Source: an uncultured Lentisphaerota bacterium
GTDB taxonomy: Bacteria; Verrucomicrobiota; Kiritimatiellia; CAIQIC01
Reading direction: 5' to 3'
Assembly: GCA_903896925.1 (NCBI GenBank)
Contig: CAITZM010000052.1
Location: 75,375-139,374 of the forward strand
Length of the DNA stretch: 64,000 nucleotides
Under the pieces are notes generated by a model that had not been told where the DNA came from, searched no databases, and worked only from the letters and a program-made list of their open reading frames with translations. This document shows positions 1 to 64,000 of the stretch, piece after piece. The position numbers and the translations under genes are program-made. The first letter of the stretch is position 1; every line of letters starts with the position of its first letter.

Positions 1-180
1 CTTGTAGACGCGGCCACCGCTCGTCACCGCCACCTCATAGTCGGGCGACGCCGCGACGTCGCCGCCGGGACCGTTCCACACATTCACCTGTGAGTCCGCG
101 ACCGGCGCGGCAAGGAGGCCCAGGCTGGCGCCGAGCACCCACAGCAACCGTTGATTTATGTTGATGTTCACGATCCTCAC
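1..180 (-). CDS. hypothetical secreted protein, N-terminal fragment only (the gene continues beyond the window start); GTG start candidates near 180 or 171
   Basis: Open minus-strand frame through positions 1-180 translating to a signal-peptide-like N-terminus (VRIVNININQRLLWVLGASLGLLAAPVADSQVNVWNGPGGDVAASPDYEVAVTSGGRVYK...). Bounded upstream by an in-frame stop near 196-198. No in-frame ATG, only GTG. Missing from the ORF track because truncated at the window edge. Confidence 0.3.
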   Translation of the reverse strand, partial: MRIVNININQRLLWVLGASLGLLAAPVADSQVNVWNGPGGDVAASPDYEVAVTSGGRVYK

Positions 181-280
181 CTTTCTGCACGATATTCAGC
201 CATCTCACCAATAGCGACCAGATCACGCGCAGCCGGCAATGCATATTTTGAAGGCTTTCGCTCCATGATGGCTGGGACTT

Positions 281-1411
281 TCATTTCAGAAACGCCTTGG
301 CCGGCAACCGTGCGTCCAGACCGCCGGCCGGGTCGCGGGCCAGTTCGGGCTTGGCGAGAAACGTCTTCACGTTCTCGAAGCACGGGCGCGGATGCGCGCT
401 CCAGAACAGGTAGTTGAGCTTCAGCTTTTCCTGCGCCAGCGCAAGATGCTCGCCGACGGGGATCGGCTTTTCGTCCTCCGGGTTGACCTGCACGCTGCCG
501 AGCTCCTTGCCGCTATCGAACGCCGCCGTGCGCTGCTTGCTGGCCACGAAATAATCCGGCGACTGCACGGCCGCGCCCAGCGGCACGACGCCCGACATTT
601 TTGGATAGAGCCGGTACGCGCCCTTTTCTGGATCGAAGTATTGGTGCGGTCGTGGATAGACATCCGGGCCGCCCATGCCCACGCCGACCGACTTCATGTA
701 GTCCGTCAGTTCCGGCAGCAGGCCGGCGGGATAATTGACGTACTGGATGACGACCGTGCGCGGGAAGGCGCGGCGCATCGCGGTCAGGCGTTGCTTGAGC
801 GCCTCGAGATAGCCGGCCTCCGTGTAACGCTCGACGCCTGCCTGGGGCGCCTTGCCAAAGTTGGCCGAGGGCGCGGTCTCCGGCAGCACGACGGCCTCGA
901 CATTCGGGTCGGCATCGAACTCCCTCCCGAGCGCGGCAAAGAAGGCGTCCATGCGCTCGCCCACCTTCCTGTTCCATGGCACGGGATCGAACGAACCGGA
1001 GCTGGCGCGATAAACGCCGCCGCCATACTGCGGCCCTTGAATGTAGGCGGGCACGAGCCGCTGGCCTTTGCCGAACGCCTTGTATTGCACCTGCAACACA
1101 AGCTGCTTGCCGTGCTTTTTCAGCAATGCGAGATCCGCTTTGATCGCGGAGAAATCGTAGCGCCCCTCTTCCGGTTCCAGGGCCGGCCAGCCATAGCACT
1201 TCTGCACGCCGCGAAACTGGGCCGTAAGATGTTCTTTGGGATTGATGTCGGCCAGGTTGAGGAAAACATAATGACCGGGATGCCACTTGGCGGATGGTGC
1301 CGCGGGGGCCGCAACTCCATCGGCGCAGAGACAGAGCAGCGTCGCCGCAAGCAGGTGCTGCACGATGACTCTTACTGGGTTCGGCACTTGAAGTTGTTCA
1401 GCGAATTTCAT
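281..1411 (-). CDS. putative glycoside hydrolase, GH42/GH35-like TIM-barrel (GHL) family, secreted
   Basis: ORF 281..1456; ATG at 1411 verified (MKFAEQ...) giving a signal peptide, 8-bp gap to the upstream stop. Motif WPALEPEEGRYDFSAIKADLALLKKHGKQLVLQV matches the W-x-x-E-P-x-x-G-x-YDF box of GH42/GH35-type beta-galactosidase-like TIM barrels. Paralogous to the genes at 26231..27928 and 35689..37245. Confidence 0.7.
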   Translation of the reverse strand: MKFAEQLQVPNPVRVIVQHLLAATLLCLCADGVAAPAAPSAKWHPGHYVFLNLADINPKEHLTAQFRGVQKCYGWPALEPEEGRYDFSAIKADLALLKKHGKQLVLQVQYKAFGKGQRLVPAYIQGPQYGGGVYRASSGSFDPVPWNRKVGERMDAFFAALGREFDADPNVEAVVLPETAPSANFGKAPQAGVERYTEAGYLEALKQRLTAMRRAFPRTVVIQYVNYPAGLLPELTDYMKSVGVGMGGPDVYPRPHQYFDPEKGAYRLYPKMSGVVPLGAAVQSPDYFVASKQRTAAFDSGKELGSVQVNPEDEKPIPVGEHLALAQEKLKLNYLFWSAHPRPCFENVKTFLAKPELARDPAGGLDARLPAKAFLK

Positions 1412-3080
1412 GGCTTCTTGCTGGCGCAGGCTTCGAGGCTGGCGCCGGTGTTTCACCGACCTTCGGGTACATCACGAAAGCGAAGCGTTGGCTGTCAGGC
1501 GACCAACTGTTGACGTTGATGGTGCCCTGGCCGCCGTTGAACGCGATGATGTCGGCCTGCTCGCTGCCGTCGGGCCGCATGCGGCGGAGGATCACGTCCT
1601 TGTCCGCCGGATGTTTCACGGTGCCGGGCGGGAAGCTGATATAGACGATCCACGTCCCGTCGGGCGAGACGTGCGGGAACCAGTTCACGCGCTCGTCGTG
1701 GGTGAGCTGCTCAATGCCGGTGCCGTCGGGTTTCATGCGATAACACTGCGCGTGGCCGGGTATCTTCGCGTTGAGTTCGGAGTTGAAATAAATCCATTTT
1801 CCGTCGGATGAATATTCCGGGCCATCGTCCGGCGCGGGCGTGTTCGTCAGGCGCGTGTCGGCACCGCCGGCGGCGGGGATCGTGAAGAGATCCATGCGCC
1901 CCCACGGATCTCCGTTGGCGCTTTCCACGCCCACGTAGGCGAGCGTCTGCTCATCGGGCGAAACACCGTGCAGAAAATATTTGTACTGCCGCGCCGGAGG
2001 CTGGTCGTTGGAAACGCGGCGCGGCTGCCCACCCGCGAAGGGCACTGCATAGAGGTGGCCCGCCGCGCTGAAATATATCGTCTTGCCGTTGGGCGCGAGC
2101 ACGTGATCGTTGTTCACCTTCTGCACATCGCCGGTGGGAATCTTCTCCGGCTGGCTGCTGCCGTCCGCCGTGATGCGCCACAGCGCGCCGCCACCGTTGC
2201 AGACAAGCCATTTTCCGTCGGGCGACCAGTTGGGCGCTTCGAGGCCGGTGGTCGTCTCGTAGACGAGGCGCTTGTCCGAGCCATCGATCCCGATGGTCAT
2301 AAGTTGCGCGCGCCGGTTTTTTGCGGACTTTGTCCCCGCGGCCGCCGCGGGCGTGGAAAGCTGCACGTGGTCGAACACCGACGTGGTCAGCGTGTTCGTG
2401 GTGTGCGACGACGACGAGAGGCCGATGAACGCATCCGCCTTGAAGTCGAGCTTGAGCGAGCCGGTGAGCCACCATGTTTCGCCGTCGAGGGATTCGTAGC
2501 CGCTGAAGGCATTACCGCTGCGCACCAGCTTGAGCCAGCACGGGAAGGTTTCCTTGGGCACGCAGGGCTGCGGCGGGGCGGGGTCAGGGCGAATCCGCAC
2601 CGTTTTGTCGTCGGGCGTTTCGCGATAGAGGAACTGCGTGCCGTCCACGGGCGTGATGCACTCCGAGACGCACCGCGACCCGCCTGCGAGCGACTCGCGC
2701 ATACAGAGGCCCGCCTTCGCGTGAGCCACCTTGCCGGGATTGTCCATGCCCGCCACGCGCGCGACGAACACGAAGTCGCCCTGCACCGGCTGCCAGACGA
2801 AATGACCGCCATCCATGGGTCCCCAGATGTCCATCGTGCCTTGCACGGTGAACACACCGTCGGCGTGTTGCGCCGTGCCCGCAATCAGCCCGCTTTTCCC
2901 GAACAGCGCGTTCTTTCCAAATTTCTCGACGGGCACGGCGGGAACCTTGTGGCCCACTTGCGCGCTGCCGATGTCTTGGTGCTGCCACGGTGGCGGCAAG
3001 TTTGCCGGCTCGTCGGCAGCGTGCGACACGGCCAGCGGAGCCAGCAACAGGGCGGTGAGGAGTATGAGCGTGTGGTTCAT
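1398..3080 (-). CDS. secreted protein with N-terminal concanavalin-like (DUF1349/beta-xylosidase C-term-like) domain and TolB/PD40-type beta-propeller repeats
   Basis: ATG at 3080 verified. Signal peptide MNHTLILLTALLLAPLAVSHAADEP. N-terminal domain pattern VFTVQGTMDIWGPMDGGHFVWQPVQGDFVFVARV...AKAGLCMRE. Repeated SPDGKW / SPDGTW / SPDEQT blades typical of PD40 beta-propellers. Confidence 0.75.
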   Translation of the reverse strand: MNHTLILLTALLLAPLAVSHAADEPANLPPPWQHQDIGSAQVGHKVPAVPVEKFGKNALFGKSGLIAGTAQHADGVFTVQGTMDIWGPMDGGHFVWQPVQGDFVFVARVAGMDNPGKVAHAKAGLCMRESLAGGSRCVSECITPVDGTQFLYRETPDDKTVRIRPDPAPPQPCVPKETFPCWLKLVRSGNAFSGYESLDGETWWLTGSLKLDFKADAFIGLSSSSHTTNTLTTSVFDHVQLSTPAAAAGTKSAKNRRAQLMTIGIDGSDKRLVYETTTGLEAPNWSPDGKWLVCNGGGALWRITADGSSQPEKIPTGDVQKVNNDHVLAPNGKTIYFSAAGHLYAVPFAGGQPRRVSNDQPPARQYKYFLHGVSPDEQTLAYVGVESANGDPWGRMDLFTIPAAGGADTRLTNTPAPDDGPEYSSDGKWIYFNSELNAKIPGHAQCYRMKPDGTGIEQLTHDERVNWFPHVSPDGTWIVYISFPPGTVKHPADKDVILRRMRPDGSEQADIIAFNGGQGTINVNSWSPDSQRFAFVMYPKVGETPAPASKPAPARSHEIR

Positions 3081-3103
3081 GATAGTTGATGCTTAAGATT
3101 GTA

Positions 3104-4495
3104 TCATTGCGGAATCACCCACGCCGAGACGGTGGCGCAGGGTTGTTTTGGTGTGAATTTCAACCGCAGCTTCGCGTGGGTTGGCAGCGGCGCGATGCTG
3201 CACAGCTTGCCGGCGTGGACGGGCGTGGGATCAAGTTCCAGCCAAGCCTGCGTGGCGGGATTCCAGGCGACAAGTCGCAACACGCCGTCCTGATCGCTGG
3301 TCAGGTGCAACGCGAACGGAGTCCGGTCAGGTTCCAGAAGCATGCTCTGGGCGCCGGCGGGTTCGATGGCCTGTTTCTCCCAGAGCACGATGGGCTGGTG
3401 CATGGAGCGTTTCGGTGCACGAATGAGGCCGAGGCTTTGCCGGCCCGTGCTGTAATAGAGGTAGAACCATTCGTCGTCGGCTTCGAGGCTCCACGGATGA
3501 AGGCTGCCGCGCTCATAAGCCTGGTTGCGATAGAGCGTGCGCCGTCCGAGCGTGATCCAGCGGTCGAGCGAGAGGCCGACCATCGGCGCGGAGTCGCGGC
3601 TGTCGAGTTCGTAGCTCAAGCCGGCCCACACGCTGCCGATGCGCACCGGACAACGGATGGTCTGGCCGCTGTCGTGATGGTCGCCGGTGGCGCGCGTGTA
3701 GAAGCCGCTGTAGTTCGCGACGGGCGCTTTCGTCCGGTGCCACACGATGCCGTCGTCGCTTTCCGCGAGACCGTTCCATTGGCCGTGCAGGCCGAACGCG
3801 GTGTAAATCATCCGCCACGGCCGCGTTTTCTCTTCGGGCAGATAGAACACTTTCGCCGCATCCACGCCACTGCCGCCGACGGCAGGATGCTCGTTGATGC
3901 CCGGCGGCTCGGGGCCAAGCACGGCGCCTTTGCGGCCATCCACATTGCCCTGCCGCGTCCAATGAATGCCGTCTTCGGACGTGGCGAGCGCGATGTATTT
4001 CATCATGGGCGGCGGCAGCTTGCCGGTTTTCGGATCAGCAAAGACGTGGCCCGGCGCCCAGTAGTAGAGGTGGAACCTGCCGTTCACTCGCAACGCGCTG
4101 GAGGGCGAAAGAAACGTCCCTTCCCACGGCTCGGTCGGTTCCAGCACCGGGTTGCCGGGATGTTTCGTCCAACACACGCCATCCTTCGATGTCGCGAGGC
4201 CGATGCTGTGCCGCTTGCCCAGGCAGGCATACCACATCCGCCAATCCTCGCGCCCTAGCCGGATCACCGCCACGCGCTCGATGCCGGCCTCGTCCCACGC
4301 GCCTTTCTCGCCCGCGATGAGGATGGGATTCGCGGGGTGCTTGTAGTTGTTCAAGTTCACCGTCAGCAGCGGAATGCTCCCGGCAAGCGCGATGGCGGCG
4401 CTGGAGTCGAGTTTCGCGACAGAGGCGCTGGCGTTGTCCTCGGCGCGGAGCGTTGCGGCGAGGAAAAGGGAGAGAAAGAGGAACGTTCGTTTCAT
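3104..4495 (-). CDS. glycoside hydrolase-like five-bladed beta-propeller protein (GH130/DUF377- or GH43-like), secreted
   Basis: ORF 3104..4798; ATG at 4495 verified (MKRTFLFLSLFLAATLRAED). ATGA overlap with the stop of the upstream sulfatase gene. Motifs NPILIAGEKGAWDEAGIERVAVIRLGREDWRMWYA resemble the N-terminal blades of GH130/GH43 beta-propellers. The track's N-terminal extension is Arg-rich junk. Confidence 0.7.
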   Translation of the reverse strand: MKRTFLFLSLFLAATLRAEDNASASVAKLDSSAAIALAGSIPLLTVNLNNYKHPANPILIAGEKGAWDEAGIERVAVIRLGREDWRMWYACLGKRHSIGLATSKDGVCWTKHPGNPVLEPTEPWEGTFLSPSSALRVNGRFHLYYWAPGHVFADPKTGKLPPPMMKYIALATSEDGIHWTRQGNVDGRKGAVLGPEPPGINEHPAVGGSGVDAAKVFYLPEEKTRPWRMIYTAFGLHGQWNGLAESDDGIVWHRTKAPVANYSGFYTRATGDHHDSGQTIRCPVRIGSVWAGLSYELDSRDSAPMVGLSLDRWITLGRRTLYRNQAYERGSLHPWSLEADDEWFYLYYSTGRQSLGLIRAPKRSMHQPIVLWEKQAIEPAGAQSMLLEPDRTPFALHLTSDQDGVLRLVAWNPATQAWLELDPTPVHAGKLCSIAPLPTHAKLRLKFTPKQPCATVSAWVIPQ

Positions 4496-6087
4496 GGTTT
4501 CTTCGGCGGCGGATAGTGGCCTTCGCCCATTTTGTTTTTCGGGTTCACGTTCGGATAGGTGTCGGCAATGTCGGGGTTCGCGCCATGGAGTCGCGGATCG
4601 CGGGTCCGCTTTAGCTCCGCGTCCAACTGCGCGGCAAGCTGGGTTTTCGCCGCGGCATGCCCGGGAGCGGTGGCGAGGTTGTGCAGGCAAGCGGGGTCCT
4701 GCTGGATGTCGTAGAGTTCCTCGGCGGGATGGCGGCCGACGATGAGTTCGAGCAGCGCGGCGTATTTCTTGGAAGTGCGGGCTTCCTTGACGAGCCATTG
4801 CAGCGTCTCTTGGTCATCAACGTCGCGGTAGCAACCGGCGTGGCGCGGCAGCAGTTGGCCGGTGGCCTTGTTGACGCGCTGCGGGTCACCCACTGGCCAA
4901 CGGTCCGGCCGCAGGTTGCGCAGGTAGAGATACTGCGGCGTGCGCAAGACGCGGATGGGATAGCCGATGTCGTTATAGCGCGTGAGGGTGTGCCGCTCGT
5001 GGCCGGCGAAGACGAAGGCTTGGTCGGGATTGACGAGGCCCTGCTTGCCGCCGGCGAGCAGCGGCAGGAAATCGCGGCCCACGGGCGCGAGCGCGGGATC
5101 GTTCTTCGACGGATGTTCCACCTGCGCGGCGGCGAGGATGGTGGCATTCAAGTCCACAAAGCCGATGGGGTCCTCCATCACGCGGCCACCCGGCACGCGC
5201 TTCGGCCAGGCCACGATCATCGGGACGTGCAGGCCGTATTCATAGCACGTCGCTTTCGCTCGCAGCATCGGCATGCCATTGTCGCCAGTGATGATGACGA
5301 GCGTGTTTTCCAGTTCGCCGGCTTTTTGCAGCAGGTCAAGCATCTGGCCTAGCTGCCGATCAAACCATTCAATCTCGGTGAAGTAGTCCAGGAAATCGCT
5401 GCGCACTTCCGGCGTGTCCGGCAGGAAGCCGGGTACAACCACGTCCTCAAGCTTCTTTCCCGACTTCAACCCGCTGCCGCGCTCGTACCCACGATGCGGC
5501 TCCACACTGCCATACCAGAAGCAGAACGGCGCGTCCGGGTTTCGCTTCTTTAGGAACTCGGCGAAGTTCGCGGTATAGTCGTTGTCCTTGATGCCGGAGA
5601 GCGGCGGCGCGAGGTGGTGGCTGTTGAACGCCGGCCCGACGGGATTCCCCTTGCGCCCGGGGCCGAGATCGCCCGGCGACCACGGCTTGCCCGTGAAGCC
5701 GACGGCGTATCCTGCGCGCACCAGCAGATCGGGAAAGCTGACGAACTTCGCCGGGAACAAGCCATGATGCGTGCTGGCTTCTTCATTCATCCAAACATGG
5801 CGGCCCGTGAGTAGCGCCGCGCGCGAAGGCGAGCAGCCGGGCGCGCCGCAAAAACCATTGCGGAACAGAACACCGCTCTGCGCCACGCGGTCGATATTCG
5901 GCGTGCGCAACGTCTTGCAACCGGCGATGGACATGTGCGGCCACGACATATCATCGGCAATGGCAATGAGGATGTTGGGCCGCCCTGCGCCTGCATCTTG
6001 ATCTGTCTGCGTGGCCGACAGCGCTGTACCGGCCAGCAGAGGCAACAAGATCACCATGCATGAACTGGCAACAGACAGCGTCTTCAT
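4492..6087 (-). CDS. S1-family sulfatase (Cys-type, CSPSR), N-sulfoglucosamine-sulfohydrolase-like
   Basis: ORF 4492..6276; ATG at 6087 verified (MKTLSVASSCMVILLPLLAGTALSA), ATGA overlap with the next gene's stop. Signature GAPGCSPSRAALLTGR, PNIDRVA, metal-binding DDM at the N-terminus. Confidence 0.85.
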   Translation of the reverse strand: MKTLSVASSCMVILLPLLAGTALSATQTDQDAGAGRPNILIAIADDMSWPHMSIAGCKTLRTPNIDRVAQSGVLFRNGFCGAPGCSPSRAALLTGRHVWMNEEASTHHGLFPAKFVSFPDLLVRAGYAVGFTGKPWSPGDLGPGRKGNPVGPAFNSHHLAPPLSGIKDNDYTANFAEFLKKRNPDAPFCFWYGSVEPHRGYERGSGLKSGKKLEDVVVPGFLPDTPEVRSDFLDYFTEIEWFDRQLGQMLDLLQKAGELENTLVIITGDNGMPMLRAKATCYEYGLHVPMIVAWPKRVPGGRVMEDPIGFVDLNATILAAAQVEHPSKNDPALAPVGRDFLPLLAGGKQGLVNPDQAFVFAGHERHTLTRYNDIGYPIRVLRTPQYLYLRNLRPDRWPVGDPQRVNKATGQLLPRHAGCYRDVDDQETLQWLVKEARTSKKYAALLELIVGRHPAEELYDIQQDPACLHNLATAPGHAAAKTQLAAQLDAELKRTRDPRLHGANPDIADTYPNVNPKNKMGEGHYPPPKKP

Positions 6088-7457
6088 TTGCCCTCCAGCT
6101 TCGGCAGAGCGCGGCGCCAGTCGAGCGCGAGCTGGCGCAGGCGCGCAGCGATGGCCTTTTCCTGCTCCGCCAGGTTCTGTGTTTCGTTGGCGTCTTTTTC
6201 CAGGTCGTAGAGTTCGGCCTGCCCCGAGCTTTGTCGAGGGGCCTGTGTGCCGTCGGCATTGACGAGCAGTTTCCATTTACCGTCGCGTACCGCCACGTTC
6301 GGGCTGCGGTCGCGGCCGGCGGGATATTTGAACGACTTGTTGTTGCGCCCGTACTCCCAGAACAGCGGCTTCGTGCGCGCGAGCGGTTTGCCCAGCCACG
6401 CGGCGCTCACGTCCTCGCCATCGAGGGCCGCGCCTTCCGGCGGCTGCGCACCGGCGACGGCGCAGACCGACGGGAACAGATCCACCGCGCCCGACACCGT
6501 GCGCTCGTCCACTCGGCCCGCCGGCACGCGGCCGGGCCAGCGCACGATGAACGGCTCCCGCACGCCGCCCTCGTAGAGGCTCAGCTTGCTACCGCGCAGC
6601 CCGGCGGCGCGCGCGCCGCCGAAGGTCGGCAATGGTCCATTGTCACTGGTGAAAATCAGCAGGGTTTTTTCCTCCAGACCCAATTCCTTCAAGCCCGCGA
6701 GCAGCCAGCCGATCTGCCGGTCATACTCGCCCAGTACGCGCTGGAAATTTTCCGGTTTGTCGCCGCGCGGCACATCATCGGCCGGCACCCACGGCGTGTG
6801 CATGTCATCGGGCCAAAGATTGATGTAGCACGGCTGGCCCTTGTGGCGGCGCAGGAAGTCGAGCGACTTGTCCACGAAGAAGCCGGTGCGTTCCCAGCGC
6901 TTCACCTTGTCCTTGGGCGACCAGATCCAGTTGGTGGCGGTGAGGTCCGGGTGCGGATCGGGGCTCTCCCACGTGCTCGCGTACTCGTCGAAGCCGTAGG
7001 CGGTGATCGCCGGTGCGTTGGTCACGTCGCGCCCGCCGCCCATGTGCCATTTGCCGAAGTGACCCGTCGCGTAACCCGCGGCCTTGAGCGCGCGTGCCAG
7101 CGACGGAGCCTTGGCGTCGAGAAAGTCGGCCTGTTCGCACGCCCGGTTGCCGGCGCGCGTCTGCAGATAGCTCGTCAAATGCCAGCGCGCCGGGAACATG
7201 CCGGTGGTGAAGCCCGTGCGCGACGGGGAACAGATCGGCGCGGCGACCGTGAACTGCGTGAAGCGCGTGCCCTCGCTGGCGAGCCGGTCAATGTTCGGCG
7301 TCGGCACAAACTTCCCGCCATTGCACCCGACGTCGCCATAGCCCATGTCGTCGGTCAGAATAAAAATGATATGGGGTGGCATTGTACTTTCGACGGCGAA
7401 AGCATTAGCCATGCTGGCCAGCATCACGAGCCACAACCAGCGTTGGAATCCTCTCAT
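6084..7457 (-). CDS. S1-family sulfatase (CSPSR)
   Basis: ATG at 7457 verified. Signal peptide MRGFQRWLWLVMLASMANAFA. ILTDDMGYGDVGC...TPNIDRLA...AAPICSPSRTGFTTG. Confidence 0.9.
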   Translation of the reverse strand: MRGFQRWLWLVMLASMANAFAVESTMPPHIIFILTDDMGYGDVGCNGGKFVPTPNIDRLASEGTRFTQFTVAAPICSPSRTGFTTGMFPARWHLTSYLQTRAGNRACEQADFLDAKAPSLARALKAAGYATGHFGKWHMGGGRDVTNAPAITAYGFDEYASTWESPDPHPDLTATNWIWSPKDKVKRWERTGFFVDKSLDFLRRHKGQPCYINLWPDDMHTPWVPADDVPRGDKPENFQRVLGEYDRQIGWLLAGLKELGLEEKTLLIFTSDNGPLPTFGGARAAGLRGSKLSLYEGGVREPFIVRWPGRVPAGRVDERTVSGAVDLFPSVCAVAGAQPPEGAALDGEDVSAAWLGKPLARTKPLFWEYGRNNKSFKYPAGRDRSPNVAVRDGKWKLLVNADGTQAPRQSSGQAELYDLEKDANETQNLAEQEKAIAARLRQLALDWRRALPKLEGK

Positions 7458-7460
7458 GCT

Positions 7461-9182
7461 TCACTCCCGGCCTTTCTTTTTCGGCGCTGCGTGCGCCTCC
7501 CGGCCATGCGCGTGCACACGCGCGGCCCACTCGTCCCACTGTGCGGCCATCTGCTTGACGCGTTCCGGCTGCGTTGCGGCAAGATCATGCAGCTCTACAC
7601 GGTCGGCATCCATGTCGTAGAGCTCCCAATTTCCGTGGGCGAGCGCCACCAGTTTCCACTTGCCGCTGCGCACCGCGCGGTTGCCCTCGTGCTCGAAAAA
7701 GATGGTGCGAAGTTCCGCCGGCTCGCTCCGCAGCGCGGGCGCGAGGCTGCGGCCCGCAGGGGCCAGCTTGCCCGCAGGATAGGCGGCGCCCCCGACCTCG
7801 AGGCACGTGGCCATCACGTCGCTGATGTGGCCGGGTCGCCGCTCCAGTTCGCCGCCGCGTTTCAGACCCGCGGGCCAGTGGATGATCAGCGGCGTCGCAA
7901 TGCCGCCCTCGTGGCTGTAGTGTTTGTAGAGGCGGAACGGCGTGTTGCACGCGTTGGCCCAAGCGCTGCCATAGCTCACATAGCTGCCCGGAGCACCTAT
8001 CTCGTCGAGCGCCGCGCCGGTGTGCAGCACATTGTCACCGCTGGTTGTGCCCAGGTTGATCTCGTGGACATTCTGGGCGACGTCGAAGCCGAACGGATCC
8101 CACTCGGCGCACGCGCCGTTGTCGGAGAGGAAGAAGATCAGCGTGTGCTCCAACTCGTCGTGCTGTTTCAAATCAGCAATGACGCGGCCGATGTTCTGGT
8201 CCATGCGGTCCACCGCGCCGGCGAACGCCGCCATGCGCCGCGTGAGATCGGCGCGACGCTCGGCTTCGAGCGTGTCCCACGCCGGGTTCGCCTTGTCGGC
8301 CCAGCCGTGCTTCGTCGCGACAACGTTGGGCGGAATGACCGAGCGCGGCGTCAGCGAGCTCACGCCAGCGAGCAGGCCGAGCTGTTGCTGGCGCGCATAG
8401 CGCGCGTCGCGGATCTTGTCCCAACCCTGCTCATAGGTTTGCGCGTATTTGGCAATCTCCGCCTTGGGCGCGTGCAGCGGGAAATGCGGCGCATTGAAGG
8501 CGAGATAGAGGAAGAACGGCTTGTCGCCGGCCTGCCGCGCCGACGTGATGAAGTCGAGCGCGTGGTCGGTGATCGCATCGGTGGAATAGAAGGTCCCCTC
8601 CGGATAGCTGCGCGGCACGCGACCCTCCGGCCGGCGCGTATAGAGCGCCGGATTCCAGAAGCTACCGTAGCCGCCGAGCATCCCGTAGAACTCGTCGAAG
8701 CCACGCAGCACCGGCCCCGGTTGACCGAGATGCCACTTGCCGGACATGAACGTGCGATACCCGGCAGTTTTCAGCACTTCCGGGATTGTCGCGCAGTTTG
8801 GCGGCAGGCTACCGCTCATGCCGCCGAAGCCGACCTCGTGCGGATAGAGCCCCGTCAGCAGCGACGCGCGCGAGGGACAGCACCGGGCGCAGTTATAGAA
8901 TTGCGTGAAGCGCAGCCCACCCTGCGCGAGCCTGTCGAGATTGGGCGTCGCAATCTCGCCGCCGTAGCAGCCGAGATCGCTGTAGCCAAGATCGTCGGCG
9001 AGTATCAATACGATGTTGGGCCTGCCCCGAGCCCCGTCGAGGGGCCTGCCCCGACCCGTGGTGAGCGCCGTCGAACCAGCGGAGTCGATGGAAGTCGACG
9101 AGGCGCTACTTCCAACCATGGGAAGGGCCAGCGTACCGGCGGCGGCGAGCTTCAGAAAGTCGCGACGATTGGTTGCTCTCAT
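7461..9182 (-). CDS. S1-family sulfatase with twin-arginine (Tat) signal (CCPSR)
   Basis: ATG at 9182 verified. MRATNRRDFLKLAAAG Tat motif. LILADDLGYSDLGCYG...TPNLDRLA...ARCCPSRASLLTG. Confidence 0.9.
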   Translation of the reverse strand: MRATNRRDFLKLAAAGTLALPMVGSSASSTSIDSAGSTALTTGRGRPLDGARGRPNIVLILADDLGYSDLGCYGGEIATPNLDRLAQGGLRFTQFYNCARCCPSRASLLTGLYPHEVGFGGMSGSLPPNCATIPEVLKTAGYRTFMSGKWHLGQPGPVLRGFDEFYGMLGGYGSFWNPALYTRRPEGRVPRSYPEGTFYSTDAITDHALDFITSARQAGDKPFFLYLAFNAPHFPLHAPKAEIAKYAQTYEQGWDKIRDARYARQQQLGLLAGVSSLTPRSVIPPNVVATKHGWADKANPAWDTLEAERRADLTRRMAAFAGAVDRMDQNIGRVIADLKQHDELEHTLIFFLSDNGACAEWDPFGFDVAQNVHEINLGTTSGDNVLHTGAALDEIGAPGSYVSYGSAWANACNTPFRLYKHYSHEGGIATPLIIHWPAGLKRGGELERRPGHISDVMATCLEVGGAAYPAGKLAPAGRSLAPALRSEPAELRTIFFEHEGNRAVRSGKWKLVALAHGNWELYDMDADRVELHDLAATQPERVKQMAAQWDEWAARVHAHGREAHAAPKKKGRE

Positions 9183-10747
9183 TTCTTGCCACGACGTTTC
9201 TGCGCAGCCGGCGCTTCATGCGGGTAGCGGATCACGTTCACATCATTCGTCTGCAACGTGCCAGGCGTGCTGCGGCCGTTGGCGACGAGTTGGTCCATCA
9301 GCGCCGACATTTCGGCGACGAGTTCAGGTTTTTGCGCGGCGAGGTTCTTCGTTTCACCGATGTCGTCATCGAGATTGTAGAGCTGCACCTTGGTCTTCAC
9401 GGCGGGATCCGGCGCGAAGATGAGCTTCCACGGACCCCGGCGCAAGCCGGGCGTGCCGGCGGCAGCGCAGCTCACGGCGTTTGCGCGCACCGGCTTGTCC
9501 GCGCCTTTGAGCAGCGGCAAGAAACTGAAGCTGTCCTCGCCCGCGTTGTCGGGCAACTTGGCGCCCCAGATATCCGCGAGGGTCGCGAGGACGTCCGCTT
9601 GATGTACAAGCTGTTTGCACACGCTGCCGGGCTGCACGAAGCCGGGCCAGCGGACGATGAACGGTTCGCGGTGGCCGCCCTCGAACACCGAGGTCTTGTA
9701 GCCACGCAACGGGCCACTGGGGAAATGTCCCAGCTTTTCCAATTCGGCCGCGCCGGTGTAGGCCGCCTTGCCGTTATCGGCGGTGAAGAGCACGAGCGTG
9801 TTCGCCGCCGCACCGGATTTTTCCAGCGCTTCGAGCACGCGCCCGATGACCGCATCGGTCTCCATCAAGAAGTCGGCGTAGGTGAGCAGGCCGCTCTTGC
9901 CTTTCCATTCGTCGGTGACGGCCAGCGGCTCGTGCGGCGCGGTCAGTGGCAGATAGAGCAGGAACGGCTGCTGCGCCTTGGCCTGCCGCGTGATAAAATC
10001 CGCCGCGCGGTCGCCGAGCGCCGGAAGAATCTTTTCCAAATTCCAGTCCTTCAGCGCCGGCCCGTTCTGGCTCGCCAGATGATTTTTCAACTGGCTCGGC
10101 GGCAGGAATTCCGACGGGATGCCGACCGTGCGGTCGTTCTCGATGAAGCAATACGGCGGCCAGTTAGGAACATCGGTACCGAAATATTCATCGAAGCCGC
10201 GCGCCGTCGGGCCGCCGGGGATCGGCTTGGAGAAAACATCGCTCCAGACTGCGCGCTGCTCGTCGGGTACCTTGCCCTCGTCATCCTTGCCGCGCGGTTT
10301 GCGGAACAGTTCGCGCTTGTTCTCCGGGATCGGCCAGTCGCGGCCGAGATGCCACTTGCCGATGCACGCCGTCGCATAGCCCTGCTGCTTGGCGAGCGTG
10401 CCGAGGGTCATCCGGTCCGGCGCGATCAACGGCGCGCCGAAGACGCCGACGATGCCGCTCTGCAAACGCGTCCGCCAGTGATAGCGACCGGTGAGCAGCG
10501 CGTAGCGCGAAGGCGAACACACGCCCGACGACGAGTGGCCGTCGGTGAAGCGCATCCCTTGCGACGCCAGCCGATCCAGGTTCGGCGTCGGAATTTTCCC
10601 GCGCTGCGGGTTGTAGCACTGCACATCGCCATAGCCGACGTCATCGGCGAGGATGACCAAAATGTTCGGCCTATCCGCAGGCGCGGCGCCGACAGAAAGC
10701 AGCCCGAACAGCACGCCGCACAGCAGCCCCTTCATCATTTTCTGCAT
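9179..10747 (-). CDS. S1-family sulfatase (CSPSR)
   Basis: ATG at 10747 verified; ATGA overlap of its stop with the 7461..9182 start. MQKMMKGLLCGVLFGLLSVGAAPADRPNILVILADDVGYGD...SSGVCSPSRYALLTGR. Confidence 0.9.
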   Translation of the reverse strand: MQKMMKGLLCGVLFGLLSVGAAPADRPNILVILADDVGYGDVQCYNPQRGKIPTPNLDRLASQGMRFTDGHSSSGVCSPSRYALLTGRYHWRTRLQSGIVGVFGAPLIAPDRMTLGTLAKQQGYATACIGKWHLGRDWPIPENKRELFRKPRGKDDEGKVPDEQRAVWSDVFSKPIPGGPTARGFDEYFGTDVPNWPPYCFIENDRTVGIPSEFLPPSQLKNHLASQNGPALKDWNLEKILPALGDRAADFITRQAKAQQPFLLYLPLTAPHEPLAVTDEWKGKSGLLTYADFLMETDAVIGRVLEALEKSGAAANTLVLFTADNGKAAYTGAAELEKLGHFPSGPLRGYKTSVFEGGHREPFIVRWPGFVQPGSVCKQLVHQADVLATLADIWGAKLPDNAGEDSFSFLPLLKGADKPVRANAVSCAAAGTPGLRRGPWKLIFAPDPAVKTKVQLYNLDDDIGETKNLAAQKPELVAEMSALMDQLVANGRSTPGTLQTNDVNVIRYPHEAPAAQKRRGKK

Positions 10748-10881
10748 ATTCGTTTCTCCGGGAGCAACGGACTGTTTTTACTGCCAAAGTCGCCGACGCC
10801 TGCGCAGATTTTTTTGCCGGGTCGGCTTGCCCGCCTCAGGTGGGGGACCCGGCCTACAAGCAGCGCGGGCAAGTCCCACCC

Positions 10882-12498
10882 TCATTCCTCCGCCGCGCCG
10901 GCGGACTGGTCGCCGGCGGCTTGCGCCTTGTTTTTCCGACCCTGTTTGCCGGCACGGTTCTTCCCCTTCGCTGGCCGGTCGTATTCCGCCATCAGCTTCT
11001 CCTTGGCTTCGCGCAGCAGTTCCGGCTTATCGCGATGCGCAAATGCCTCGGCGAGCGGATCGCCGGTGCGCCGCAGCAGCGCGAGCAGGTCGGCGCGCAG
11101 CGTGGCGATCTCCGCCTGCCGCTCCGGCGCGGCGATGAGGTTCCTGCGCTCGCACGGGTCGCCGGTGAGGTCGTAGTACTCCTCCGGCACGCGGTAGAGA
11201 TAGAAGTCGGTGCGCTGTTTGATGGCGGGATTGGTCGCTGCGGCGGCGAGCATGGCTTTCCACGTCACGCCACCCATATTCTCGGCCTTGTATTCCATCT
11301 TGCCGTCGGACCATGCGTTCCAGATGTAGGCGCGCTCCTTCGTGCGGAGGCAGCGCATGAGCAGCCAGTTGCGCCCCGCGGACTGGTTATAGAAGGTGAA
11401 GACGCGGTCCCAGCCCGCCATGACCTCACCCCTGAGCGCGGGAAGGAACGAGCGGCCGTCGAGGTCGGCGAGCGGCTGCGCGCCCGCCACCGCGATCAGC
11501 GTCGGCGTGAAATCGATGGTGGACACCAGGTGGTGTGTGTCCACCGCTCCCGGCTTGATCACGCCGGGCCAGCGCAGGAACAGCGCGCCGCGCGAGCTGT
11601 TCTCGTAGTCGTTCGACTTGGCAAAGGGGAACGACATGCCGTGGTCGCCGGCATAGACCATGACCAGCGTCTTCTCGCGCAGGCCGGACTCGTCGAGCGC
11701 CTTGAGCACCGCGCCCACGCTGTCATCGAGCCGGCGGCACGAGGTGTAATAGCAGGCGAGCTCCCGGCGGATGCCGGGCAGGTCTTCGAGGAAGCCGGGC
11801 ACGCCGGTCACCTCGTCGGGCTTGATCCAACGGCTGGGCGGCTCGCCGCCCGCCAGATCTTTGGGCCCGTTGGCGCCGATGAACGGACGATGCGGGTCGG
11901 TGCAATTGACGTGGTGAAAGAACGGCTTGCCCTGTGTTTTCGATAGTGCGAGGAATTCCTTGGTGTCAGCACCGAGCGCACCCGGATGTCGGCCGTTTTT
12001 CGGGCGCGAGAAATCCACGCAGAAATGCTCGAACGGCTGATAGTGAGGATGCTTGCCCCCGCACATCGAAATCAGGTAGCCGGCGTCGTGCAGTTGCTGG
12101 TTGAGCGTGCGGATCTCCGGCTTGAGCGGGAAGAAGCCCATCGCGCCGTTGCGATGCGGATAGAGGCCCGTGTGCATGATCTCGCGCACCGGCTGGCACA
12201 CCGCGACCGTCGAGTAGGCCTGCTGGAACCGCAGCCCCTCCTCCGCCAGCCGGTTCAGGTTCGGCGTGAGGTCCTTGATCGGCCCGCCGTAGGCGTTCGA
12301 CGAATCGAAGTTCATGTCGTCGGCGGTGATGAAGACGATATTCGGACGCTGCGGCTTGCCGCTCTTGTCCGCCACAGCCTGGGCGGTGGCGGCTTCCACG
12401 GGTGGACTTCCGGCTGGGACCGCTCTCCCCAAGATCGGCAGGCTTAGCGCGCCGAGACCGGCGAGCTTCAGGAAATCACGGCGCGAGGTGGTGGTCAT
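10882..12498 (-). CDS. S1-family sulfatase with Tat signal (CQPVR variant of CxPxR)
   Basis: ORF 10882..12576; ATG at 12498 verified (MTTTSRRDFLKLAGLGALSLPILG, Tat). IVFITADDMNFDS...TPNLNRLA...VAVCQPVREIMHTG. Confidence 0.85.
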   Translation of the reverse strand: MTTTSRRDFLKLAGLGALSLPILGRAVPAGSPPVEAATAQAVADKSGKPQRPNIVFITADDMNFDSSNAYGGPIKDLTPNLNRLAEEGLRFQQAYSTVAVCQPVREIMHTGLYPHRNGAMGFFPLKPEIRTLNQQLHDAGYLISMCGGKHPHYQPFEHFCVDFSRPKNGRHPGALGADTKEFLALSKTQGKPFFHHVNCTDPHRPFIGANGPKDLAGGEPPSRWIKPDEVTGVPGFLEDLPGIRRELACYYTSCRRLDDSVGAVLKALDESGLREKTLVMVYAGDHGMSFPFAKSNDYENSSRGALFLRWPGVIKPGAVDTHHLVSTIDFTPTLIAVAGAQPLADLDGRSFLPALRGEVMAGWDRVFTFYNQSAGRNWLLMRCLRTKERAYIWNAWSDGKMEYKAENMGGVTWKAMLAAAATNPAIKQRTDFYLYRVPEEYYDLTGDPCERRNLIAAPERQAEIATLRADLLALLRRTGDPLAEAFAHRDKPELLREAKEKLMAEYDRPAKGKNRAGKQGRKNKAQAAGDQSAGAAEE

Positions 12499-12502
12499 GG
12501 TG

Positions 12503-14164
12503 TCACTTTTTCTTTTTGGCGCCGGCAGGGCGGATTTCTTCGCCCCAGTCGTTGCGAATGAAGCCTTCCCAGTCATCGACGAAGCTCGTTGCGGCCCAGT
12601 CGGTCCACTGCTGGATCAGGTGCTGCGACATCGCGGGAAACTTGGCGATGACGTTGTGCTGCTCGGTGCGGTCCTCGACGATGTTGAAGAGTTCCCACTC
12701 GCCCTTGAATTTCATCACCGCTTTCCACGGGCCGCAGCGGATGGCACGGTTGCCTTCGTGCTCCCAAAAGATCGGCTTCACGCGATGCAACGGCTCGCCC
12801 TTGAACGCGGGCACGAGGCTGAGCCCTTCGCGCGGCAGGATGCGATGGCCCTTGAATTCCGCTGGGTAGAGCGCGCCGGTCACCTCGCAGGCGGTGGCCA
12901 TGATGTCGATCAGATGCCCGGGCTGCGGCTCCAATTTGCCGTTGCGCGCCGCCGGGATACCGGCGGGCCAGTGGGCGATCAGCGGCGTGCTGACGCCGCC
13001 TTCGTGCGTGAAGTGCTTGTAGCGACGGAGCGGCGTGTTGTTCAGCGTGGCCCAGCTCATGCCAAGAAAGACGCGGCTGTCCGGCCCGCCGAGGGGTTCG
13101 CCTTCGGTGATGCCGCGCGGCCCGCCCTCGGCATTGCCGCCGTTGTCGCTCATAAACAGGATGAGCGTATTGTCCAGCAGGCCGCGCTCCTTCAGGCCGG
13201 CAACCATGCGGCCGACGCTCTGGTCAATGCAGTCGATCATCGCCGCATAGACCGCCATGATGTTGTCGAAGCGGTCCTGTTCCGCCGCACTCAAGCTGTC
13301 CCACGCCGCCACGTCCGCCGGACGCGGCGCGAGGGGCCACTTGGGATCCACGATGCCGAGTTCGACCTGCTTCGCGTGGCGGACTTCACGCAGCTTGTCC
13401 CAGCCGGCTTTGTACTTGCCGCGATACTTCGCGATCACCTCAGCTGGCGCCTTGAGCGGGAAGTGCGGCGCGCCGTGCGCGAAGTAGAGAAAAAACGGCT
13501 TTCCCCGCCCTGAGCCTGTCGAAGGGTGCTGCGCCTGGGCATCGTCCACGAATTTCAGCGCCCAGTCGGTGAACATGCTCGTCGCGTACCAGTCGCCCGT
13601 GCCGACCTCCGGCGAGTCCGCCGGCACCTTGCGGCCGTCGAGATAGACCCACTTGCAGGCTTCCCGGCTCTTTTCCTTCGGGAAATACAGCTCGCCGAAC
13701 TGCGTCGTCGCCGTGCGCTGGAAGCCGCGTTCCCATGGCGGCGTACCGTTCTGCTGGCCGAGGTGCCACTTGCCGACGATGGACGTGTGATAGCCCGCGC
13801 TGCCGAGCACCTCCGCCATCGTCACGCAGCGGTCATGCAACCGGCCGTGCGTGCCCTTGGAGTCCGGCTTGCACAGCCCGTCGAGGAACCCCATGCCCGC
13901 CTGGTGCGGATAGAGGCCCGTCATCAACGCCGCCCGCGACGTGCTACACCGCGCGGTGTTATAGAACTGCGTGAAGCGCACGCCGCCGCCCGCCAGCTTG
14001 TCGAGATTGGGCGTGGGAATTTCCGAGCCGTAGCAGCCAAGGTCAGAGAAGCCCATGTCGTCCACCAGGATCAGCAGGATGTTCGGACGCGCAGGCTCGG
14101 CGGCGCGGAGTTCAGCCGGCGGCGCGAGCGCCAGCGCGGCAAGCATGAGCAAAAGCTGTTTCAT
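12503..14164 (-). CDS. sulfatase-family protein with non-canonical active-site motif C-S-T-S-R
   Basis: ORF 12503..14932; ATG at 14164 verified (MKQLLLMLAALALAPPAELRAAEP). LLILVDDMGFSDLGCYG...TPNLDKLA...TARCSTSRAALMTG. Codons tgt-agc-acg-tcg-cgg were confirmed on the minus strand. Upstream 768 nt of the track ORF is Arg-rich and overlaps the next gene. Confidence 0.8.
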   Translation of the reverse strand: MKQLLLMLAALALAPPAELRAAEPARPNILLILVDDMGFSDLGCYGSEIPTPNLDKLAGGGVRFTQFYNTARCSTSRAALMTGLYPHQAGMGFLDGLCKPDSKGTHGRLHDRCVTMAEVLGSAGYHTSIVGKWHLGQQNGTPPWERGFQRTATTQFGELYFPKEKSREACKWVYLDGRKVPADSPEVGTGDWYATSMFTDWALKFVDDAQAQHPSTGSGRGKPFFLYFAHGAPHFPLKAPAEVIAKYRGKYKAGWDKLREVRHAKQVELGIVDPKWPLAPRPADVAAWDSLSAAEQDRFDNIMAVYAAMIDCIDQSVGRMVAGLKERGLLDNTLILFMSDNGGNAEGGPRGITEGEPLGGPDSRVFLGMSWATLNNTPLRRYKHFTHEGGVSTPLIAHWPAGIPAARNGKLEPQPGHLIDIMATACEVTGALYPAEFKGHRILPREGLSLVPAFKGEPLHRVKPIFWEHEGNRAIRCGPWKAVMKFKGEWELFNIVEDRTEQHNVIAKFPAMSQHLIQQWTDWAATSFVDDWEGFIRNDWGEEIRPAGAKKKK

Positions 14165-14226
14165 CGTTGTTCCTTCAGCGGCCTTTCGTCGCGGCATAGT
14201 AACTGGAGACCGGAAGCTCAACCAAG

Positions 14227-17109
14227 TTATTCCTCCCGGATCAGGAACAGCGCGTCCTTCGGCTCGAGCGTCACGCGGGCTGCCACCGGGCGGCCGTTGT
14301 TGGTCACCGGATCCTGCTGCGCGCAACCTGGCAACCGCCGGAAATGCTGGCCGGGTGCAAGCGCAGCCAAATCGAAGGTGTAGGGCTGCAGGCCGGGATT
14401 GGCGAGGACGAGGCCATGCTCGAACGGGCGCAACATGGCGTCTGGATGCGCATGCACGCTGAGCTTCTCGATCGTGACCGGCTCCCCGCCCTCGATGTTG
14501 AAGGCCAGGTTCACTTGGGCGGAATGGATCCCGCGGAAATAGAAGGAGGCGGTGAACGACCGGTCGTTCACCCAGGTCATATAGGCCTTGGCCGGCGTAT
14601 CGGTCGCCTCGGTGGTGCCGGAGGCGCCGATCCGCACATCGCCCCAGAAGCCATGGTCGGTCGTCGCGTTGTCGTGCGGACCGCAGTCGGCGACGAATTT
14701 CAAACGCACGTTTTTCTTTGCCCACGCGGCAAGCGGTACGGCGCAGGCGATCCATTCGTGGGCCTTCGTCGACTGCTCGAAAATCTTCGTGTAGGCACCC
14801 GGCCGGCCGGCGTTGAGTTCCGCCGCCCAGACCTGGAACCAGACGCCGTCGGAACGCGCCGGGCTCTTTTCGCCCATCCCCAGGCTGAACCGCAGTTCGG
14901 CGGCCTCGGGCATCTCGACATCCCGGCACCAATAGACATACCCTTTCGCGCCTTGGAAGGGCGGATGGATCGCGTAGCCCGCCAGCGTCCGCGCGCCGAT
15001 GGTTTCACGCGGACGGTACTGGACCCGCGCGCCGGTCTGCGGATCCAGCGGCGCCTCGCCTTTTCCGCGGACACACATCCCCACGTCGGCAGGCGCCTTG
15101 CCCATCAAGCCCACCGAGCCACCGGAGACCTCCAGATGCGCCAGCCGGGCGACTTCCCGCGGGTAGCCGTGGAGCGGCTCGCCTTTCAGCGTGACCAGCA
15201 CCATAAGGTCGCTGCCGTGCGTCGGGATCCCGGGGATGGAGAAATTCAGTGACTTGGCCTGCGGATTCTTGGCCGTCACCACGAAACCATCGGCGACCGC
15301 GCGGGCCGTCACCCCGCCACGGACGCGCTCCGCCAGACCGGCGGACGGCAGGAGATTCGGCGTCGCGGCCGCGAGGTGCTGTGCTGCGCCCGTCGGCCGC
15401 CCCAGCCAGCCCAGCCGGTTGGCCGTCCCACAGCGGAGTTCGTCCCAGATGCCGAGCTTTCCTTTTTCGGCCGGCGGCGGGAACGAATAGCAGAGCATCG
15501 CGTCGGTGAACTGCGCGGCGGCGAAGACCAGCCGATGCCGGGCCAGCGGCACCTCGGGGTTCTTGTGCTCGCCCGGTTGCCCCGGGATCGGCTCGATCCA
15601 TTTGTGGTTGATGTAGTTGAACACCGGCGGCCGCGCGTTGGCCTGCCAGAAGAGATGGCGGTTCAACCCGCCGCTCCAGTCATCCATTTCCCACTGGTTA
15701 AGATTGGGCCAGCCTTCGCTTTCGATGCCGTTGAGCAAGCCAAAGGCGCGCTGCGAACGGGCGCCGTCCGGCCCCAGCGCGCCGTCGCCCTGGATGATGA
15801 ACGCGTCGCCCATCCGCGCGCGGAGCTCGCGCGCGAACTCGACCGTCCCGATGCCGTACTGGTTCACGCCCGCAAAGATGCCATCGTCGGGCACGCCATC
15901 GCCATCGGTATCGCCGTGCGTCTCGTGGAAGAACACATCGAATTCGAGTCCGTCGAACGCCGCCAGTTTTCCGCCCGGCCCGAACCACGCGGCCAGATCA
16001 TCCACCAGCAGGTCCGTACAGGTGCGCCCTTGCGCGTCCTTGGGACAGGAGCGGCTGAAGTTGTAATACCAGAGGAGATTGTTGTTCTTGCCCCACGGTC
16101 CTTCGGCCATGTGCGCAGCGGCGCGACTCTGGCCGGCGCGGAACGCCAGCGGCTTGGTGCCGTAGCAGCCGCGCTTCACGCGAATGGTGTCGGCCTTCTG
16201 GTCCACGGCGAGGAGTTGTACCTGCTCGCAGCGGGTCCAGTCGTGCTTGCCCTCCGGCGTGAGCGCGAACAGACCGATGTCGTCGTTCGAGGTTTTGTAG
16301 CGTCCGCTGTTGACCTTGAAGTCCTGCGCATTCTTGACGTGGATCACCGACTCGCCGGACTCGGCGGGGACATCCGCCGTGATCGCGGTCGCTTCGCGGT
16401 AGATCCAGTGCCCGGCCAGATACCGCCCGGTGTGGTGGCGCGGGTCCCGGGAGTTGCCGTTGAAGTGCAACAGCACGATCTGCCGGGGATGCTCCGCCTT
16501 GAAGCGGCTGAACCATTCCGGGTTGTGCGCCTCACGGCCGAGGACTTCCTCGTCGAGGCACTTGCCCATGATCCCCATCAACCGGCTGAACTCGCCATCC
16601 CACTTTTCATAGCTGCCGTTCGGCCTGCTGGGTCCGCCTTCCGACCCGCGGAAAAAGAAGACGCGCGGATAGTCAGGACCAAGGACGGTCAGCTCGTCCA
16701 GCTTGCGAGGCTGCACCGCGGGCTGCGCTACGGCGTCTTCCAAGCATGGGAAAACGATGAGGGCCAGAGTTCCAAGGCTCCTGAAAACCGCAGTTAGCCA
16801 GAACGATTGCAGTTGGCCGCGGCGTTCCGACCGTGAAGACGCCGATGGTTGCCGCACGGTGCGACCGACACTGTTTCGTGCATAGCGCGACCCGATAGGA
16901 CTGGCCCGGAGCGGCGGCACTCCTGCCGCCGTGGTCAGAACATCGGGCGCGGGCCTTGCTCGCACCGCGCGCGCAAAACCGTGGTGGGTCGTGGCTGTTT
17001 CGGCGGCAGGAGTGCCGCCGCTCCGAAGCAACCAAGCCAGACATCCAGTTGCTGTTTTCAGGAGGCTTGGAAAAAGCCGTGCAGGGGCCCGTAGTGGGTG
17101 GTGCTTCAT
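14227..17109 (-). CDS. large secreted hypothetical protein (possible uncharacterised glycoside-hydrolase-like enzyme); start uncertain
   Basis: ORF open 14227..17109 with ATG at 17109. Codons ~16771-17072 are occupied by the nested inverted-repeat element, so the first ~110 residues are probably not genuine protein. A signal-peptide-like LGTLALIVFPCLEDAVAQP lies just 3' of the element but has no in-frame ATG/GTG. Alternatives are CTG at 16812 or ATG at 16578 (MGIMGK). The mature region (FFFRGSEGGPSRPNGSYEKWDGEF... DGDGVPDD ...) has no family I can name. Confidence 0.5.
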   Translation of the reverse strand: MKHHPLRAPARLFPSLLKTATGCLAWLLRSGGTPAAETATTHHGFARAVRARPAPDVLTTAAGVPPLRASPIGSRYARNSVGRTVRQPSASSRSERRGQLQSFWLTAVFRSLGTLALIVFPCLEDAVAQPAVQPRKLDELTVLGPDYPRVFFFRGSEGGPSRPNGSYEKWDGEFSRLMGIMGKCLDEEVLGREAHNPEWFSRFKAEHPRQIVLLHFNGNSRDPRHHTGRYLAGHWIYREATAITADVPAESGESVIHVKNAQDFKVNSGRYKTSNDDIGLFALTPEGKHDWTRCEQVQLLAVDQKADTIRVKRGCYGTKPLAFRAGQSRAAAHMAEGPWGKNNNLLWYYNFSRSCPKDAQGRTCTDLLVDDLAAWFGPGGKLAAFDGLEFDVFFHETHGDTDGDGVPDDGIFAGVNQYGIGTVEFARELRARMGDAFIIQGDGALGPDGARSQRAFGLLNGIESEGWPNLNQWEMDDWSGGLNRHLFWQANARPPVFNYINHKWIEPIPGQPGEHKNPEVPLARHRLVFAAAQFTDAMLCYSFPPPAEKGKLGIWDELRCGTANRLGWLGRPTGAAQHLAAATPNLLPSAGLAERVRGGVTARAVADGFVVTAKNPQAKSLNFSIPGIPTHGSDLMVLVTLKGEPLHGYPREVARLAHLEVSGGSVGLMGKAPADVGMCVRGKGEAPLDPQTGARVQYRPRETIGARTLAGYAIHPPFQGAKGYVYWCRDVEMPEAAELRFSLGMGEKSPARSDGVWFQVWAAELNAGRPGAYTKIFEQSTKAHEWIACAVPLAAWAKKNVRLKFVADCGPHDNATTDHGFWGDVRIGASGTTEATDTPAKAYMTWVNDRSFTASFYFRGIHSAQVNLAFNIEGGEPVTIEKLSVHAHPDAMLRPFEHGLVLANPGLQPYTFDLAALAPGQHFRRLPGCAQQDPVTNNGRPVAARVTLEPKDALFLIREE
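16771..17072. repeat. nested inverted-repeat element (REP/BIME- or MITE-like), copy 1
   Basis: Outer 18-bp IR TCCAAGGCTCCTGAAAAC ... GTTTTCAGGAGGCTTGGA. Inner perfect 25-bp IR CGGAGCGGCGGCACTCCTGCCGCCG (16906-16931) / CGGCGGCAGGAGTGCCGCCGCTCCG (17001-17025). Each inner arm is itself a hairpin (CGGCGGCA-CTCC-TGCCGCCG). A second copy lies at 47838-48060. Confidence 0.6.
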
Positions 17110-17155
17110 TTCTGGTTTTCGGTGTTTCGTTGCCGTCGTGGAGCCGTGCCGCGAG

Positions 17156-18499
17156 TCAGGCGTTGCGTTTCTTCTTTTTCTTTTCCTTGCGCAGGGCCTT
17201 GTCTTTCGGCGTCGAGGGCGCGGCCAGCTGCGCGTTCCACTGGTCCCACTGGATTTGGAGTTCCTTCACCTTGTCGGGCTGGCTGGCAGCGAGGTCGTTT
17301 TTCTCGCCGACATCAGTGGCGAGATTGAACAGCTCGGGCGCGTGACCCGCTTCGCCGACGACGAGCTTCATATCGCCATTCCGGATCGCCCACATGCCGT
17401 CAATGCGCCAGCAGAGCGTCTCGTGCGGCCGGCCTTGCTTCGCGCCGGTCAGGAACGGGAGCAGATCCACGCCGTCGAGCTTCCAAGCCGGATCCACTGC
17501 GCCACCGGCGAGGTTCACGCATGTCGGCATCACGTCCAGCGTGCTCACGGGCAGATCGCTGACTTTCCCGGCAGCCAGCTTGCCCTTCCACTGCACCATC
17601 CACGGCAGGCGGAAGCCGCCCTCCCAGCAGGTGTGCTTGCTGCCGCGCAGGCCGCCGTTGCCGTCGCGACCGCCGGGCGCGCCGTTGTCGCTGACGAAGA
17701 AAATCAGCGTGTTCTCCTCCAGCTTCAGTTCGCGCAGCTTCGCCAGCACGACGCCGACGGCGTCATCGAGCGCGGAGAGCATGCCGTCGAAGTTGCGGCG
17801 CTTCGGGTCGCTGATGTGCTTGAAGCGTTGCAGGTATTTGTCCGTCGCCTCGTGCGGCGCGTGGACGGCGTTGAACGGCATGTAGAGGAACCAGGGGCCA
17901 TCCTTATGCTTCCCGATCCAGTCCGCAGCGCGCGCAGCGAAGGCGTCGGTGGTGTAGAAATCCTTGGGGGCCTGCTGCGGCTCGGCGGAGACGCGCGAAT
18001 CAATGAACCCCTTCGGGGTGAAGTAGGAACCGGGGTTGCCGAACACGCCAAAGTATTCGTCGAAGCCGCGCTTCATCGGGAGCTGGTCGGGTTCCTTGCC
18101 GAGATGCCATTTGCCGATGATGCCGGTCGCGTAGCCGAGCGCCTGCATGCGCTGGCCTAGCGTCGTCTCCGTCATCGGCAGGCAGCCGCCGGGCGCCATG
18201 TTGTTGTTCTCGTGGCCGAACCGCTGCTGGTAGCGGCCGGTCATCAGCCCTGCGCGCGATGGCGAGCAGAGCGGCGCCGCCACGTAGCCGCTGGTGAACC
18301 GGATGCCGTTGGCCGCGATCGAATCGATGTTCGGCGTCGGCACCTCCTTGAGCCCGTAGCAGCCCAGCTCGCCGTAGCCGAGATCGTCGGCGAAGAGAAA
18401 GAGGATGTTCGGCTTGGTGGCCGGCTTGGCGGTGTCGGCCGCGCACAGCGCGGCCAGCGGCATCAGCAGGGCGGCGAGGATGAGGTCGAGATGTTTCAT
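17156..18499 (-). CDS. S1-family sulfatase (CSPSR)
   Basis: ATG at 18499 verified. MKHLDLILAALLMPLAALCAAD; ILFLFADDLGYGELGCYG...TPNIDSIA...AAPLCSPSRAGLMTGRYQQR; Lys-rich C-terminus KEKKKKKRNA. Confidence 0.9.
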   Translation of the reverse strand: MKHLDLILAALLMPLAALCAADTAKPATKPNILFLFADDLGYGELGCYGLKEVPTPNIDSIAANGIRFTSGYVAAPLCSPSRAGLMTGRYQQRFGHENNNMAPGGCLPMTETTLGQRMQALGYATGIIGKWHLGKEPDQLPMKRGFDEYFGVFGNPGSYFTPKGFIDSRVSAEPQQAPKDFYTTDAFAARAADWIGKHKDGPWFLYMPFNAVHAPHEATDKYLQRFKHISDPKRRNFDGMLSALDDAVGVVLAKLRELKLEENTLIFFVSDNGAPGGRDGNGGLRGSKHTCWEGGFRLPWMVQWKGKLAAGKVSDLPVSTLDVMPTCVNLAGGAVDPAWKLDGVDLLPFLTGAKQGRPHETLCWRIDGMWAIRNGDMKLVVGEAGHAPELFNLATDVGEKNDLAASQPDKVKELQIQWDQWNAQLAAPSTPKDKALRKEKKKKKRNA

Positions 18500-18618
18500 G
18501 GCAGGATTCCTTGGGTTAGAGGTTTCTTCACGCCCTTGACTGGCTGTCGCTTGGGTCGATCGGTTTCACCGGGATGGATATACCACAAGCTGACGGTGTG
18601 CGCCGCCGTGAAAACGGC
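18496..18618 (-). pseudogene. relic of the 3' end of a sulfatase gene (paralogue of the C-terminus of the 21185..22696 sulfatase)
   Basis: The tail of track ORF 18496..18729 (AVFTAAHTVSLWYIHPGETDRPKRQPVKGVKKPLTQGILP*) aligns with the C-terminus of the 21185..22696 gene (ALFTAEHTDSVWYINLGEPDRPKRQKGKAGRKPVDQGIPP*). DNA 18496-18640 is ~75% identical to 21185-21330. There is no sulfatase body upstream; the hydrolase gene 18689.. sits there instead. Confidence 0.4.
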
Positions 18619-18688
18619 TTGGGCGTGAGCGCACCTGTCACCCGCAGCACGGCGCCAACTGCGTCTGGCATAAAGTGCTGATTGGTTG

Positions 18689-19594
18689 TCATTTGGCCTC
18701 GTGGCTCTGCGCTGTCTCCAGCAGGCCATGGCAGGTAAACCACTCCCGCATCAACCGATTGACCTCAGCGGCACGCTCGGTGGGCACGTTGTGGCCGACG
18801 CCTTCGAATACATGCCGTTCGTTAGGCACTTTGTTCTGGTCCAGCACCTGCTTGAACAATGCGGAGCTTTCGGGCGGCACCGTCTTATCCTGCGCCCCTT
18901 GGAGGATCAGAAACGGCACCCGCACCACGCCCGCCACGTTCGTCGTCGGCGCGGCCGCCGTCGAACCGGCCGCGATCTTCACGCCACCGGACGTGATCGC
19001 CGCGGCGGCCAGCCTGTCCGCTGCGGCTGCCGCCAGTGCCATGGTGACAAAGGCACCCATGCTATGGCCGTAGGCGGCGATGTGACGCACCTCCACGTCC
19101 TTCTGCTGGCAGAGGATTTCCAGGCACGCCAGCGCACGACGGATGTTTTCCGGACGGGCACCCGCCTGCGAAAAGTCGACCTCCGTAACACCTCTCCGCA
19201 CGCCGTCCGGGCCGCCAGCCAGACCTGGCCGCTGGCGCGAAGCGTCGCCCCCGCCTCGCCAGCCGCCCTGACCCGCGTGCGTGTAGTCCGTGGCGATGCA
19301 CACGAAGCCCCACTTGACCAGCTCCCGCCCCTTGCTCAGGGCGATACCTTGCGCGCTGCCGCCCAGTCCGTGACTGAGGATGATGGCCGGGAACGGCCCC
19401 CTGCCCTCGGGCCGGAGCAGGACGCCGGTCAAAGGCTTGCCATCGGCGCTGCAGGTCCACTGTTCGCCGTTTAGCCGTAAGTTCTCGATCCTGGGCCTTG
19501 GGGTGGCCGGCAGGGGATCGGGCTCTGCGGCAGCGTGCAGCGTTGCCAGTGGTGCCAGCAGCAGGGCGGCGAGTATCGTGAACGCAGATTTCAT
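18689..19594 (-). CDS. alpha/beta-hydrolase fold serine esterase (GHSMG nucleophile elbow), secreted
   Basis: ORF 18689..19651. ATG candidates at 19594 (MKSAFTILAALLLAPLATLHAAAEP, best signal peptide), 19612 and 19651. AAYGHSMGAFVT and HG/D/H catalytic-triad context. Confidence 0.75.
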   Translation of the reverse strand: MKSAFTILAALLLAPLATLHAAAEPDPLPATPRPRIENLRLNGEQWTCSADGKPLTGVLLRPEGRGPFPAIILSHGLGGSAQGIALSKGRELVKWGFVCIATDYTHAGQGGWRGGGDASRQRPGLAGGPDGVRRGVTEVDFSQAGARPENIRRALACLEILCQQKDVEVRHIAAYGHSMGAFVTMALAAAAADRLAAAAITSGGVKIAAGSTAAAPTTNVAGVVRVPFLILQGAQDKTVPPESSALFKQVLDQNKVPNERHVFEGVGHNVPTERAAEVNRLMREWFTCHGLLETAQSHEAK

Positions 19595-19739
19595 GAGCGT
19601 TGCGTTTGTCATCTTTGCTCCGTCAATCCCAACCCTTGAATAACGTTGCATCAGGCGGTTCCAGTGTTTGGAATTTTTTGGTTCAAACGGCAGCGCTGGT
19701 AATAAGGTTGGCGGGCCAGCCAGGGCATGGTGTTTTGTT

Positions 19740-21188
19740 TTACAGCCTGGGCCGTGTGCGGCCGTCGGCGCGGGCCGTGTCGAGGTCGGCCGCCAGTTGC
19801 TTCACGATGTCGGGTTTCCCTTGGGCGAGGTTGTTGGTTTCGCCTGGATCGGCAGACAGATCAAAGAGTTGGTGGACTTTGCCGGCCCGGCCGTTCCCGG
19901 TCTCGATCAGCTTCCACGAACCGGAACGGACGGCCATGGCGTTATCAGCCGTGTCGCCTTGGATGAAGGTGACTTTGCGGAGTGGCGCAGTGGGCTGTTT
20001 ATCGAGCAGGACGGGCAGGATGCTGAAGGAATCCTCGCCCGCGTCGTCCGGCAGTTTGACCTCAAGGATATCGGCGGCGGTGGCGAGCAGGTCGGTCAGA
20101 CAGATCGTGTGGGTGGAGGCGGCGGCGGCCGCAATCCGGCCGGGCCAGCGTGCGATGAACGGCACCCGATGCCCACCCTCATAGGGAGAACCTTTGCCAT
20201 CGTGCCACGGACCGTTGGTGATATGCCCCATGGCGCGGGCCGTCTCCTTCGCGGTCTTGAATTTTTCACGGACGCCGCCGATCTCGCTAGCGAGATTGAG
20301 TTCGGCGTTCTGGGTGCCCTTGAAGTCCTTGGGTGTACTGCCGTTGTCGCTGGTGAAAACCACCAGCGTCTTCCCGGTCAACTTGAGTTCATCGAGCGCG
20401 TCGAGAATCTCGCCCACATGGGCATCCAATTCCTGGATGTGATCCCCGAGCACGCCGGCCTGACTCGTGCCGCGGAATTTGGCCGCCGGCGTGACGTGGG
20501 TGTGAGGAGCGCAGGGGGTGAAGTAGAGGAAGAAGGGACGCGCGGCGTGGTCGCGGATGAAGCCCACGGCCTTGGCGGTCAGGGTCGTGTCCACCTGATC
20601 CTCCACGCGGGGCTGCGCGAGGCCTTCAGGAAAACTTTTCCCCTTCACGGTTCGAAAGGCTTCGCCCGGCTTGCGTCCGACGATATCGTGATTCTCGATG
20701 AAGCAGCGGGTGGAGTCATTGTGGTTTTGCGGCACGCCGAAATGGTAATCAAACCCCACCTCCAGCGGTCCCGTGATGGGCGGCGTGTTCCAATCCTTGC
20801 TGTAGCCGAGGTGCCATTTGCCGATGGCGGCTGAACGATACCCTTGAGCCCTGAGGAGCGAGGCCAGGGTCATGCGGCCGGGTTCGAGGCTGTAATCATT
20901 GCCCTTGCGATGGAGACGCCACGGGGAGCGTCCCGTCATCAGGCCGTAGCGCGATGGTGAACAGACCGAGGCGGCCGTGTGCGCGTCGGTGAAGCGCATG
21001 CCTTCGCGCGCCAGCCGGTCGATGTTCGGCGTCTTGATTTTCGTGGCGCCGAAGCAGCCGACATCGCCGTAGCCGAGATCATCGGCGAGGATGATGACGA
21101 TGTTCGGCTTCGACACATCGGCGGCGCACAGTGCAGCCGGCGGGGCGAGCAGCAGGGCAGCGAGGGTGAGGGCGATATTTTTCATCAT
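19740..21188 (-). CDS. S1-family sulfatase (CSPSR)
   Basis: ORF 19740..21275; ATG at 21188 (MMKNIALTLAALLLAPPAALCAADV), ATGA overlap with the upstream stop. IVIILADDLGYGDVGCFG...TPNIDRLA...AASVCSPSRYGLMTGR. Confidence 0.9.
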   Translation of the reverse strand: MMKNIALTLAALLLAPPAALCAADVSKPNIVIILADDLGYGDVGCFGATKIKTPNIDRLAREGMRFTDAHTAASVCSPSRYGLMTGRSPWRLHRKGNDYSLEPGRMTLASLLRAQGYRSAAIGKWHLGYSKDWNTPPITGPLEVGFDYHFGVPQNHNDSTRCFIENHDIVGRKPGEAFRTVKGKSFPEGLAQPRVEDQVDTTLTAKAVGFIRDHAARPFFLYFTPCAPHTHVTPAAKFRGTSQAGVLGDHIQELDAHVGEILDALDELKLTGKTLVVFTSDNGSTPKDFKGTQNAELNLASEIGGVREKFKTAKETARAMGHITNGPWHDGKGSPYEGGHRVPFIARWPGRIAAAAASTHTICLTDLLATAADILEVKLPDDAGEDSFSILPVLLDKQPTAPLRKVTFIQGDTADNAMAVRSGSWKLIETGNGRAGKVHQLFDLSADPGETNNLAQGKPDIVKQLAADLDTARADGRTRPRL

Positions 21189-22696
21189 GGCGGGATTCCT
21201 TGGTCTACAGGTTTCCTCCCGGCCTTGCCTTTCTGTCGCTTGGGCCGGTCGGGTTCGCCGAGGTTGATATACCACACACTATCGGTGTGTTCCGCAGTAA
21301 AGAGGGCTTGGGCGCGAGTGGCCGCTTCGGGTTGTTGGGCGGCCACATCGCGGGTGCAGCCGGGGTCTTGCTCGACATCGAAAACATGGAGCTGTTTCTC
21401 CGGGTGCTCGCGCATGACATACCACGGGCCGAACCGCACCGCCTGACCGTGCGGGAGCTGGGAGCCGTTCTCCCAGTAGAGGTGGTCGTGCTTTTTTTGC
21501 TGACCGGGCTTGCCGAGCAGCTCCGGGGCGAAGCTGATGCCATCGGTCGGTGGCGATGGGATGCCCGCCAGCTCGGCCAACGTCGGCAGCACATCGTATA
21601 AGGCGCAGACGTGACGGCTCTCGCGAGCCGGAATATGCCCTGGCCAGGCCGCGAAAAACGGGATGCGGCAACCGCCTTCAAAGAGAGCAAACTTGCCGCC
21701 GGGCCACGGGCCCTTGTTCTTGAACAACGGGTCTTCCGTCCACTTCGGCCGGGCGAAGTAGCCCCATTGGCTGTAACCGTTATCGCTAGCGAAGAGGATC
21801 AAGGTTTTCTCTTCCAACTTCAGCTCGCGCAACAGGGCGAGGAGTTCACCAACACAGGCGTCAAGCCGGGTGACCATGGCAGCCCACTCCTTGTTCTTCA
21901 GCGGCCAGTCCTGGTCCTTGTAAGCGCCCAGGTTGGGGGTCACCACCGGTCCATGCGGAAGCTGTGTGGCGTAGTAGAGGAAGAACGGCTTGTCCTTGCT
22001 GCGCCGGATGAAATCGAGACCGGCAGCATGGATGAGGGTCTGCGAGTTCTTGGCCTTGGCGGGGTCGGCAACGCCCGGCGCGAGGAAGTTGCCCTGCGCA
22101 TCGTAGCGATTGCGGTCCGCCTTCGTGTGGGCATAGAGCGCTGCCATGTCGAAGCCCTGATTGTCGGCCAGTTTGACCTCGTGGTCGTTTTCCTCCAGAA
22201 AATCGGGATAGTAGGAGTGCGCGCGGCCTTGGTCATAAAACCCGAACGAGTAATCAAACCCCTGCCGAAACGGTGCGCCTTCGTCCTTCATCTTGCCCAT
22301 GCCCCACTTGCCCACAAAACCTGTGGTGTAGCCCGCCGGCTTGAGCAACTCAGCCAGCGTGACATCCTCGCTTCGCAAATACCCGCCTCCCATTTTCGCG
22401 CCGTTGGCGCGGATGCGACAGTGCCCCATGTGCAGGCCCGTCATCAGGCTGGCCCGCGACGGCGCACATTCTGGCGCGCCAGCATAAGCCTGGGTGAACC
22501 GTATTCCGCTGGCAGCGAGCCGGTCAATGTTTGGCGTGGCGATGAGCTTCTGCCCGGTGTAGCCGAGGTCGCCGTAGCTGAGATCGTCGGCGAGGATGAT
22601 GACAATGTTGGGCTTTGTCACATCGGCGGCGCGCAGCGCAGCCAGCGGCGCCAGCAGCAGGGCTGCGATGAGGTTAAGGGTGGGGTTCATGATCAT
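21185..22696 (-). CDS. S1-family sulfatase (CAPSR)
   Basis: ATG at 22696 verified (MIMNPTLNLIAALLLAPLAALRAADV). IVIILADDLSYGDLGYTG...TPNIDRLA...[20 protein letters not shown]. Confidence 0.9.
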   Translation of the reverse strand: MIMNPTLNLIAALLLAPLAALRAADVTKPNIVIILADDLSYGDLGYTGQKLIATPNIDRLAASGIRFTQAYAGAPECAPSRASLMTGLHMGHCRIRANGAKMGGGYLRSEDVTLAELLKPAGYTTGFVGKWGMGKMKDEGAPFRQGFDYSFGFYDQGRAHSYYPDFLEENDHEVKLADNQGFDMAALYAHTKADRNRYDAQGNFLAPGVADPAKAKNSQTLIHAAGLDFIRRSKDKPFFLYYATQLPHGPVVTPNLGAYKDQDWPLKNKEWAAMVTRLDACVGELLALLRELKLEEKTLILFASDNGYSQWGYFARPKWTEDPLFKNKGPWPGGKFALFEGGCRIPFFAAWPGHIPARESRHVCALYDVLPTLAELAGIPSPPTDGISFAPELLGKPGQQKKHDHLYWENGSQLPHGQAVRFGPWYVMREHPEKQLHVFDVEQDPGCTRDVAAQQPEAATRAQALFTAEHTDSVWYINLGEPDRPKRQKGKAGRKPVDQGIPP

Positions 22697-22710
22697 TACT
22701 CGTGAACGTG

Positions 22711-24711
22711 CTACTCCAGTCCTGGTGCCCGCAGTTCCCGCAGCGTCCGGCCACTGAGCGGGGTATCCGGGTGCAGGCCCATGATGCGCTTGTGGCGTTC
22801 GGAGTCGTCACCGCCAGCGGGCGCTCGGAACACGGGCTGCCAGTTGATGGCGAAAGCGGGGAAGGCCTTCTGCATCTGCCCGACGCGCTCCCAGTTGGCC
22901 AGCACGTTGGCCTTGGCCTCCGCATCCTTGCCTTTGCTGGCTTCGAGCTTTTGCATCCCGGCGCGGGTTTCGACGACGAGCTTCGTGTAATCAAGCCCGC
23001 ACTGGATGAAGTGCAGACGACGGCGGTATGTCTCGCCGGCGGCTTTGAGTTTCGCGGCAGCAGCATCGAGCTGCGACTGCGCCTTCGCGAACAGTTCCGG
23101 GGTGTATTTCTTCGGCACATCAAAGGCGCGATGGCGGCTGGGTTCCTCGGCCACGAACTCCATGCGCGTGCGCTCCAGCAATTGCCAGTAGGCTTTCACG
23201 TCGGCTGCGGCAGGGCCGAAGCCGCGCTGGTAAAAGTCATCCATGAGCGCTGCGACGTCGGTTTGCGGATTCCACGCCAGATGCGCCAGCGCGTAGTAAT
23301 GCGGCCCCTGCGTGGCCCAGTGCAGCCAGAACAAATCAAAGAAGAGTCCGAGGCAGTGCGTGTCGGCTGCAAAGCGGAAGTCCTCGCCCGCCTGGGTCAT
23401 CGCCACGTCGGGCATGCCCCAGCTCAGGCCGGCCTGGCTGCCGAGATTGGGCCGCCACATGAGGTGTTTGGCCACCTTGGCCCAGCCGGCATGCTGCTGC
23501 ATCGGGAGCTTGCGATCCGCCGGCGAGCGCAGATGGAAGTTCGCCACGCTGGAGATGATGACGTTGTTGTCCGGCACGACGCCGAGCGGCGGATGGCGGG
23601 CGAGACCGTAGGCATTCAGCAACACAAACAGCTCGCGATCCGGAAAACGCTCCTTCAGCATGCGCGCCAGCGTGTTGGCAAAGCGCACATCGCGATCCGT
23701 CTGTGACACGCCCTGGATCTTCACGCCGCCGCCGAAGCCCCACTCCACCTTCTCGCCCTTGGGGTGATCCCAGGCGAGGCAGTTCGCGCAGGTGCAGTGG
23801 CCGCTGGTGTAGCCGTCGTTGGGCGAGACGTTGATCACGCGCAGCAGCGGGTCGGCGCGGACCTTCGCCGAGGTGTCCTCCAGCCATTGCTGCCACACCT
23901 TCGGGTTCGAGGCGCAGAGCTTCGTGTTGCTCGCCTTCGGCTTCACCGCCTTGCGACTGCCATCCGGCGCGGCGGCAAAGTAGACGGGATGCTCCGCGCC
24001 ATACTTCTCCCACCAGTCGCCAAAACCATGCCCGCCGCTCATGTCCATCGAATCGAGCTGCACGCGCTGAAACCGCGCCCAGAGTTCCTCCCCGGTTTCC
24101 TTGTTGTCGCCCAGCGAGGCCTTCACCAACATCCCGCCGCGCGCGCGAATCTGCGGATGATACCGCCGTTCTATCGGCGCGATGGCGATGCGCTCGCTCT
24201 GGATGACATCCTCCTCTTCCGGCCACAGCCAGCGCACACCGAGCTGCTCCTGCAAAAAGGAATACACGGCGTTCGCCGTGCCGTATTCCTGCTGGAGGCC
24301 CGTCTTCATCGCCAGCCGCCCCTTCGCCTCCATGTGCGCCGGGTTCCACCGGTCCCGCCCCGCGATGACGAGATATTTTTCGTCCGCCACGAGGAGCGTC
24401 TCTTCGGCGTGCTTGAAAGCGAAGTCCGTCTTCGGGAACAGCGTCCTCACCGCCGGCTGCACGCCGACCCAGATCGCGCGCTCCGGCATCGGACTCGGCT
24501 CGCCATCCACGACCGGAGGTTTCTGCCCGCTGATCTTCCCGATGTAATCAGCGAGCATCACCGCCGCATCGCGTGTGCGTGGCGGCGCATCCTTGAAAAT
24601 GATGATGGGCACGGGAGGCGTATCTTTGCCGACGATGATGAAGTCGGCGGCGCGCACCGCGTTCAGCGGAGCCAGCAGCAGGGTGAAAGTGAGGGTGATG
24701 GCATGTTTCAT
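22711..24711 (-). CDS. DUF4838-like putative glycoside hydrolase (GH20b/GH67N-like N-domain + TIM barrel), secreted
   Basis: ATG at 24711 verified. MKHAITLTFTLLLAPLNAVRAADF, then FIIVGKDTPPVPIIIFKDAPPRTRDAAVMLADYIGKISG, typical of DUF4838 proteins in polysaccharide utilisation loci; 666 aa. Confidence 0.7.
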   Translation of the reverse strand: MKHAITLTFTLLLAPLNAVRAADFIIVGKDTPPVPIIIFKDAPPRTRDAAVMLADYIGKISGQKPPVVDGEPSPMPERAIWVGVQPAVRTLFPKTDFAFKHAEETLLVADEKYLVIAGRDRWNPAHMEAKGRLAMKTGLQQEYGTANAVYSFLQEQLGVRWLWPEEEDVIQSERIAIAPIERRYHPQIRARGGMLVKASLGDNKETGEELWARFQRVQLDSMDMSGGHGFGDWWEKYGAEHPVYFAAAPDGSRKAVKPKASNTKLCASNPKVWQQWLEDTSAKVRADPLLRVINVSPNDGYTSGHCTCANCLAWDHPKGEKVEWGFGGGVKIQGVSQTDRDVRFANTLARMLKERFPDRELFVLLNAYGLARHPPLGVVPDNNVIISSVANFHLRSPADRKLPMQQHAGWAKVAKHLMWRPNLGSQAGLSWGMPDVAMTQAGEDFRFAADTHCLGLFFDLFWLHWATQGPHYYALAHLAWNPQTDVAALMDDFYQRGFGPAAADVKAYWQLLERTRMEFVAEEPSRHRAFDVPKKYTPELFAKAQSQLDAAAAKLKAAGETYRRRLHFIQCGLDYTKLVVETRAGMQKLEASKGKDAEAKANVLANWERVGQMQKAFPAFAINWQPVFRAPAGGDDSERHKRIMGLHPDTPLSGRTLRELRAPGLE

Positions 24712-26234
24712 GGCCGGCTCCTCCCGCGCGCGATGTCGGCCTTCAGCGCGGCGAAGAGTTCCCGTGCTTTGGCCGGTTCTTGCGCGAAGAGGTTCGTGGC
24801 CTCGCCGGGATCGGTGCGGAGATTATAGAGCTGGAACTTGTCGGTCGGACCCTTGCCCGCCGTTTCGACGAGGTGATCGGGCGTGATGGTGCCATCCTTC
24901 ACGGCATAGACCCACGAGGGCAGGATGAGTTTCCAATCGCCTGCGCGGATCGCGAGCGTGTAGGAACCGTAGTTCACATGCACCAGGCCGGCACGGATGG
25001 GCGCCGCGGGTTTCTCGCCGCGCAGCAGCGGTGAGAGGTCGAAGCTGTCCTCGCCGGCATCGCGCGGAAGTTTTTCACCGAGCAGCGCAGCCAGCGTCGC
25101 CATGAGGTCGGTGAAGCAAAGCAACTCGTCGCACGTGCTACCCGCCTTGATCCTGCCCGGCCAGCTCGCGATGAACGGCATGTGATGGCCCCCTTCGGTG
25201 AGATCGCCTTTCATGCCCTTCCACGGACCGGCGGCGCGGTGAGCGAACTTCTCGATGTCCTGCGGATACCAGACGGGGCCGTTGTCGCTGGAGAAAAAGA
25301 TGAGCGTGTTGTCTTTGAGCTTCAGCTTTTCCAAGGTCGCCAGCATCTGTCCGATCATCGCATCCACGTTCATGACGTAGTCGCCGTATTGGCCCGCGCC
25401 ACTCTTGCCCTTGAACTCGTTAGCGGTCGCCCACGGCGCATGGGGCGCGGGGATGGCGTAGTAGAGGAAGAACGGTGCACCGCTGCCACCCCCCGCGTGT
25501 TGCGTGAGCCACGCATCGGCCTTCCCCGCGATGGTGGCAAGGTAGCCCTCGAACTTCCAGCCCGGTGCCGCCAAGCCTTTGCGCCAATGCGCGCCTTGCG
25601 TCTCGGGATTCGTCACGCCTGCGCCCGGATGATCCTCGATGGTCTCCGTCGGAGCGCTGACGAAGCGCTTGTTCTCGATGAACGCATAGGGCCCCTGCTC
25701 CGGCGCATCGAAGCCGTAGTAATAGTCGAAGCCAGCGTCCACCGGCGTGGTCTTGAGGGTGCCATCCGCCTGTGCGGTCGCCGACATGCCCTGATGCCAT
25801 TTGCCGACGCAGGCTGTTGCATAGCCCTGCCGTTTCAGCAGGGTCGCGAGGTTCAAGCGCTGCGGCTCCGACTGGAGCATCGGTGGCGGGAAATGCAGCA
25901 GTTCGTGGCCGTTGCGGGTCGCTGGCTTGGCGTCTTTGGAGTTCCACGTGCGATAGGGCATCCGCCCCGTGAGCAGGCCATAGCGGCTCGGCACGCAGAT
26001 GGAACCGGGCGCGTGTGCAGCGGTGAAGCGCATCCCGTCCGCGGCGAGCCGATCAAGGTGCGGCGTTGCGATCTTCGACTGCGGATTGAAGCACTGCGGA
26101 TCGCCATAGCCCATGTCGTCGACGAGCAGAATGAGGACGTTGGGTTTGCCGGCAGCCTTCGGCACCTCGGCAGCGTGGAGCGCGGCCAGCGGCGCCAGCA
26201 GCAGGGCGGCGATGAGCGTGAGGGTGTGTTTCAT
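24708..26234 (-). CDS. S1-family sulfatase (CVPSR)
   Basis: ORF 24708..26999; ATG at 26234 verified (MKHTLTLIAALLLAPLAALHAAEV). ATGA overlaps at both ends. VLILLVDDMGYGDPQCFN...TPHLDRLA...GSICVPSRYGLLTGR. Confidence 0.85.
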   Translation of the reverse strand: MKHTLTLIAALLLAPLAALHAAEVPKAAGKPNVLILLVDDMGYGDPQCFNPQSKIATPHLDRLAADGMRFTAAHAPGSICVPSRYGLLTGRMPYRTWNSKDAKPATRNGHELLHFPPPMLQSEPQRLNLATLLKRQGYATACVGKWHQGMSATAQADGTLKTTPVDAGFDYYYGFDAPEQGPYAFIENKRFVSAPTETIEDHPGAGVTNPETQGAHWRKGLAAPGWKFEGYLATIAGKADAWLTQHAGGGSGAPFFLYYAIPAPHAPWATANEFKGKSGAGQYGDYVMNVDAMIGQMLATLEKLKLKDNTLIFFSSDNGPVWYPQDIEKFAHRAAGPWKGMKGDLTEGGHHMPFIASWPGRIKAGSTCDELLCFTDLMATLAALLGEKLPRDAGEDSFDLSPLLRGEKPAAPIRAGLVHVNYGSYTLAIRAGDWKLILPSWVYAVKDGTITPDHLVETAGKGPTDKFQLYNLRTDPGEATNLFAQEPAKARELFAALKADIARGRSRP

Positions 26235-27928
26235 GGTTTTATGGTTTTCGGGTCCAGCTTGATCACCCGCACCATGCGGATGACCGCGTCGCCCTTCAGC
26301 GCGCGAAGCTGCAAATCCAAACCGGTGTAGCCCCGGCCGGGAAAGCAGGCGTCGTTGAGCATGAACGTGATGGTCTTGGCTGCGCCCGAGTCGCCGCACG
26401 TCACGTTGCGCACCTGCATCGCTTTGGCGTCGGTGAAGTATTCCAACTGCCATTCGGTGTGGGCCCGATCGAGGTAGGTGATCTTCACGGCAACGGCGTG
26501 CGGCCCGCCGGCGAGGAACGCTTCGTCCACGCCAAAGCGGATCAATGTTTGTCCCTTGGCCATCTGGGTTTGACGCGCCGTCAGGTCGTAGAGGTGGTTC
26601 CGGTCGAATTCGAACATCTGCGGCGGAACGGCAACTTTCTCGGTGGCCAGCGTGCGCGCGCCATCGGCATCGCGCTGATAGAGCCAGCGCTCGAAGTTCT
26701 TCACCGGTTGTCCCTGCTTGCCACTCTTGACAACGCTTTCGCGCAGGTAGCACCAAGCATCGGGTGCGTCCTGGGCGGTCTTGCCCAGTTCCAAGGCCAG
26801 GTAGTGGAGCAGCGGCGGGTTGATCAGCCACGGCCCGCCTTCGGCCCAGACAAAGTTGCGCCGCATCTGCAACATGCGCAGAGTCGCCTCGCGGTAGCGG
26901 TGGGGAAAGGTCTCGATCGGGCCGAAGCGTGCCACGTGGGCGCTGGTGTATTCTTCGTTCTCGTCGCCGGACGCGCGGTTCCCGGCGATGAGCGGACACT
27001 GCTCATTGACCACCAGGTAACCATCGGCGTCGAGTTCCTGGCCCAAACCAGGGTTGGGCGCATGGAGCATATAGTGCTCGACGAAGCCATTGCGCTGCCC
27101 CATGCCGAGCTTCAGCCCCAGTTGCAGATCCTCTTCCTTGCCGGAGACCAAGCAAAGTTTATAGGCCACGCCCTTGAAGGCTTCCGCCCAGGCCCGCAAC
27201 CGCTCCTCGAAAAGCTGACGCCTAGGATCGCCGACCGGCGGCCCCGCGCCTTCTTCTCCACGCGACGCCGAAACCAAATGCAGGTAGCAGAGGTCCAGTT
27301 CCTTCATCTGCGGAATGCCGCTCCGGCCGAAGGCTTCGATCAGCCTCAGGTATCGTTGGTGATACTCCGGATGGTAGATATCCATGTTGACGACTTGGAA
27401 CGGAACCGACTTGTTCGGCTGCTCTTCGATCAGCGGGATGCCGTAGCGCTTGAGCCAAAGCGGGGCCGTGCCGGGGGCCGTTTTTCTGATGGTCCTGTCG
27501 TGCAGGCTCTGGAAATAGCGTGTCTCCCAGACGGACGCCCCCAGCCCCATCTTGACGGCATATTTGCCGCCCTCGCTCTCCTTGAGAAGCTCCTCGCGCA
27601 GGCTGCGGAAATCGAAAGCACCCTCCGTGGGTTCGGTCTCCCGCCACGAAACATGAAGGGCGCGTTGGATGCGGCCGGGAAACTCCCCCGAAACCAGTTT
27701 CGGGCTGATCTGGATGCCGCTGTAACACGCCGGCTTCACCCATGGCGGCAACGACCAGTCTTCGCCCGACACGGTGTGGTTGGTCTCGTCCCAGATGTGG
27801 AAGAAATAGTTGGTGACAAAGAGCGTGGCCGCCTTCCGATCGAAGTCACTGCTTGGCGCGCCATTCACGTGCTGCGCAGCCAGCGGCGTGAGCAGCAGGG
27901 CGATGAGGAGGATGAAGATGGGTTTCAT
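26231..27928 (-). CDS. putative glycoside hydrolase, GH42/GH35-like TIM-barrel (GHL) family, secreted
   Basis: ORF 26231..28123; ATG at 27928 (MKPIFILLIALLLTPLAAQH), ATGA overlap. Motif VSWRETEPTEGAFDFRSLREELL. Paralogue of the 281..1411 and 35689..37245 genes. Confidence 0.7.
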   Translation of the reverse strand: MKPIFILLIALLLTPLAAQHVNGAPSSDFDRKAATLFVTNYFFHIWDETNHTVSGEDWSLPPWVKPACYSGIQISPKLVSGEFPGRIQRALHVSWRETEPTEGAFDFRSLREELLKESEGGKYAVKMGLGASVWETRYFQSLHDRTIRKTAPGTAPLWLKRYGIPLIEEQPNKSVPFQVVNMDIYHPEYHQRYLRLIEAFGRSGIPQMKELDLCYLHLVSASRGEEGAGPPVGDPRRQLFEERLRAWAEAFKGVAYKLCLVSGKEEDLQLGLKLGMGQRNGFVEHYMLHAPNPGLGQELDADGYLVVNEQCPLIAGNRASGDENEEYTSAHVARFGPIETFPHRYREATLRMLQMRRNFVWAEGGPWLINPPLLHYLALELGKTAQDAPDAWCYLRESVVKSGKQGQPVKNFERWLYQRDADGARTLATEKVAVPPQMFEFDRNHLYDLTARQTQMAKGQTLIRFGVDEAFLAGGPHAVAVKITYLDRAHTEWQLEYFTDAKAMQVRNVTCGDSGAAKTITFMLNDACFPGRGYTGLDLQLRALKGDAVIRMVRVIKLDPKTIKP

Positions 27929-29934
27929 GGATTGGAGGTGGGTTTCTCCATTCTGGGTGGCTGGAGTTTTTCCGTTGCTTCCACAAGCGCGTCGGCCAAG
28001 ACATTTCCGATGATCGTTTTGGCATCGTGCTCGTGAGACGCGGTCAAATTGCGGATGAATGCCTCCAACCGTCCCTCTGTATCCGTCTGCGTGCGATTGC
28101 CGGTCTTGATGATGGCCTCGCACGACTTCTCCGACACGATGGCTGTGCTGGAGTCACGGCGGACGACGAGGTTGTTTTTGATCGTGGCCCCCTTGACTCG
28201 ATCCAAGGTGAAGGCCGGCAACTCCTTCCACTCTGTTTCGGGAAGCACGGGGTTTGCCTTGAACGGATTGACAACGACGTTGCCTTCGATGGCCAGCCCC
28301 GCCATCTCAATACATGCAATCGTCTCGCGTCCACTGTTGCAAATCAGATTGCTGCGGATGGTCACGTTGCGGATCGGCCGCCCCACGCCTTCGATCTGAA
28401 ATGCCGGTTTGCCCGGAGTCACCCCCGAATCGACAAACACATTGTCCCGAAAAACAAGGTCATCCGGCCGGCCGCCCTCAATGTGCTTCGCAAACCCCGT
28501 GTAGATCTTCAGTGTGCCACCGAGCCGCTCGACGCGGTTGTTTTCGAAAATCCCGCCGTCGCCGGCGAGGATCAGGAATCTCTGATAGCAGTCGAGGAAG
28601 AGGCAGTTGCGCACCACCCAGCCGTTGTTCTGGAAACGCGGAAAGATCGCTCCGGCATTCTCATAGCGCAGACCGACAGGCTCCTGGAAGGTGACCGTCC
28701 TGTTCTGCACGGAATCCACGGTGAGTTCACCGATCTGCCTCTTGCTTTTGATGTCGTAAAGGTCGGCCTTATCGCCCCGCGTCAGCAACTTGTAGATGTC
28801 GATACCATAGGGGTTCTTTACGAACGTAATGCTCTTTTCGCCCACAGCTTCCGCGTAGCGCCATATTCCCCTGAAATTGGCGATGTCATCCGTCGTGCGG
28901 TAGTTGACCTGACCGTCAACCAGCGACCCAACCAGGCACTCGGAACTCATCCATCCGTCACCGCCCTGCAGGTTATTTGTCCGGGGCCGCGGCGTGAAGC
29001 GGCAGTTGAGCCATTTGTTGTCCCCATACCCCGTTTCCATGCGGACCGCCTTGGCGTATATGTTGCAATCCTTGACCGTAATCTGCTTGCAGAGGTCGAG
29101 ATAGATCGCCTGGCTGTTGCTCCACACAAAGCACAGAAGATCGCCGACATCGAGCGTGCCTTCCGGACCGTAGGTTTCTCGCCAGGTTGGATTGCGGATG
29201 ATTTGCAGCAGAACCCGCGTGTCGAGGTCGACCCAGTATTTGCCGTCTTCGGCTATGGTAAAGCTCTTGTAGACCATGGGCTGCGGGCCCCAACCACGCT
29301 TCTCGATCTGAAACAACGCCGGGATGTGGCGGCCGTTGGCTTTATAGGGAATGAAACGGTTTTGTGTCTTCGGCTTCGCGGTCAGCAGTTGGGTGTCTTT
29401 GAGCGGCTCGACCTGGATGCGGTTGCCTTCAAAATCGAAGGCCGTGATCCTCCCTTCCATGACACCTCTGGGATCGCTGTCGATGGTCAAACCTTCCAGC
29501 GTGATGTTGCTGCACCCGGACAGACGAATCATGAAGCTGACCTTCGGCGCCGAGTCCGGGATGAGGTCAAACCACAGCGTAGCCCCGTATCCGAGGATAC
29601 GGAAGGGAGGCTTGCCGTCGCGGTCGAAGTTCTCCAAGACAAACGAGTCCGCGCCTTTCCAAGCTGTGCCGAAACGGTAGTCGCCGGGCGGTATGGTGAA
29701 CGACGCGGCACCGCTCGCATAGGCAGCACGGAGGTCTGTGAGCATCTGCAATCCCGCTTTGCGCTGCTCCTGCTTCTGCGCGTCCGTGAAACTTGGCCCC
29801 GGCGGATTGTCTGCGGAATAGGGAATGTCCAGTTCCCTCGACCATGCCGCTTCTTTTGCGGCAACCTGGCCGCAAAGGAACGCAAGAAAGGTAACGGCGA
29901 AAAGCAGGTGTTTCATGATGAGGATGGGTTTCAT
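27925..29934 (-). CDS. right-handed parallel beta-helix repeat protein (pectate-lyase-fold carbohydrate-active enzyme candidate), secreted
   Basis: ATG at 29934 verified (alt ATG 29916). MKPILIMKHLLFAVTFLAFLCGQVAA. Repeated Asn/Gly ladder segments (NNRVERLGGTLKI, NNLVVRRDS, IRSNLICNSGRETIACIE). Local GC is somewhat lower (~57%) than neighbours. Confidence 0.7.
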   Translation of the reverse strand: MKPILIMKHLLFAVTFLAFLCGQVAAKEAAWSRELDIPYSADNPPGPSFTDAQKQEQRKAGLQMLTDLRAAYASGAASFTIPPGDYRFGTAWKGADSFVLENFDRDGKPPFRILGYGATLWFDLIPDSAPKVSFMIRLSGCSNITLEGLTIDSDPRGVMEGRITAFDFEGNRIQVEPLKDTQLLTAKPKTQNRFIPYKANGRHIPALFQIEKRGWGPQPMVYKSFTIAEDGKYWVDLDTRVLLQIIRNPTWRETYGPEGTLDVGDLLCFVWSNSQAIYLDLCKQITVKDCNIYAKAVRMETGYGDNKWLNCRFTPRPRTNNLQGGDGWMSSECLVGSLVDGQVNYRTTDDIANFRGIWRYAEAVGEKSITFVKNPYGIDIYKLLTRGDKADLYDIKSKRQIGELTVDSVQNRTVTFQEPVGLRYENAGAIFPRFQNNGWVVRNCLFLDCYQRFLILAGDGGIFENNRVERLGGTLKIYTGFAKHIEGGRPDDLVFRDNVFVDSGVTPGKPAFQIEGVGRPIRNVTIRSNLICNSGRETIACIEMAGLAIEGNVVVNPFKANPVLPETEWKELPAFTLDRVKGATIKNNLVVRRDSSTAIVSEKSCEAIIKTGNRTQTDTEGRLEAFIRNLTASHEHDAKTIIGNVLADALVEATEKLQPPRMEKPTSNP

Positions 29935-29952
29935 GGCGTGGTTGCTTTCGAG

Positions 29953-31410
29953 TTACATGGCCTGCTGGCGCTTTTTTGGACGCTCGGGCTTTGGCTCGGC
30001 GGCGATGGGCCAGCGGGGGCCTTCCTCAAAGAAGCGGGCACCGCTTCTGGGGCCGGTGTAGTCGCCGAGGTCGGCGCAGGATTCGTCGGCGAGCTTGGTG
30101 AGGAGTTTCATGACGGCGGGGCGCTCGGTGGCGAGGTTTTTGGACTCGGAGGGGTCGGTCTTGAGGTTATAGAGCGCAGTTTCGGAGAGGGCTTCGATGT
30201 GGCCGGTGACGAAGCCGGGCATGTAGGGCATCTCGCCGCCTGCAGGGCGGGCGAAGACGAGTTTCCAGTCCTTGTGCCGCACGGCGGTGAGGCGGGAGCC
30301 ATTGTGGTAGAGGAAGGTTTCGCGTGGGCTTGGTGCGTTGGGTTTCGTGAGGAAATCGGTGAGATCCATGCCGTCGAGTTTGGCCTCGGGGAGTTTGGAG
30401 CCGGACATGGCGGCGAAGGTGGGCAGGAGGTCAATGGTGGCGGCGATGCCGTCGCTGGTTTCACCGGCGCGCACTTTTCCGGGCCAGCGGACGATGCCGG
30501 GAACGCGCCAGCCGCCTTCCCAGGTCGTCATTTTGGCTCCGCGAAACGGACCTGGGCTGCCGCCGTGGTCGCCGATCTGTTTATCGGTCCAGGGACCGTT
30601 GTCGCTGGTGAAGACGACGAGGGTGTTGTCATCGAGCGCGAGCTTTTTCAACTCGGCGAGCACCTGGCCGACGGCGGAGTCGAGTTCTTCGATGGTGTCG
30701 CCATACAAGCCGCGAGCGGACTTGCCACGAAACTTCCCGGACACGCCGAGAGGCACATGCGGCATGTGGTAGGCGAGGTAGAGGAAGAAGGGGTTGTCTT
30801 TGCTGCTGCGGATGAACTCCAGCGCCTCGCGCGTGCAGTCGGCGGTGAGCGTGTCCATGTCGGCCTGCGTCTTGATGGTGCGCACGACCTCGCCAGGCTT
30901 GCGCAGGAAGGGCACGACGGCTCCGGGTTGAATGTCGCGGGTGGCTCCGTTGAAGGCGGACGTGAAGTAGCCGTGCTGAAAGCCCTGCGCGATGGGATCG
31001 CAGCCCGCGCTCATGCCGAGATGCCATTTGCCGACGATGCCGGTGCGGTAGCCCGCATCGCGCAGCATTTCGGCCATGAAGACTTCCTTCGGGTGCGGCA
31101 GCGTGTGGCCGTTCTTGCCATTATTCACCTCACCGATGCGGAGGGGATAACAGCCGGTCATCAGCGCTGCGCGACTCGGACCGCAAATCGGCTGCGCGTA
31201 GAATGAAGTGAGCTTCAAGCCCTCGACGGACATCTTGTCGAGATACGGCGTGCGGATGTCCTTTGCGCCGAAGCAGGCCAGATCACCATAGCCGAGATCG
31301 TCGGCGAGGATGACGACGATGTTGGGCTTTTCCAAGCGTTGGACATCCGCGGCGTGCAGCGTTCCGAGCATTGGAAGCAGGCAGACCGAGAGGATGAGAA
31401 TGGGTTTCAT
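29953..31410 (-). CDS. S1-family sulfatase (CGPSR)
   Basis: ATG start. MKPILILSVCLLPMLGTLHAADV; IVVILADDLGYGDLACFG...TPYLDKMS...AQPICGPSRAALMTGCYPLR. Confidence 0.9.
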   Translation of the reverse strand: MKPILILSVCLLPMLGTLHAADVQRLEKPNIVVILADDLGYGDLACFGAKDIRTPYLDKMSVEGLKLTSFYAQPICGPSRAALMTGCYPLRIGEVNNGKNGHTLPHPKEVFMAEMLRDAGYRTGIVGKWHLGMSAGCDPIAQGFQHGYFTSAFNGATRDIQPGAVVPFLRKPGEVVRTIKTQADMDTLTADCTREALEFIRSSKDNPFFLYLAYHMPHVPLGVSGKFRGKSARGLYGDTIEELDSAVGQVLAELKKLALDDNTLVVFTSDNGPWTDKQIGDHGGSPGPFRGAKMTTWEGGWRVPGIVRWPGKVRAGETSDGIAATIDLLPTFAAMSGSKLPEAKLDGMDLTDFLTKPNAPSPRETFLYHNGSRLTAVRHKDWKLVFARPAGGEMPYMPGFVTGHIEALSETALYNLKTDPSESKNLATERPAVMKLLTKLADESCADLGDYTGPRSGARFFEEGPRWPIAAEPKPERPKKRQQAM

Positions 31411-31419
31411 GCTAGACTT

Positions 31420-33693
31420 TCAGCGCTTCGTGTAGCTTAACCATTTCAGCGGCTGCATTTCCCAGCCGTCCACGGTGAGCGGGATCTTCGGGCCTTTGCG
31501 GTGGAGGGCGGCGGCTTTGAGATTGTCGGGGTTGTGGAAGAAGGCGGCGTTGGAGATGACGACTTCGTCGTTGGCGTAGATCTCGAAAACGCTGCGATCG
31601 GAGAAGAAGCGGAGCGTCACGGTGTCGCCGGGTTTCACGTTGACGGGGCCGTGCGCGGCAGAGCCGACACGGAAGGACAACTCGCGCGGCATGGCGGCGC
31701 AGTCGAGGACCAGTTCGCGCTTCGCGTGGTCGTAGTAGGCGTCGAGGTGGTTGCGGCCATCGGTGAGGTGGACGCCGGTTTCGCCCTGCTCGGCGGCGGT
31801 AAACTGCAGGCGCACTTCGCACTGCGCGGCCTGCATCCCAACGAGCGGGCGGAAGTGTTTGCCACGGAGTTTTTCCAGCGCGGGCGCGGGACGGAAGAGC
31901 AGGCGGCCATCGGGGGCCATGCGCACATCGCGAGGCAGGCTGTAGGTATTGCGCCAGCCGGCGGCGCTGTCGTCGCGGAAGCCGCGCACGACATTGCAGA
32001 AGCGCCACATGGTCACGCAGCCTGCATCATCCACGGTGGAAGAGACATCGTTGTAACTCCGCGACAGGAGGTCGGGCACGCCGCCAGTTTCACGGGCGAA
32101 GGTGCCGTCGTCCCGGATGTGGCCGGTCATGTAAGTGGTGTCCTTCGTCAGCGGATGAATGCTGGTGAAGACATCGTAACCGCCCAAGCGGAAAAGCTGG
32201 CCGCATTCGTTGATGGCGCGGCCGGTGGCGCCCTCAAAGAACTTGCCCGCATACTCCCAGTGGATTGTGTCTTTCGATTTATAGAGCGGCAGGCCCATCG
32301 CCTGTGCCTGTGGTCGCACGGTGGTGCAGACGAGGTGCCAAGTGTCGCCCTGCTTAAACACGGCGCTCGGATCGTGGCGCGTCTTGAACTCATCCGGCAC
32401 GCCGGAGAAGCGGACACGGTCAGGGAACGACTCCCAGCTTACGAGATCGGGGTCGCGGCTGACGGCCATGCGCGGCTCGGTGCCGCGGTCGCCGTAGTAG
32501 AAGGTGACGACTTCGCCCGCGTCGTTGACGAATAAAGTGCCGTTTTCGTTCGGCCACTGTGGCGAGCGGATCGGCATCGGCAGGATGGTCCAGTGAATCA
32601 AGTCCTCGCTGACGATGTGTTGCCAGACAATGTTCTCCAGCGCGTCGTCGAAGTAACGGAAACAACCGCCGGTGGTCCAACCGAAGAAGAGATGATGTTT
32701 GCCGTTGTGAAAAAAACCGATCCGGTTCCACTGTTCGCCCGGCAGGGTGAGGTGAAAGCGCGGAAAATGCGGGTCGGTTTTTTCCAGATGCTCGCGGAAG
32801 CCCGGCAACTTCGCGTCAATCCAGTCGTAGCGCTGTGCGGCGGTCGTGTCGGGCGTGAGCACGCCGGTGCCAAAGACACGATCTCCGCGCGGCTTCGTGA
32901 CCTTCACGATCTCGCTGACCCCGCCAAGCTTTTGTAGCTCCGCATCATCGAGCGCGCGATCCCACAACGCGACCTCATCCACCCAGCCGCGAAAAGGCTG
33001 CGAACCATCGGGAGCACTACCAATGCACAAGGGCGAGGCGGCTCCGCTCATCGCCTTTGCCTCGATTCCGGGAACCGCGGAGGGCTTCATCCGCTCCATG
33101 ACGAGGCGGCCATCGAGGTAGAGCTGCAACGGCCCGCCTTTCTTCATGCGCACGACGACATCACGCCACTGCGAAGCGGGCACGGGATACTGATCAAGGT
33201 CCACATTGATCGCTGGCGACCAGGGTCCGGCATTTGGCGGCAAGCCGCCTTCGAAGAGCCCCTGAAAACCAAAGTGCTGCCGCTGGATGAACGGCATGTG
33301 CCATCCGCTCACATCGAACCCGCAACTGCCCTGCCGCCCCGGTTGCCGCTGCGCCAGCACCGTGCCATGCAGGCCGTCGCCCTCCGATTTCAGGCGCAGA
33401 TAAAGCGTGAAATCCTTCATGCCCTTCAACACCGGCTGCGCATCGCCCGCGAGCAACCTGCCGCCCTCAAACCGCGCCACCTTGCCATCGCCACCACGAG
33501 CGAGCGATGCGGCGAGGTAATCGCCTTCGAGCGCGATGCCGAGCGTAACTTTGCCGATGGTTTTGCGGCCACTGTTGTCGGCGAGATTCCAGCGGTGTTT
33601 CGCGTTGGAGAGCGGGTTGGAATCCGCCGCATTGAGCGCGGCCAGCGGCGTGAGCAGCAGGGCGGCCATGGCGAGGAGCGCTTTGTACTTCAT
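31420..33693 (-). CDS. LamG/concanavalin-like domain + GH32/GH43-clan five-bladed beta-propeller glycoside hydrolase, secreted
   Basis: The track start at 33702 is GTG; the first ATG at 33693 gives MKYKALLAMAALLLTPLAALNAAD. LamG motif RGWVDEVALWDRALDDAELQKL. Propeller motifs HHLFFGW, RHDPSAVF (RDP box) and AINECGQLF (EC box) recall GH32/GH43. Confidence 0.75.
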   Translation of the reverse strand: MKYKALLAMAALLLTPLAALNAADSNPLSNAKHRWNLADNSGRKTIGKVTLGIALEGDYLAASLARGGDGKVARFEGGRLLAGDAQPVLKGMKDFTLYLRLKSEGDGLHGTVLAQRQPGRQGSCGFDVSGWHMPFIQRQHFGFQGLFEGGLPPNAGPWSPAINVDLDQYPVPASQWRDVVVRMKKGGPLQLYLDGRLVMERMKPSAVPGIEAKAMSGAASPLCIGSAPDGSQPFRGWVDEVALWDRALDDAELQKLGGVSEIVKVTKPRGDRVFGTGVLTPDTTAAQRYDWIDAKLPGFREHLEKTDPHFPRFHLTLPGEQWNRIGFFHNGKHHLFFGWTTGGCFRYFDDALENIVWQHIVSEDLIHWTILPMPIRSPQWPNENGTLFVNDAGEVVTFYYGDRGTEPRMAVSRDPDLVSWESFPDRVRFSGVPDEFKTRHDPSAVFKQGDTWHLVCTTVRPQAQAMGLPLYKSKDTIHWEYAGKFFEGATGRAINECGQLFRLGGYDVFTSIHPLTKDTTYMTGHIRDDGTFARETGGVPDLLSRSYNDVSSTVDDAGCVTMWRFCNVVRGFRDDSAAGWRNTYSLPRDVRMAPDGRLLFRPAPALEKLRGKHFRPLVGMQAAQCEVRLQFTAAEQGETGVHLTDGRNHLDAYYDHAKRELVLDCAAMPRELSFRVGSAAHGPVNVKPGDTVTLRFFSDRSVFEIYANDEVVISNAAFFHNPDNLKAAALHRKGPKIPLTVDGWEMQPLKWLSYTKR

Positions 33694-33698
33694 TATCT

Positions 33699-35657
33699 TC
33701 ACTTGGGCCGGGTGTTAGTTGCGGTTTTGGACTGGCCTATGGCGGGAGCCGCGTCGGGCGTCAGCGAGAAATTACGGAAGCCGACAGGACCACCGGTAAC
33801 CAGGAAATTTAGTTCGGCCTTTTCGCGGGCAAAGACTTCGTCGGTGATGGAGCACATCGCCTCGCCCAGCTTCGCCGTGAGCGTTTCGGCGGCGATGGCG
33901 AGCGAGAGTTGCTGCCAACTACCTGCCGCCAACTTGAGTGGAGTTCGGCTGATGGTTTCGTTCCGGTCGCCGGTCATCTTGATCAAGATCAGGCTGTCGG
34001 GCGCCACGTCGAGGCGGATGAGGAAGTCGCCGTTGGGCGCTTTCAGGCGCAGCGTGTGCCGGCCATCGCCCTGGAGATTCAGTTCGTAGCTCAAGACGCC
34101 GCCGCGAAATTCCGCCGGGCCGCGGAGCAGCGCGGGCTGCGTCTCGTCCGCCTTCTGCGTCACCCACAGCGCGCCGTCCTTCGCCGCCCAGCCGCCGCGG
34201 GCATGCCACGGCTTGCCCGGCATCCGCGCGAACGACTCGCGCACGGCTCCGCCCGGCGCGCTCGACGCAGGCGCTGCGGCGGATAGCGGAGGTTGGTTTT
34301 TCTTCCGTTCGCTTTTCGGTTTCTTCGGCTGGCTGCCTGCGGGCAGCGGCAGGCCAAAACGTTTTGCGCCGGCCTTCAGCGGGTTGGCCATTTCCGCGAG
34401 CCAGCCATCGTGGAGCCGGGTCAGCTCGGCGACTTTTTCCGGCAGCTGCCCGGCGAGATCGGTCTTCTCCGAAACGTCCTTGCTCAAGTCGAACAGGCCC
34501 ACGCGGCCTTTTTCGCCGACGAGCTTCCAGTCGCCGGAACGCACCGCCCACCAGCCTTCCTCGCTGCCGGCGCTCCAGAACAGATGGCGCTGTTGCGGCG
34601 CAACCTCACCGCGCAGCAGCGGCAGCAGATTTTTTCCGTCGAGCGGTTTGTCGGCGGGCGCTTCGATGCCCGCCGCCGCCAGCGCGGTCGGCAGCATGTC
34701 GAGCGAGATAACGGGCATCTGAGTTTCGCCCGGCTTCAACTGCGCCGGCCAGCAAACGAGGAAGGGCACGCGGATGCCGCCTTCGTAGTCCTGATGTTTG
34801 CCGCCGCGCAACGGCGTGTTGTCGGCGGTCTGCGCGAGCGGCCCGCCGTTGTCGCTACAGAAAAACAGCAGCGTGTTTTCCCAGACGCCCTCCTGCTTGA
34901 GCGTCGCGACCACCCTGCCGATGGCGTCGTCCATGCGTTTGCCCATCGCGAGCAGCGTGTTGCGCTCCGGGGTACCCGTCTTGAACTTCGCGATCTCCTC
35001 GGCGGGCGCCTGCAACGGCGCGTGGACGGCATTGAACGCCAGATAGACGAAGAACGGCTGCGCCTTGTGCCGCTGGATGAACGACACAGCTTCCTCGCCG
35101 AGCCGGTCGGTCAGGTAGCCGGTTTCACGGACGACGTTCGTGCCGCGATAGATCGGGTCCCGGGGATCATCGAGCTTGAAGTAATCGTGCGCGCCGCGTC
35201 CGAGGAAGCCGAAGACCTCGTCGAAGCCGCGCAACGCTGGACTCCACTCCGGTGTGGGACCGAGATGCCATTTGCCGAACTGCGCCGTGGCATAGCCGGC
35301 GGGCTTGAGATACTGCGGGAAAATCTTCTCGCTCATCGGCAATCCGCTGCCAGCCTCGCCGCCGGTGTAGAGACCCAAGCGCTGCTGATAGCGGCCCGTC
35401 ATCAGCCCCGCGCGCGTCGGCGAACAGACGTGCCCGGTGACGTAGCCTTGCCGGCAAACGACACCTTCCTTCGCGAGCGCATCGAGGTGCGGTGTGGTGA
35501 CCTCCTTTGGGTGCAGCGGGTTGAACAGCACGTCGGCGTAGCCGAGATCGTCGGCCAGAATGACGACAATGTTGGGCTTGGCAGGAGCCGCTGCGGCGGG
35601 AAGCGAGGCCAGCGGCGAAAGCAGCAATGCGGTGATAAGCGTGAAGGTGTGTTTCAT
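33699..35657 (-). CDS. S1-family sulfatase (CSPTR) with C-terminal DUF1080/LamG-like jelly-roll domain
   Basis: ATG at 35657 verified. MKHTFTLITALLLSPLASLPAAAAP; IVVILADDLGYADV...TPHLDALA...GHVCSPTRAGLMTGRYQQR. ~200-aa C-terminal extension with the AAKDGALWVTQ motif shared with the C-termini of the 52698.. and 54563.. sulfatases. Confidence 0.85.
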   Translation of the reverse strand: MKHTFTLITALLLSPLASLPAAAAPAKPNIVVILADDLGYADVLFNPLHPKEVTTPHLDALAKEGVVCRQGYVTGHVCSPTRAGLMTGRYQQRLGLYTGGEAGSGLPMSEKIFPQYLKPAGYATAQFGKWHLGPTPEWSPALRGFDEVFGFLGRGAHDYFKLDDPRDPIYRGTNVVRETGYLTDRLGEEAVSFIQRHKAQPFFVYLAFNAVHAPLQAPAEEIAKFKTGTPERNTLLAMGKRMDDAIGRVVATLKQEGVWENTLLFFCSDNGGPLAQTADNTPLRGGKHQDYEGGIRVPFLVCWPAQLKPGETQMPVISLDMLPTALAAAGIEAPADKPLDGKNLLPLLRGEVAPQQRHLFWSAGSEEGWWAVRSGDWKLVGEKGRVGLFDLSKDVSEKTDLAGQLPEKVAELTRLHDGWLAEMANPLKAGAKRFGLPLPAGSQPKKPKSERKKNQPPLSAAAPASSAPGGAVRESFARMPGKPWHARGGWAAKDGALWVTQKADETQPALLRGPAEFRGGVLSYELNLQGDGRHTLRLKAPNGDFLIRLDVAPDSLILIKMTGDRNETISRTPLKLAAGSWQQLSLAIAAETLTAKLGEAMCSITDEVFAREKAELNFLVTGGPVGFRNFSLTPDAAPAIGQSKTATNTRPK

Positions 35658-35688
35658 AGAGGATTCTGTTCTGGTGACGCTGGGCGGT

Positions 35689-37245
35689 TTATTTGCGGGC
35701 GACTTCCACCATGTTCAGGGTGAGATCGGCTCCAAGCGCGCGCAGGCGCAGGTGCGCACTGGCGTCATTTTTCTCGAAAGCCGGATGGGACAGTTCCCAC
35801 ACGATGGTTTTCCAGCGACCGGTATCGCTGCATTGTGTGTGGAAGGTCCGGCCGGCGGCTTGAACATCGAACGAACCGGTGCCGCGATCCAGGTAGGTCA
35901 CGCGGAGTTCGGCTGTTTGCGTCGCGAGGCTGGCGGCGAAGGTTTCGTCCAGCAAGAGTTGCATCGTCTGGTCGCGCGGCAACAGGCGCGCCCACGCCCC
36001 AAAGCGCTGGTCATCCGGCCCGGTCTTTTTCACCTCCCGAGTGTGATCGGGCTGACGTTGCATGAGGAACGTGTAGTCGCCCGTCAAGGCGTCGCCCTCG
36101 CGAAAGGCCACCCAAGCGCCGGGCGATACCTGCGGACTGGCATGATAGCCGGCGTATTTGGCGGCGAACCGAAACGCCGCATCGAACTCGTCCTTGAACC
36201 GTGCGGTCTCAGCGGCAGGGTCTTTGCCGGCAAGATAACGTCCGCTGCGGGCCACTTCGAGATCGTTGGCATAGCACGCGATGAAGGAGACGCCACAATG
36301 AAGGTCGCAGAGCAGCCGCCAGTAGTTCCACTGCGGCGGACTGCACCAACGGGGATCACTCTTTCCGCCGTGATCACCCCAGGCGCTGGCCCACGGTTCG
36401 GCATAGGCGAGCGTTTTGCCGGTGCGACAATCGGCGAGAAACTGTTCGTATTGTCCGCTGACGCCCTTCCGCGGTTCCATTTCGCTGCTGGTGTGGAACC
36501 AGCACAGACGCCCCTTTTTGAAATCCTGCTCAAATGACCGGCGCAGATCCGGCTCAATGCTGTTGCGGACAAACACCCGTAGGTCTGGCGGAAACTCCTT
36601 TACGAACAGCTCCAATACGCGGGCCTGATACGCCTTACCCAGCGCCGGCGTGAACGGTTCCCCAGCCCTCGCTCCCGGAGGCACGCGCCACTGCGACAGG
36701 GCCATCTTGTCGTTGGGCACCCGCCAGTGCTCCGTGCCGATGGCGTTGAAATTTTGCCGCACGCCCAGCAGCGATGCGCGGTACGGCGACTGTTTCAGAA
36801 ACGCAGCGTAGGCCCGCAGGAAATTGCCATAGGCCCGCTCGAACACCGGATGCCAATACATCAAAGTCCCTTGCGCGTCGCGCACCTGCACACCCAAGGG
36901 TTCCGGCAGACAGGGCACGCGTTCGAACAACCACGCCGGCTTCTTGTTGCCATTGACCTGCACCGTAAAGGGCTTGTGCTGGGCGTGCAGCTGTTTCATC
37001 TGCGCCTCCAGCTGGCTGAAGTCATACTGACCTTCCGCCGTTTCCAACTCGCCCCACTGCGCAACGACCTGAGCACCGGTGATATAGGGCAACTCCATCA
37101 CCGCCGGCATGCGCTCATACCAAATTGCATACAGACCGCGGTGGGTTGGCGGCAGGACCGAGGCAGTAGCGATGGTGCCCGTGGCGCACAGCGCGGCCAG
37201 CGGAGCCAGCAGCAGGGCCACCAGAAGTGAGCGTATGCCTTTCAT
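35689..37245 (-). CDS. putative glycoside hydrolase, GH42/GH35-like TIM-barrel (GHL) family, secreted
   Basis: The track start at 37272 is GTG (GTGA overlap); ATG at 37245 verified gives MKGIRSLLVALLLAPLAALCATG. Motif AQWGELETAEGQYDFSQLEAQMKQLHAQHKPFTVQV. Third member of the paralogous family. Confidence 0.7.
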   Translation of the reverse strand: MKGIRSLLVALLLAPLAALCATGTIATASVLPPTHRGLYAIWYERMPAVMELPYITGAQVVAQWGELETAEGQYDFSQLEAQMKQLHAQHKPFTVQVNGNKKPAWLFERVPCLPEPLGVQVRDAQGTLMYWHPVFERAYGNFLRAYAAFLKQSPYRASLLGVRQNFNAIGTEHWRVPNDKMALSQWRVPPGARAGEPFTPALGKAYQARVLELFVKEFPPDLRVFVRNSIEPDLRRSFEQDFKKGRLCWFHTSSEMEPRKGVSGQYEQFLADCRTGKTLAYAEPWASAWGDHGGKSDPRWCSPPQWNYWRLLCDLHCGVSFIACYANDLEVARSGRYLAGKDPAAETARFKDEFDAAFRFAAKYAGYHASPQVSPGAWVAFREGDALTGDYTFLMQRQPDHTREVKKTGPDDQRFGAWARLLPRDQTMQLLLDETFAASLATQTAELRVTYLDRGTGSFDVQAAGRTFHTQCSDTGRWKTIVWELSHPAFEKNDASAHLRLRALGADLTLNMVEVARK

Positions 37246-37268
37246 AGAAACCCCACAGCGTGCACCGC

Positions 37269-38858
37269 TCACGGCTGTCCGACCGGCGTGCTGCGCTTGG
37301 AGCTGCGGATGTCGCGATAGATTTTGTCCATGCGCGCGATGCGGTCCTTCTGCGCTTCGTCAGCGATGAGGTTCTTCTGCTCGGTCAGGTCGTCGGCCAG
37401 GTTATAGAGCGCGGCCGGCGCGTTGTGCTCGATGTCGAAGACCAGCTTCCACGGACCTTCGCGCAGCGCGTGGGCCATGCCGTCGCTGCCGGAGTTCGCG
37501 CCCTTCTTGGCAATCTGGTTCTGCGCCCTGTTCTTCGCTTTCTTGCGTTCCGCAGGGGTCAGCTTCTTGCTGCCCTCGGCGGTTTTGAGTATCTGCGCGG
37601 CGGTCTTTTCGTCGAACGCATCGCGACCCGGGCTGCTCTGGATCAGCAGTGTTTCGCGGACGGGCTTGTCGTCACCGCGCTTGCCGAGCAGGACGGGCGC
37701 GAGGCTGACGCCGTCAAGCATCTGGTCGGCCTCGAACTTACCGCCGGCCAGCTCGACGAACGTCGGCACGATATCGAGCGTGCCGACGAGCTGGTTGCGG
37801 ACTTCGCCCGCGGGCACGTGACCCTTCCAATGCACGACGAACGGCACGCGATGACCGCCCTCCCAGATCTGCGACTTCGCGCCGCGCAGCCCGCCGACGG
37901 CGTCGTGGCCGAACTTCTCGCGGTCGGCCGGAATACCGCCGTTGTCGCTGGTGACGATGATCAGCGTCTTCTCCAGCAGATTGCGCTTGGCAAGCGCCTC
38001 GACGAGTTTGCCGACGACGACATCCACCTCGTAGTCCATGTCCGTCTTCGGCGACATCTTCGTCACGCCCTTGACGGGCTCGCCGAGCAGCGTGTCGGGT
38101 GGCGTGTAGGGACCATGCGCACCATCCGTCGAGAGATGGACGTAGAACGGCTTATCCTTATCGGCATCGATGAACGCGATTACCTTCTCGACCAGCGTCT
38201 GCCCCACCCTACGGCTGTCCCAATCCGGCAGGCCCGGCCCGGCCACGGGAATCGCACCGCCGTTGAGCGGCCCAGCCTTGAGCTCGGCAACCTTCGCGCC
38301 ATCGCCATCGACGCGGTTGTTCTCGATGAAGCAATAGGGCGGCGCCTGATGTCCGCCGAGCAGCACATAGGAATAGGTGAAGCCCCACTCGCGCGGCCCG
38401 ACCTTCATCGGCTTGGTGAAGTCCGCCTTTCCCGCGTCGTTTTGCTCGAAGATGCCGCCATAGTGCAGCTTGCCGAACAGGCTCGTGCGATAGCCCGCCT
38501 CCTGCAGCAGATGGCCGACCGTTTTCTGGCCCGGCATGAATTGCGGCTCCTGATTCCAGCCCCACGTGCCGCCCGGCAGACGACCGCGCCACGTATAGTT
38601 GCCCGTCGCCACCGTGTAGCGCGTCGGCGCGCAGAGCGCCGCGGCCGTGTGCGCGTCGGTGAAGCGCATCCCCTCGCGCGCCAGCTTGTCGATGTTCGGC
38701 GTCGGCACCTTGCCCTTCGCGAAGTAGCACTGGAAGTCGCCCCAGCCGAGATCGTCGGCCATGACGTAGATGATGTTTGGCCGTGGCGCCTCCGCGGCGG
38801 ACAGGTTGACCAGCGCCGCCCACACAGCCGCGCACACCAGCATCAGTATTCTTTTCAT
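37269..38858 (-). CDS. S1-family sulfatase (CAPTR)
   Basis: The track start at 38882 is TTG; ATG at 38858 verified (MKRILMLVCAAVWAALVNLSAAEAP) with AAAGG RBS 6 nt upstream. IIYVMADDLGWGDFQCYF...TPNIDKLA...AAALCAPTRYTVATG. Confidence 0.85.
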   Translation of the reverse strand: MKRILMLVCAAVWAALVNLSAAEAPRPNIIYVMADDLGWGDFQCYFAKGKVPTPNIDKLAREGMRFTDAHTAAALCAPTRYTVATGNYTWRGRLPGGTWGWNQEPQFMPGQKTVGHLLQEAGYRTSLFGKLHYGGIFEQNDAGKADFTKPMKVGPREWGFTYSYVLLGGHQAPPYCFIENNRVDGDGAKVAELKAGPLNGGAIPVAGPGLPDWDSRRVGQTLVEKVIAFIDADKDKPFYVHLSTDGAHGPYTPPDTLLGEPVKGVTKMSPKTDMDYEVDVVVGKLVEALAKRNLLEKTLIIVTSDNGGIPADREKFGHDAVGGLRGAKSQIWEGGHRVPFVVHWKGHVPAGEVRNQLVGTLDIVPTFVELAGGKFEADQMLDGVSLAPVLLGKRGDDKPVRETLLIQSSPGRDAFDEKTAAQILKTAEGSKKLTPAERKKAKNRAQNQIAKKGANSGSDGMAHALREGPWKLVFDIEHNAPAALYNLADDLTEQKNLIADEAQKDRIARMDKIYRDIRSSKRSTPVGQP

Positions 38859-38930
38859 GGTTACCTTTCTATGGTTTTCCAAGGACCCCTGCCGGCTTGT
38901 CCGGCAGGGGAATAAGTTCTGCGGTCAACC
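38859..38930 (-). repeat. duplicated gene-junction module, copy 1: relic of a sulfatase 3' end (PLPDKPAGVLGKP*) + GC hairpin + RBS, fused to an MKRILML start
   Basis: catggttacctttctatggttttccaaggaCCCCTGCCGGcttgtCCGGCAGGGGaataag is ~85% identical to 40584-40650. There it spans the 3' end of the sulfatase 40603..42051 (…SPAGHAGRGL*), the intergenic RBS and the ATG of the esterase gene. Hairpin CCCCTGCCGG-N5-CCGGCAGGGG. Confidence 0.45.
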
Positions 38931-39023
38931 GTGCTAACCACAGAACTCCCGCTCCGGCGGGGCAAGCCCGCCGGGGGCGCAGAACAACTCTGATCAGTTT
39001 TCCAATCCTTGGAAAAGTTGGCG

Positions 39024-40583
39024 TCATTTCGTTTCGGCTTCGTTCACGGGCCAACTATCGGTGCGGAACGGCGTGGCGGGGAGGCCCGCGCCGTTATACA
39101 AGTTGCACACCGGGTTCGCGGCCCAGGCATAGCGCACCGCGACGGGCTTGGCGACCTCGGCGCTGGATACGAGGACCTTGTCGCCCACGATCTTGGCCTG
39201 CGCAGGTTTCCACTGCTTGTCCTCGCCCGCGACGGCGAAGCCGTTCAACGCGCCATCCTTGGCGACCAGTCCGCCGTCTGCGTGCGCGAACGCCACGGCG
39301 ATTTCGTTGCCGCGGATTTCGTGGCCGGCGGGCAGCGGGCCGGAGATCGAGGGCACTTTCTGGCCGTAGACGGTGCCGAGCGCCCACAGCGAGAGGCGGC
39401 GGCCGACTTCCTGTTTGTTCGCGGGATGAATGTTACCCGGATCGCCGATGTCCACGGTGATCGCCATGCCGGTCTTGGGCAGGCGTAACGTTTTGAGCAT
39501 CGCCTCGCGCACGAGCGACCAGCCGTCGCCGTCGCGATTGAAGTTCGGCAACTGCACCCACGCGAAGGGGAACTCCTCGCCCCAGCGCGCGCGCCAGTCG
39601 CTGACGAGCAGCGGCAGGTGATATTGGTAGAAGGGTCCCTTGCCGGGATGCGAGTTGGCCTCTCCCTGATACCAGACCGCGCCGCGCAGCGCATACGGAA
39701 TCAGCGGCGCGATCTTGCCGTTGAACAGACCGCCGACGTTGCCCTTGCGCTTCAGCAGTTCCACCGAATCCTTCGGTTTCCGCGGCGCCGCCTTCCCTTC
39801 TTTTTTGGCTTTCGCGGACAGCGTCTTCCAACGGGCGAGCGCCTGCTCGTGGTCGGCCTTCAGCTTCGCCTCATCCACAGCCCCCTTGGCCCTGGCCTGC
39901 CCCGCAAAATAGTTCTTCAACTCCGGCGCCTTGGCCTGCGCCTCGTCCGCAATCCACGACTCGATCGGCGTGCCGCCGACGGACGAATTGATCAACCCCA
40001 CCGGCACCTTCAATTCGCGCTGCACTTCGCGACCGAAAAAGTAGAGCGTGGCCGAATAGCCGCCCACCGTTTCCGCCGAGCACACCGTCCACTTGCCAGT
40101 ACCATCGGGCGGCGGCGACGCGGCGGCCTTGGACTCCTCCTTGAACATACGGATCAGCGGCAACGAGGCCGCGGCTTTTTCTTTCTCGAAGTCCTTCGCG
40201 CGATTGACCGGCATCGCCATGTTAGACTGGCCGGAGCCGAGCCAGACTTCGCCGACGAGCACATCCGACAATTTTCGATTGCCGATTTTCGATTGCTGAT
40301 TTTCGGCAGTAACGATCAAGTCGCGTGCTTCGAGGCAGGCCTCAAGCGGATCGAGCTTCACCAGCCACTTGCCGTTGGCGTCGGCGGTCGCGGTCTTCTT
40401 CTGGCCGGCGAACTCCACGGTCACGCTCGCGCCCGGATCGGCCCAGCCCCAGACCGGCACGGCCTTGTCGCGCTGCAGCACCATGTGGTCGGAGAACACC
40501 GCGGCCACCTTCAGCTCCGCCGCCGTCGCTCCCAGCGACGCCAGCCATAACACCGCACCAGCCAACATCAGTATTCTCTTCAT
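39024..40583 (-). CDS. sialate O-acetylesterase-like SGNH/DUF303 carbohydrate esterase (SASA family)
   Basis: ATG at 40583 verified (MKRILMLAGAVLWLASLGATAAE). Catalytic GSGQSNM serine motif, LYFFGRE, WYQGEAN; 519 aa, typical of 9-O-acetylesterases in PULs. Paralogue at 43348..44868. Confidence 0.8.
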   Translation of the reverse strand: MKRILMLAGAVLWLASLGATAAELKVAAVFSDHMVLQRDKAVPVWGWADPGASVTVEFAGQKKTATADANGKWLVKLDPLEACLEARDLIVTAENQQSKIGNRKLSDVLVGEVWLGSGQSNMAMPVNRAKDFEKEKAAASLPLIRMFKEESKAAASPPPDGTGKWTVCSAETVGGYSATLYFFGREVQRELKVPVGLINSSVGGTPIESWIADEAQAKAPELKNYFAGQARAKGAVDEAKLKADHEQALARWKTLSAKAKKEGKAAPRKPKDSVELLKRKGNVGGLFNGKIAPLIPYALRGAVWYQGEANSHPGKGPFYQYHLPLLVSDWRARWGEEFPFAWVQLPNFNRDGDGWSLVREAMLKTLRLPKTGMAITVDIGDPGNIHPANKQEVGRRLSLWALGTVYGQKVPSISGPLPAGHEIRGNEIAVAFAHADGGLVAKDGALNGFAVAGEDKQWKPAQAKIVGDKVLVSSAEVAKPVAVRYAWAANPVCNLYNGAGLPATPFRTDSWPVNEAETK

Positions 40584-40602
40584 GGTTACCTTTCCAGGGC
40601 TT

Positions 40603-42051
40603 TCAAAGGCCCCTGCCGGCGTGCCCGGCAGGGGAATCGCCGCGCAACAGCTTCAGCGTCGTCTCGTGCTGTGGCGAGGTGACCGCGCCGCGCAGCAGCG
40701 GGTCATCGGTCTCCACCATGTGCCGGTAGAGGTGCTGTGCGAGTTCGTCGCGGAGCGCTGCGTATTCCTTTTTCCCGGCGAGGTCCGTCTGCTCAAACGG
40801 ATCCTTCGTCAGGTCATAAAGCTCCAGGTGCGGATGGTGGGCCGAGGCCGGGTTCGCCGGCACGAGCGTGTCGGACTTGGGCCGCCACTGCTGCGATGGA
40901 TCCTGGAACGCCGGCGCGGTCGAGAAGTTGGCCATCAGCTTGTGTGTTTCCGTGCGGATGCTGCGCTGCGGATCGTAATAGTTGTGATAGGTCAACTCCC
41001 CGAAGATCGCGGCGTTGGGCGTGTAGGCGCGTCCATCCAGCAGCGGCGCGAACGACCGCCCCTGCACGTTGGCGGGGATGGGCAGGCCCACCAGGTCGAG
41101 AATGCTCGGCAACACATCGATGTTCGAGACCATCTCGTTGCGCACAGTGCCGCCGTGCCAGCCAGCGCGTCCCGCGTGGCGCAGCAACAGCGCGATCTGC
41201 AGGCCGGGCTCATAGAGGCTGCACTTGGCGCGCGGCATCGCCACGCCGTGATCGGTGGTGGCGATCAGCAGCGTGTTGGTTTCCAGCCCCAGCTCCCGGA
41301 GGGCCTGTACCCAGCGGCCGAACTGCTCGTCCACATGCCGCACCGCGCCCTGCAGTCCGGCGAGTTCCTCGCGCGTGCCGGGCGTATCGCGCAGATAGCC
41401 CGGCACGGCCACGCCGAGCGCGCTATCGGGCTGGAGATGCGGACCGGGGAAACCGTGTTCGCCGGCCGGCTGACCGGACGCCTTGGGATAGGGCAGCCGG
41501 TGCGGCTCGATGAACCCGGCGTAGAGGTAGAACGGCTGGCCGCTTGCGGCGAGCCGCTTCAGTTCCGCGATGGCGGCGGTCGTGCCCGCTGCCGCCTTAC
41601 CTTGGTTGATAAATTTCTCATAACCGCAGCGCTGTGGGCCGGAACGGGTCTCGTGGATGTGCCCGATGGCAACCGTGGCGTAGCCGGCCTCCTTGAGGAA
41701 CTGGGCCAGATGCTTCTCCTCCGGGTGCAGGTCCCACGCAAAGTTGGCGTGGGTCAGCCCCATCACACCGTTGTTGTGGGGATAACGACCCGTGAACAGC
41801 GACGCGCGCGACGGGCTGCAACCCGGCTGTGAACAAAACGACCGGGCAAACCGTACGCCCTGCGCCGCAAACTTGTCGAGGTTGGGCGTCTGCACGGTCG
41901 GCACGCCATAGCAGTGCAGGTACTGCCCCAGGTCGTGGCAGTGGAAGATCACGATGTTGGGTTTCGCGGCCGGCGGCGGCGCATCGGCGGCGCGGAGCGC
42001 GGCCAGCGGCGCCAGCAACCCAACAGCACAATATGCGAGGATGCGGTTCAT
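40603..42051 (-). CDS. S1-family sulfatase (CSPSR), N-sulfoglucosamine-sulfohydrolase-like
   Basis: ORF 40603..42105; ATG at 42051 verified (MNRILAYCAVGLLAPLAALRAADAPP). IVIFHCHDLGQY...TPNLDKFA...SQPGCSPSRASLFTGRYPHNNG. Its 3' end carries the CCCCTGCCGG...CCGGCAGGGG hairpin. Confidence 0.85.
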   Translation of the reverse strand: MNRILAYCAVGLLAPLAALRAADAPPPAAKPNIVIFHCHDLGQYLHCYGVPTVQTPNLDKFAAQGVRFARSFCSQPGCSPSRASLFTGRYPHNNGVMGLTHANFAWDLHPEEKHLAQFLKEAGYATVAIGHIHETRSGPQRCGYEKFINQGKAAAGTTAAIAELKRLAASGQPFYLYAGFIEPHRLPYPKASGQPAGEHGFPGPHLQPDSALGVAVPGYLRDTPGTREELAGLQGAVRHVDEQFGRWVQALRELGLETNTLLIATTDHGVAMPRAKCSLYEPGLQIALLLRHAGRAGWHGGTVRNEMVSNIDVLPSILDLVGLPIPANVQGRSFAPLLDGRAYTPNAAIFGELTYHNYYDPQRSIRTETHKLMANFSTAPAFQDPSQQWRPKSDTLVPANPASAHHPHLELYDLTKDPFEQTDLAGKKEYAALRDELAQHLYRHMVETDDPLLRGAVTSPQHETTLKLLRGDSPAGHAGRGL

Positions 42052-42052
42052 G

Positions 42053-43273
42053 TCATTCGACCGTTTGATAGTCGGAGCTGGCCGCGAGGGTAGCACTGCG
42101 CACATTCACGAACCAGGCCGTGGTTCCCGCCGGCAGTGCCGCCGCGACGCGCCAGGTGGCGCCGCGTTGTTCCAGCCGGGCCGGCGCTTCAAGCCATTTG
42201 CGCTGGCCGGTGAAGCCCGTGCCCGTGGTGGAAATGAGCACGGCGCGCTCCAGCGGCTTGGTGGCGCTGAACTCCACACTCGCTACGCCGCGGGTGTTTT
42301 TCACGCCGGTTTGCACGCACCACGGCTGGCCTTCGCGCACGACGCTATCGGCGAAGGCATAGCTGTCCGGTGGGTTGTAGGCGGAGCCATGCCCATGGTG
42401 CAGGCCGGGGATGAGCGCCACCATGTGCGGACCGGGCGCGGCGCGATAGCATGCCGCCTGGCAGTCGAGCGGGAAGTGGGAGTCCTCCGGCCACGAGAAC
42501 CACAGCACCGGCATCTGCGCGCGGGCCATGCGAACCATGGGATCCCACACCTCGCGGTAGAGCGTGTTGCTGCCCAAAGCGCGGCCATATTGATTATCGG
42601 CATCGAACAGGTGCCCGCAGCCGTAGGTGGGGATCGCAAACGCAAAGCGTGGATCAATGCCGATGACGGTGCTGGTGATGACGCCGCCCCATGAGATGCC
42701 CATGAGACCGACCTTTCCGGCATCGACCTCCGGCAGCGAACACAGCAGCGAGTGCGCGAGCACCGTATCGGCCACGGCGTGATACATCCACTGCTCGGCC
42801 AGCGGTTCGGCGGAGTCGGCGTAGATGCCAGCGCGCTCCGGTCCGGGCCAGTCATGCCGCTGCCAGCCTTGGCGACCGCTGGACTTCTTCGCCCCGGGCT
42901 CGGAGGTCTGGCCCTCAACGGCGATGCTGATCGCGGCATACCCGTGCTGGTTCCACTTCTGCACCCATTCCTTGAACGCCGTGCCGCCGCCGCCATGCAC
43001 CAGCACGACACCCGGCACCTTGCCCGCGCCCTTCGCAGGGAGACCGAGCCACGCAAACACGCGCGTCGGCTGGCCTTTCCATGGCAGGGCGTCGAAGTAG
43101 ATCGCCCGCAGGCCGCCATCCTTCGCGAAGCCTTCCGCCGCGTGCAGCGCAGGCGGATTGGTGAGGCTGCCGAGGACCAGCACCTGCTCGCGTTGACCAG
43201 CAAAGTCGGCGGCGTACAGGCTGGTCGACAGCGGCAAGAGGGCCGCATACGCCAAGGCCAATAACTTTTTCAT
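42053..43273 (-). CDS. alpha/beta-hydrolase acetyl esterase (CE7/AXE1- or S9-like), secreted
   Basis: The track start at 43315 is GTG; ATG at 43273 verified (MKKLLALAYAALLPLSTSLYAADF). VVLVHGGGGTAFKEW, nucleophile elbow GISWGG (cf. GxSQGG of CE7), His near the C-terminus. Confidence 0.75.
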   Translation of the reverse strand: MKKLLALAYAALLPLSTSLYAADFAGQREQVLVLGSLTNPPALHAAEGFAKDGGLRAIYFDALPWKGQPTRVFAWLGLPAKGAGKVPGVVLVHGGGGTAFKEWVQKWNQHGYAAISIAVEGQTSEPGAKKSSGRQGWQRHDWPGPERAGIYADSAEPLAEQWMYHAVADTVLAHSLLCSLPEVDAGKVGLMGISWGGVITSTVIGIDPRFAFAIPTYGCGHLFDADNQYGRALGSNTLYREVWDPMVRMARAQMPVLWFSWPEDSHFPLDCQAACYRAAPGPHMVALIPGLHHGHGSAYNPPDSYAFADSVVREGQPWCVQTGVKNTRGVASVEFSATKPLERAVLISTTGTGFTGQRKWLEAPARLEQRGATWRVAAALPAGTTAWFVNVRSATLAASSDYQTVE

Positions 43274-43299
43274 ATTCCCTTCTCTTCGGATTCCGAGGC

Positions 43300-43315
43300 G
43301 TGGAAATATTTCCAC
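43300..43315. promoter_or_regulatory. perfect 16-bp palindrome GTGGAAATATTTCCAC, candidate operator ~30 bp upstream of the esterase ATG (43273)
   Basis: Read directly: ...gaggcGTGGAAATATTTCCACcgtttttcatgg. An AT-centred perfect dyad in a 65% GC background, inside the 74-bp gap before the operon-internal esterase gene. Confidence 0.4.
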
Positions 43316-43347
43316 CGTTTTTCATGGCCTTGGACACTGTTTGGTCA

Positions 43348-44868
43348 TTATTTTCCGGCGCCGGCAACTGGCCAGGAGTCGGTGCGGAACGGCGAGGCTG
43401 GCAGTCCGGCGCCGTTATAGAGGTTGCACACCGGGTTGTCGGCCCAGGCATAGCGGACCGCGACGGGCCTGGCCACCGCGGCACCGGAGACGATCACTCT
43501 ATCGCCCGCGATCTTGGCCTGCGCGGGCTTCCACTCCTTGTCCTCGCCCGCGACAGCGAAGCCTTTCACCTCGCCATCCGTGGCGATCAACCCGCCTTCG
43601 GTATGCGTGAAGGCAACGGAGATTTCGTTGCCGCGGATTTCGTGGCCAACGGACAGCGGGCCTGAGATCGCGGGAACTTTCCGGCCATAGACCGTGCCGA
43701 GGGCCCACAGGGAAAGACGGCGACCGACTTCCTGTTTATTGGTGGGGTGAATATTTTTGATATCACCGATGTCGATCGTGATGGCCATGCCGGTCTTCGG
43801 CAGTTCCAACGTCTTCATCATCGCCTCGCGGATGCGTGGCCAGCCTTCGCCGGGCGCGGTGAAATTCGGTAGCTGCACCCAGGCGAAGGGCAATTCATCG
43901 CTCCAGAGCGTGCGCCAGCTCGTGACGAGCTGGGAGAGTTGCTTGCGGTAGAGACCGGGGTTGCCGGCGTTGCTTTCGCCCTGATACCAGAGGACGCCGC
44001 GCAGGGTGAAGGGGGCAAGGTTGATAATCTTGCCGTTGTAGAGGCCGGCGGGCGGGCCTTTGCGCTTGCGGGCGGCGACGATATCATAGGGCTTGCCGGA
44101 AAGGGCTTGCTTCCCGGCCTTGGACTTCTCTGTGGCGAGCTTCCACGCGGCGACCTGCGCCCGGTAGAGAGCCGTCGCCTTGGCTTCGTCAAAGCTGTCG
44201 TAACCTTTCAGCTGGGCATCGTATTCCACCTTGGTTTCCAAATCCGAGGACTGGGCTTCGGCGGAGACCCAGGACTCGATGTGCGTGGCACCCACCGAGG
44301 AATTGAGCAGGCCGACGGGGACGCCGACTTCGCGGTGAATTTCGCGACCAAAGAAGTAGAGCGTTGCAGAGAAGCGTCCGACGGTTGCCGGAGTGCATAC
44401 CTGCCAGAGGCCTTGGCCTTCGGCCTGTGGTTTTTCGGCGGGACCAGAAGATTCGCGGTATTGGCGGATGAGGGGGAAGTTCGCCGCGGCCTTCTCGGCG
44501 GCAAAATTGTTCGCGCCGGCGACCGCCATCTCCATGTTGGACTGGCCAGCGCCGAGCCAGACTTCGCCGACGAGGACGTCCGACAATTTTAGATTGCCGA
44601 TTTTAGATTGCTGATTTTCAGCAGTAACGATCAAGTCGCGTGATTCGAGGCAGGCCTCGAGCGGATCGAGTTTCACCAGCCACTTGCCGTTGGCGTCGGC
44701 GATAGCGGTCTTCTTCTGGCCGGCGAATTCCACCGTCACGCTCGCCCCCGCCTCGGCCCAGCCCCAGACGGCGACAGGCTTCTCGCGCTGCAGGACCATG
44801 TGGTCGGAGAACACTGCGGCAAGCTTCAACTCCGCCGCCTGGGCGCCCAGCGCTGTTAGCAATAACAA
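43348..44868 (-). CDS. sialate O-acetylesterase-like SGNH esterase paralogue; canonical start lost (TTG/CTG start or N-terminally defective)
   Basis: Longest ORF starts with TTG at 44868 (LLLTALGAQAAELKLAAVF...); no in-frame ATG before the upstream stop. Alignment with the 5' end of 39024..40583 shows the ancestral ATG is now ATC (aaccATCacaaataat vs aaccATGaagagaata) plus a 2-nt indel in the signal-peptide region. The remainder is 85-90% identical at both ends to the paralogue (GAGQSNM catalytic motif kept). Confidence 0.65.
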   Translation of the reverse strand: MLLLTALGAQAAELKLAAVFSDHMVLQREKPVAVWGWAEAGASVTVEFAGQKKTAIADANGKWLVKLDPLEACLESRDLIVTAENQQSKIGNLKLSDVLVGEVWLGAGQSNMEMAVAGANNFAAEKAAANFPLIRQYRESSGPAEKPQAEGQGLWQVCTPATVGRFSATLYFFGREIHREVGVPVGLLNSSVGATHIESWVSAEAQSSDLETKVEYDAQLKGYDSFDEAKATALYRAQVAAWKLATEKSKAGKQALSGKPYDIVAARKRKGPPAGLYNGKIINLAPFTLRGVLWYQGESNAGNPGLYRKQLSQLVTSWRTLWSDELPFAWVQLPNFTAPGEGWPRIREAMMKTLELPKTGMAITIDIGDIKNIHPTNKQEVGRRLSLWALGTVYGRKVPAISGPLSVGHEIRGNEISVAFTHTEGGLIATDGEVKGFAVAGEDKEWKPAQAKIAGDRVIVSGAAVARPVAVRYAWADNPVCNLYNGAGLPASPFRTDSWPVAGAGK

Positions 44869-44968
44869 GGCGTAAGCCCACAGGGAATTATTTGTGATGG
44901 TTTTCAGGGACCGGTCCTTTCGGTTCTCATATATGTCATACCGTCAGGGCTATCGCAGCGCATGGTGA

Positions 44969-46432
44969 TTATTTCTTCCCTTTTGCCGTCGGATACCGAT
45001 CGAAGACATCGCCCTGGCCGAGGATGCGCGGATCGTTCTGCCGCTTGAGCTCTGCGAAAAGTTTTTCGCGCAGCGCCGTCAGCTTGTCGCGATAGGCGGC
45101 ATCGGCAGCGAGGTTCTTCAAGCAGTCGGGATCGGCCGCGAGATCGAACAGCTCCTCGGCGGGACGTTTGCCGAAGCTCAGCTCCCAATAGCGGTTGCCC
45201 GGCTTCAGGTCCTCGATCAGTTTTTTCGTCGGCCCCTTGTCGGTGTCCAGCAGGTCGAGTTCGGGGTTGCCGCACGGCCAGCGGTCGGGCGCGAAGTTGT
45301 GGATGTAGTAGAGCTGGCCCTCGCGGATGGCGCGCGAGGGATAGCCGAGCCCCGCCTCGGTGCCGGGTCGCGCGCGCACATCGGTGCGCTCGCGGCCGAC
45401 GATCACGAAGGAGCGGTCGCGCTCCGGCTTCCCGCGCAGCAGATCCGTGAAGCTCCGGCCGGTGAGGGACGCCATGCCGGATTTCTCCGCGGCGACGCCG
45501 AGCAGTTCGAGGAACGTCGGCGCGAGGTCGATGAAGCTGATGAACCCGGTGCAGTGCGTGCCGGGTTTCTGGATGCCGCTCGGCCAGCAAGCGACGAACG
45601 GCATGCGGTTGGCGATGTCGTAGGTGTGGCCCTTCGAGCGCGGGAACGGCATGCCGTTATCGGAGGTGACGATGATCAGCGTGCTCTCCGCCAGGCCCGC
45701 CGCCTCCAGCGCGCGGAGGCACTCGCCGACCTCGGCATCGAACGCCTCGACCTCGGTCGCGTAGTCGAGCATATCGCCGCGCACCACCTCGTTATCCGGC
45801 CAGCAGCCCGGAACGTGCGTCACCTCGGCGATCTTTTTGCCCGCGGCAAGTCCGGCACCCAGCTTATAGGGACGATGCGGATTATGACTGCCGTACCAGA
45901 AGAAGAACGGCTTCGTTTTGTCGCGCGACTGGAGGAACGCTGCGAAGCCGCCACCCTGTTTCTTTTTGCCCGCCGGGTTCTGCAGTCCCCAGGTGCGGGG
46001 CTGGCCATCGGCCGTCAGCGCGAGGCCCGGCCCCCAGAACTTGCCCGTCGCGCCCACGTTGAGTCCGGCCGCGGCCATAGCCTCGGTGAACACCTTGAAC
46101 TTCGGCGGGAAAATAGCCTGATGATTGCCGGCCTCCTCGAGCTGCCACGGATTACGCCCGGTCAGGATCGCCGCGCGCGACGGCGCGCACTTGGCCGTCG
46201 GCGTGTACACGTTTTCGAAAATCAGCCCGCGTTGCGCGAGCCGGTCGATGTTCGGCGTCTTCACCCATATGCAGCCCGTCGCGCCGAAGTGCGAGGCATC
46301 ATCGGCGAGGATGAACAGGATGTTGGCCCTCTGCGGCGGGCTAGGTTTGTCCGCCGCCGCGGCACGGCCGGACAAGGCCACCGCCAGTGCGCCAGCCAGA
46401 AGCAGAACCCTGTGCCGCGTCATTGTACTCAT
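44969..46432 (-). CDS. S1-family sulfatase (CAPSR), head of a long minus-strand operon
   Basis: ORF 44969..46612; ATG at 46432 verified (MSTMTRHRVLLLAGALAVALSGRAAAAD; alt 46423), GGAAAGGA RBS. ILFILADDASHFGATGC...TPNIDRLA...PTAKCAPSRAAILTGR. Upstream is the 356-bp divergent intergenic region. Confidence 0.85.
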   Translation of the reverse strand: MSTMTRHRVLLLAGALAVALSGRAAAADKPSPPQRANILFILADDASHFGATGCIWVKTPNIDRLAQRGLIFENVYTPTAKCAPSRAAILTGRNPWQLEEAGNHQAIFPPKFKVFTEAMAAAGLNVGATGKFWGPGLALTADGQPRTWGLQNPAGKKKQGGGFAAFLQSRDKTKPFFFWYGSHNPHRPYKLGAGLAAGKKIAEVTHVPGCWPDNEVVRGDMLDYATEVEAFDAEVGECLRALEAAGLAESTLIIVTSDNGMPFPRSKGHTYDIANRMPFVACWPSGIQKPGTHCTGFISFIDLAPTFLELLGVAAEKSGMASLTGRSFTDLLRGKPERDRSFVIVGRERTDVRARPGTEAGLGYPSRAIREGQLYYIHNFAPDRWPCGNPELDLLDTDKGPTKKLIEDLKPGNRYWELSFGKRPAEELFDLAADPDCLKNLAADAAYRDKLTALREKLFAELKRQNDPRILGQGDVFDRYPTAKGKK

Positions 46433-46788
46433 AAGTTCCTTTCCCGCCCAACACCGCCGACAGACATCAAACGCGGGAACCCCCTCCCTATTGTGCCTGC
46501 CGAACAACTTGCGCCGGACTGCGAAGAGTGGCAGGCGCTGAGGTACCCCGGCCCCGTACGGAGCTTCACAGGGGAAACGCAGAGCGACGCGGCGCTTCCG
46601 CACAGGGAGCACTTCAGCTGGAAGCGGGGAAAGGTCACAGCTCTAATCGCTTGCCCAGCAAGTCGTTTTTCCGCTTGGCAAGACAAGCGCGCCTGCTTAT
46701 GGTGCTGCTGTGACAAAATATAAGGCTACATAAAAACAAGTTTTATGGCGTTCAATAACACTGTCGGGCAAAGAGAAGGGAACAAGAA
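46433..46788. promoter_or_regulatory. divergent intergenic region with AT-rich promoter-like stretch for the plus-strand LamG gene and short palindromes (CTTGCCCAGCAAG, CTTGGCAAG)
   Basis: Only >300-bp non-coding gap between divergently oriented genes. Contains ctgtgacaaaatataaggctacataaaaacaag and a GGGAA RBS before ATG 46789. Dyads gCTTGCccagCAAGtc and cgCTTGgCAAGac. Confidence 0.3.
46446..46497 (-). promoter_or_regulatory. conserved leader/promoter motif, copy A (upstream of sulfatase 44969..46432)
   Basis: cccaacaccgccgacagacatcaaacgcgggaaccccctccctattgtgcc is ~85% identical to 51225-51277 upstream of sulfatase 49843..51207. Sense-strand core GGCACAATAGGG-N-GGGTT(C/G)CCGCGTTTGATGTCTGTCGGC(G/T)GTGTTGGG ends ~18 nt before the ATG. 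Confidence 0.4.
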
Positions 46789-47802
46789 ATGAAACCGTGT
46801 AGGGTGGCCGTAGCAGGACTGTTTCTGGGTGTTTGTTGTCTATTTGCTGCGGAGACGAAGCCATCGCCTCCCACCAGTGTGACCCTCAGGACAAAGGACG
46901 GATCGAACCTAGTGGGAACCCCCATGGAGACAGATATCATCCTGGAAACAGCCATTGGGCGTGTTTCGGTGCCGCTCACACAGCTCAAGGGGATTGAGTG
47001 CGAACAAACCGCCGGCAAAACCAATGCGATCTTGCAGTTCACGAACGGCGACCGTCTGAGTGGAAGTTGGCAAGGAGAGGTGTTCGCTCTCGGGACGTCG
47101 TTCGGCGCTCAACAAGTGCCGCTCTCGCTGCTACGCTCTGTCACGGTCAGTTCGGTCGGCGGCACGACCGACAAGCAAGAGGGCTTGGTGCTGCACTATT
47201 CGTTCGGCAGCGACAAAGGCGGGCAGGTCATAGACACGACAGGCACGAACAACGCCATGGCCGCGGAAACGAAATGGACGGCCCTGGGCAAATCCGGCGG
47301 GGCGCTTGAATTCAATGGCATGGATTCCTGCATCACGCTGCCCAACCTCGAAGCGATCAACCGCCTGCATGCCATGACGTTTTCGGCCTGGGTTAACATC
47401 CGGACCATGCCCTCCGACTTCGCAGGCATCGCTTCGCGGCGGTCGCCAAGCGATCTCTGGTGGTTTGGCGTCAAGAACGGGCTCGGCCTGCAACTGTACT
47501 TGTCTGGCCGCGGAAACGGTGGCGACAGAACAACGGGCGCGGCAACCATTGCGACGGGGTCCTGGTACCATACGGCCTTTACGTATGAAGCCGGCAAGAC
47601 CAGCGCCATCTACATCAACGGCAAGCCCCTCAACGTTGTGCCCGTCACCGGCTCACTGCCAGGAGACGCGGGTACGCCAGTTCGCATTGGACGAGGGGTC
47701 GGAGCTTCGGAGACCTTTGATGGGACCATTGACGAGGTCATGATTTTCGACCACACCTTGACGGACGAGGAAGTCGCGCGCTTGTACGAAGCCGGCAAGT
47801 AG
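46789..47802 (+). CDS. secreted LamG (laminin-G_3/concanavalin-like) domain protein; only plus-strand gene in the window
   Basis: ATG start; MKPCRVAVAGLFLGVCCLFAAETKP. C-terminal LamG hallmark FDGTIDEVMIFDHTLTDEEVARLYEAGK. GC visibly lower (~55%) than the flanking sulfatases. Confidence 0.8.
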   Translation: MKPCRVAVAGLFLGVCCLFAAETKPSPPTSVTLRTKDGSNLVGTPMETDIILETAIGRVSVPLTQLKGIECEQTAGKTNAILQFTNGDRLSGSWQGEVFALGTSFGAQQVPLSLLRSVTVSSVGGTTDKQEGLVLHYSFGSDKGGQVIDTTGTNNAMAAETKWTALGKSGGALEFNGMDSCITLPNLEAINRLHAMTFSAWVNIRTMPSDFAGIASRRSPSDLWWFGVKNGLGLQLYLSGRGNGGDRTTGAATIATGSWYHTAFTYEAGKTSAIYINGKPLNVVPVTGSLPGDAGTPVRIGRGVGASETFDGTIDEVMIFDHTLTDEEVARLYEAGK

Positions 47803-47837
47803 AAGATGCGCAGCGCCTTCTGTCATTCCGGGCCTTC

Positions 47838-48060
47838 TTGCCAGGGCTCCTGAAAATCAACACTGGGTCTGCCCAGCGGGTGCATCGGGAGCGGCGGCAC
47901 TCCTGCCGCCGTAGAGAAAGCATTTGGCGTCAAACTGGTTCAGGCTATGGAGTGGCCAGGTGTTTGCGTGCGAGGGATGCGTGCCCTGCGTGCGTTTCTT
48001 TTCGGCGGCAGGAGTGCCGCCGCTCCGGCCAACCGGCACGGTTTTCAGAAGGGCCAGGGG
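47838..48060. repeat. nested inverted-repeat element (REP/BIME- or MITE-like), copy 2
   Basis: Shares with copy 1 the terminal GGCTCCTGAAAA...TTTTCAG(A/G)AGG motifs and the identical inner IR GGGAGCGGCGGCACTCCTGCCGCCGT (47888-47911) / CGGCGGCAGGAGTGCCGCCGCTCCGG (48004-48029). Sits in the convergent gap between the LamG gene and the 48166.. sulfatase. Confidence 0.55.
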
Positions 48061-48165
48061 AAACTGCAGAACCATGTTCTGAATGATTCTGCCGCCAAAT
48101 GATTCTGTCGTTCCGGATCCTCCCAAAGCCCCGAAACGCTGTTCAAGGTATGCTCACCCCAGCGG

Positions 48166-49821
48166 TCACTTCGCTTTGGCGGGAGGCGGGTTCGGCACGG
48201 AGTTGCGGGTGAATTCCTCTTTGCTGAGGTAGCCGTCCTTGTCCATATCGCGGGCGACGAACCATGCGGCGGCATCGGCGGGGTCGCGCTTCACCGAGAA
48301 CTCGGCCTTGTCGAGCTGGCCATCGTGATTGGTGTCGAGCTTCCCGAACAGCCCGGCGCGGCCGGGGCCCGGCCCGGCGCTGGCTTTGCCCTGCGGCTTT
48401 TTGGGGCCGCTGCCGAGCGGCAGCGGCAGGTAGTCGAAGTCCAGGATCATCTTCTCCTGCATCACGGACTTCAGTTCACGCGTCACGTCCTCGAGTCCCG
48501 GCTGGTCATAGAGGTTGTTCAGTTCGCTGGGGTCTTTTTCGAGGTCGTACAGCTCGTAGACGGCGCGCGGGCTGGTGAACCAGAGCTTCTCGAACTCGGA
48601 GGCGAGCTGCTGCTGCTCGTGCGCCTGGGTGATGTCCTTCCAACCGGGATCGCTGCCGCTATCCACCGGCGCATAGCGCAGGTTCGGCGTGACGTTATAG
48701 ATCAACTTGTATTTTGCGCTGCGGATGCAGCGGCTGTAGTCCACGGCGTTCGCCGAGGTGTGTTCGTCGAAGGTGGCGCCGCCGTGCGGGCCGCGTTCGG
48801 CAAAGATGTATTTGCGCTCGCCGGGGAACGCAGCGCCCTTGAGCAGCGGCAGGAAGCTCACGCCGCTCATGCGCGCGGGCGGCTTGAGTCCGGCAGCCTC
48901 GATGCACGTCGGGCCGAGGTCCTCGCCGGAGATGAGCGCGCTCGAGTCGCCGCCCGGCTTGATGATGCCGGGCCACCACAGGAGCAGCGGCACGTTCAGC
49001 CCGGGATCGTGCAAGGCTCCCTTGCCGCTGGGGAACGCCATGCCGTTATCGCCCATGAAAATGACGAGCGTGTTCTCGAGGCCGGCGCGCTCCTTGACGA
49101 TGTCGAGCACGCGCTGGAAGTCACCGTCGCAATGCTCGATCTCGCCCTCGTAGCGCGAGAGGTCGGCGCGCACGCCCGGCAGGTCGGGCAGGAAGCCGGG
49201 CACCTTGAGCTGCGCGGGATCGGGCGGGTTCTTGCCGGTGTTCCACGGATGGTGCGGGTCGCTGAAGCCGACCCAGAGGAAATACGGCTTGTCCTTGGGC
49301 CGCTGGTCGAAGAACTCCTTCATCTTGGCGGGCACCTGCTCCTGGCCGGACGCATCCACATAGTCGAAGCGGTCCTTGAAGGTGACCAGATGATGTTCAT
49401 CGAACACCTTCGCCGAAGCTTCCGGGCCGCGGCCGGAGCCATCGAGGTGATAGGTGCGGCCGCAGCAGCCGACGAAGTAGCCGCCTTCCTTGCGGAGGAC
49501 TTCCGGGAAGGTGATTTCGTCGCGTGGCAGCGGCGCGGAGAAGCGCGTCATGCGGCACGCCACCGCCGAGCGGCCGGTCATGAAACAGGCGCGCGAGGGC
49601 ACGCACTGCGGCGCGCCGGTGAACATGCGCCGGCACATGACGCCCTCGGCGGCGAACCGATCAAGGTTCGGCGTCTTCATTTCCTCACGCCCATAGCAGT
49701 GGATGAACGGGTAGCTGTGGTCATCGGAGAGGATGAACAGGATGTTCGGCTTCTCCGCGGCACAAACCCCAACGCCACACACAAGCAGCAGGGCCAACAC
49801 AGTCTGGCGGATCATGGTCAT
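48166..49821 (-). CDS. S1-family sulfatase (CVPSR) with C-terminal EF-hand pair
   Basis: ATG at 49821 verified (MTMIRQTVLALLLVCGVGVCAAEKP). ILFILSDDHSYPFIHCYG...TPNLDRFA...GAPQCVPSRACFMTGR. C-terminus DTNHDGQLDKAEF and DMDKDGYLSKEEF match the 12-residue EF-hand loop D-x-[DN]-x-DG-x-[IL]-x-x-x-E. Confidence 0.85.
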   Translation of the reverse strand: MTMIRQTVLALLLVCGVGVCAAEKPNILFILSDDHSYPFIHCYGREEMKTPNLDRFAAEGVMCRRMFTGAPQCVPSRACFMTGRSAVACRMTRFSAPLPRDEITFPEVLRKEGGYFVGCCGRTYHLDGSGRGPEASAKVFDEHHLVTFKDRFDYVDASGQEQVPAKMKEFFDQRPKDKPYFLWVGFSDPHHPWNTGKNPPDPAQLKVPGFLPDLPGVRADLSRYEGEIEHCDGDFQRVLDIVKERAGLENTLVIFMGDNGMAFPSGKGALHDPGLNVPLLLWWPGIIKPGGDSSALISGEDLGPTCIEAAGLKPPARMSGVSFLPLLKGAAFPGERKYIFAERGPHGGATFDEHTSANAVDYSRCIRSAKYKLIYNVTPNLRYAPVDSGSDPGWKDITQAHEQQQLASEFEKLWFTSPRAVYELYDLEKDPSELNNLYDQPGLEDVTRELKSVMQEKMILDFDYLPLPLGSGPKKPQGKASAGPGPGRAGLFGKLDTNHDGQLDKAEFSVKRDPADAAAWFVARDMDKDGYLSKEEFTRNSVPNPPPAKAK

Positions 49822-49842
49822 GTCAGGTCTCCCTCATGCTGG

Positions 49843-51207
49843 TCATTTCTTTTTCTTCCGCGGAGTGGCGCTGCCTTCGCCGCCGGGCGGGACGGCATGC
49901 TTCAGCCACGCATCAAGCTTGGCGCGCAATTCCTTGACCTTGTCCGGTTGCTGGGCGGCCAGATCGTGGGCCTCGCCAAGATCGTTGGCGAGATTATAGA
50001 GCGAGACGCCCTTGGCTGCGCCCGCCTCGCCGGCTTCCTCGCCACCCTTGTCGTTCGCGCCGATAAGCAGCTTCCAGTCGCCCGCGCGAAGAGCCACCCG
50101 CCCGGGCACGGTACCGCAGAGCAGCAACGAATCGTGCGGCGACTTCGCGCCCTGCGTGAGCACCGGCCAGACATCGAGGCCATCGGGCGGCAGTTTCTGG
50201 TCGAGCGAGCCGCCCGCCAGTTTCAGCAGCGTCGGATACCAGTCCACGGCGTGCAGCGGCTCGTCAATGACGGCCGCGGGGATGTGGCCGGGCCAGTTGG
50301 CGAAGGCGCACACGCGGACGCCGCCCTCGTAGATCGTGCCCTTGCCCGCGCGCAGCGGGCCGTTGGACGTGATCTTGCCGGGGCTGGGCCCGCCGTTGTC
50401 GCTGGAGAAAAGGATGAGCGTGTTGTCGCGGATTTTCTTCTCCTCGAGCGCGGCGAGCACCTGCCCGACCGCCTCATCCAGCGCCGCGACCATGCCCGCG
50501 TAGGTGCGGCGCGTGCCGGTGAGCTGGCCGTAGGGCTTGAGATAACTGTCCGGCACCTGGAACGGACCGTGCACGGCGTTGAACGGCAGATAGAGGAAGA
50601 GCGGCTTGCCGGCCGGCGACTCGCGGATCAACCGGCACGCCTCCTTGGCGATCAGGTGCGTGGAATAGCCCTCGTCGTGGCACGGCTGGTCGTCGCGGTG
50701 CCAGTCGAGCTGTGCGTCGCGCTGGTGGGTGAAGTAATCGATCATGCCGAACCACAGCCCGTACTGGTGATCGAAGCCGCGCTGCGTCGGCCGGTAGGCC
50801 GGCTGAAACTCGCCGAGGTGCCACTTGCCGGTGATCGCGGTGGCATAGCCCGCCTCGCGCAAGGCCTGCGCCAGCGTCCGCTCCTCCAGTTGCAGCCCCC
50901 ACGGCGCATTCGGCCGCACGATGGTATAGACGCCGGTGCGCACCGCATAACGGCCCGTCATCAGCGCCGCGCGCGTCGGCGAGCAGAGCGGCTGGACGTA
51001 GAACGATTTCAGGATCGCGCCGGCGCGGGCCAGCTTATCGAGGTGCGGCGTCTGGATCTCTTTGGAGCCATTGAAGCCCGCGTCCGCATAGCCCATGTCA
51101 TCGGCGAGGACGTAGAGGATGTTGGGCTTCTCCGCCGCGGCGGCCCGACTGGCCATGAGGGCGACCATCACACCAACCAGCATCGCAATCCTGCGCCACG
51201 TCATCAT
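49843..51207 (-). CDS. S1-family sulfatase (CSPTR), operon head
   Basis: ORF 49843..51258; ATG-ATG at 51207/51204 verified (MMTWRRIAMLVGVMVALMASRAAAAEKP), GGAAGGAAA RBS. ILYVLADDMGYADAGFNG...TPHLDKLA...VQPLCSPTRAALMTGRYAVR; C-terminus PRKKKK. Confidence 0.85.
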   Translation of the reverse strand: MMTWRRIAMLVGVMVALMASRAAAAEKPNILYVLADDMGYADAGFNGSKEIQTPHLDKLARAGAILKSFYVQPLCSPTRAALMTGRYAVRTGVYTIVRPNAPWGLQLEERTLAQALREAGYATAITGKWHLGEFQPAYRPTQRGFDHQYGLWFGMIDYFTHQRDAQLDWHRDDQPCHDEGYSTHLIAKEACRLIRESPAGKPLFLYLPFNAVHGPFQVPDSYLKPYGQLTGTRRTYAGMVAALDEAVGQVLAALEEKKIRDNTLILFSSDNGGPSPGKITSNGPLRAGKGTIYEGGVRVCAFANWPGHIPAAVIDEPLHAVDWYPTLLKLAGGSLDQKLPPDGLDVWPVLTQGAKSPHDSLLLCGTVPGRVALRAGDWKLLIGANDKGGEEAGEAGAAKGVSLYNLANDLGEAHDLAAQQPDKVKELRAKLDAWLKHAVPPGGEGSATPRKKKK

Positions 51208-51224
51208 CCCATGTTTCCTTCCGT

Positions 51225-51277
51225 GCCCAACACAGCCGACAGACATCAAACGCGGCAACCCTCGCCCTATTGTGCCC
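51225..51277 (-). promoter_or_regulatory. conserved leader/promoter motif, copy B (upstream of sulfatase 49843..51207)
   Basis: cccaacacagccgacagacatcaaacgcggcaaccctcgccctattgtgccc; see copy A at 46446-46497. Confidence 0.4.
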
Positions 51278-51617
51278 GCCCGGCGACTTGGCCTAGCCTG
51301 CGCAGAGATTCCAGACGCGAAAGGCAGGGCGCGCTCGCCGAGCGCGCCGCACCGAGCGCCGCTGCTCCTCCAACCTTAGCCCCATCGCCGCTTGGTCCGG
51401 ATTGATCTATCGGATGTCAGGCGCAGGCCGCGTTGCGGACGGCGCTTCCACCTTGCGAGGTCGGTGCTCTGCCGTGCTGTAGCCGGGGTGGCCGGGATCA
51501 CCGATCCCGGCTACAACGACCAGCCTCCCATCCCCGGAAGGGATGGAAGCAAGCGACATAACCATTCGCTGGCAAAATCATTCTAAAGCCAAGGCGTTGG
51601 GATGGCTGGCCGGAGGG

Positions 51618-52304
51618 CTATCTGGGGAAAGGCAGGTTAAGCTGCGGGTTTTGCGCCCGCAGCCTGCGAAAGTCCGTCAGCTGATCATCAGAGAGATACG
51701 TCCTGTTGTTGCCGCCTTCAGGAGCACCCGGCAGATGCACATGGGCCGGGATGATTTCCCCGGAAGGCAACCTGTGGGGTTCATGATAAATTTTCCAGGC
51801 ATCGGGAGGCAGTTGCGGCGCGGGACCCATCATCAGCTGCGCCCGCGCCAGCGCGTTGGTGGGCACCGGCAAACCTTGCACCGTGAACACGGCCGTTTCG
51901 GCGCCTTTGCGCAATTTGACGGACTGTTCGGCGTAATTGACCTCCTCCAAGGAGAAGCCATCTTCGGTCAACTCGCCTTCCCGCAGGGTGAACTGGTTGG
52001 TGACAGCCGGCCCAACAAAGCCAGCATGCACATGAAACCGCCCGGGGTTGGAAAGGTCAGGCGTCCTGGCCAACATGCACAAGCGCATGTTCTTCGCGAA
52101 ATCAGGGGTCACCCCCACCGGCTCAGGCCCCATTTTCCCGAAAGGATTCTTATCAACAATGATCTGGTAGTGATCCCAAGCGCCGGTGGCCTTGCCAGCC
52201 GTAGCTTCCGCAAGCGCATGGACCGGCACAACCGTCCAGCTCAAACACGCCAGCCCTGCAGCCAGCGTCCGTAATTCAACCCGCCTATGGAGAGTAAAGC
52301 CCAT
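51618..52304 (-). CDS. hypothetical secreted protein with two H-x-H motifs (cupin-like?)
   Basis: The track start at 52334 is TTG; ATG at 52304 verified (MGFTLHRRVELRTLAAGLACLSWTVVPVHALAEA). Motifs GRFHVHAGFVGP and PSGEIIPAHVHLPG. Codon usage is less GC3-biased than the sulfatases. The antisense plus-strand ORF 51543..52274 is Arg-rich and was rejected. Confidence 0.5.
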   Translation of the reverse strand: MGFTLHRRVELRTLAAGLACLSWTVVPVHALAEATAGKATGAWDHYQIIVDKNPFGKMGPEPVGVTPDFAKNMRLCMLARTPDLSNPGRFHVHAGFVGPAVTNQFTLREGELTEDGFSLEEVNYAEQSVKLRKGAETAVFTVQGLPVPTNALARAQLMMGPAPQLPPDAWKIYHEPHRLPSGEIIPAHVHLPGAPEGGNNRTYLSDDQLTDFRRLRAQNPQLNLPFPR

Positions 52305-52697
52305 TTGAGTCAGCTGTCTTTTCCCGTCCGGCAACTCCCGCGACCCGCGCGGGAGATAGAACTTTTCGCGGGCATTTTAGGCCCGCCGTGGAGCCCCACA
52401 AGCTTTTTCCCGCAGCATGGAACACGTTGAATCGCAAGACACGGAAGCACCATGGATTCGGTTTTGCACTTTGCAGGATCCGGTAGCTGCACCCGTGAGG
52501 ATACGGCTGGCCGCATTCTCACGAATGCGGCTACAGCGAGGATTCTGCTGGAAGTAGCCGCGCTCGTCAGAGTGCGGCCAGCCTCAGCACCACCCCAACC
52601 AACCATCAGATCGCTCCATGCTGGCAAAGCTTCCACCCGCTTCCGTAACCGACTCGTGGGAGTGCGGCGGGGTTGCGCGGCACCAGCAGTTCGGCGT

Positions 52698-54542
52698 TCA
52701 GGGGTGAGCGCCCGGCTGGTTACCGAAACTCCAGACCTGGGGCTTGCCGGCTCCCCCGCAGAACTCGATGGCCTGGACTTCTAGCCCGGTGCTGCCCTTC
52801 GCGGGCGTGAGGCGCACATGCATGAGGCGGCCCTGCACCGGGATGTCCACCTTGACCGCCTGCCACCCGGCGCCCGTGGGCCAGTCGAAGGTCACGGAGT
52901 TGGCGGGGACAAAATCGGGCTGCTGTTTCGTGCGCCAGGTCAGTGTCGCCTTGCCACCCTGCTGGGCGCGCAGGCGCAGCGTCGCGGTGATGGGCCCTTG
53001 CAGATCGAGGCCGCTGTTGGCGATGAAGGGCCGGGCGTTTGCGGCGAGGTTCGCCTCGGGCGTGATGACCAGCGCGCCATCCTTGAGGGCCAGCGAGCCA
53101 TTGCGGCAGAGCCAGCCCTGGATGGTGCCGGGTGCGGCGGCCCTGACAGCGCTGGCCGGGGCCTCACTCTTCTCGATGAGGTCGTGTTCGGCGAACAGGC
53201 CTTCGTGGTGCGCGTCGAATTTGGCGGAGAAGCCCGGCGGCTGGAGCGTGGCGCACCACGCGGCGAGCTTGACCTGGAGCCGCGCCGCGATCTCGGGTTT
53301 CTGTTTGTAGAGGTTGCGCGCGATGTTTTCGCCCTCCGGCGTGGTCACATCGAAAAGCAGGTGCTCGCGCTCGCCCAGCTGGATCAGCTTCCACGGAAAC
53401 TCCTGGATGGCGGCCTGCGAGGACCAGCGCCAGTAGAGCGTCTCGTGCGGCGCGCCCTTGTTTTGCCCGGTGACAAACGGCATCAGGTTCACGCCGTCGA
53501 GATTGTCGTGGGGCTGTCCCGCGAGCGCGACGGCGGTGGCGGCCACGTCGAGGCTGATGACCGGATGGTCATAGGTTGTGCCGGCCGGCCATGTGCCGGG
53601 CCATGCGGCGACGAACGGCGTGCGGATGCCGCCCTCGCTCAACATGCCCTTCTGCCCCCTCATCGGCAGATTGATGGAGCCATCCCACACCTTGCCGAGC
53701 GGCGCGCCATTGTCGCCGATGAGGAAGATGAGCGTGTTCTTCTCGGCACCCATCGCCTTCAACTTGGCGCGGATCCGGCCAAGACCATCATCCATGGCGG
53801 CGATCATCGCGAGCGCCTGCCGGCGCGGGAGCGGCAGGTTCGTGGAGGTCTGCGAGAACCACGGCTCCGGCGATTCCAGCGGCACGTGCGGCGCGAACCA
53901 CGCGAGGTAGAGGAACCACGGCGCAGCCGGCTGCTGCGCGCGGCGTTCGAGAAACGACAACGCGGCCTCGGTCTGCACCACCACACGGCAGCGCTCGTCG
54001 GTTACCAGGTGCGGCGCATCGGCGAAAGGATGACCCTGCAGATCGTGCGAGGCATAGAACTGGCGCAACTCGCCGCGGAAGTATTCGTCGAAGCCCTGTG
54101 CATGCGGCATGTGCTCCTTGTGGACGCGCATCGCCTTCCCCTGGCCTTTTTCGCCGCCGATATCGAGATGCCATTTGCCCGACATGCCCGTGACATAGCC
54201 CGCCGGCTTCAGCCGCTCCGCGATGGTCTGCTCCGCGAGCGGCAGCGGCCCCTTGCCGTTATCTTCCAGACCAAACCGCTGCTGGTAGCGGCCGGTGATG
54301 ACGCCGGCGCGCGAGGGCGCACATTGCGGGGCGGTGACATAGCCGCGCTTGAAGATCACGCCGTCGCGTACGAGCTGGTCGATATTCGGCGTGCGGATGT
54401 CCTTATCCACACCCTGCGCGCCGAGGTCGGCCCAGCCATGGTCGTCGGTGTAGATGAGCAGGATGTTCGGCTTGCTCTCGCCAGCCAGCGCAAATCCGCA
54501 GAGAAGACTTGAACACAGGGCCAGCATGATCTTTGATTTCAT
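52698..54542 (-). CDS. S1-family sulfatase (CAPSR) with C-terminal DUF1080/LamG-like jelly-roll domain
   Basis: ORF 52698..54635; ATG at 54542 verified (MKSKIMLALCSSLLCGFALAGESKP). ILLIYTDDHGWADLGAQG...TPNIDQLV...TAPQCAPSRAGVITGRYQQR. C-terminal ~190 aa with LALKDGALVITPE...ANSGLDLQG. Confidence 0.85.
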   Translation of the reverse strand: MKSKIMLALCSSLLCGFALAGESKPNILLIYTDDHGWADLGAQGVDKDIRTPNIDQLVRDGVIFKRGYVTAPQCAPSRAGVITGRYQQRFGLEDNGKGPLPLAEQTIAERLKPAGYVTGMSGKWHLDIGGEKGQGKAMRVHKEHMPHAQGFDEYFRGELRQFYASHDLQGHPFADAPHLVTDERCRVVVQTEAALSFLERRAQQPAAPWFLYLAWFAPHVPLESPEPWFSQTSTNLPLPRRQALAMIAAMDDGLGRIRAKLKAMGAEKNTLIFLIGDNGAPLGKVWDGSINLPMRGQKGMLSEGGIRTPFVAAWPGTWPAGTTYDHPVISLDVAATAVALAGQPHDNLDGVNLMPFVTGQNKGAPHETLYWRWSSQAAIQEFPWKLIQLGEREHLLFDVTTPEGENIARNLYKQKPEIAARLQVKLAAWCATLQPPGFSAKFDAHHEGLFAEHDLIEKSEAPASAVRAAAPGTIQGWLCRNGSLALKDGALVITPEANLAANARPFIANSGLDLQGPITATLRLRAQQGGKATLTWRTKQQPDFVPANSVTFDWPTGAGWQAVKVDIPVQGRLMHVRLTPAKGSTGLEVQAIEFCGGAGKPQVWSFGNQPGAHP

Positions 54543-54562
54543 AGGATTCCTTTGAATAGAGT

Positions 54563-56461
54563 TCAGGGCGTTTGTGGCAACCAATATGTCACCACGTTGC
54601 CTCCAGCATCCAGCAACGTCAGGAGAGTGATGCAAATATTCCCGGGCCCGTTGCCGGGGTCAAGGCGTAGCGCGGTCAGTTTCGTCGCCGGGATTTTGAC
54701 TGCGTAGTCGTGAAACTCGCCATCGTGTTGAAGCGGGAAGTTCACGGTCTGGTCCTTGTTGAAGCCGCCGCGTGCCTTGTCGGTGTAATACACCGTGCCC
54801 GCGCCGCTTCCAGTACTCTTGATGCGCAACTTGACGGTGAAGGGGCCTTTGCTGTTCACCGGCAGGTTGCGCGTGGAGAGCCATGGGTCTTTACCGGTGG
54901 AGGTGATGACGAGCGCGCCATCTTTCTCGACGAGCTGCGTGTCGCCACTGATCTGCCAACCCTTCGGCGCGGCGGCGCCGCCCTTGAGTGCGGGATTCAG
55001 CACCGGGATGACGGCCGCGGTCTCTTTGAGGAAACCGGTGATGAGCGCGTTCAACTCTTGCACGAGTCCCGGTTTTTCCGCGGCGAGGTTCTTGGTTTCG
55101 CCAATGTCGTCCTTCAGGTTGTAGAGTTCGAGCAAGTCGGTGCCGTCGTCCTTGCCGGCAAAAAGGCGGTGCAGTTTCCAGTCGCCGCGGCGCACGGTCG
55201 TCGCGGGATGCTGGCCGCTGGCGGGCGTGTCATGCGGAAAATGGGTGAAGATTGCCTCGCGCTCCAGCTTGCCTCCCTTGAACGCGGGCACGATGCTGAG
55301 GCCGTCGGGCTTCGCCTGCGCCGGCAACGGCACACCGGTCATCGCGAGCAGCGTCGGCATCCAGTCAATGCTTTGAATCACCGTATCGTTGACCGTGCCG
55401 GGCTGGGTGACGCCGGGCCAGACGACGAGGCACGGCTCGCGCACACCACCTTCATAGAGACTGGCCTTGCCGTTGCGCAGCGGCAGATTGCTCGTAGGCG
55501 GCACCTTCATATCGGCCTGAAAGCGCGCGCTCTTGTGACCGCCGTCCGCGTCCTTCCCGCCCCAGCTCACGCCGCCGTTGTCGGAGAAGAACACGATGAT
55601 CGTCTTCTCCGCGAGGCCGCACTCATCGAGCGCGGCGAGCACACGGCCGACGCCATCATCGAGGCTCTCGACCATCGCGGCATAGACCGGGTTGCGCTGC
55701 GGATTCTGCGGGTCGGCCAGCTTGCGGTACTTCGCCACGAGTTCGTCCTTCGCGTCGAAGGGCGCGTGGACGCTGAACTGCCAGTAGTTCGCATAGAACG
55801 GGCGGTCCTTGTTCTCGCGGATGAACTTCACCACCTGCGCGGAGAGCGTGTCCTCGATGTGCTCGCCAGGTTTGCCTTCCACCTTCAACGCCGCCGGGAA
55901 TCTCCACGGCGCCACATAGCTGCCCGCCGGGCCCGGCCCCGGCCAATGCGGCCAGTCCACGTCGAAGCCGTGCTGCAGCGGCGAATAGGGCTCCGGTCCC
56001 AAGTGCCATTTGCCAAAATGTCCCGTGCGATAGCCGGCGTCGTGCAGCACCTTGGGCAGCGTGACATAATCGGTCTTCAGCCGCGTGATGCTGTTGGCGA
56101 CGAGCACGCGCGTGTTCGGATTGCCCGGTGATAGTTTCTTTTCCAGCACCACCTGCGGCAGATGGCAGGCCGGCGCGGTGATGCCGGTACGCGCTGGCCA
56201 CAGGCCGGTGAGGATGCTCGAACGCGTCGGCGAGCAAAGTGGGTTTGCCGCGTAGGCCTGTGTGAACCGCACGCCGCGCGCGGCCAGCTTGTCGAGGTTC
56301 GGTGTCCGGTGGAACGTGCTGCCGTAACAGCCGAGATCCCGCCAGCCAAAATCATCGGCGAGGATGAAGAGGATGTTGGGCTTCGACGGCTCGACCGCAC
56401 ATAGCGCGACCAGCGGCGCCAGCAGCAGGATGGCAAGAACAAGAAGGGTGCGTTTATTCAT
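54563..56461 (-). CDS. S1-family sulfatase (CSPTR) with C-terminal jelly-roll (DUF1080-like) domain
   Basis: ORF 54563..56488; ATG at 56461 verified (MNKRTLLVLAILLLAPLVALCAVEP). ILFILADDFGWRDLGCYG...TPNLDKLA...ANPLCSPTRSSILTG. C-terminus LVEKDGALVITSTGKDPW... Confidence 0.85.
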   Translation of the reverse strand: MNKRTLLVLAILLLAPLVALCAVEPSKPNILFILADDFGWRDLGCYGSTFHRTPNLDKLAARGVRFTQAYAANPLCSPTRSSILTGLWPARTGITAPACHLPQVVLEKKLSPGNPNTRVLVANSITRLKTDYVTLPKVLHDAGYRTGHFGKWHLGPEPYSPLQHGFDVDWPHWPGPGPAGSYVAPWRFPAALKVEGKPGEHIEDTLSAQVVKFIRENKDRPFYANYWQFSVHAPFDAKDELVAKYRKLADPQNPQRNPVYAAMVESLDDGVGRVLAALDECGLAEKTIIVFFSDNGGVSWGGKDADGGHKSARFQADMKVPPTSNLPLRNGKASLYEGGVREPCLVVWPGVTQPGTVNDTVIQSIDWMPTLLAMTGVPLPAQAKPDGLSIVPAFKGGKLEREAIFTHFPHDTPASGQHPATTVRRGDWKLHRLFAGKDDGTDLLELYNLKDDIGETKNLAAEKPGLVQELNALITGFLKETAAVIPVLNPALKGGAAAPKGWQISGDTQLVEKDGALVITSTGKDPWLSTRNLPVNSKGPFTVKLRIKSTGSGAGTVYYTDKARGGFNKDQTVNFPLQHDGEFHDYAVKIPATKLTALRLDPGNGPGNICITLLTLLDAGGNVVTYWLPQTP

Positions 56462-56489
56462 GTTTGATTTCCGTTCATGAGAGTCCAAT

Positions 56490-57980
56490 TCATTCGCCTG
56501 CGCGTTTTTTTCCCGCCGCTTTCTTCTTGGCCTTGGCGGCAGCCGTCTTGACCTCGGAGCGCATCCGCCACGGGAAGTTCGTGTTGTCCATACGGGCGCT
56601 GCTCATCAGCTTTTCGGCCTTGGCCACAAGTTCGGGGTATTGCGCGGCAAGATTAATGGTTTCGCCGGAATCTTTGCTCAAGTCATACAGCTCCGTCGGT
56701 ACGTCGGTGAAGTTTCTGACGGCTTTCCAATCGCCGAAGCGGAGACCCTGGATGGAGCCAGTGGTGCCTTCGTGTAGTTCCCAGTAGAAGTAGTCGCGCT
56801 TGGGCGCGGAACCGCCCTTGAGGAACGACACCAGCGAATAGCCATCGGGCTGGAAACCCGCCGGGAGCTTCGCGCCCGTGAGTTCGGCTGCGGTCGGCAG
56901 AAAATCCCAGAACGCCCACGGCTCGTCGCTGACGCGGCCGGCCGGGACAACGCCGGGCCAGCGCGCGAGCGCGGCCTGCCGGAGGCCACCTTCATACATG
57001 CTCCGCTTGAAGCCGCGCAGCTTGCCGCCCATGGACTGGTCGAAGAACTTGCCAACCTCCGATTGCGCGTTGAATGACGAGCCATTGTCACCCGCGAGCA
57101 TGACGAGGGTGCTGGAGTCTAGTTTGAGTTCCTTGAGCAACGCGAGCAGCGCGCCCACATCGGCGTCGAGTCGGGAGACCATCGCGGCATAGGTCTGCTG
57201 CCGCGGCGTCCAGCCTGCCCGCTGCGCATACTCGCCGAGGTCATCAATGTCGCAGGGTCCGTGCGGCAAGGTGACGGCATAGAACAGGAAGAACGGGCGC
57301 TCCTGCTGCCGGCGCACCCAGCCATGCACGTCTTTCTGGATCAGGTTCTGCGCATAGGTTTTCTTCGCGCCGTTCGCATTTTCCGGCAGCTCAACGCGCT
57401 GGTCATCACAAAAGAGGTTGGTGGGGAAATAACTGTGCGCGTGGACCTGGGAATTATAACCGAAGAAATGGTCGAAGCCTTTCTTCAACGGACTGCCGGT
57501 GGTATCGAATTGGCCCATCCCCCACTTGCCCATGCAGGCGGTCGCGTAGCCCTGCTGCTTGAGCAACTGCGCCACCGTGAGGGTGGTTGCCGGCAGCGGC
57601 AGTTCACCGCCGCCAAACGGGGAGTTTTCGACCTGGAACCCGCGATTGCTCCGGACCGGCGCATGCCCCATGTGCAAGCCGGTCAGCAGCGAGGTGCGTG
57701 ACGGTGCACACACACTGGTTCCGCTGTACGCCTGTGTGTAGCGCGTGCCCTCCGCGGCCATGCGATCGAGGTTCGGCGTCTTGATGAGCTTCTGCCCATA
57801 ACACCCGAGGTCACCCTGCACGAGATCGTCGGCAAGAATGAAGACGATATTGGGCCTGCCCCGACCTGTGGTGAGCGCCGTCGAACCAGCAGAGTCGAGG
57901 GGGAACTCTGCGACCTGTGTTTTTACAACCATTGGAAAAACGCACAGCAGGGCCGCCATGCTCGCGCGCCGGATGTTCAT
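56490..57980 (-). CDS. S1-family sulfatase (CAPSR)
   Basis: ATG at 57980 verified. [26 protein letters not shown]...[34 protein letters not shown]...TPNLDRMA...[20 protein letters not shown]. Close paralogue of 62578..63954. Confidence 0.9.
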
Positions 57981-59557
57981 CGTTTCTTCTTCCCCTTGGC
58001 TTTTTTTGCCGCGGCTGTGCCGGTGACGTACGGCGGTTTATCGAAGGCGTCGGTGAGGCGAGGGTCCTTGGTCTTCTCCAGCACCGCCATCAGGCGCGCC
58101 GCGAGTTCCTGCTTCGTGACGGCGTAGGCGGGGTCGCCGGCCACGTTGCCCATCTGGTCCGGGTCTTTGCGCAGGTCATAGAGCTCTTCGCCGGGACGCT
58201 TGCCATAGATCAGTTCGTAGACCGGCTTGGTCGCCGGCTCATTCCGATGCTCGACCAGCCAGGCGACCGTACCACTGCCCTGTGAATTTGGATCGCCCTT
58301 GGGGCCGAGATCGTCGTAGGGCTCGCCGCTCGGCCAGCGGTCGGGCTTGAAGTTGCGGATGTAGAGGAAGTCGGTCGTCCGAATCGCCCGCATCGGATAC
58401 GGCATACCGTCCGGGCGCGTCAGCGCCTCATGACGTTCCCGACCCACGATCACATGGTCGCGGGCGGGATCAATCAGCCCGGATTTTTCCGATTTGAGCA
58501 GCGGCAGCAGCGAGCGGCCATCCATCACCGCGGGCGGCGTGAGGCCCGCCGCCTCCAGCCACGTGGGCGCGAGATCAATCTGGCCGACGAAATCATCCAC
58601 CACGCGGCCCGGCTTGGCGATGCCCGCCGGCCAGCGGATCATCAGCGGCGCGCGGACGGCGAGGTCGTAGCAGTGTGTCTTGCCGCGCGGCATGTTCACG
58701 CCGTTATCGCCGGTCAGGACGACCATCGTGTTATCCAACGCACCGGCCTTCTGCAATTCGTCGAGCATCCAACCGACCTCCAAATCCAGCGCGAGCACTT
58801 CGCCGAGTGTATCGGCAAAATCGGCGCGCGCCTCCGGCACATCGGGGATGTAGGCAGGCAGTTTCCCCTTGAGCGCATCCGGCTCGATGCCCCACAACGT
58901 CTTGCCGGAACCTACGGCAAAGGGCCGATGTGGCCCGACCGGACCGATGACGTGGAAGAACGGCTGACCGGGCTGGCGGTTGGCCAACACCTTCTGCATC
59001 ATCTCGCGCACGGTTTGCTCCACGACCTTTGCGGTCTCTTCGCGGTTGAGGCGCTTCTTTTTGGCGTAAAGGCTGAAGCGCAGCGCGTCGCCCTCCATCC
59101 GAATGCTCTTGGAAAGTTTTTTATCCAGCTCCAGCGTTTTCCCGGAGAAGGTCGTTGCATAACCCGCCTGAGCCAGCAACTGTCCGAACCGGGGCAGGGT
59201 CAAGCCCGGATCGGGTATTTGGTTTTTCTCCCAACTGGGATCGGGCTGCAGAAACGCCTGTGTTCCGCACCGCCAGAAGTAACAGCCGCTCGCCATCGAG
59301 GCGCGCGACGGCGCACAGGAAGAGACACCCATGAACGCGTGACGGAACAACACACCCTCGCGCGCCACGCGGTCTATGTTTGGCGTCTGGATCACATCGT
59401 TGACGCTCGGCCGGGCCGGATCGCTATAGCAACTGGCATTGCGCCCCCAGTCATCACCGAGGAGGAAAAGAATATTGGGCCGTTCCGCCGCCTGCACACT
59501 TCCAGCCACTGGCAACAGGCAGAGCGTGGCGCTGATGATCGCGAGTTGTCTATTCAT
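57977..59557 (-). CDS. S1-family sulfatase (CAPSR)
   Basis: ATG at 59557 verified; ATGA overlap with the 56490.. start. MNRQLAIISATLCLLPVAGSVQAAERP; ILFLLGDDWGRNASCY...TPNIDRVA...GVSSCAPSRASMASG; C-terminus [11 protein letters not shown]. Confidence 0.9.
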   Translation of the reverse strand: MNRQLAIISATLCLLPVAGSVQAAERPNILFLLGDDWGRNASCYSDPARPSVNDVIQTPNIDRVAREGVLFRHAFMGVSSCAPSRASMASGCYFWRCGTQAFLQPDPSWEKNQIPDPGLTLPRFGQLLAQAGYATTFSGKTLELDKKLSKSIRMEGDALRFSLYAKKKRLNREETAKVVEQTVREMMQKVLANRQPGQPFFHVIGPVGPHRPFAVGSGKTLWGIEPDALKGKLPAYIPDVPEARADFADTLGEVLALDLEVGWMLDELQKAGALDNTMVVLTGDNGVNMPRGKTHCYDLAVRAPLMIRWPAGIAKPGRVVDDFVGQIDLAPTWLEAAGLTPPAVMDGRSLLPLLKSEKSGLIDPARDHVIVGRERHEALTRPDGMPYPMRAIRTTDFLYIRNFKPDRWPSGEPYDDLGPKGDPNSQGSGTVAWLVEHRNEPATKPVYELIYGKRPGEELYDLRKDPDQMGNVAGDPAYAVTKQELAARLMAVLEKTKDPRLTDAFDKPPYVTGTAAAKKAKGKKKR

Positions 59558-59581
59558 TGGCTTGATGGCTTGGTGTTGGCT

Positions 59582-61087
59582 TCAGCGAATTTTCTGGTCG
59601 GGCAGTTCGGCCTTGATGCCTTGGTCGAGCGGCATTTTGTCCTTGTCCGGGGTCAGGCCCTCGGCCGCGAGCAGGTCGACAAGCTGGGCTTCGAGTTTGG
59701 CGCGGGTGGCGGCGTGCTGCGGCGCGGCCGCGAGGTTGTGCAACTCACCGGGATCGTCGGCAAGATTATAAAGCTCGGGCAGATGCCGGTCGGGCGTGCC
59801 ATCGCCGTGCGGGTAGCGGATGAATTTCCATGCGTCGGTGCGCAGCCCGCGCACGTTCGGCGTGTAGGGGAACTGTTTCTCGTAGTTATATTCGTAGAAC
59901 CACTCCGTCCGCCAGGCGCTGTCGCCCTTGTTCGCAAGCTGCGCCCAGGAGCGTCCCTGGATGTTCGCGAGCGCGGGCGCGCCGCACAGATCCAGGATGC
60001 TCGGCGCGATGTCGAGCGTGAGCGCCTGCTGCGAAATGACCTTGCCCGCGGGCAGCCCCGGCCCGCGAGCGATCAAGGGGATGCGGATGCTCGGCTCGTG
60101 CATCGTGCGCTTGTCCACCATCCCGTGCTCGCCCTCGAGCAGTCCGTTGTCGCCCATGAAGACGATCAGCGTGCGATCAAACTGGCCGCTCGCGCGCAGA
60201 TAGTCCACGAGCCGGCCCACGCTGTCGTCCACGCTCAAGATCGTGCCCCAGTAGGCGTGGACCATGTTTTCGAAATCCTTCACCGCTTCCGGCCGGCTGT
60301 CGGGGAACTGCTTGCGCCAGTCGAACAGCGGGCCGTAGATGCCGTGCCACGTGGTCAAACGCTGGCGGATCCAGTCGGGTTTGCCGTCGAGCGCGAAGGC
60401 GCTCGCCGGATAGGGCACGCGAACACCGTCGAAGGCGTGGGCATACTTCTCCTCGGGGAAATAGAACGAATGCGGCGCCTTGTGGCCAAGGCAGAGCGCC
60501 CATGGCTGGCCGGGCTCGCGTTGCTTGAGCCAGTCGAGGGCATAGTCGGTGACCACCGTGGTGTAATAACCTTTAGGCGTCTCGTGGCGCTGGCCGTTCA
60601 CGCACCACTCGGTGTCGAAATATTTGCCCTGCCCCTTGTGCGTGGTGAACCAGTCGAAGCCCGGCCGCGGCGCGTCGTTGTTCTCGCCCATGTGCCACTT
60701 GCCCACATAGGCCGTCGCGTAGCCCTGCTCGTGCAGCCGGCCCGGCCAGTGCGGCAGCGCGGCGGGCAACTCGGTGAAGTTGTCGCGCACGCCATGCCGG
60801 TGCGCGTAGAGGCCGGTGAGAATGCTCGCGCGGCTGGGCGAACAGAGCGACGTGGTGCAGAAGGTGTTCGCAAACCGCACGCCACCGGCGGCGAGCGCAT
60901 CAATGTTCGGCGTCTTCACGTTCGGCGATCCGTAGCAGCCCAGCGCCGCGGGTCGCAAGTCATCACAGAGGATGAAGATGACGTTCGGCTTGGCAGCCGC
61001 AGCGTGTGTTCTTCCATACAGGGAAAGCAGGCCAAGCACCGCGGCCAGCAGCAACTTGATCCGGGTTGATAGGATGTGTTTCATCAT
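59582..61087 (-). CDS. S1-family sulfatase (CSPSR)
   Basis: ATG-ATG at 61087/61084 verified. [34 protein letters not shown]; [18 protein letters not shown]...TPNIDALA...[22 protein letters not shown]. Confidence 0.9.
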
Positions 61088-61093
61088 GGTGAC

Positions 61094-62581
61094 CTATTCC
61101 GCTTCATCTCTGCCCCGGCCTTTTTTTCCCACGCGCAGCGGAGCGGCCGCGGGTGTGGCCGCTTCCCACTGCGCCAAGGCTTGCTTGAGCTCCTCGCGCA
61201 CGCCCGTGCAAGCAGGACTCGCAAGCAGGTTTTGCATTTCCCAAGGATCTTTCACCAAGTCAAACAGCTGCTCATACTCAACTGTTCCGCCTTTTTTGAA
61301 GCGCACGTATTTGTGGGTCTGGCTGGTGAGGGTCACTGTCTGGCTGTCCACGCTGCCGCCCAGCTCGCTGACTGCATACTTCCGCCACTCGTTGGTCTTG
61401 CCCTGCGTCAGCGCGAGCAGGCTCCGGCCCTGGATGTTGGCGGGAATACTCAATCCCGCCGCTTCCAACAGCGTGGGCAGGAGATCAATGGAACAGGCCA
61501 GTTCGTTCACACGCGTCCCCGCGGGAATGACGCCCGGCAGGCGCACGATCATGGGCACACGCACCGTTGGCTCATAACCGGTGCCACCTTTTGTCCACGC
61601 GCCGTGCTCGGCCATCATCTCGCCATGGTCGGCGGTATAGACCACGATGGTGTTCTTCGCGAGGCCCAGTTGCTCCAGTTCCTGCAAAACCAAACCGATG
61701 TTGTGGTCAATCTGGGAGACATAGCCGTAGTAATAGGCCAGCGTCTGGCGGTACAGCAGTTCGGTCTCATAGGTGCCGCTCTTTTTGAGGAAGCCGTCCA
61801 TGCCCGGCAGCTGTGCATCCTTATGCTTCCATGATGGCGGCAGCGTCAGCTTGGCCGGATCGTACCAGGCGGACCACGGCTTGGAGACGCAGATGGGCGA
61901 GTGCGGCCCGTGAAAGGAGCACCACACGACAAAGGGCTTGGCCTTGTGCTCACGGAGGAACTCGATGGTCTTTTGCGCGATCACTCCGGCATTGTGTTTT
62001 TCATTGGGCACCGCTGCCTCCCCGACCTTGGCCCGGCCGGGATGCGCCTGTTCATAGGGCAGCGACTTGCTGTAGTCCCAAGGGCTGCGCGGATCTTCCA
62101 CCACATCAAAGCCATGGTTGTGATTCTGAGGCGTCATCTCCATGTGGTGTTTACCGATCGTGCCGCAAACATAGCCGCGCGCGTGGAACAGGTCCGCGAC
62201 CGTGTTCTCCGCGGCATTCTGGCCGCAGCCATTGGCATAGGTGCCGGTGCTGCGGGCATAGCGCCCGGTCCAGATGGAATAGCGGGAAGGCACGCACTGG
62301 GCCGTCTGGCAGAGTGCCCGCGTGAAGACCGCGCCGTGGGCCGCCATTGCATCCAGGTTAGGCGTCTTGATCTCGGCGTTGCCGTAGCAGCCCAGCGCCC
62401 GCGCATTGTGCTGGTCGGACATGATAAACAGCACGTTCAACGGTGGCTTGGCAGACTTTTCCAAGGCTTGCCCGCCCCGAGCAGCTTGTCCTGCAAGGCG
62501 CGGCTGGAATTCAGCAGCCTGTGTTTTTCCAACCATTGGAAAAAGCAGCAACCCGGCGAGGAGCGTGCGCTTCAGCGTCAT
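61094..62581 (-). CDS. S1-family sulfatase (CVPSR)
   Basis: ATG at 62581 verified. [25 protein letters not shown]...[20 protein letters not shown]...TPNLDAMA...[20 protein letters not shown]. Confidence 0.9.
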
Positions 62582-63954
62582 GATTTCTTGTTCGCCTTCT
62601 TGCCCTTGGCTTTGGCTTTCGCCACCATCGGCCAGTTCGGGTCGTCCACGCGCGCCTGCTGCATCAGCGCCGCGGCCTTCGCAACCACCTCCGGCTGGCT
62701 TGCGGCGAGATCGGTTTTCTCACCCTCATCCTTGGCGAGGTCATAGAGCTCGATGGCCGCGGCCGGGCCGTTCCGCACGGCTTTCCAGTTGCCGAACCGG
62801 ATCGCCTGGATGGGATGATTGGCCTCGTGCAATTCCCAGTAGAAGCAGTCGCGCCGCGGCGCCGCGCCGCCCTTGAGGAAGGAGACGAGCGAGAAGCCAT
62901 CGGGCTTGCAGGCTGCGGGTATCTGCGCGCCGGCCAGCTCGACGGCGGTCGGCAGGAAATCCCAGAACGCCCACGGCTCCTCGCTGACACGCCCGCCCGG
63001 GATCACGCCGGGCCAGCGCGCGAGCGCCCCCTGGCGTAGTCCACCCTCATACATGCTCCGCTTGAAGCCGCGGAGCTTGCCGCCCATGGACTGGTCGAAC
63101 AGCTTGCCGATTTCCGTATTGGGTGCGAACGACGATCCGTTGTCGCCGGAGAACATCACCAGAGTCTTCTCGTCGAGCTTCAGTTCCTTGAGCAGATCCA
63201 GCAGCCGGCCGACATCGCTGTCCAGCCGCGTGACCATCGCGGCATAGGCCTTCTGCTGCGCAGTCCACGGCTTGTCCTTGTAGATGCCGAGATCATCAAT
63301 CTCGAATTTCGCGTGCGGCAGCGTGATGGCATAGAAGAGGAAGAACGGCTGGTCTTTCTGCTTGCGCACCCAGCCGAGCATGTCGTTCTCGATCAGGTTT
63401 TGCGCGTAGGTCTTGCCGTCGAGCGCGAATGACTTGTCGTCGTTGAAGAGGTGGTCGGGGTAATAGTTGTGCGCGTGGCGCTGGCAGTTGAAGCCGAAGA
63501 AATGGTCGAAGCCTTTCTTCAGCGGGCTGCCGGTGGTGTCGAACATGCCCATGCCCCACTTGCCCATGCAGGCGGTCGCGTAACCGGCGGACTTGAGGAT
63601 TTGCGCGATGGTGACCGTCTCCGGCGGCAGCGGGAATTGGCCGGCGCCGGTCGCGATCTCGCGGTTTGCGCGCACCGGCGAGTGGCCCATGTGCAGCCCG
63701 GTCATCAGCGACGTGCGCGACGGCGCGCAGACCGTGGTGCCGCAGTAGGCCTGCGTATAGCGCGTGCCCTCGGCGGCCATCCGGTCGAGGCGCGGCGTCT
63801 GGATCAGCTTCTGTCCGTAGCAGCCGATATCCCCCTGCGCAAGATCGTCGGAGAGGATGAAGATGATGTTGGGCTTCTCCGCCGCCGCAGCATACGACGC
63901 GGCGAGGCATGCCAGACCCAGACCGAGGGAACTCAGCAGTGTTTTTGTTTTCAT
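62578..63954 (-). CDS. S1-family sulfatase (CAPSR)
   Basis: ATG at 63954 verified; ATGA overlap with the 61094.. start. [28 protein letters not shown]; [18 protein letters not shown]...TPRLDRMA...[20 protein letters not shown]; C-terminus [11 protein letters not shown]. Confidence 0.9.
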
Positions 63955-64000
63955 GGAGCGCTATATACCTGCACCTTTCTGAAACCGATATCTTCGCCAT

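Follow-up and report, generated by a model that had tools for sequence, protein, structure and literature searches.

Locus and N-terminal families

The window, i.e. the whole 64,000-nt stretch that was analysed, comes from a freshwater PVC bacterium and forms an island of sulfatase and carbohydrate-enzyme genes, nearly every one of which is predicted to encode an exported enzyme. One metagenome-assembled genome (MAG) labelled Lentisphaerae has a contig matching the window at 97% identity over 4 kb and a second contig matching it at approximately 90% over 6.4 kb; close orthologs of window genes carry the label Kiritimatiellota. The comparison genomes were metagenome assemblies throughout, and their taxon labels may be wrong, a few matches being implausibly labelled (Bifidobacteriaceae, Abditibacteriaceae).

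The initial annotation had proposed four families of N-termini (A to D) that are near-identical regardless of the mature domain. All four were found in the named genes, with details corrected. The positions given were the low (stop-codon) ends of minus-strand genes, and the N-termini lie at the high ends:

Family A, minus strand: 1398 to 3080, 22711 to 24711, 24708 to 26234, 33699 to 35657
Family B, minus strand: 26231 to 27928, 27925 to 29934, 29953 to 31410
Family C, minus strand: 37269 to 38858, 39024 to 40583
Family D, minus strand: 56490 to 57980, 61094 to 62581

The mature-domain assignments agreed with Pfam (PD40, DUF4838, beta-helix, GH32, SASA, DLH, AXE1, and sulfatase). Near-identity without mature homology was also confirmed, as blastn paired start regions with E values of 1e-9 to 1e-16 and the mature parts gave no blastp match. 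The claim that almost all the peptides converge on one core was not borne out: an LLLAPLAAL-type core was observed in 14 of the 34 N-termini, and the rest were two TAT signals (genes 7461 and 10882, the only TIGR01409 matches) and unrelated Sec-type signals. K-P-N-I, which had been listed directly after the converging core, occurs in sulfatases only; the PF00884 match begins there (residues 27, 28, 43, 49, and 55 in window sulfatases), placing it in the mature domain. Gene 1398 starts with MNH, not MKH.

Family A, a probable PVC-wide signal peptide

Family A and consensus-type signals were located as follows (a slash marks the predicted cleavage position):

26172..26234, minus: family A, sulfatase 24708..26234, MKHTLTLIAALLLAPLAALHA/AE; best copy of the PVC consensus in the window
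3018..3080, minus: family A, PD40 protein 1398..3080, MNHTLILLTALLLAPLAVSHA/AD
24649..24711, minus: family A, DUF4838 protein 22711..24711, MKHAITLTFTLLLAPLNAVRA/AD
35595..35657, minus: family A, sulfatase 33699..35657, MKHTFTLITALLLSPLASLPA/AA
18440..22696, minus: consensus-type, four consecutive genes, with starts at 18499 (17156), 19612 (DLH esterase 18689), 21188 (19740), and 22696 (21185)
33628..33693, minus: consensus-type, GH32 protein 31420..33693, MKYKALLAMAALLLTPLAALNA/AD
37183..37245, minus: consensus-type, unknown protein 35689..37245, MKGIRSLLVALLLAPLAALCA/TG
41989..42051, minus: consensus-type, sulfatase 40603..42051, MNRILAYCAVGLLAPLAALRA/AD
56396..56461, minus: consensus-type, sulfatase 54563..56461, MNKRTLLVLAILLLAPLVALCA/VE
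14102..14164, minus: diverged consensus-type, sulfatase 12503..14164, MKQLLLMLAALALAPPAELRA/AE

The family A consensus is MK[HP]TLTLLTALLLAPLAAL-x-A/A[DE]. Its n-region would be M-K-[H/P]-T-L-T-L-L-T, with nearly G-free codons (AAA CAC/CCC ACC CTC ...) that may keep the translation start unstructured; the h-region would be A-LLLAPLAAL, and the c-region x-A/A-[D/E] with a variable residue (H, C, R, N, Q, and others) at -2. Signal peptidase I is predicted to cleave after the first Ala of the c-region.

The DNA core CTGCTGCTGGCNCCGCTGGCNGCGCT was found in 10 copies in the window at up to 3 mismatches, versus 0.00 expected. When this 26-nt core was scanned against species-representative genomes, at least 116 loci were obtained. 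Among the matches listed, at least about 72 encode an N-terminal M[KN].[HP]T..LLTALLLAPLAAL.A[AG][DE] peptide; the records are labelled Verrucomicrobia (30), Lentisphaerae (17), Planctomycetes (15), and Kiritimatiellota (1), the closest relative has at least 8 contigs with the consensus, and 46 consensus-bearing proteins match at least 45 Pfam families. The carriers seen were mostly glycan-degrading enzymes. The signal of sulfatase 24708 matches the DNA core exactly, and its peptide and DNA recur in at least about 72 PVC MAG loci; its start region is 82.6% identical over 69 nt to that of gene 1398, the mature parts giving no blastp match. The ortholog of DUF4838 gene 22711 in L038 reads MKRHFLTLLAALLLAPPAELHAAD, and that of 35689 in L082 reads MKDTRMLLAALLLAPLAALCATG.

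These results indicate that family A is a standard Sec signal peptide, with predicted export, used throughout the PVC superphylum. Because it occurs on many contigs of the closest relative, in several phyla, and on at least 45 Pfam families, local exchange is unneeded as an explanation, and for family A and the general convergence the lineage convention offered by the initial annotation is upheld. The peptide is not shared by all secreted proteins (about 40% in the window) and its carriers are clustered by neighbourhood: the signal-peptide DNA of lag-1 neighbours had a mean similarity score of 14.24 vs 11.42 +/- 0.76 (p = 0.0002).

Composition of the start regions

The G fraction was 0.20 at nt 4-30, compared with 0.32 in gene bodies, and native -25..+36 regions formed weaker structures than their synonymous recodings did (mean z = +0.92, positive in 27 of 34). 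The start regions are probably under selection. Same-codon use in the core went beyond the context-aware expectation: Ala before LLL was GCC in 9/11 cases (16% expected), and Leu after Pro was CTG in 12/12 cases in the window and 14/14 in unselected neighbours (29% expected). Same-codon pairs in the core numbered 518/837, against 388/837 expected from codon-context bias. Since this bias predicts much of the core identity, identity at the DNA level is weak evidence of shared descent; much of it follows from codon-context bias together with G-poor, weakly structured starts.

Family B

27866..27928, minus: member 1, gene 26231..27928, MKPIFILLIALLLTPLAAQHV
29914..29934, minus: member 2, beta-helix gene 27925..29934, MKPILI add-on
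31330..31410, minus: member 3, sulfatase 29953..31410, MKPILILSVCLLPMLGTLHAADVQRLEKPN

Gene 26231 has a G-free start (ATGAAACCCATCTTCATCCTC) followed by a consensus-type core; its ortholog in L003, whose body is 86% identical at the nt level, begins with MTPNPVLALAALLLAPLAALD. In the beta-helix gene, MKPILI is a six-codon add-on before a second Met (MKHLLFAVTFLAFLCGQVAAKEAAW), and this second Met aligns with the start of the ortholog P0012. The signal DNA of sulfatase 29953 holds a palindrome unit at 31362..31376 and another, 32 nt away, at 31330..31344; orthologs of this gene, with mature parts 86-90% identical, differ in their signals. The three members lie on adjacent genes and have MKPI[LF]I in common; no mutual similarity was found in their upstream DNA. 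MKPILIL is also present in P0014, a 58%-identical ortholog from another organism.

Family C and the mosaic gene 37269

38841..38913, minus: family C segment of sulfatase 37269..38858; GC hairpin, ribosome-binding region, and MKRILM
40566..40637, minus: family C segment of SASA esterase 39024..40583, 89% identical to 38841..38913; on its upstream side it runs into the 3' end of sulfatase 40603
38752..38799, minus: crossover zone of gene 37269, where the match to relatives' genes switches

MKRILML is shared as initially annotated, but the similarity lies mostly upstream of the ATG (89% over 73 nt, -55 to +17). Upstream of the crossover, gene 37269 corresponds to gene B of L082 (2444..4126), and downstream to gene A (728..2380); both contain GCGGAGGCGCCGCGGCCGAAYATCAT at the crossover point. 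A 90%-identical relative keeps both source sulfatases as separate genes. In gene 37269, the signal from one sulfatase is thus followed by the body of a different one; no re-confirmation of this junction was obtained from an independent assembly. It resembles the deletion fusions that arise by unequal recombination of adjacent paralogs, here sulfatases sharing a 26-nt stretch. Unlike such chimeras, the export module alone is exchanged, and many genes of the lineage show the same result.

Family D derives from a palindromic repeat

57914..57945, minus: family D core of sulfatase 56490..57980; 12 residues from TTTTTCCAATGGTTGTAAAAACACAGG..., one palindrome unit
62425..62550, minus: family D core and repeat-derived linker (37 residues) of sulfatase 61094..62581
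57852..57890, minus: 14-residue linker segment of gene 56490, 38/39 nt identical to 9042..9080 in TAT sulfatase 7461
9042..9124, minus: N-terminal region of TAT sulfatase 7461..9182; palindrome unit and shared linker segment
39000..39014: palindrome unit TTCCAATCCTTGGAA in the intergenic DNA before 37269; at this position the relative carries five units in tandem
19659..19673: palindrome unit before the start of DLH esterase 18689
43291..43305: palindrome-like unit before the start of AXE1 esterase 42053
16738..16752: palindrome unit inside ORF 14227..17109, near its N-terminus (..LIVFPCLEDAVAQ..)

FPMV(G/V)KTQ(A/V)AEF was indeed present in 56490 and 61094, but its origin is a DNA palindrome, not a peptide family: the 12-residue core is the in-frame translation of a lineage-specific repeat, TTCCAA-N3-TTGGAA with a 32-nt period, which forms arrays upstream of secreted-enzyme genes in relatives. 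The family D coding DNA aligns with the middle unit of such an array. The window contains 9 palindrome sites vs 1.14 expected, eight of them within ~85 nt of assigned gene starts and the ninth (16738) in an ORF whose start was not assigned; 56 sites were counted in 531 kb of PVC-type loci, in arrays with the 32-nt period, and 1 in 297 kb of other loci. One frame of the repeat would give an 18-residue stretch/AEFQSLEKS, a predicted workable signal peptide with a linker of variable length. Among orthologs whose mature parts are ~94% identical, the 61094 linker measures 35, 43, 47, or 55 aa, and these variants remain in frame. In sulfatase 7461, the palindrome unit 9110..9124 reads LPMVGS and the linker varies among orthologs. 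The repeat-derived module was also observed on P0377 (ortholog of 59582) and P0363 (ortholog of 56490).

The repeat gave no match in Rfam. Like REP/BIME elements, it consists of short imperfect palindromes, dispersed and tandem, intergenic, confined to one lineage, and hairpin-capable (array folds, z = -2.4 and -1.7). Unlike them, it has a strict 32-nt period, lies just before gene starts rather than after gene ends, is often preceded by an orphan signal-peptide ORF, and is repeatedly read in frame as a signal peptide and linker.

Replacement of 5' modules

18334..18629, minus: shared tract on the gene 17156 side, ~80% nt identity to 21023..21318; sulfatase 3'-end remnant, 5' UTR, signal peptide, and first ~30 mature codons of 17156
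21023..21318, minus: partner tract; 3' end of sulfatase 21185 and 5' end of sulfatase 19740

Close orthologs switch among consensus, repeat-derived, other Sec, and TAT signals. In eight of nine clusters (90% identity), some member was 86-99% identical in the mature part and <45% identical in the N-terminal part; for sulfatase 33699, the ortholog P0352 (mature part 92%) has an unrelated signal. Orthologs of 56490 are 98-99% identical in the mature part, and only 4-5 of 42 N-terminal residues match; those of 61094, at 77-79% identity, have five unrelated signal types. The breakpoints map to the signal/mature junction or close to it. The beta-helix gene 27925 and L117 (body 88% nt) lose homology at window position 29838, approximately codon 32, at this junction. 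In L009 (97% identical), the 5' end of 19740 joins a different sulfatase body, 98 nt of which precede the contig end; the signal regions of 19740 and 21185 differ from L009 by 28 and 9 per 100 nt, respectively, against a background of ~2, and the two start regions are 87% identical over 77 nt.

The similarity between 17156 and 19740 begins at -130, in non-coding upstream DNA. Over codons 29-59, 23/25 identical residues use the same codon, vs 55/121 in the rest; outside the shared tract the genes are 49% identical in nt and 35% in aa.

We conclude that 5' modules (5' UTR and signal peptide) are often replaced. The initial annotation had posed 5'-end exchange or gene conversion against a lineage constraint; both hold, for different parts, direct cases of 5'-end replacement being 37269, the 19740 5' end in L009, 27925 vs L117, and 56490 vs its orthologs. 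The palindromic origin of family D had not been foreseen. Recombination would replace the whole module, with or without the linker, the probable anchors being short stretches found in many of the genes (the core of the signal peptide, the AAE-APRPNI junction, and, in sulfatases, the PNIxxIxADDLG motif). Between tandem paralogs it would yield deletion fusions such as 37269, and elsewhere mosaics such as 56490 and 17156/19740.

Discussion

Ordinary Sec signals have only physico-chemical features in common. The PVC consensus has those of signal peptidase I substrates: a positive n-region, an h-region of ~12-14 residues that is rich in Leu and Ala and contains a helix breaker, small residues at positions -1 and -3, and a place on periplasmic or extracellular hydrolases. 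Unlike them, it is conserved nearly residue by residue, and largely codon by codon, across unrelated proteins and several phyla. In other bacteria, some of the exported proteins are set apart by YSIRK, ESPR, or KxYKxGKxW signals. The consensus resembles YSIRK-G/S (PF04650), ESPR (PF13018), KxYKxGKxW (TIGR03715), and twin-arginine (TIGR01409) signals in being a lineage motif on unrelated mature domains; no sequence match to these classes was found for it, and no signal-motif family appeared when 20 window proteins were scanned against Pfam. No description of such a signal class was found in curated models or the literature, and we know of no dedicated pathway for it.

Selection on export, translation initiation, and codon bias alone, with no DNA exchanged between genes, would explain the recurrence of the consensus across phyla and Pfam families, most of the core codon choices, the weakly structured G-poor starts, and MKPILIL in P0014. 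Such pure convergence is nevertheless unlikely, given the similarity that reaches non-coding upstream DNA (family C, 17156/19740), the mosaics with defined crossover zones, the unrelated signals on orthologs 98-99% identical in the mature part, and same-codon use above the context-aware expectation. LLLAPLAAL-H-A-A-D might instead be a sorting signal recognised by a PVC-specific signal peptidase, targeting factor, or envelope-sorting step, as its conservation goes far beyond generic Sec needs, its carriers are mostly glycan-degrading enzymes, and ~40% of the exported proteins in this operon-like cluster use it beside TAT and other Sec signals. We consider this quite unlikely: close orthologs switch signal types freely, which argues against a link between signal choice and where the enzyme is sent, and no curated model or paper on such a class was found.

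That 5' ends were copied solely among island neighbours, by local gene conversion or recent tandem duplication, fits the lag-1 similarity, family B on three adjacent genes, the 19740/21185 identity, and the divergence hot spots in these two genes, but it is very improbable, as the same peptide and DNA are found in distant phyla and, within the relative, on at least 8 further contigs, family B members have no upstream similarity, and family D is a dispersed repeat element. Chimeric metagenome joins at short repeats (signal core, palindromes) could mimic mosaics. All compared genomes are MAGs or metagenome contigs, a contig carrying the SASA gene has no called gene beyond it, which would fit a break near the repeat-bearing intergenic region, and frameshift errors could account for several orphan signal-peptide ORFs. 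An artefact of this kind is hardly credible, however, as the shared stretches, at 26-40 nt, fall short of the final k-mer length that assemblers usually employ, the window proteins looked up (among them P0212, P0336, and P0340) were found again on 2-7 contigs of several different origins, replacement was observed independently in nine protein clusters drawn from many samples, and the repeat-derived linker variants stay in frame.

Putative mobile promoters (promoter propagation), highly similar upstream regions before non-homologous genes of one genome, imply reuse of 5' regulatory DNA whatever gene follows it (Matus-Garcia et al. 2012, PMC3488235). Unlike these, the module described here extends into the coding region with the signal peptide, and its breakpoints lie at the signal/mature junction. 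Taken together, these findings suggest that the shared N-termini, family B left aside, probably (roughly 70%) reflect a PVC-wide Sec signal, a DNA repeat read in frame, and frequent replacement of 5' modules.

Gene content of the window and related genomes

The window has a G+C content of 64% and contains about 37 genes, almost all of them on the minus strand. About 24 are sulfatase genes (PF00884); the others include genes for a PD40 protein, a DLH-type esterase, a DUF4838 protein, a beta-helix protein, a GH32 enzyme, two SASA esterases, and one AXE1 esterase. The genes named in the initial annotation were real, but the positions given for them were stop-codon ends, and the N-termini lie at the high ends, where the true start codons were assigned. 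Genes are named here by the low coordinate.

All comparison sequences were metagenome assemblies. The nearest genome found was a MAG labelled "uncultured Lentisphaerae bacterium Loclat_bin-07389", which was 97.0% identical to the window over 4 kb (locus L009) and about 90% identical over 6.4 kb (locus L082). Orthologs of window genes with 90% identity or more carried the NCBI label Kiritimatiellota. On the relative contig CAIWHP010000195.1, a GH43 gene absent from the window was observed between the orthologs of 54563 and 52698. A search of the window and eight loci against Rfam at gathering thresholds gave no match.

A near-fixed signal peptide on unrelated enzymes

Four N-terminal families (A to D) had been proposed, and all of them were present in the window. 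In family A, the consensus is M-K-[H/P]-...LLLAPLAAL-x-A-A-[D/E]. The statement that almost all peptides converge on this form was too strong, because the LLLAPLAAL-type core was found in 14 of the 34 window N-termini. Furthermore, the K-P-N-I described as following the shared peptide belongs to the mature sulfatase domain, of which it is the first strand; the PF00884 match starts there. At the DNA level, the core CTGCTGCTGGCNCCGCTGGCNGCGCT occurred in 10 window copies with up to three mismatches, against an expectation of 0.00. When the regions from -200 to +105 around the starts were compared by blastn, genes whose mature parts have no blastp match were paired (for example, 26231/31420, 24708/35689, 18689/24708, and 1398/24708).

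The 26-nt core was then scanned over 185,579 species-representative genomes, and at least 116 loci were obtained, a sample picked by its DNA pattern. About 72 of the 117 matches listed had the N-terminal form M-K-[H/P]-T-L-T-L-L-T-A-LLLAPLAAL-x-A-A-[D/E]. The carriers among these matches were labelled Verrucomicrobia (30), Lentisphaerae (17), Planctomycetes (15), and Kiritimatiellota (1), plus unclassified bins, and the closest relative had core matches on at least eight different contigs. The remaining listed matches, from Proteobacteria and Actinobacteria, were mostly internal hydrophobic stretches resembling membrane helices; a few were N-terminal signal-like peptides lacking the full consensus. 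The 46 full-length carriers among the matches listed fell into 45 Pfam families, including sulfatases, BNR sialidase-like proteins, rhamnosidases, GH127, GH32, GH43, polysaccharide lyases, esterases, and DUF4838 proteins. Close variants such as LLLVPLALLHAAD and LLLSPLDALPAAG were also observed on neighbouring genes in the scanned loci. The lineage constraint offered in the initial annotation as one explanation therefore holds for family A, which is a convention of the PVC superphylum, as its carriers span several PVC phyla and 45 Pfam families.

No curated family model for the consensus was found in NCBIfam or Pfam, and a literature search by motif strings and keywords turned up no paper describing a consensus signal peptide of PVC bacteria. 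A protein-representative search with the first 30 residues of the sulfatase 24708 gave nine matches (E <= 1e-3, at most 36 bits), this query being too short for a census.

Export class of the signal peptides

All 14 consensus-type N-termini begin with M-K/N/R, followed by an uncharged stretch rich in L, A, T, and I that ends in LLLAPLAAL. The consensus thus has the basic N-terminus and the hydrophobic core of 7-15 residues that define substrates of Sec and signal peptidase I, and it is probably exported by Sec. If cleavage occurs between the two alanines of ..A-L-x-A-A-[D/E], Ala is at -1, Leu, which is tolerated though atypical, is at -3, and the variable residue (H, C, R, N, or Q) is at -2. 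Cleavage after ..L-x-A is predicted on this basis, with the variable residue behaving like position -2.

The sequence ALCA in some copies suggested a lipoprotein signal for signal peptidase II. This candidate was rejected because the Cys is not invariant (AALCAAD in 17156, 19740, 35689, and 54563; H, R, N, or Q elsewhere) and the residue at -1 to it is Leu, so that the lipobox [LVI][ASTVI][GAS]C is not formed. The TAT model TIGR01409 (S/T-R-R-x-F-L-K) matched only 7461 (E = 2.3e-5) and 10882 (E = 3.2e-6), and neither the consensus nor families B to D matched it. Among NCBIfam models, eight N-terminal peptides searched at E <= 10 gave no YSIRK, ESPR, KxYKxGKxW, or other relevant family, and Pfam analysis of 20 full window proteins gave no motif-bearing signal family. 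A dedicated recognition factor for the consensus is conceivable but unlikely.

Codon context and weak structure at translation starts

We considered whether near-identical DNA among the signal peptides proves gene conversion. At identical residues, the codons agreed in 518 of 837 pairs among the 14 window copies, against 326 expected from plain codon usage; the expectation rose to 388 when codon-context bias was included. This bias is strong in the gene bodies and acts between the third base of a codon and the first base of the next. Before a C-starting codon, those ending in C are avoided: GCC-CTN, CTC-CTN, and CCC-CTN are rare and the synonyms ending in G are favoured. For instance, GCG accounts for 71% of Ala codons ahead of a C-starting codon, CTG for 64% of Leu codons ahead of another Leu, CCG for 83% of Pro codons ahead of Leu, and GCC for 54% of Ala codons ahead of another Ala. 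The bias accounts for most of the core pattern CTG CTG CTS GCG CCG .. GCC GCG. Since it predicts most of the codon choices, less of the DNA identity requires a special explanation than first appears, and the identity was downgraded as proof of gene conversion. Two choices went beyond it: Ala before LLL was GCC in 9 of 11 copies (16% expected), and CTG encoded Leu after Pro in all 12 window copies and all 14 unselected neighbours (29% expected).

The starts themselves are also constrained. The first ten codons of family A and B genes are nearly free of G (1-3 G per 27 nt), and over all genes the G fraction was 0.20 in the first ten codons versus 0.32 in the bodies. The same codons ending in C or A (AAA, CAC/CCC, ACC, CTC, and GCC) recurred in flanking DNA of the PVC sample that had not been selected. 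Compared with synonymous recodings, the native regions from -25 to +36 were less stably folded (mean z = +0.92; positive in 27 of 34), in agreement with the established rule that structure is avoided at translation starts. We infer selection for unstructured starts. Such avoidance would leave the n-region a small alphabet (K, H, P, T, L, I, N, and F) with one preferred codon each; hence, short near-identical DNA, as in family B, can arise without copying.

A palindromic repeat translated as a signal peptide

Family D, FPMV(G/V)KTQ(A/V)AEF, was indeed a shared N-terminus as proposed; however, it is not a peptide family but a palindromic DNA repeat translated in frame. The unit TTCCAA-N3-TTGGAA occurred at nine window sites with up to two mismatches, against 1.14 expected, and eight of these were at positions -156 to +81 relative to assigned gene starts. 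Five copies were inside signal-peptide coding DNA: one each in 7461, 56490, and 61094, and two, 32 nt apart, in 29953. The ninth unit was located as follows.

Palindrome unit outside the assigned gene starts
16738, in the N-terminal part of the minus-strand ORF 14227-17109, within ..LGTLALIVFPCLEDAVAQ..

This unit may mark the real N-terminus of the ORF. The ORF (14227-17109, minus strand) encodes up to 960 residues and had no Pfam match.

In relatives, tandem arrays of the palindrome with a 32-nt period lie directly upstream of genes for predicted exported proteins, and it is with the middle unit of the array that the coding DNA of family D, CTTTTTCCAATGGTTGGAAAAACACAGG, aligns. The sites numbered 56 in 531 kb of PVC-type loci versus 1 in 297 kb of other loci. 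Since one frame of the repeat gives a hydrophobic stretch followed by an A-x-A-like site, it yields a usable signal peptide by prediction. Among orthologs of the sulfatase 61094 with 94% identity in the mature part, the repeat-derived region at the N-terminus was 35, 43, 47, or 55 residues long and always in frame, and one ortholog had an insert there matching an intergenic array variant. The module M.. (27 protein letters not shown) was also found on P0377, an ortholog of 59582, and a related repeat-derived module on P0363, an ortholog of 56490.

The repeat resembles REP/BIME elements in being a dispersed, imperfect, lineage-specific palindrome, often in arrays. Unlike those extragenic elements, five of its nine window copies lie in assigned signal-peptide coding DNA and a sixth in ORF 14227-17109. 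Significant RNA structure of the repeat-derived coding regions was not supported (z = +0.4, +1.0, and -0.65 for window copies); only intergenic arrays of relatives folded better than shuffles.

Mosaic genes and replacement of 5' ends

Exchange of 5' ends, the other explanation offered initially, was borne out as replacement, which is real and frequent: mosaic genes were found, breakpoints lay near the signal/mature junction, and in eight of the nine clusters formed at 90% identity one or more members had a mature part 86-99% identical and an N-terminal part less than 45% identical.

The sulfatase 37269 was compared with L082, which holds two adjacent sulfatase genes, A (MKNMLAILAALLLMPLTMLRAAEAPRPNIIYVMADDLGWGDF..), the ortholog of the 37269 body, and B, which begins with MKRILMLVCAAVWAALGNVYAAEAPRPNIILVMPDD. 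In alignment A1, 37269 followed gene B up to GCGGAGGCGCCnCGGCCnAAnATCAT and then gene A. The upstream region and signal of B are thereby joined to the body of A, the switch point lying inside a 26-nt stretch common to both, and the 1.6 kb between the parents has no counterpart in the syntenic region 36000-45500 of the window. In this alignment, 37269 thus has the make-up of a recombinant gene with two parents whose best match switches at a shared stretch. Its exact protein product was not on record in look-ups.

At the 19740 locus, L009 was 97% identical, and its 123 differences were concentrated in signal regions: 28 per 100 nt in the 19740 signal and 9 in the 21185 signal, over a background of about 2. 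Past ADDLGY, the gene in L009 goes on with the sequence of another sulfatase. Divergence from L009 had a third hot spot (24900-24999, 18 per 100 nt) in the 3' part of 24708, away from any signal. Within the window, 17156 and 19740 had about 80% nucleotide identity from -130 to about +165 and 49% (35% in amino acids) in the rest, and this tract includes a sulfatase 3'-end remnant upstream of 17156. The beta-helix gene 27925 was 88% identical to its counterpart in L117, with homology ending at about codon 32; the signals and neighbouring genes differed. A metagenome scan with the 27925 protein returned no relative.

The sulfatase 56490 is, as judged from its parts, a mosaic. The signal is similar to that of 61094, the linker agrees with that of 7461 at 38 of 39 nt, and the body is 70% identical to 62578, which has an unrelated signal. 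Its orthologs with a mature part 98-99% identical have the consensus signal instead. On CAIWHP010000195.1, an extra 516-residue sulfatase absent from the window lies between the orthologs of 57977 and 56490, directly upstream where the window gene has the foreign signal, suggesting that 56490 may be another deletion fusion. A metagenome scan with the mature part returned only homologs 63-72% identical and did not return the close relative's locus; the N-termini of 39 such homologs comprised 7 TAT, 31 other Sec, 1 palindrome-type, and 0 consensus signals. Orthologs of 61094 at 77-79% identity carried five unrelated signals, including the full consensus, and homologs at 58-62% carried TAT signals. 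In the 7461 linker (9030-9080, minus strand), we also observed a partial tandem duplication, GRGRP-LDGA-RGRP, encoded by GGTCGGGGCAGGCCC...GCTCGGGGCAGGCCC.

The signal-peptide DNA of neighbouring genes was more alike within the window (lag 1, p = 0.0002). Homologous or short-homology recombination would probably take place at the signal core, the AAE-APRPNI junction, or the sulfatase N-terminal motif.

Shared upstream DNA and families B and C

Family C (MKRILM) consists mainly of shared non-coding DNA, namely a GC hairpin and a ribosome-binding region, together with six codons. The sulfatase 37269 and the SASA esterase 39024 were 89% identical from -55 to +17. In the relative, the family is already found before gene B and the SASA gene; in the window, it reaches further upstream. 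A second shared element, a 52-nt motif with 92% identity in the blastn comparison at -65 to -14 (GGCACAATAGGG.GAGGGTT.CCGCGTTTGATGTCTGTCGGC.GTGTTGGGC), was found about 14-69 nt upstream of the sulfatases 44969 and 49843 and may be a shared promoter or operator.

Elements upstream of window genes
38880-38905, minus strand, perfect GC hairpin CCCCTGCCGG-N4/5-CCGGCAGGGG upstream of 37269
40600-40625, minus strand, the same hairpin upstream of 39024
46446-46497, minus strand, 52-nt motif
51225-51276, minus strand, 52-nt motif

The hairpin copy at 40600-40625 is inside the last codons of the sulfatase 40603 (..SPAGHAGRGL*), and both copies of the 52-nt motif follow long intergenic regions facing plus-strand genes. 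At the level of sequence, 37269/39024 and 44969/49843 resemble mobile promoters in having near-identical upstream DNA before non-homologous genes. The second SASA esterase (43348-44940, minus strand), 67% identical to 39024, has neither an ATG nor a basic n-region. Its frame reads ..SLWAYALLLLTALGAQAAELK, the sole possible start is TTG, and a degenerate CCTTGGAAAACCAT motif lies upstream; this gene appears to have lost its 5' module.

Members of family B (MKPI(L/F)I) have about 20 nt from the ATG in common and no upstream similarity. In 27925, MKPILI is an addition before the ancestral Met, and MKPILIL is present as well in an ortholog from elsewhere that is 58% identical. By hand calculation, three same-label genes among 34 would be adjacent by chance with a probability of about 0.005. 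Family B may have arisen either by local copying or by convergence on a G-free start.

A signal peptide-palindrome composite in relatives

A repeated layout was observed in the relatives: a consensus signal peptide, often decaying, three palindromes with a 32-nt period, a conserved ribosome-binding region GGAACTGACGAACAGATGAAAACGAAAGG, and then a new start with its signal peptide and gene.

Copies of the composite in loci of relatives
L019, 1545-1760
L038, 6646-6850
L026, 2215-2420
L039, 4560-4900
L039, 780-1100
L097, 520-800
L097, 3604-3800

About 17 of the best 117 metagenomic matches to the consensus were ORFs of about 54 residues, in which the signal peptide is followed by ..RNLPGVPRFGKLRAGSFQALE..SNDWN* and which end in ..FQALE..SNDWN*. 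The composite may be a mobile 5' cassette, rearrangement debris, or a leader peptide. As a cassette, the consensus signal DNA and the palindrome array would together insert or recombine at signal-peptide-coding DNA and rewire the expression and export module of glycan-degrading genes. Alternatively, the 54-residue ORF would be a secretion-sensing leader peptide controlling the downstream gene. We regard both forms of this reading as unlikely; if either is true, bacteria would have a new kind of system for shuffling modules, in which a repeat element itself encodes a usable signal peptide.

Implications

Signal peptides are usually regarded as fast-drifting, sequence-free address tags. Against this view, one near-fixed signal sequence is common to unrelated enzymes over several PVC phyla, which points to some constraint on translation initiation, on the preferences of Sec or signal peptidase, or on sorting. 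The consensus may also serve as a ready-made export tag in these bacteria, which are genetically hard to manipulate. For annotation, the swaps affect start-codon choice, orphan ORFs of about 54 residues, and clustering at 90% identity. Whole signals are replaced between close relatives while the enzymes themselves remain 90-99% identical, and a palindromic repeat codes for one of the replacement modules. Such swaps are a concrete route by which very large repertoires of sulfatases and glycoside hydrolases can be rearranged while being kept exportable.

Follow-up and report, generated by a model that had tools for sequence, protein, structure and literature searches.

A dense sulfatase island in a PVC bacterium of a stratified freshwater lake

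The window, that is the whole analysed stretch of 64,000 nucleotides, raises the question why so many sulfatase genes stand together and which glycan their products would attack. A sequence-only reading had described 24 Cys-type S1 sulfatases interleaved with glycosidase-like and esterase genes. We suggest, with a probability of roughly 0.7, that the window forms the core of a more than 81-kb catabolic island for highly sulfated, O-acetylated glycans in a PVC lake bacterium.

The sulfatase array

By Pfam scans of all long open reading frames in the window we could show that exactly 24 of them match the sulfatase family PF00884, with scores of 116–235 bits and thus 24/24 above the cut-off of 25, all on the minus strand between positions 4492 and 63954 (Table 1). 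In the alignment the cysteine at the formylglycine position and the arginine of the motif are kept in all 24 sulfatases, as is the D-N/H pair, and the first metal-ligand residue is always present, as aspartate in 23 of them and as histidine in S14. The motif reads C-x-P-x-R with the single exception of S06 (C-S-T-S-R); in a first-match motif search of the 150 cluster representatives nearest to S06, ~91% have proline at the same motif position. The paralogues are 28–44% identical, and only S20 and S24 form a closer pair (69%). The array consists of old, diverse paralogues that are intact Cys-type S1 enzymes, and the number given by the earlier reading stands. In Pontiella agarivorans, a sulfatase-rich PVC genome, 4.6% of the open reading frames code for sulfatases (PMC10880615). 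With this fraction as background and the 39 gene models of the window as sample, the binomial probability of at least 24 sulfatases by chance is ~1e-22.

The 24 sulfatases split into seven deeply diverged groups (A–G), and subfamily labels were taken from searches of the group profiles against solved structures (PDB). The nearest solved relatives are S1_8 for group A (9bb9, S1_8A, and human SGSH), S1_4 for group B (7all and 1hdh), S1_15 for group C (7oze, 6s20, 9bau and the Akkermansia mucin sulfatases 9s7x/9s85), S1_19 for group D (6prm and 6bia), S1_20 for group E (7ana and 7an1), S1_16 for group F (9fo1) and S1_11 for group G (5g2v, 7p24 and 7lha). Two of the groups, A and G, are heterogeneous, with ~30% identity among their members. 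Where the substrates of the solved relatives are known, they are mostly sulfated Gal, GalNAc or GlcNAc; the other relatives include the arylsulfatase AtsA and human SGSH (subfamily activities: 10.1101/2020.11.20.392076; PMC12549532). Among the solved enzymes, 9bb9 is a Gal-2-sulfatase from the lambda-carrageenan cascade, 6prm a kappa-carrageenan Gal-4-sulfatase, 7ana and 7an1 are Gal-3-sulfatases, 5g2v and 7p24 GlcNAc-6-sulfatases, and 7lha is an L-Gal-6-sulfatase.

Table 1. Features of the window
Gene	Position	Strand	Assignment	Evidence
	1..171	-	5' end of 536-aa gene, runs past window	full gene on L008
G01	281..1363	-	secreted TIM-barrel-like protein, weak GH42/GH35 similarity	GH42 17.7 bits (cut-off 21); GH35_fam weak
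G02	1398..3080	-	secreted PD40/TolB-type beta-propeller, DUF1349-like region	PD40 77 bits; TolB propeller match
G03	3104..4495	-	secreted GH130-like beta-propeller candidate	weak NCBIfam matches
S01	4492..6087	-	sulfatase, group A (S1_8-like)	PF00884 142 bits; CSPSR; profile nearest 9bb9 (S1_8A), SGSH
S02	6084..7457	-	sulfatase, group F (S1_16-like)	PF00884 164 bits; profile nearest 9fo1 (S1_16)
S03	7461..9182	-	sulfatase, Tat leader, group B (S1_4-like)	PF00884 235 bits; TAT_signal match; 7all, 1hdh
S04	9179..10747	-	sulfatase, group C (S1_15-like)	PF00884 183 bits; 7oze, 6s20, 9bau
S05	10882..12498	-	sulfatase, Tat leader RRDFLK, divergent group A, motif CQPVR	PF00884 140 bits
S06	12503..14164	-	sulfatase, group B (S1_4-like), non-canonical C-S-T-S-R	PF00884 189 bits
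G04	14227..16857	-	secreted 876-aa protein, GTG start inferred; glycosidase-like TIM barrel, beta-sandwich domains	AF2 model
S07	17156..18499	-	sulfatase, group D (S1_19-like)	PF00884 209 bits; 6prm, 6bia
G05	18689..19612	-	secreted alpha/beta-hydrolase, dienelactone hydrolase type, candidate esterase	DLH 48.8 bits; other alpha/beta-hydrolase families
S08	19740..21188	-	sulfatase, group C (S1_15-like)	PF00884 177 bits
S09	21185..22690	-	sulfatase, group E (S1_20-like)	PF00884 180 bits; 7ana, 7an1
G06	22711..24711	-	secreted DUF4838 protein, GH163/GH185 hexosaminidase catalytic domain type	PF16126 135 bits
S10	24708..26234	-	sulfatase, group C (S1_15-like)	PF00884 155 bits
G07	26231..27928	-	secreted 565-aa protein without Pfam family; TIM barrel, CBM-like beta-sandwich	AF2 model
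G08	27925..29934	-	secreted GH110-like parallel beta-helix, candidate inverting alpha-1,3-galactosidase	Beta_helix 29 bits
S11	29953..31410	-	sulfatase, group C (S1_15-like)	PF00884 200 bits
G09	31420..33702	-	secreted LamG, GH32-like propeller, GH32 C-terminal domain	GH32N 85, GH32C 44, Laminin_G_3 48 bits
S12	33699..35657	-	sulfatase, group D (S1_19-like), extra C-terminal module	PF00884 218 bits
G10	35689..37245	-	secreted TIM-barrel-like protein, weak GH42 similarity	GH42 17.9 bits (cut-off 21)
S13	37269..38858	-	sulfatase, group C (S1_15-like)	PF00884 160 bits
G11	39024..40583	-	SASA-type carbohydrate O-acetylesterase	PF03629 58 bits; 68% identical to G13
S14	40603..42051	-	sulfatase, divergent group A, HD instead of DD	PF00884 129 bits
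G12	42053..43273	-	AXE1-like alpha/beta-hydrolase, candidate acetylesterase	PF05448 42 bits
G13	43348..44868	-	SASA-type O-acetylesterase, start codon uncertain	PF03629 61 bits
S15	44969..46432	-	sulfatase, group A (S1_8-like)	PF00884 116 bits
G14	46789..47802	+	secreted LamG/concanavalin-like protein, sole plus-strand gene	Laminin_G_3 104 bits
S16	48166..49821	-	sulfatase, group A, C-terminal EF-hand pair	PF00884 135 bits; EF-hand_5 39 bits
S17	49843..51207	-	sulfatase, group D (S1_19-like)	PF00884 215 bits
G15	51618..52334	-	hypothetical small secreted protein, gene call uncertain	ORF listing
S18	52698..54542	-	sulfatase, group D, extra C-terminal module	PF00884 174 bits; C-terminal module comparison
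S19	54563..56461	-	sulfatase, group F (S1_16-like), extra C-terminal module	PF00884 192 bits
S20	56490..57980	-	sulfatase, group E (S1_20-like)	PF00884 171 bits; 69% identical to S24
S21	57977..59557	-	sulfatase, group A (S1_8-like)	PF00884 125 bits
S22	59582..61087	-	sulfatase, group G (S1_11-like)	PF00884 190 bits; SGSH_C 108 bits; 5g2v, 7p24, 7lha
S23	61094..62581	-	sulfatase, group G (S1_11-like)	PF00884 184 bits
S24	62578..63954	-	sulfatase, group E (S1_20-like)	PF00884 186 bits
	63951..64000	-	3' end of 25th sulfatase gene (697 aa), mostly outside window	full gene on L005

Gene order, extent of the island and host

The genes had been described as nearly all co-oriented and secreted. In agreement with this, 38 of the 39 gene models lie on the minus strand, at a coding density of 95%, and signal-like hydrophobic N-terminal segments, as judged by hydrophobicity and by eye, are found in all 24 sulfatases and almost all of their partners; two sulfatases, S03 and S05, have clear twin-arginine (Tat) leaders. 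Long plus-strand reading frames opposite the genes gave no family matches in the window. The intergenic gaps measure ≤35 bp in 26 of 38 cases and exceed 100 bp in about nine. The latter, together with the heterogeneous glycosidase set, suggest that transcription probably proceeds in several units and that more than one glycan may be targeted. Within the sub-operon S11-G08-G07-S10-G06-S09-S08 the genes overlap or are separated by ≤20 bp, and Gal-sulfatase-like genes alternate with galactosidase-/hexosaminidase-like genes. The order mirrors the cyclic scheme of desulfation followed by cleavage that was shown biochemically for lambda-carrageenan.

The island is cut at both window ends and was extended on both sides by means of identical metagenome contigs. 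Contig L008 is 100% identical to positions 1–6656 and holds the whole 536-aa gene, whose product matched no Pfam family, and contig L005 is 99.97% identical to positions 60353–64000 and carries the complete 697-aa sulfatase (PF00884, 171 bits), which has its C-terminal module in common with S12. Including the flanks, at least 28 sulfatases are found in ~81 kb, as the flanks supply four more sulfatases, and in addition two GH127 genes, one GH78 gene and one class II aldolase gene. An assembly artefact is an unlikely source of the array, since three independent assemblies agree with it at 99.7–100% identity. As had been stated for the window, no local maturase is encoded: FGE (PF03781) and radical-SAM/anSME genes are absent from the window and from 8.6–8.8 kb of flank on each side. 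Nor do the 81 kb encode a transporter, a regulator or a cytoplasmic pathway for galactose.

The closest genome, with 90% amino-acid identity, is labelled "uncultured Lentisphaerae bacterium", and homologues with a named source bear the labels Verrucomicrobia, Opitutaceae, Lentisphaeria or Planctomycetes. This supports the PVC origin that had been proposed. The host lives in a stratified freshwater lake.

Glycosidase and esterase candidates

The island encodes about nine glycosidase-like proteins. All candidates are remote from characterised enzymes, and a curated family threshold is passed only by the DUF4838 protein, GH32N/C and the GH127 and GH78 proteins of the flanks. The three "GH42-like paralogues" of the earlier reading do exist as GH42/35-like TIM barrels (G01, G07 and G10) with a common W..EP.EG.DF motif, but they are very distant relatives and not paralogues in the usual sense. 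G10 has a C-terminal beta-sandwich in common with G07 (hhalign against the G07 family: 95% probability, E 2e-8). The AF2 models of G04 and G07, confident to moderate, are glycosidase TIM barrels. That of G04 is closest to GH168/GH114-type barrels; G04 itself is widely conserved in PVC bacteria and has no Pfam family, and its homologues in other genomes do not adjoin sulfatases.

The other predicted partner types were recovered. The DUF4838 gene (G06) encodes the type of domain that is catalytic in GH163 and GH185, GH185 being a 6-sulfo-GlcNAcase family (PMC10570127). The beta-propellers are represented by G09 (GH32N/GH32C), G02 (PD40) and the weak GH130-like matches of G03. No Pfam family was matched by G03 in the Pfam scan, and its NCBIfam matches, to beta-1,2-mannobiose phosphorylase and BT3780 beta-1,2-mannosidase, lie far below the cut-off. 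G09 has the RDP and EC motifs and lacks the canonical nucleophile motif WMNDPNG. The parallel beta-helix protein G08 can be refined to GH110-like: its family profile matches solved GH110 enzymes (best 9beh, E 2e-20), and the conserved D326, D349 and D350 match the catalytic triad D321/D344/D345 (D...DD) of PdGH110B in identity and spacing. Two SASA esterases and two alpha/beta-hydrolases, of DLH and AXE1 type, were found as predicted. G15 matched no family in Pfam and NCBIfam scans.

Substrate and proposed order of events

Fucoidan, mucin, carrageenan and GAG had all been named as substrates. This list proved too broad. Fucoidan, which headed it, is least supported, as GH29, GH95, GH141 and GH107 are absent from the window and the flanks, and a fucose-sulfatase-type structure is the nearest solved relative of none of the seven sulfatase groups, for which the known substrates are mostly Gal, GalNAc and GlcNAc sulfates. 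The class II aldolase would fit rhamnose or fucose catabolism. A role in GAG catabolism is less favoured, because GAG lyases and GH88/GH105 are missing from the island. We favour over both a sulfated galactan or Gal/GlcNAc-rich heteroglycan that would stem from algae, cyanobacteria or animal mucus, and give this substrate class an even chance. The GH78, GH127, GH32-like and GH130-like genes fit poorly to a simple galactan, and neither an endo-galactanase or carrageenase of recognisable type (GH16, GH82, GH150) nor a GH2 was found.

In the proposed catabolic island the enzymes would be exported via Sec, or via Tat in case of S03 and S05, and a maturase from another part of the genome would turn the motif cysteine into formylglycine. 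Outside the cytoplasm, exo-sulfatases of differing positional specificity would trim the non-reducing end; their nearest solved relatives take 2-O, 3-O, 4-O and 6-O sulfate off Gal/GalNAc and 6-O sulfate off GlcNAc. O-acetyl groups would be removed by the four esterases, and a matching glycosidase would free each unmasked sugar. This step may fall to G08 as GH110-like alpha-galactosidase, to the GH42/35-like barrels and to the hexosaminidase-type G06, and further to the GH32-like and GH130-like propellers, with G04 as a possible endo-enzyme. The flanks would contribute GH127, GH78 and the class II aldolase.

Overall, a dense, secreted and co-oriented S1 battery with glycosidase-like and esterase genes in a PVC bacterium is retained from the earlier reading, but not its breadth of substrates. 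Sulfatase islands as a type of locus are already known, and the present one is very dense. Several of its enzyme families are undescribed so far, and the island looks like a toolkit to eat heavily sulfated, probably galactose-rich, slime polymers.

Gene content and extent of the island

A Pfam scan of every candidate protein in the window retrieved exactly 24 proteins of the sulfatase family PF00884, with scores of 116–235 bits against a cut-off of 25. The sequence-only reading had arrived at the same number of sulfatases, and all 24 lie inside the island as it had delimited it and score above the curated threshold of the family. The sulfatase genes, numbered S01–S24 by position, make up 62% of the window genes and 58.6% of its DNA. 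At a background frequency of 4.6%, which is the share of sulfatases among the ORFs of Pontiella agarivorans, the probability of at least 24 sulfatases among 39 genes is ~1e-22.

The G+C content of the window is ~64% with little variation, and for this reason the ORF listing contains many spurious antisense ORFs. We picked the gene models by GC3, Pfam matches and N-terminal signal sequences. Long ORFs on the plus strand (up to 1059 aa) were rejected as antisense artefacts of GC-rich DNA, as a Pfam scan of the ten long plus-strand ORFs opposite gene models gave no match. The resulting 39 genes cover 95% of the window and 38 of them are located on the minus strand, the sole plus-strand gene being G14 with its LamG domain. 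Of the 38 junctions 26 are at most 35 bp long, many of these being 4-bp overlaps, and at about nine intergenic gaps of more than 100 bp the window divides into roughly ten units. The window contains no Rfam RNA families, no tRNAs and no mobile-element genes, and scans of it for promoters and terminators stayed at background level. A SusC/SusD pair as in the polysaccharide utilization loci (PULs) of Bacteroidota is absent from the window and its flanks, where neither Plug nor TonB_dep_Rec nor SusD gave a match. Between two sulfatase units lies a stretch of 1.5 kb whose sole content is a doubtful 238-aa ORF (G15, GC3 0.69, no family match); it could be a regulatory region or encode a small novel secreted protein.

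The identity of the window to independent metagenome contigs is 99.7–100%, which rules out a one-off assembly artefact. Two of the matching loci prolong the island. On the left, locus L008 adds 8.6 kb with two unknown genes, two GH127 genes, two more unknown genes and a Tat-sulfatase; on the right, locus L005 adds 8.8 kb with three sulfatases having the motif CSPTR, which are 697, 640, and 622 aa long, a class II aldolase of 434 aa that matches Aldolase_II twice and, at the contig edge, a gene for a GH78 alpha-L-rhamnosidase. GH127 is the family of beta-L-arabinofuranosidases and 3,6-anhydro-D-galactosidases. Judged by these families, the flanking GH127, GH78, and aldolase genes would suggest that the substrate or substrates contain arabinose, anhydrogalactose or rhamnose. 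The island thereby comprises at least 28 sulfatases in ~81 kb, ten of which are consecutive (S18–S24 and the three in L005). Of the four flank sulfatases, two matched PF00884 with 171–179 bits in a renewed scan; the other two are counted by their precomputed PF00884 annotation. Family scans of the window and of the 17 kb of flanks found no gene for FGE or anSME, the maturases which convert the sulfatase cysteine to formylglycine, and transporter, regulator and mobile-element genes are likewise absent from those 81 kb.

The samples form part of the metagenome series which Buck et al. obtained from stratified lakes (PMC8121793). Among species-representative genomes the nearest is a MAG from Lake Loclat named "uncultured Lentisphaerae bacterium", with 90% amino-acid identity in G04, a secreted barrel protein. 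A contig from another sample, L001, is 99.67% identical over 9.4 kb and then leaves the window inside the 5′ end of the G04 gene; past the divergence it carries a heparinase-II/III-like lyase, a PQQ propeller, an RHH/PIN toxin–antitoxin pair and efflux genes. This departure would represent either a strain-level variant or rearrangement or a chimeric assembly.

Sulfatase groups, active sites and appended modules

In an all-against-all BLAST comparison most sulfatase pairs are 28–44% identical and S20 and S24 are the sole close pair with 69% identity. These identities rule out a recent tandem amplification, and from their sequences the sulfatases are an assembly of ancient paralogues. The DNA "repeats" of the window consist of conserved sulfatase motifs and signal-peptide codons. 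The sulfatases form seven groups, whose profiles were searched against all solved structures; the top scores reach 274–447 bits, and the group labels are to be read as "nearest solved relative" only.

Sulfatase groups with the SulfAtlas subfamily of the nearest solved structure
Group	Members	Subfamily	Structures	Top score (bits)
A	S01, S05, S14, S15, S16, S21	S1_8	9bb9 "S1_8A", human SGSH	274
B	S03, S06	S1_4	7all, Pseudomonas AtsA 1hdh	420
C	S04, S08, S10, S11, S13	S1_15	7oze, 6s20, 9bau, Akkermansia 9s7x	381
D	S07, S12, S17, S18	S1_19	6prm, exo-4S kappa-carrageenan sulfatase	447
E	S09, S20, S24	S1_20	7ana, 7an1	406
F	S02, S19	S1_16	9fo1	343
G	S22, S23	S1_11	5g2v, 7p24; L-Gal-6-sulfatase 7lha	289

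Enzymes of subfamily S1_20 remove 3S, those of S1_16 4S and those of S1_15 6S from Gal/GalNAc, for S1_4 enzymes the targets are 3S or 6S on Gal, or aryl sulfates, and S1_11 enzymes remove 6S from GlcNAc (10.1101/2020.11.20.392076). The S1_8 enzymes of the lambda-carrageenan pathway are Gal-2-sulfatases (PMC12549532). The nearest characterised relatives therefore act mostly on Gal, GalNAc or GlcNAc sulfated at O2, O3, O4 or O6; other nearest relatives include the arylsulfatase AtsA and human SGSH. For none of the seven groups is a fucose-, uronate- or xylose-specific structure the nearest relative among the solved structures. We infer all specificities from remote homology.

In the MAFFT alignment the cysteine at the formylglycine position is present in all 24 proteins, which are Cys-type sulfatases, and so is the motif arginine. 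The first metal-ligand residue (Asp, in S14 His) and the later Asp–Asn/His pair are also kept in all 24. Single substitutions at the metal site are His for the first Asp in S14 and Gln for the second Asp in S23, and Asn is replaced by His in S05, S14, and S23. The His of the GKWH motif is replaced by Gly, Ser or Glu in six sulfatases and the Lys of this motif by Gly, Arg or His in S05, S16, and S14; the late Lys corresponds to a gap in S23. Across the 24 proteins Lys and His are kept at most of the catalytic positions. The motif C-x-P-x-R is found in 23 of them, the exception being S06 with C-S-T-S-R, where Thr stands for Pro and Cys and Arg are retained. Among the relatives of S06 (the 150 nearest 50%-identity cluster representatives, first-match motif search) 136 have Pro at this position and about ten, ~7%, have another residue (T, S, V, L, I, E, G). 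The non-Pro variant is, on this motif search, rare but recurrent within the S1_4-like clade of S06.

The first 56–75 nt of 14 genes exhibit 63–88% DNA identity and code for a signal peptide of MKHTLTLIAALLLAPLAALHAA type. The alike leaders front unrelated mature domains, namely a PD40 propeller, an alpha/beta-hydrolase, DUF4838, the barrel proteins G07 and G10 and several sulfatase groups. This likeness could stem from convergence under GC-rich Leu/Ala codon usage or from the spread of a leader cassette. An identical 15-residue peptide follows the signal peptide and precedes the first conserved strand in S03 and S20, which belong to different groups (S1_4-like and S1_20-like), and a related peptide, VTALSTGRGRP, opens one of the flank sulfatases; the shared peptide could serve as linker, processing site or sorting signal. 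The C-terminus of S16 contains two EF-hand calcium-binding motifs (EF-hand_5, 39 bits), which are reminiscent of dockerin-like or Ca-dependent anchoring modules. In addition, two kinds of unannotated C-terminal modules of ~130 aa (BLAST E 1e-6 to 1e-20) are found on sulfatases and may be carbohydrate-binding modules.

Positions of features in the window and, where prefixed, in matching loci
Feature	Position	Bearer
Sulfatase genes	4492–63954	S01–S24
Sulfatase with C-S-T-S-R motif	12503–14164	S06
Barrel protein gene	14227–16857	G04
Divergence of L001	16770; L001:9436 onward	
GH110-like gene	27925–29934	G08
Leader copies	3025–3080, 14109–14164, 18447–18502, 19539–19594, 21130–21185, 22635–22690, 24656–24711, 26179–26234, 27873–27928, 33635–33690, 35602–35657, 37190–37245, 41996–42051, 56403–56458	
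Identical 15-residue peptide	~9030–9074	S03
Identical 15-residue peptide	~57840–57884	S20
Related peptide	L005:2959–2995	flank sulfatase
EF-hand motifs	48166–48500	S16
C-terminal module, first kind	52698–53220	S18
C-terminal module, first kind	54563–55050	S19
C-terminal module, first kind		640-aa and 622-aa sulfatases of L005
C-terminal module, second kind	33699–34330	S12
C-terminal module, second kind		697-aa sulfatase of L005
Stretch between sulfatase units	51208–52697	G15
Two GH127 genes beyond left end	L008:8674–12920	
GH78 and aldolase genes beyond right end	L005:3–2820	

Partner genes of the sulfatases

Several of the other window genes have family matches. G06 matches DUF4838 (PF16126) with 135 bits against a cut-off of 26.6 over the profile positions 13–323 of 325; a search with the single sequence found no relative among solved structures. 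DUF4838 provides the catalytic domain both in GH163 (BT1035, an N-glycan endo-beta-GlcNAcase) and in GH185 (Sp_0475, an exo-acting 6-sulfo-GlcNAcase), and its sequence-similarity network is very diverse (PMC10570127). G11 and G13 are SASA esterases (PF03629, 58 and 61 bits, cut-off 24.8) with 68% mutual identity, G12 is AXE1-like, G05 is of the dienelactone-hydrolase type and G02 is a PD40 propeller, whereas G03 has at most a weak GH130-type similarity. G09 combines Laminin_G_3 with the two GH32 domains (PF00251, 85 bits; PF08244, 44 bits). From the three GH32 motifs it keeps RDP (416) and EC (499); an NDP-type nucleophile motif within a WMNDPNG block was not found, and the Pfam match begins at profile position 17. 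A fructosidase role of G09 is, on these motifs, not to be assumed.

G08 has a Beta_helix Pfam match and its single sequence retrieved nothing from the PDB. A profile of 34 homologues retrieved nine distinct solved sequences of GH110 alpha-1,3-galactosidases (among them 9beh/9bev (GH110A), 8pvs, 8yk1-3, 7jw4, and 9i4f) with E values of 2e-20 to 4e-11, ahead of everything else. The best match is GH110A of the lambda-carrageenan cascade, with a remote 75 bits between the family profile and this protein. The kinship to GH110 is remote since the G08 sequence alone matches nothing. PdGH110B has the catalytic residues D321, D344, and D345 (PMC7939477). The position of D326 in G08 is D or E in 33 of the 34 homologues, D349 and D350 are invariant in all 34, the spacing within the triad (23 residues) is equal to that of PdGH110B and the DD pair aligns with the DD of GH110A. 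We regard G08 as a remote GH110-like candidate alpha-galactosidase. The gene has a G+C content of 57.3% compared to 63.7% for the window, which hints at a more recent acquisition.

The 876-aa protein G04 is predicted to consist of a TIM barrel and beta-sandwiches; its GTG start and signal peptide were assigned by comparison with homologues. The family of ~850-aa proteins counts at least 792, of which the 120 listed have 49–89% identity to G04; among those listed, the homologues with a source name are labelled Verrucomicrobia, Opitutaceae, Lentisphaeria or Planctomycetes, and all are annotated as "hypothetical". Such conservation is unusually strong for a secreted glycosidase-like protein, and the contexts elsewhere are varied carbohydrate genes. 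G04 matches no model in Pfam and NCBIfam, including the GH168/GHL15 model named by PDB depositors. In the predicted model a GH168-like barrel is the nearest fold, with 11–16% identity to the GH168 structures; judged by its sequence, which has no family-level similarity, G04 is not a GH168 member. A Foldseek search with the whole multi-domain model gave noisy low-TM matches (GH101 and GH85 first; also viral capsids) and was not used for family assignment. By its modelled fold G04 would be a glycosidase-like barrel outside the assigned families. In three other PVC genomes (L009–L011) its homologues adjoin GH127, or LacI, BNR_2, and a TonB-dependent receptor, or a heparinase-II/III-like gene. As none of the three lies beside a sulfatase, the G04 family is not tied to sulfated substrates, and conserved neighbourhood failed as a support for an action of G04 on sulfated glycans. 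The protein has no match in the plasmid collection, and no link to a Lentimonas-type megaplasmid is shown.

Three genes, G01, G07, and G10, had been read as GH42-like paralogues from the sequence alone. The resemblance to GH42 is real; the paralogy was overstated, as the three are only distantly alike. They have only the first-strand motif W..EP.EG.(F/Y)DF in common, a C-terminal beta-sandwich is common to G07 and G10 (hhalign 95% probability, E 2e-8), and the gathering threshold of PF02449 (GH42) is not reached across the catalytic domain.

Substrate of the island and comparison with known systems

The best-supported reading is that the island encodes a secreted cascade which would desulfate, deacetylate and then cleave a highly sulfated O-acetylated glycan. 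In the tightly packed sub-operon S11-G08-G07-S10-G06-S09-S08, Gal-6S-like and Gal-3S-like sulfatases would alternate with a GH110-like alpha-galactosidase, a GH42-like barrel and a DUF4838 hexosaminidase-type enzyme. By analogy, this order mirrors the lambda-carrageenan cycle with S1_8 and S1_15 sulfatases before GH110 and GH2 (PMC12549532). Because of this likeness, we favour a sulfated galactan or a Gal/GlcNAc-rich heteroglycan as substrate, with a probability of about 0.5. The locus of Pseudoalteromonas distincta U2A for lambda-carrageenan resembles the island in its cyclic exo-desulfation followed by exo-glycosidase action and in the position of S1_8-type (Gal-2S) and S1_15-type (Gal-6S) sulfatases beside GH110 alpha-1,3-galactosidases, and the best structure matches of group A (9bb9) and of G08 (9beh, GH110A) come from that pathway (PMC12549532). 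On the contrary, the island has no GH150 endo-carrageenase and no GH2, contains 24–28 sulfatases as compared to five, and adds S1_4-, S1_11-, S1_16-, S1_19-, and S1_20-like groups, esterases and unrelated GH-like genes. Furthermore, P. distincta is a marine gammaproteobacterium, whereas the host of the island is a PVC bacterium of a freshwater lake.

The GH78, GH127, aldolase, GH32-like, and GH130-like genes together with the about nine larger gaps argue for a modular island, whose target may be one complex heteropolymer or several polymers. Taken further, the region could be an accumulation zone of many independent small operons for different sulfated substrates without a single "super-substrate", a tentative explanation to which we give well below even odds. 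The roughly ten units, the unrelated folds and families (GH110-like, GH163/185-like, GH32-like, GH130-like, GH127, GH78), the ancient paralogy of the sulfatases, the G+C content of G08 below that of its neighbours and the departure of the 99.7%-identical L001, which suggests modular gain and loss or a chimera, are all consistent with it. The near-complete co-orientation and coding density of the genes, their short or overlapping junctions and the lack of mobile-element genes, tRNAs and Rfam matches argue against it, as do the sulfatase specificities, which appear complementary (2-, 3-, 4-, and 6-O on the same sugars) and not redundant, as for one complex polymer. This explanation overlaps the favoured one and does not exclude it. 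As a substrate, a mucin- or keratan-like animal glycan ranks second and is rather unlikely: mucin O-glycans, keratan-sulfate-like chains or sulfated N-glycans from fish or zooplankton mucus would be degraded in the manner of B. thetaiotaomicron and Akkermansia. Five of the seven groups (S1_4, S1_11, S1_15, S1_16, S1_20) are subfamilies which B. thetaiotaomicron uses for colonic mucin O-glycans (10.1101/2020.11.20.392076) and which are also found in Akkermansia muciniphila (PMC13524802), where exo-acting Gal-, GalNAc-, and GlcNAc-sulfatases are likewise needed ahead of the glycosidases. In addition, mucin sulfatase structures of Akkermansia, itself a PVC bacterium, rank high for group C, the DUF4838 family includes the 6-sulfo-GlcNAcase and the N-glycan endo-GlcNAcase, SASA is the sialate O-acetylesterase family and GH110 enzymes also cleave the Gal-alpha-1,3-Gal epitopes found on animal glycans. 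However, the mucin sulfatases of these two bacteria are scattered over many PULs with sialidases, fucosidases and hexosaminidases, and we found no GH33, GH20, GH2, GH29/95, GH16 endo-O-glycanase, GH84/89, M60-like or other mucinase in the window and flanks. For the ten sulfatases of the S1_8-like and S1_19-like groups the closest solved structures are from carrageenan pathways, GH78, GH127, GH32-like, and GH130-like proteins are non-mucin enzymes, and the organism is free-living, being known from metagenomes of the lake water column.

GAGs are disfavoured, and a fucoidan (sulfated fucan) locus of the Lentimonas/Rhodopirellula type is improbable. In such a locus G04 would be an endo-fucanase, the sulfatases would desulfate fucose and the aldolase of the right flank would feed fuculose-1-phosphate into metabolism. 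PVC bacteria are known specialists for this polymer, and the presence of esterases and of so many S1 sulfatases would be consistent with it. The fucoidan megaplasmid of Lentimonas sp. CC4 (from the work of Sichert et al. 2020) reportedly also combines a PVC host with many secreted S1 sulfatases amid GHs and esterases and lacks SusC/D. Fucoidan is a brown-algal or echinoderm polymer and would be unexpected in a freshwater lake, which we count against this reading. The fucoidan PULs of the Planctomycetota strains 892 and 913 are likewise from PVC hosts, lack SusC/D, contain dozens of secreted S1 sulfatases amid GHs and carbohydrate esterases, and fucoidan PULs also express sulfatases of S1_15 and S1_16; the two strains have 25 and 38 sulfatases over several PULs as compared to at least 28 in one array here (PMC11685898). 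Unlike these PULs, which are marked by GH29/GH95/GH141 exo-fucosidases and fucose-specific sulfatases, the island has no such exo-fucosidases, no bona fide endo-fucanase and no fucose-specific sulfatase types: GH29, GH95, GH141, GH107, GH174, and GH187 found no match by Pfam and NCBIfam in the window and flanks, and none of the seven groups is nearest to a fucose sulfatase structure. G04 does not fit the proposed role either, given its lack of a family match, its low identity to GH168, its GH101/GH85 matches in Foldseek and homologues which adjoin GH127, BNR_2 or heparinase-like genes instead of fucosidases or sulfatases.

Sulfatase islands of PVC bacteria are well known from Rhodopirellula, Lentisphaera, Lentimonas, Pontiella, and Akkermansiaceae. 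Kiritimatiellota such as Pontiella share with the host of the island a PVC lifestyle on sulfated polysaccharides, and their sulfatases mostly have signal peptides and often adjoin GHs, with the maturases located elsewhere in the genome (PMC10880615, PMC7356697). In P. agarivorans the sulfatases account for 4.6% of the ORFs and example runs comprise "four or six copies in a row" (PMC10880615), as opposed to 62% of the window genes and ten consecutive genes here. The island thus reveals no new principle, as both the "desulfate, then cleave" cascade and the sulfatase expansion in PVC bacteria are established. What is noteworthy is the density of the island, its run of ten sulfatases, its origin from freshwater and the way in which uncharacterised glycosidase-like families are concentrated in it.

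Sulfatase-rich loci are the means by which PVC bacteria unlock recalcitrant sulfated glycans, and the characterised examples are almost all marine or from the gut. The present locus is an extreme version of them and originates from an oxygen-stratified freshwater lake. Its 24–28 sulfatases with intact sites provide a compact complementary panel for specificity mapping, and at least four uncharacterised glycosidase-like families are placed in a context which suggests their substrates. Speculatively, the island could be a freshwater route for a heavily sulfated and acetylated Gal-rich polymer, for example, a green-algal or cyanobacterial exopolymer, carried out largely by undescribed glycosidase families; candidates for these would be the GH168/GH114-like barrel of G04, the TIM-plus-sandwich proteins G07 and G10, the GH110-sister clade of G08 and the GH32-like propeller without canonical nucleophile. 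If this were true, the turnover of carrageenan- or fucoidan-like sulfated glycans would extend beyond the sea.

Follow-up and report, generated by a model that had tools for sequence, protein, structure and literature searches.

The two nested palindromes of the window, a stretch of 64,000 nucleotides from an uncultured Lentisphaerota bacterium, are fairly ordinary examples of a class of mobile bacterial repeats that is already known. Genes for REP-associated tyrosine transposases (RAYT) have doublets of the inner arms on either side; the inner arms are therefore REP units, and each inverted pair of them is a REPIN. We consider it probable that these pairs are cognate to, and moved by, a RAYT clade that is common in Verrucomicrobiota-like (PVC) genomes. 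This is a recognisable repeat class and no new kind of system. The REP family, which carries the tag GGAG, seems to be undescribed, and the window copies carry an unusual shell of outer repeats.

A first-pass annotation had described nested inverted repeats at 16771-17072 (here copy A) and 47838-48060 (copy B), with identical inner arms that are each a hairpin and with a diverged interior in the second copy. The sequence is as described. The inner 24-mer, GGAGCGGCGGCACTCCTGCCGCCG, has four exact occurrences in the window, which make up two inverted pairs (Table 1), and no further match was found in the window at up to three mismatches. Every inner arm forms its own 8-bp hairpin, CGGCGGCA-CTCC-TGCCGCCG, and all four REP units are 100% identical, yet the sequence between the arms of copy A cannot be aligned with that of copy B. 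The inner arms of copy A pair over 25 nt (16907-16931 with 17001-17025) with 100% complementarity across a gap of 69 nt; those of copy B pair over 32 nt (47888-47919 with 47995-48026) with 94% complementarity. Structure prediction, proposed in the annotation as a check, folds copies A and B as nested long hairpins (z = -6.2 and -6.5 versus shuffles). Outside each inverted pair, at 14-119 nt from each REP unit, stand the arms of an outer repeat, GGCTCCTGAAAA / TTTTCAGRAGG, likewise inverted. The repeat GGCTCCTGAAAA is matched at 16776 (+), 17066 (-, one mismatch) and 47845 (+), where 0.32 matches are expected; the right outer arm of copy B is more degenerate.

Table 1. Features of the two nested palindromes and of the gene that holds copy A, in window coordinates.
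Feature	Position	Strand	Remarks
Open reading frame interrupted by copy A	14227-17109	-	conserved secreted hypothetical protein, ~850 aa
Copy A, whole unit, putatively inserted, 291 nt	16776-17066	.	3 nt instead in the ortholog (L096/L097)
Copy A, left outer arm GGCTCCTGAAAAC	16776-16788	+	read from the sequence; arm search
Copy A, left REP unit	16908-16931	+	GGAG tag; 8-bp stem CGGCGGCA/TGCCGCCG; loop CTCC
Copy A, spacer between REP units, 69 nt	16932-17000	.	no conservation in copy B
Copy A, right REP unit	17001-17024	-	24-mer in reverse complement
Copy A, right outer arm GTTTTCAGGAGGC	17054-17066	+	pairs with the left arm at 12/13 positions
Copy B, left outer arm GGCTCCTGAAAAT	47845-47857	+	
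Copy B, left REP unit	47888-47911	+	
Copy B, spacer, 91 nt	47912-48002	.	unrelated to the copy A spacer
Copy B, right REP unit	48003-48026	-	
Copy B, right outer arm GTTTTCAGAAGGGC	48041-48054	+	degenerate

For the 24-mer, 0.01 matches are expected in the window by chance, and four matches were seen in 0 of 100 shuffles. A scan of genome contigs located the exact 24-mer at no fewer than 80 loci whose flanks are unrelated to each other, with dozens of copies per MAG; among the matches listed, one MAG has at least 65 units in 34 loci and another at least 33 units in 16 loci. The genomes that bear it are labelled Opitutus, Opitutales, Planctomycetota, Chthoniobacteraceae and Lentisphaerae. The annotation had called the element lineage-specific, a description that does not survive the finding of multiple exact copies in MAGs with several phylum and order labels. 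It had also taken the repeat to be something other than a duplicate confined to two loci or part of a coding gene family, and in this it was right on both counts. The window is rich in diverged sulfatase paralogs, hence in direct-repeat families, and this would suit a local segmental duplication, a palindrome arisen by chance at two places, or repeated coding sequence such as that of the sulfatases; but the 24-mer lies outside the sulfatase repeat families, and its chance expectation, together with its spread over many genomes, at more than 80 loci whose surroundings are unrelated, leaves any such origin a negligible probability. The 24-mer is absent from viral contigs. Six viral-contig matches to the outer 17-mer were discarded as chance matches in AT-rich DNA, having no inverted partner, and so was the single match in JGI metagenomes to a composite pattern of outer arm plus REP, a chance match within a coding region. 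Neither the 24-mer nor its hairpin was found in a literature search.

The 24-mer occurs almost always as an inverted doublet, and the doublets are of uniform design. All 51 of them (49 in the loci and two in the window) have a plus unit followed by a minus unit, with the tags pointing outward and 0 tags inward. Spacer lengths cluster per genome, at 19-23 nt, at 32-49 nt and, for the window together with its relative, at 69-91 nt. Two doublets occur in the 64-kb window, and one or two in the related MAG. Some 59% of units fall in ORFs, mostly near ORF ends, against a coverage of 89% of the DNA by ORFs, which would mean that units are depleted within ORFs; these figures come from a crude, greedy ORF model that is unreliable in G+C-rich DNA and that, for example, assigned the doublets of L018 to an antisense ORF that is spurious.

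At 24 nt with an 8-bp stem, the unit is within the 20-40 nt of a REP stem-loop, and its stem has been maintained in evolution. Across 28 distinct variants of the 24-mer, stem pairing is present in 96% of stem cells, and compensatory changes occur at two stem positions, C-G to G-C in five variants and G-C to A-T in four. The tag, GGAG and not the canonical GTAG, is kept in 22 of the 28 distinct variants and in 105 exact copies, and the GGAG family retains A3 and G4. Pairing of the GGAG tag with the CTCC loop, as an alternative helix of 4 bp, was rejected, as it shows no covariation among the variants. The suggestion in the annotation of a REP/BIME-like repetitive palindrome is borne out, the inner arms being REP units arranged as an inverted doublet. 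Hairpins of the form GTAG-CGGCGGC adjoin GGAG hairpins in two loci, L015 and L083.

The same doublets lie on both sides of a gene for a HUH/Y1 transposase of ~211 aa, annotated as RAYT, in four independent loci (one of them, L093, in part), all of which come from genomes or metagenomes other than that of the window. In L018, the ORF at 5001-5636 has doublets of the exact 24-mer on both sides; its product matches the Pfam model Y1_Tnp at 27.1 bits (cutoff 23) and the NCBIfam model REP_Tyr_transpos with E = 2.4e-22, its 79.4 bits falling just under the cutoff of 80. Relatives from other samples, at 84%, 69% and 62% identity, are flanked in like manner. Exact copies occur on both sides of the RAYT gene in L091, and the compensatory variant GGAGCGGCGACACTCYTGTCGCCG on both sides in L092, while in L093, a contig of 1.2 kb, the doublet on the downstream side is a complete one of a variant type and the upstream side has just one unit, a degenerate one. 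Eight aligned relatives all keep the HUH motif and the catalytic Tyr, within MPNH(L/V)H and WQ(R/K)DYFDRL, and the aligned PVC RAYT proteins of ~211 aa have an insertion of ~55 residues after the first strand. The four PDB sequence matches, 4er8 among them, are to ISDra2 TnpA and E. coli TnpA-REP. RAYTs at ~55% identity have other GGAG-tagged hairpins. The REP-flanked genes are annotated as REP-associated tyrosine transposase by Pfam, NCBIfam and JGI, and a paper of 2013 describes REP families of Opitutus and planctomycetes (PMC3733652); the element had been held not attributable to any annotated family, a claim these two observations contradict. No RAYT gene was detected by tblastn within the 64-kb window. 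The host presumably encodes one, and a RAYT would be what moves these particular copies.

Copy A has a filled and an empty version of its site. In an ortholog with 88% amino acid identity (L096 and L097) the site reads TTTTTCCAA-TGG-TTGGAAC, where the minus strand of the window reads TTTTTCCAA-(291 nt)-TTGGAAC, and the two flanks give gap-free alignments with 82% and 79% identity. Thus 291 nt stand in place of 3 nt, a net gain of 288 nt or 96 codons, and two further orthologs also are without the extra 96 residues. The window gene shares its ATG (17107-17109) and its first 14 codons with the ortholog, and copy A adds its 96 codons in frame, with no stop, ahead of the hydrophobic core of the signal peptide. 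Two of the six frames of copy A are open; its in-frame, open state could reflect survivorship or chance. Both copies had been placed at gene boundaries, which holds for copy B but not for copy A, which lies in an ancestral reading frame 14 codons past a conserved ATG.

The boundaries of the copy A indel coincide with the outer arms, whose 13-bp ends are complementary at 12 of 13 positions. An outer repeat of 18 bp had been reported for copy A; the repeat is real, but its outermost TCCAA/TTGGA is present at the element-free orthologous site as well, so the inserted unit would be 16776-17066, with ends of 13 bp. The TTCCAA...TTGGAA at the "empty" site could itself be the remnant of a longer terminal repeat. 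Judged by this comparison of orthologous sequences, the earlier proposal that copy A is a discrete, MITE-like insertion bounded by its outer repeat is supported, with insertion and precise deletion not separable with certainty. The filled and empty states are seen for copy A alone, and they concern the whole shell rather than a bare doublet.

The outer repeat is rare, being found in the two window copies and in one further copy, L073, in a MAG labelled Lentisphaerae, and in none of the other ~50 doublets. All three shells contain a REP doublet, and between the arms no alignment of the three is possible. That the outer arms are conserved despite diverged sequence up to the REPs is not explained by simple REPIN models. 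Could the copies instead be conventional MITEs, the outer 13-bp repeats being terminal inverted repeats for a DDE transposase (e.g. IS5-like) that makes a 3-4-bp target duplication, and the REP doublet a passenger or later insertion? Direct repeats, GGC/GGC in copy A and GGGC/GGGC in copy B, abut the arms, whose core is TCCTGAAAA / TTTTCAGRA, and could be target duplications of a kind that a Y1 transposase would not make; their length differs between the two copies, though, and no direct repeat flanks L073. The match of the copy A indel to the outer arms would also be expected of a MITE, as would the absence of those arms from all other REP doublets and sizes of 203-291 nt with no coding capacity. 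Like bacterial MITEs such as RUP, NEMIS/Correia and ERIC, the copies are non-coding sequences of 200-300 bp with terminal inverted repeats and strong hairpins, in or near genes. Unlike MITEs, they share arms and not a body, and each shell has a RAYT-type REP doublet at its core; no parent IS with these ends was found in the window or in the ~100 fetched loci. Interiors that cannot be aligned around four identical REP units fit REPIN populations and not a MITE with a passenger, and we regard the MITE explanation as unlikely. Two other readings of the outer arms were dropped. One made them remnants of a REP tag plus flank, but "TCA" precedes GGAG in only 6 of 140 units and is not enriched; the other gave the AGGAG of the outer arm a Shine-Dalgarno role, for which its spacing to any start codon is wrong in copy A and L073.

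Copy B is located between two convergent genes, a LamG gene with its stop at 47802 (+) and a sulfatase gene with its stop at 48166 (-). In relatives of this locus (82% identity) similarity ends 22 nt past the LamG stop, and the downstream genes differ. In two assemblies made independently of each other, the contig with the copy B locus terminates inside the element, as is expected of a multi-copy or hairpin-forming repeat, and these contig breaks point to more copies. The location of copy B directly after two stop codons, that of many family members a few bases past stop codons, and strong predicted folds (z about -6) would all suit an RNA-level element, in which the long hairpin is under selection as a transcript-end stabiliser, terminator or translational modulator and mobility is incidental. 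Such roles of REPs are documented in other bacteria (reviewed in PMC3733652). On the other side, no T-run follows the stems and a terminator scan did not rise above the level of shuffles, copy A lies within a coding region, and the whole window has no Rfam match at gathering thresholds; at the locus itself there are just generic long-hairpin (miRNA-precursor) matches far below threshold, and no known RNA family fits. An RNA-level role also leaves the flanking of RAYT genes and the insertion polymorphism unexplained. As the primary explanation it is highly improbable; it is compatible with the REPIN-RAYT explanation and does not exclude it.

On the REPIN explanation, which we prefer, the REP unit consists of the tag GGAG at the 5' end, a G+C-rich stem of 8 bp and a loop of 4 nt, an outward-tagged pair of units is the REPIN, and the cognate transposases are RAYTs, HUH/Y1 nucleases related to IS200/IS605 TnpA. 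The mechanism may be pictured after that of RAYTs already studied. When the DNA is single-stranded, the hairpins would form and a RAYT, acting in trans, would bind tag and hairpin; A3 and G4 of the tag would choose CT dinucleotides for cleavage, and the doublet would be excised or copied and rejoined elsewhere without target duplication. In the lineage of the window, the doublet is surrounded by a palindromic shell of larger size, with GGCTCCTGAAAAC / GTTTTCAGGAGCC as its ends, and for copy A the whole shell appears to be the unit inserted. The outer arms may hold cleavage sites; GGCTCCTGAAAAC has two CT dinucleotides. A more speculative version, which we put forward tentatively and think rather doubtful, is that the RAYT-mobilised unit here is a two-layer palindrome, with the outer arms as distal cleavage and joining sites chosen by the GGAG tags, and that the identity of the 24-nt REP in genomes labelled as different phyla reflects horizontal spread or extreme conservation. 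To our knowledge, a two-layer palindrome architecture has not been described for REPINs.

These results add to the PVC bacteria a widespread, apparently undescribed family of GGAG-tagged REPs and REPINs with a cognate RAYT clade; REPIN-RAYT systems have, as far as we know, been studied almost exclusively in Gammaproteobacteria. Copy A would be an unusual and clean natural case of in-frame insertion into the coding region of a signal peptide. There are practical consequences for gene calling, as the true start of the gene that holds copy A is easily missed, and for assembly, as contigs break at these repeats. An identical 24-mer in distantly labelled genomes, together with the outer shell, could be used to test the choice of cleavage sites by RAYT and movement between lineages; if true, either horizontal spread or extreme conservation of the 24-nt REP bears on the view of purely vertical inheritance.

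Several known systems invite comparison. As in the Rickettsia palindromic elements (RPE), in what is cited of them in PMC3733652, copy A is in frame, without a stop, in a gene that otherwise looks intact; the elements as cited there differ in having a CGTC tag and no known transposase, and the present data offer one in-frame case. The E. coli REP/BIME system with TnpA-REP (4ER8) shares the HUH/Y1 fold and the retained A3 and G4 of a tag believed to direct cleavage to CT; the choice of the CT site to be cut depends on positions 3 and 4 of the tag (Corneloup et al. 2021, PMC8266576). The stem of E. coli REPs is bulged, and Y and Z types take turns in BIMEs, in contrast to the perfect stem and single unit type here, and the PVC RAYT has its insertion of ~55 residues relative to E. 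coli TnpA-REP.

The GTAG super-family includes GTAG-17 to GTAG-20 of Opitutus terrae and families of Rhodopirellula baltica (Di Nocera et al. 2013, PMC3733652). Its members have 6-9-bp stems with an unpaired 5' tetranucleotide and form tail-to-tail dimers with variable spacers, and RAYT genes flanked by REPs are termed "REPtrons"; O. terrae, whose REP families include in-gene REPs, has the most in-gene REP insertions, and the GTAG tag degenerates at positions 2 and 3 (PMC3733652). The present family resembles it in its short tagged stem-loops, in its tail-to-tail dimers with variable spacers and in the flanked RAYT genes. GGAG does not appear in the text of PMC3733652, and the 24-mer in neither its text nor its supplements.

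REPINs are inverted doublets of REPs with less conserved spacers (PMC3116915). Those of Pseudomonas fluorescens SBW25, where the group I spacer is 71 nt (Bertels and Rainey 2011, PMC3116915), differ from the present doublets in having GTAG rather than GGAG and in belonging to Gammaproteobacteria rather than to PVC-type hosts, and the window copies have in addition an outer inverted repeat, which bounds the copy A insertion. In both systems two highly conserved inverted REP units of ~25 nt enclose a less conserved spacer and fold as a long hairpin, spacer lengths fall into genome-specific classes (71 nt there, 69 and 91 nt here), copies are dispersed and show presence/absence polymorphism, and a Y1 transposase gene is flanked by the units.

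The inner arm shared by both copies of the element, the 24-mer GGAGCGGCGGCACTCCTGCCGCCG, has four exact matches in the window against a chance expectation of 0.01, a number reached in 0 of 100 shuffles, and no further match there at up to three mismatches. The repeat finder reports the inner pair of copy A as 25 nt of 100% complementarity, separated by 69 nt, and that of copy B as 32 nt of 94% complementarity. Each pair is enclosed by outer arms, whose motif is expected 0.32 times in the window. The two copies have no alignable sequence in common between their arms. Both are predicted to fold as nested hairpins that far exceed shuffled controls (z = -6.2 and -6.5), and Rfam has no match at either locus. 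The sequence at both sites reads as the first-pass annotation described it; the interpretation offered there, a novel nested inverted-repeat element in two copies, stands in part.

Coordinates of repeats and associated features in the window and in contig loci from other assemblies (L-numbers)
Sequence	Feature	Position	Strand	Remarks
Window	Inserted unit of copy A	16776-17066
Window	24-mer, copy A	16908; 17001	+; -	exact
Window	24-mer, copy B	47888; 48003	+; -	exact
Window	Outer motif GGCTCCTGAAAA, copy A	16776; 17066	+; -	one mismatch at 17066
Window	Outer motif GGCTCCTGAAAA, copy B	47845	+
Window	Fourth outer arm GTTTTCAGAAGGGC, copy B	48041-48054		more degenerate than other arms
Window	Gene interrupted by copy A	14227-16775	-	secreted protein of ~850 aa, no Pfam domain
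Window	LamG-domain protein, stop	47802		convergent neighbour of copy B
Window	Sulfatase with EF-hand motifs, stop	48166		convergent neighbour of copy B
Window	Second, different REP-like doublet	52505-52583		GTAG-GCCGCATTC-GTGA-GAATGCGGC and GTAG-CCGCGCTC-GTCA-GAGTGCGG; tags face each other; arms 30 nt, 87% complementary; 19-nt spacer
Window	GTAG...CTAC palindrome GTAGCCGGGGTGGCCGGGATCACCGATCCCGGCTAC	51480-51516		gap upstream of sulfatase gene 49843-51258(-)
Window	Dense array of diverged sulfatase paralogs	whole window (e.g. 5180-63913)	mostly -
L081; L082	Copy B in two independent assemblies	9030-9100; 2574-2621		end inside element, just past first REP unit
L009	REP doublet with ~45 nt of left flank	3780-4225		tandem duplication, 311 nt apart
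L015	Hairpin GTAG-CGGCGGC-TTGGG-GCCGCCG	1955-1985		~150 nt from exact 24-mer
L083	GTAG-tagged hairpin	5109-5132		~2 kb from GGAG-tagged hairpin of another type
L094	Decayed doublet, extended arm AGCTGGGAGCGG... / ...CCGCTCCCAGTT, differently shaped	2145-2275		upstream of another ortholog of interrupted gene
L095	~44-nt unit cattgcagagatcccggcgaacggtgggcgtcagcccatcggtg, head-to-tail	3600-3800		beside masked N run, upstream of 78% ortholog

The exact 24-mer was scanned across one genome per species (GTDB representatives), where it occurs at no fewer than 80 loci. Together with the chance expectation and the shuffles, this refutes both a chance palindrome and the local duplication that the first-pass annotation had named as the outcome that would undo its claim. 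Among the loci listed, the Planctomycetota-labelled MAG SMAG_U9752 supplies at least 34; others fall in Opitutus and Opitutales MAGs (four MAGs), under the labels Chthoniobacteraceae, Verrucomicrobiae, Prosthecobacter and Lentisphaerae, and in one Solirubrobacterales contig, all labels being those given by submitters. Units are overwhelmingly paired, with 49 doublets in the listed loci plus two in the window. Every doublet has the "+ then -" orientation that places the GGAG ends outward, and the opposite arrangement, GGAG ends inward, appears in none of them. Spacers fall into length classes that follow the genome, with SMAG_U9752 at 19-23 nt, the Opitutus MAGs at 32-49 nt, and the window, together with the Lentisphaerae-labelled MAG, at 69-91 nt. 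DNA outside the doublets is unrelated between loci, except that A is favored directly before GGAG (96 of 143 units). Variant units show compensatory double changes, CGGCGACA..TGTCGCCG and GGGCGGCA..TGCCGCCC, that keep the hairpin. Stem pairing holds in 96% of cells over the 28 distinct variants, with both-sided changes at 2 of 8 pairs; the competing GGAG/CTCC pairing receives no compensatory support from these variants. The anatomy of the inner arm is that of a REP unit, a tag followed by a stem-loop, in a tail-to-tail dimer.

In an Opitutus MAG (contig L018), two exact doublets 670 nt apart enclose an ORF of 211 codons. Its protein passes the cutoff of Pfam model Y1_Tnp (27.1 bits, cutoff 23) and matches the NCBIfam model "REP-associated tyrosine transposase" (RAYT) with E = 2.4e-22, at a score of 79.4 bits that narrowly misses the curated threshold (80). 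By sequence it matches few PDB entries, namely ISDra2 TnpA and E. coli TnpA-REP, and among the 1842 relatives returned by a database search many carry the name RayT from JGI or NCBI. The HUH motif (MPNH-x-H) and the tyrosine in WQ(R/K)DYFDRL are invariant in an alignment of eight relatives. An 84% relative (L091) is flanked on both sides by exact-24-mer doublets. In a 62% relative (L092) the doublets flanking the gene on either side are of the compensatory variant GGAGCGGCGACACTCYTGTCGCCG, with another downstream, and a 69% relative (L093), on a 1.2-kb contig, has a full variant doublet downstream and a single degenerate unit upstream. Relatives at about 55% identity are flanked by different hairpins, also starting GGAG. 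The repeat thus changes together with the transposase, as for a cognate REP-RAYT pair ("REPtron"). No RAYT gene of the L018 type lies within the 64-kb window. We consider it likely that copies A and B are each a small insertion unit containing a REP doublet from a RAYT-associated family.

An empty site is available for copy A. The 850-aa protein of its host gene has a homolog, P0121, at 88% identity, whose contigs L096 and L097 derive from two sequencing runs. These contigs read ...CTTTTTCCAA-TGG-TTGGAACTTTGGCC... where the minus strand of the window reads ...CTTTTTCCAA-[GCCTCCTGAAAAC ... GTTTTCAGGAGCC]-TTGGAACTCTGGCC..., and the flanking DNA aligns gap-free, at 82% and 79% identity. The differing unit, 291 nt in the window versus 3 nt in L096/L097, ends in the outer arms. 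The extra residues are missing from two more orthologs as well (83% and 78% identity), so by parsimony the filled state is the derived one. Of the outer repeat originally proposed for copy A, the outer arms hold as ends of the inserted unit, while TCCAA/TTGGA must be set aside, as it is already in the empty site; it may represent a target that is palindromic, or else what is left of a longer terminal repeat.

Placement at gene boundaries, also proposed initially, applies to copy B, which lies between convergent genes, but not straightforwardly to copy A, where an in-frame ATG common to the window and the ortholog lies upstream of the insertion. Here the window reads ATGAAGCACCAC..., encoding MKHHPLRAPARLFP; the ortholog has MKNHARQPPARLFP, passing directly into MVGTLALVLFQGLETIAAQP, the two forming an ordinary signal peptide. 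Copy A puts a net 288 nt, or 96 stop-free codons, between the basic N-terminus and the hydrophobic core LGTLALIVFPCLEDAVAQP. If instead the ortholog starts at an internal ATG, as in its gene call, the element coincides exactly with the start codon, which it has removed. Under both choices the 5' end of the gene is altered, and the remaining 850 codons look intact. With two of the six frames of the element open, an insertion that is in frame and free of stops makes no strong case for selection. REPs inserted in frame within genes have precedents, notably in Opitutus terrae and Rickettsia (PMC3733652). At E <= 1e-20 the interrupted-gene protein matches 768 homologs, of which several belong to MAGs with the labels Verrucomicrobia, Opitutaceae, Lentisphaeria or Planctomycetes, and the gene adjoins sulfatases in the window and in its closest relatives; the product is conserved and possibly has a carbohydrate-active role. 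The repeat finder also reports direct-repeat families D1-D20 in the window, with up to 19 copies each; these were rejected as mobile DNA, being conserved sulfatase motifs and signal-peptide segments. The contig ends inside copy B in L081 and L082 fit an assembly break at the repeat.

The outer arms enclose just one further doublet among about 100 fetched loci, TTCCAAGGCTCCTGAAA...GGTTTTCAGGAACC in L073, from the Lentisphaerae-labelled MAG Loclat_bin-07389. The window DNA comes from a stratified-lake metagenome (ENA ERZ18647913, "BUCK21-1"), and its host is probably a relative of that MAG. The sole JGI metagenome match to outer arm plus REP was dismissed as a chance match, and a search of viral contigs for the repeats gave nothing relevant. 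In all three shell copies CCA(A/G)GGC precedes TCCTGAAA, a pattern compatible with a target preference and with longer ends alike. The arms adjoin short direct repeats in copy A (GGC/GGC) and in copy B (GGGC/GGGC), whereas L073 has none, making the case for target duplication weak and inconsistent. A DDE-type MITE with the REPIN as passenger would explain the terminal repeats of the shell and the possible short duplications, but it is an unlikely source given interiors that cannot be aligned while REP units are perfectly conserved, the missing duplication at L073, and the absence of a parent IS from the data at hand.

The evidence establishes a multi-copy hairpin repeat, the doublets that it forms, its co-variation with the Y1 transposase it flanks, and one insertion polymorphism. 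By analogy with studied systems (PMC3116915, PMC8266576), the hairpins would form on single-stranded DNA and a RAYT dimer acting in trans would bind tag and hairpin. The GGAG tag retains A3 and G4, the positions that would choose CT cleavage sites 5' or 3' of the hairpin, and the excised or copied strand would join a new site without duplication. Each outer arm has two CT dinucleotides on the strand bearing the tag of the neighbouring REP, and the right boundary of copy A splits C and T (17066/17067); from these features we hypothesize, on three copies, that the outer arms are plausible distal cleavage sites. That RAYT rather than another enzyme moves the whole shell is an even call. A purely RNA-level role, compatible with the RAYT-associated insertion unit, is very improbable, as it would explain neither the RAYT association nor the indel. 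Secondary transcript effects may occur, for example stabilisation of a 3' end at copy B; neither copy has a terminator-like T-run.

Other hairpins accompany this family. With the facing GTAG doublet in the window, the REP families of the host probably number two or more. The GTAG-tagged hairpins in L015 and L083 share a CGGCGGC stem (also GTAGCGGCGGCGCCCCCGCCGCCG), and both loci also hold GGAG-tagged hairpins, which suggests that the GGAG family branched from GTAG REPs. An AGCTG flank belongs to the L094 doublet and also precedes the lone REP unit of L015, so there may be a second subfamily that has extended ends of its own.

No paper containing the GGAG-tagged 24-mer was found in a literature search, and neither the text nor the supplements of the 2013 catalogue of REP families and REPtrons of Opitutus terrae and planctomycetes (PMC3733652) contain it. 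Three features appear to go beyond the textbook picture: the outer-arm shell bounding the inserted unit; the in-frame landing of copy A inside a signal peptide; and a 24-mer identical across MAGs labelled as different phyla, for which horizontal transfer, extreme constraint or mislabelling would account. REP/REPIN-RAYT systems as such are well known, and annotation pipelines have already named this transposase clade. The inner-arm doublets match both the REPIN definition of Bertels and Rainey (PMC3116915) and what Di Nocera et al. (PMC3733652) describe as "TT dimers with variable spacers".
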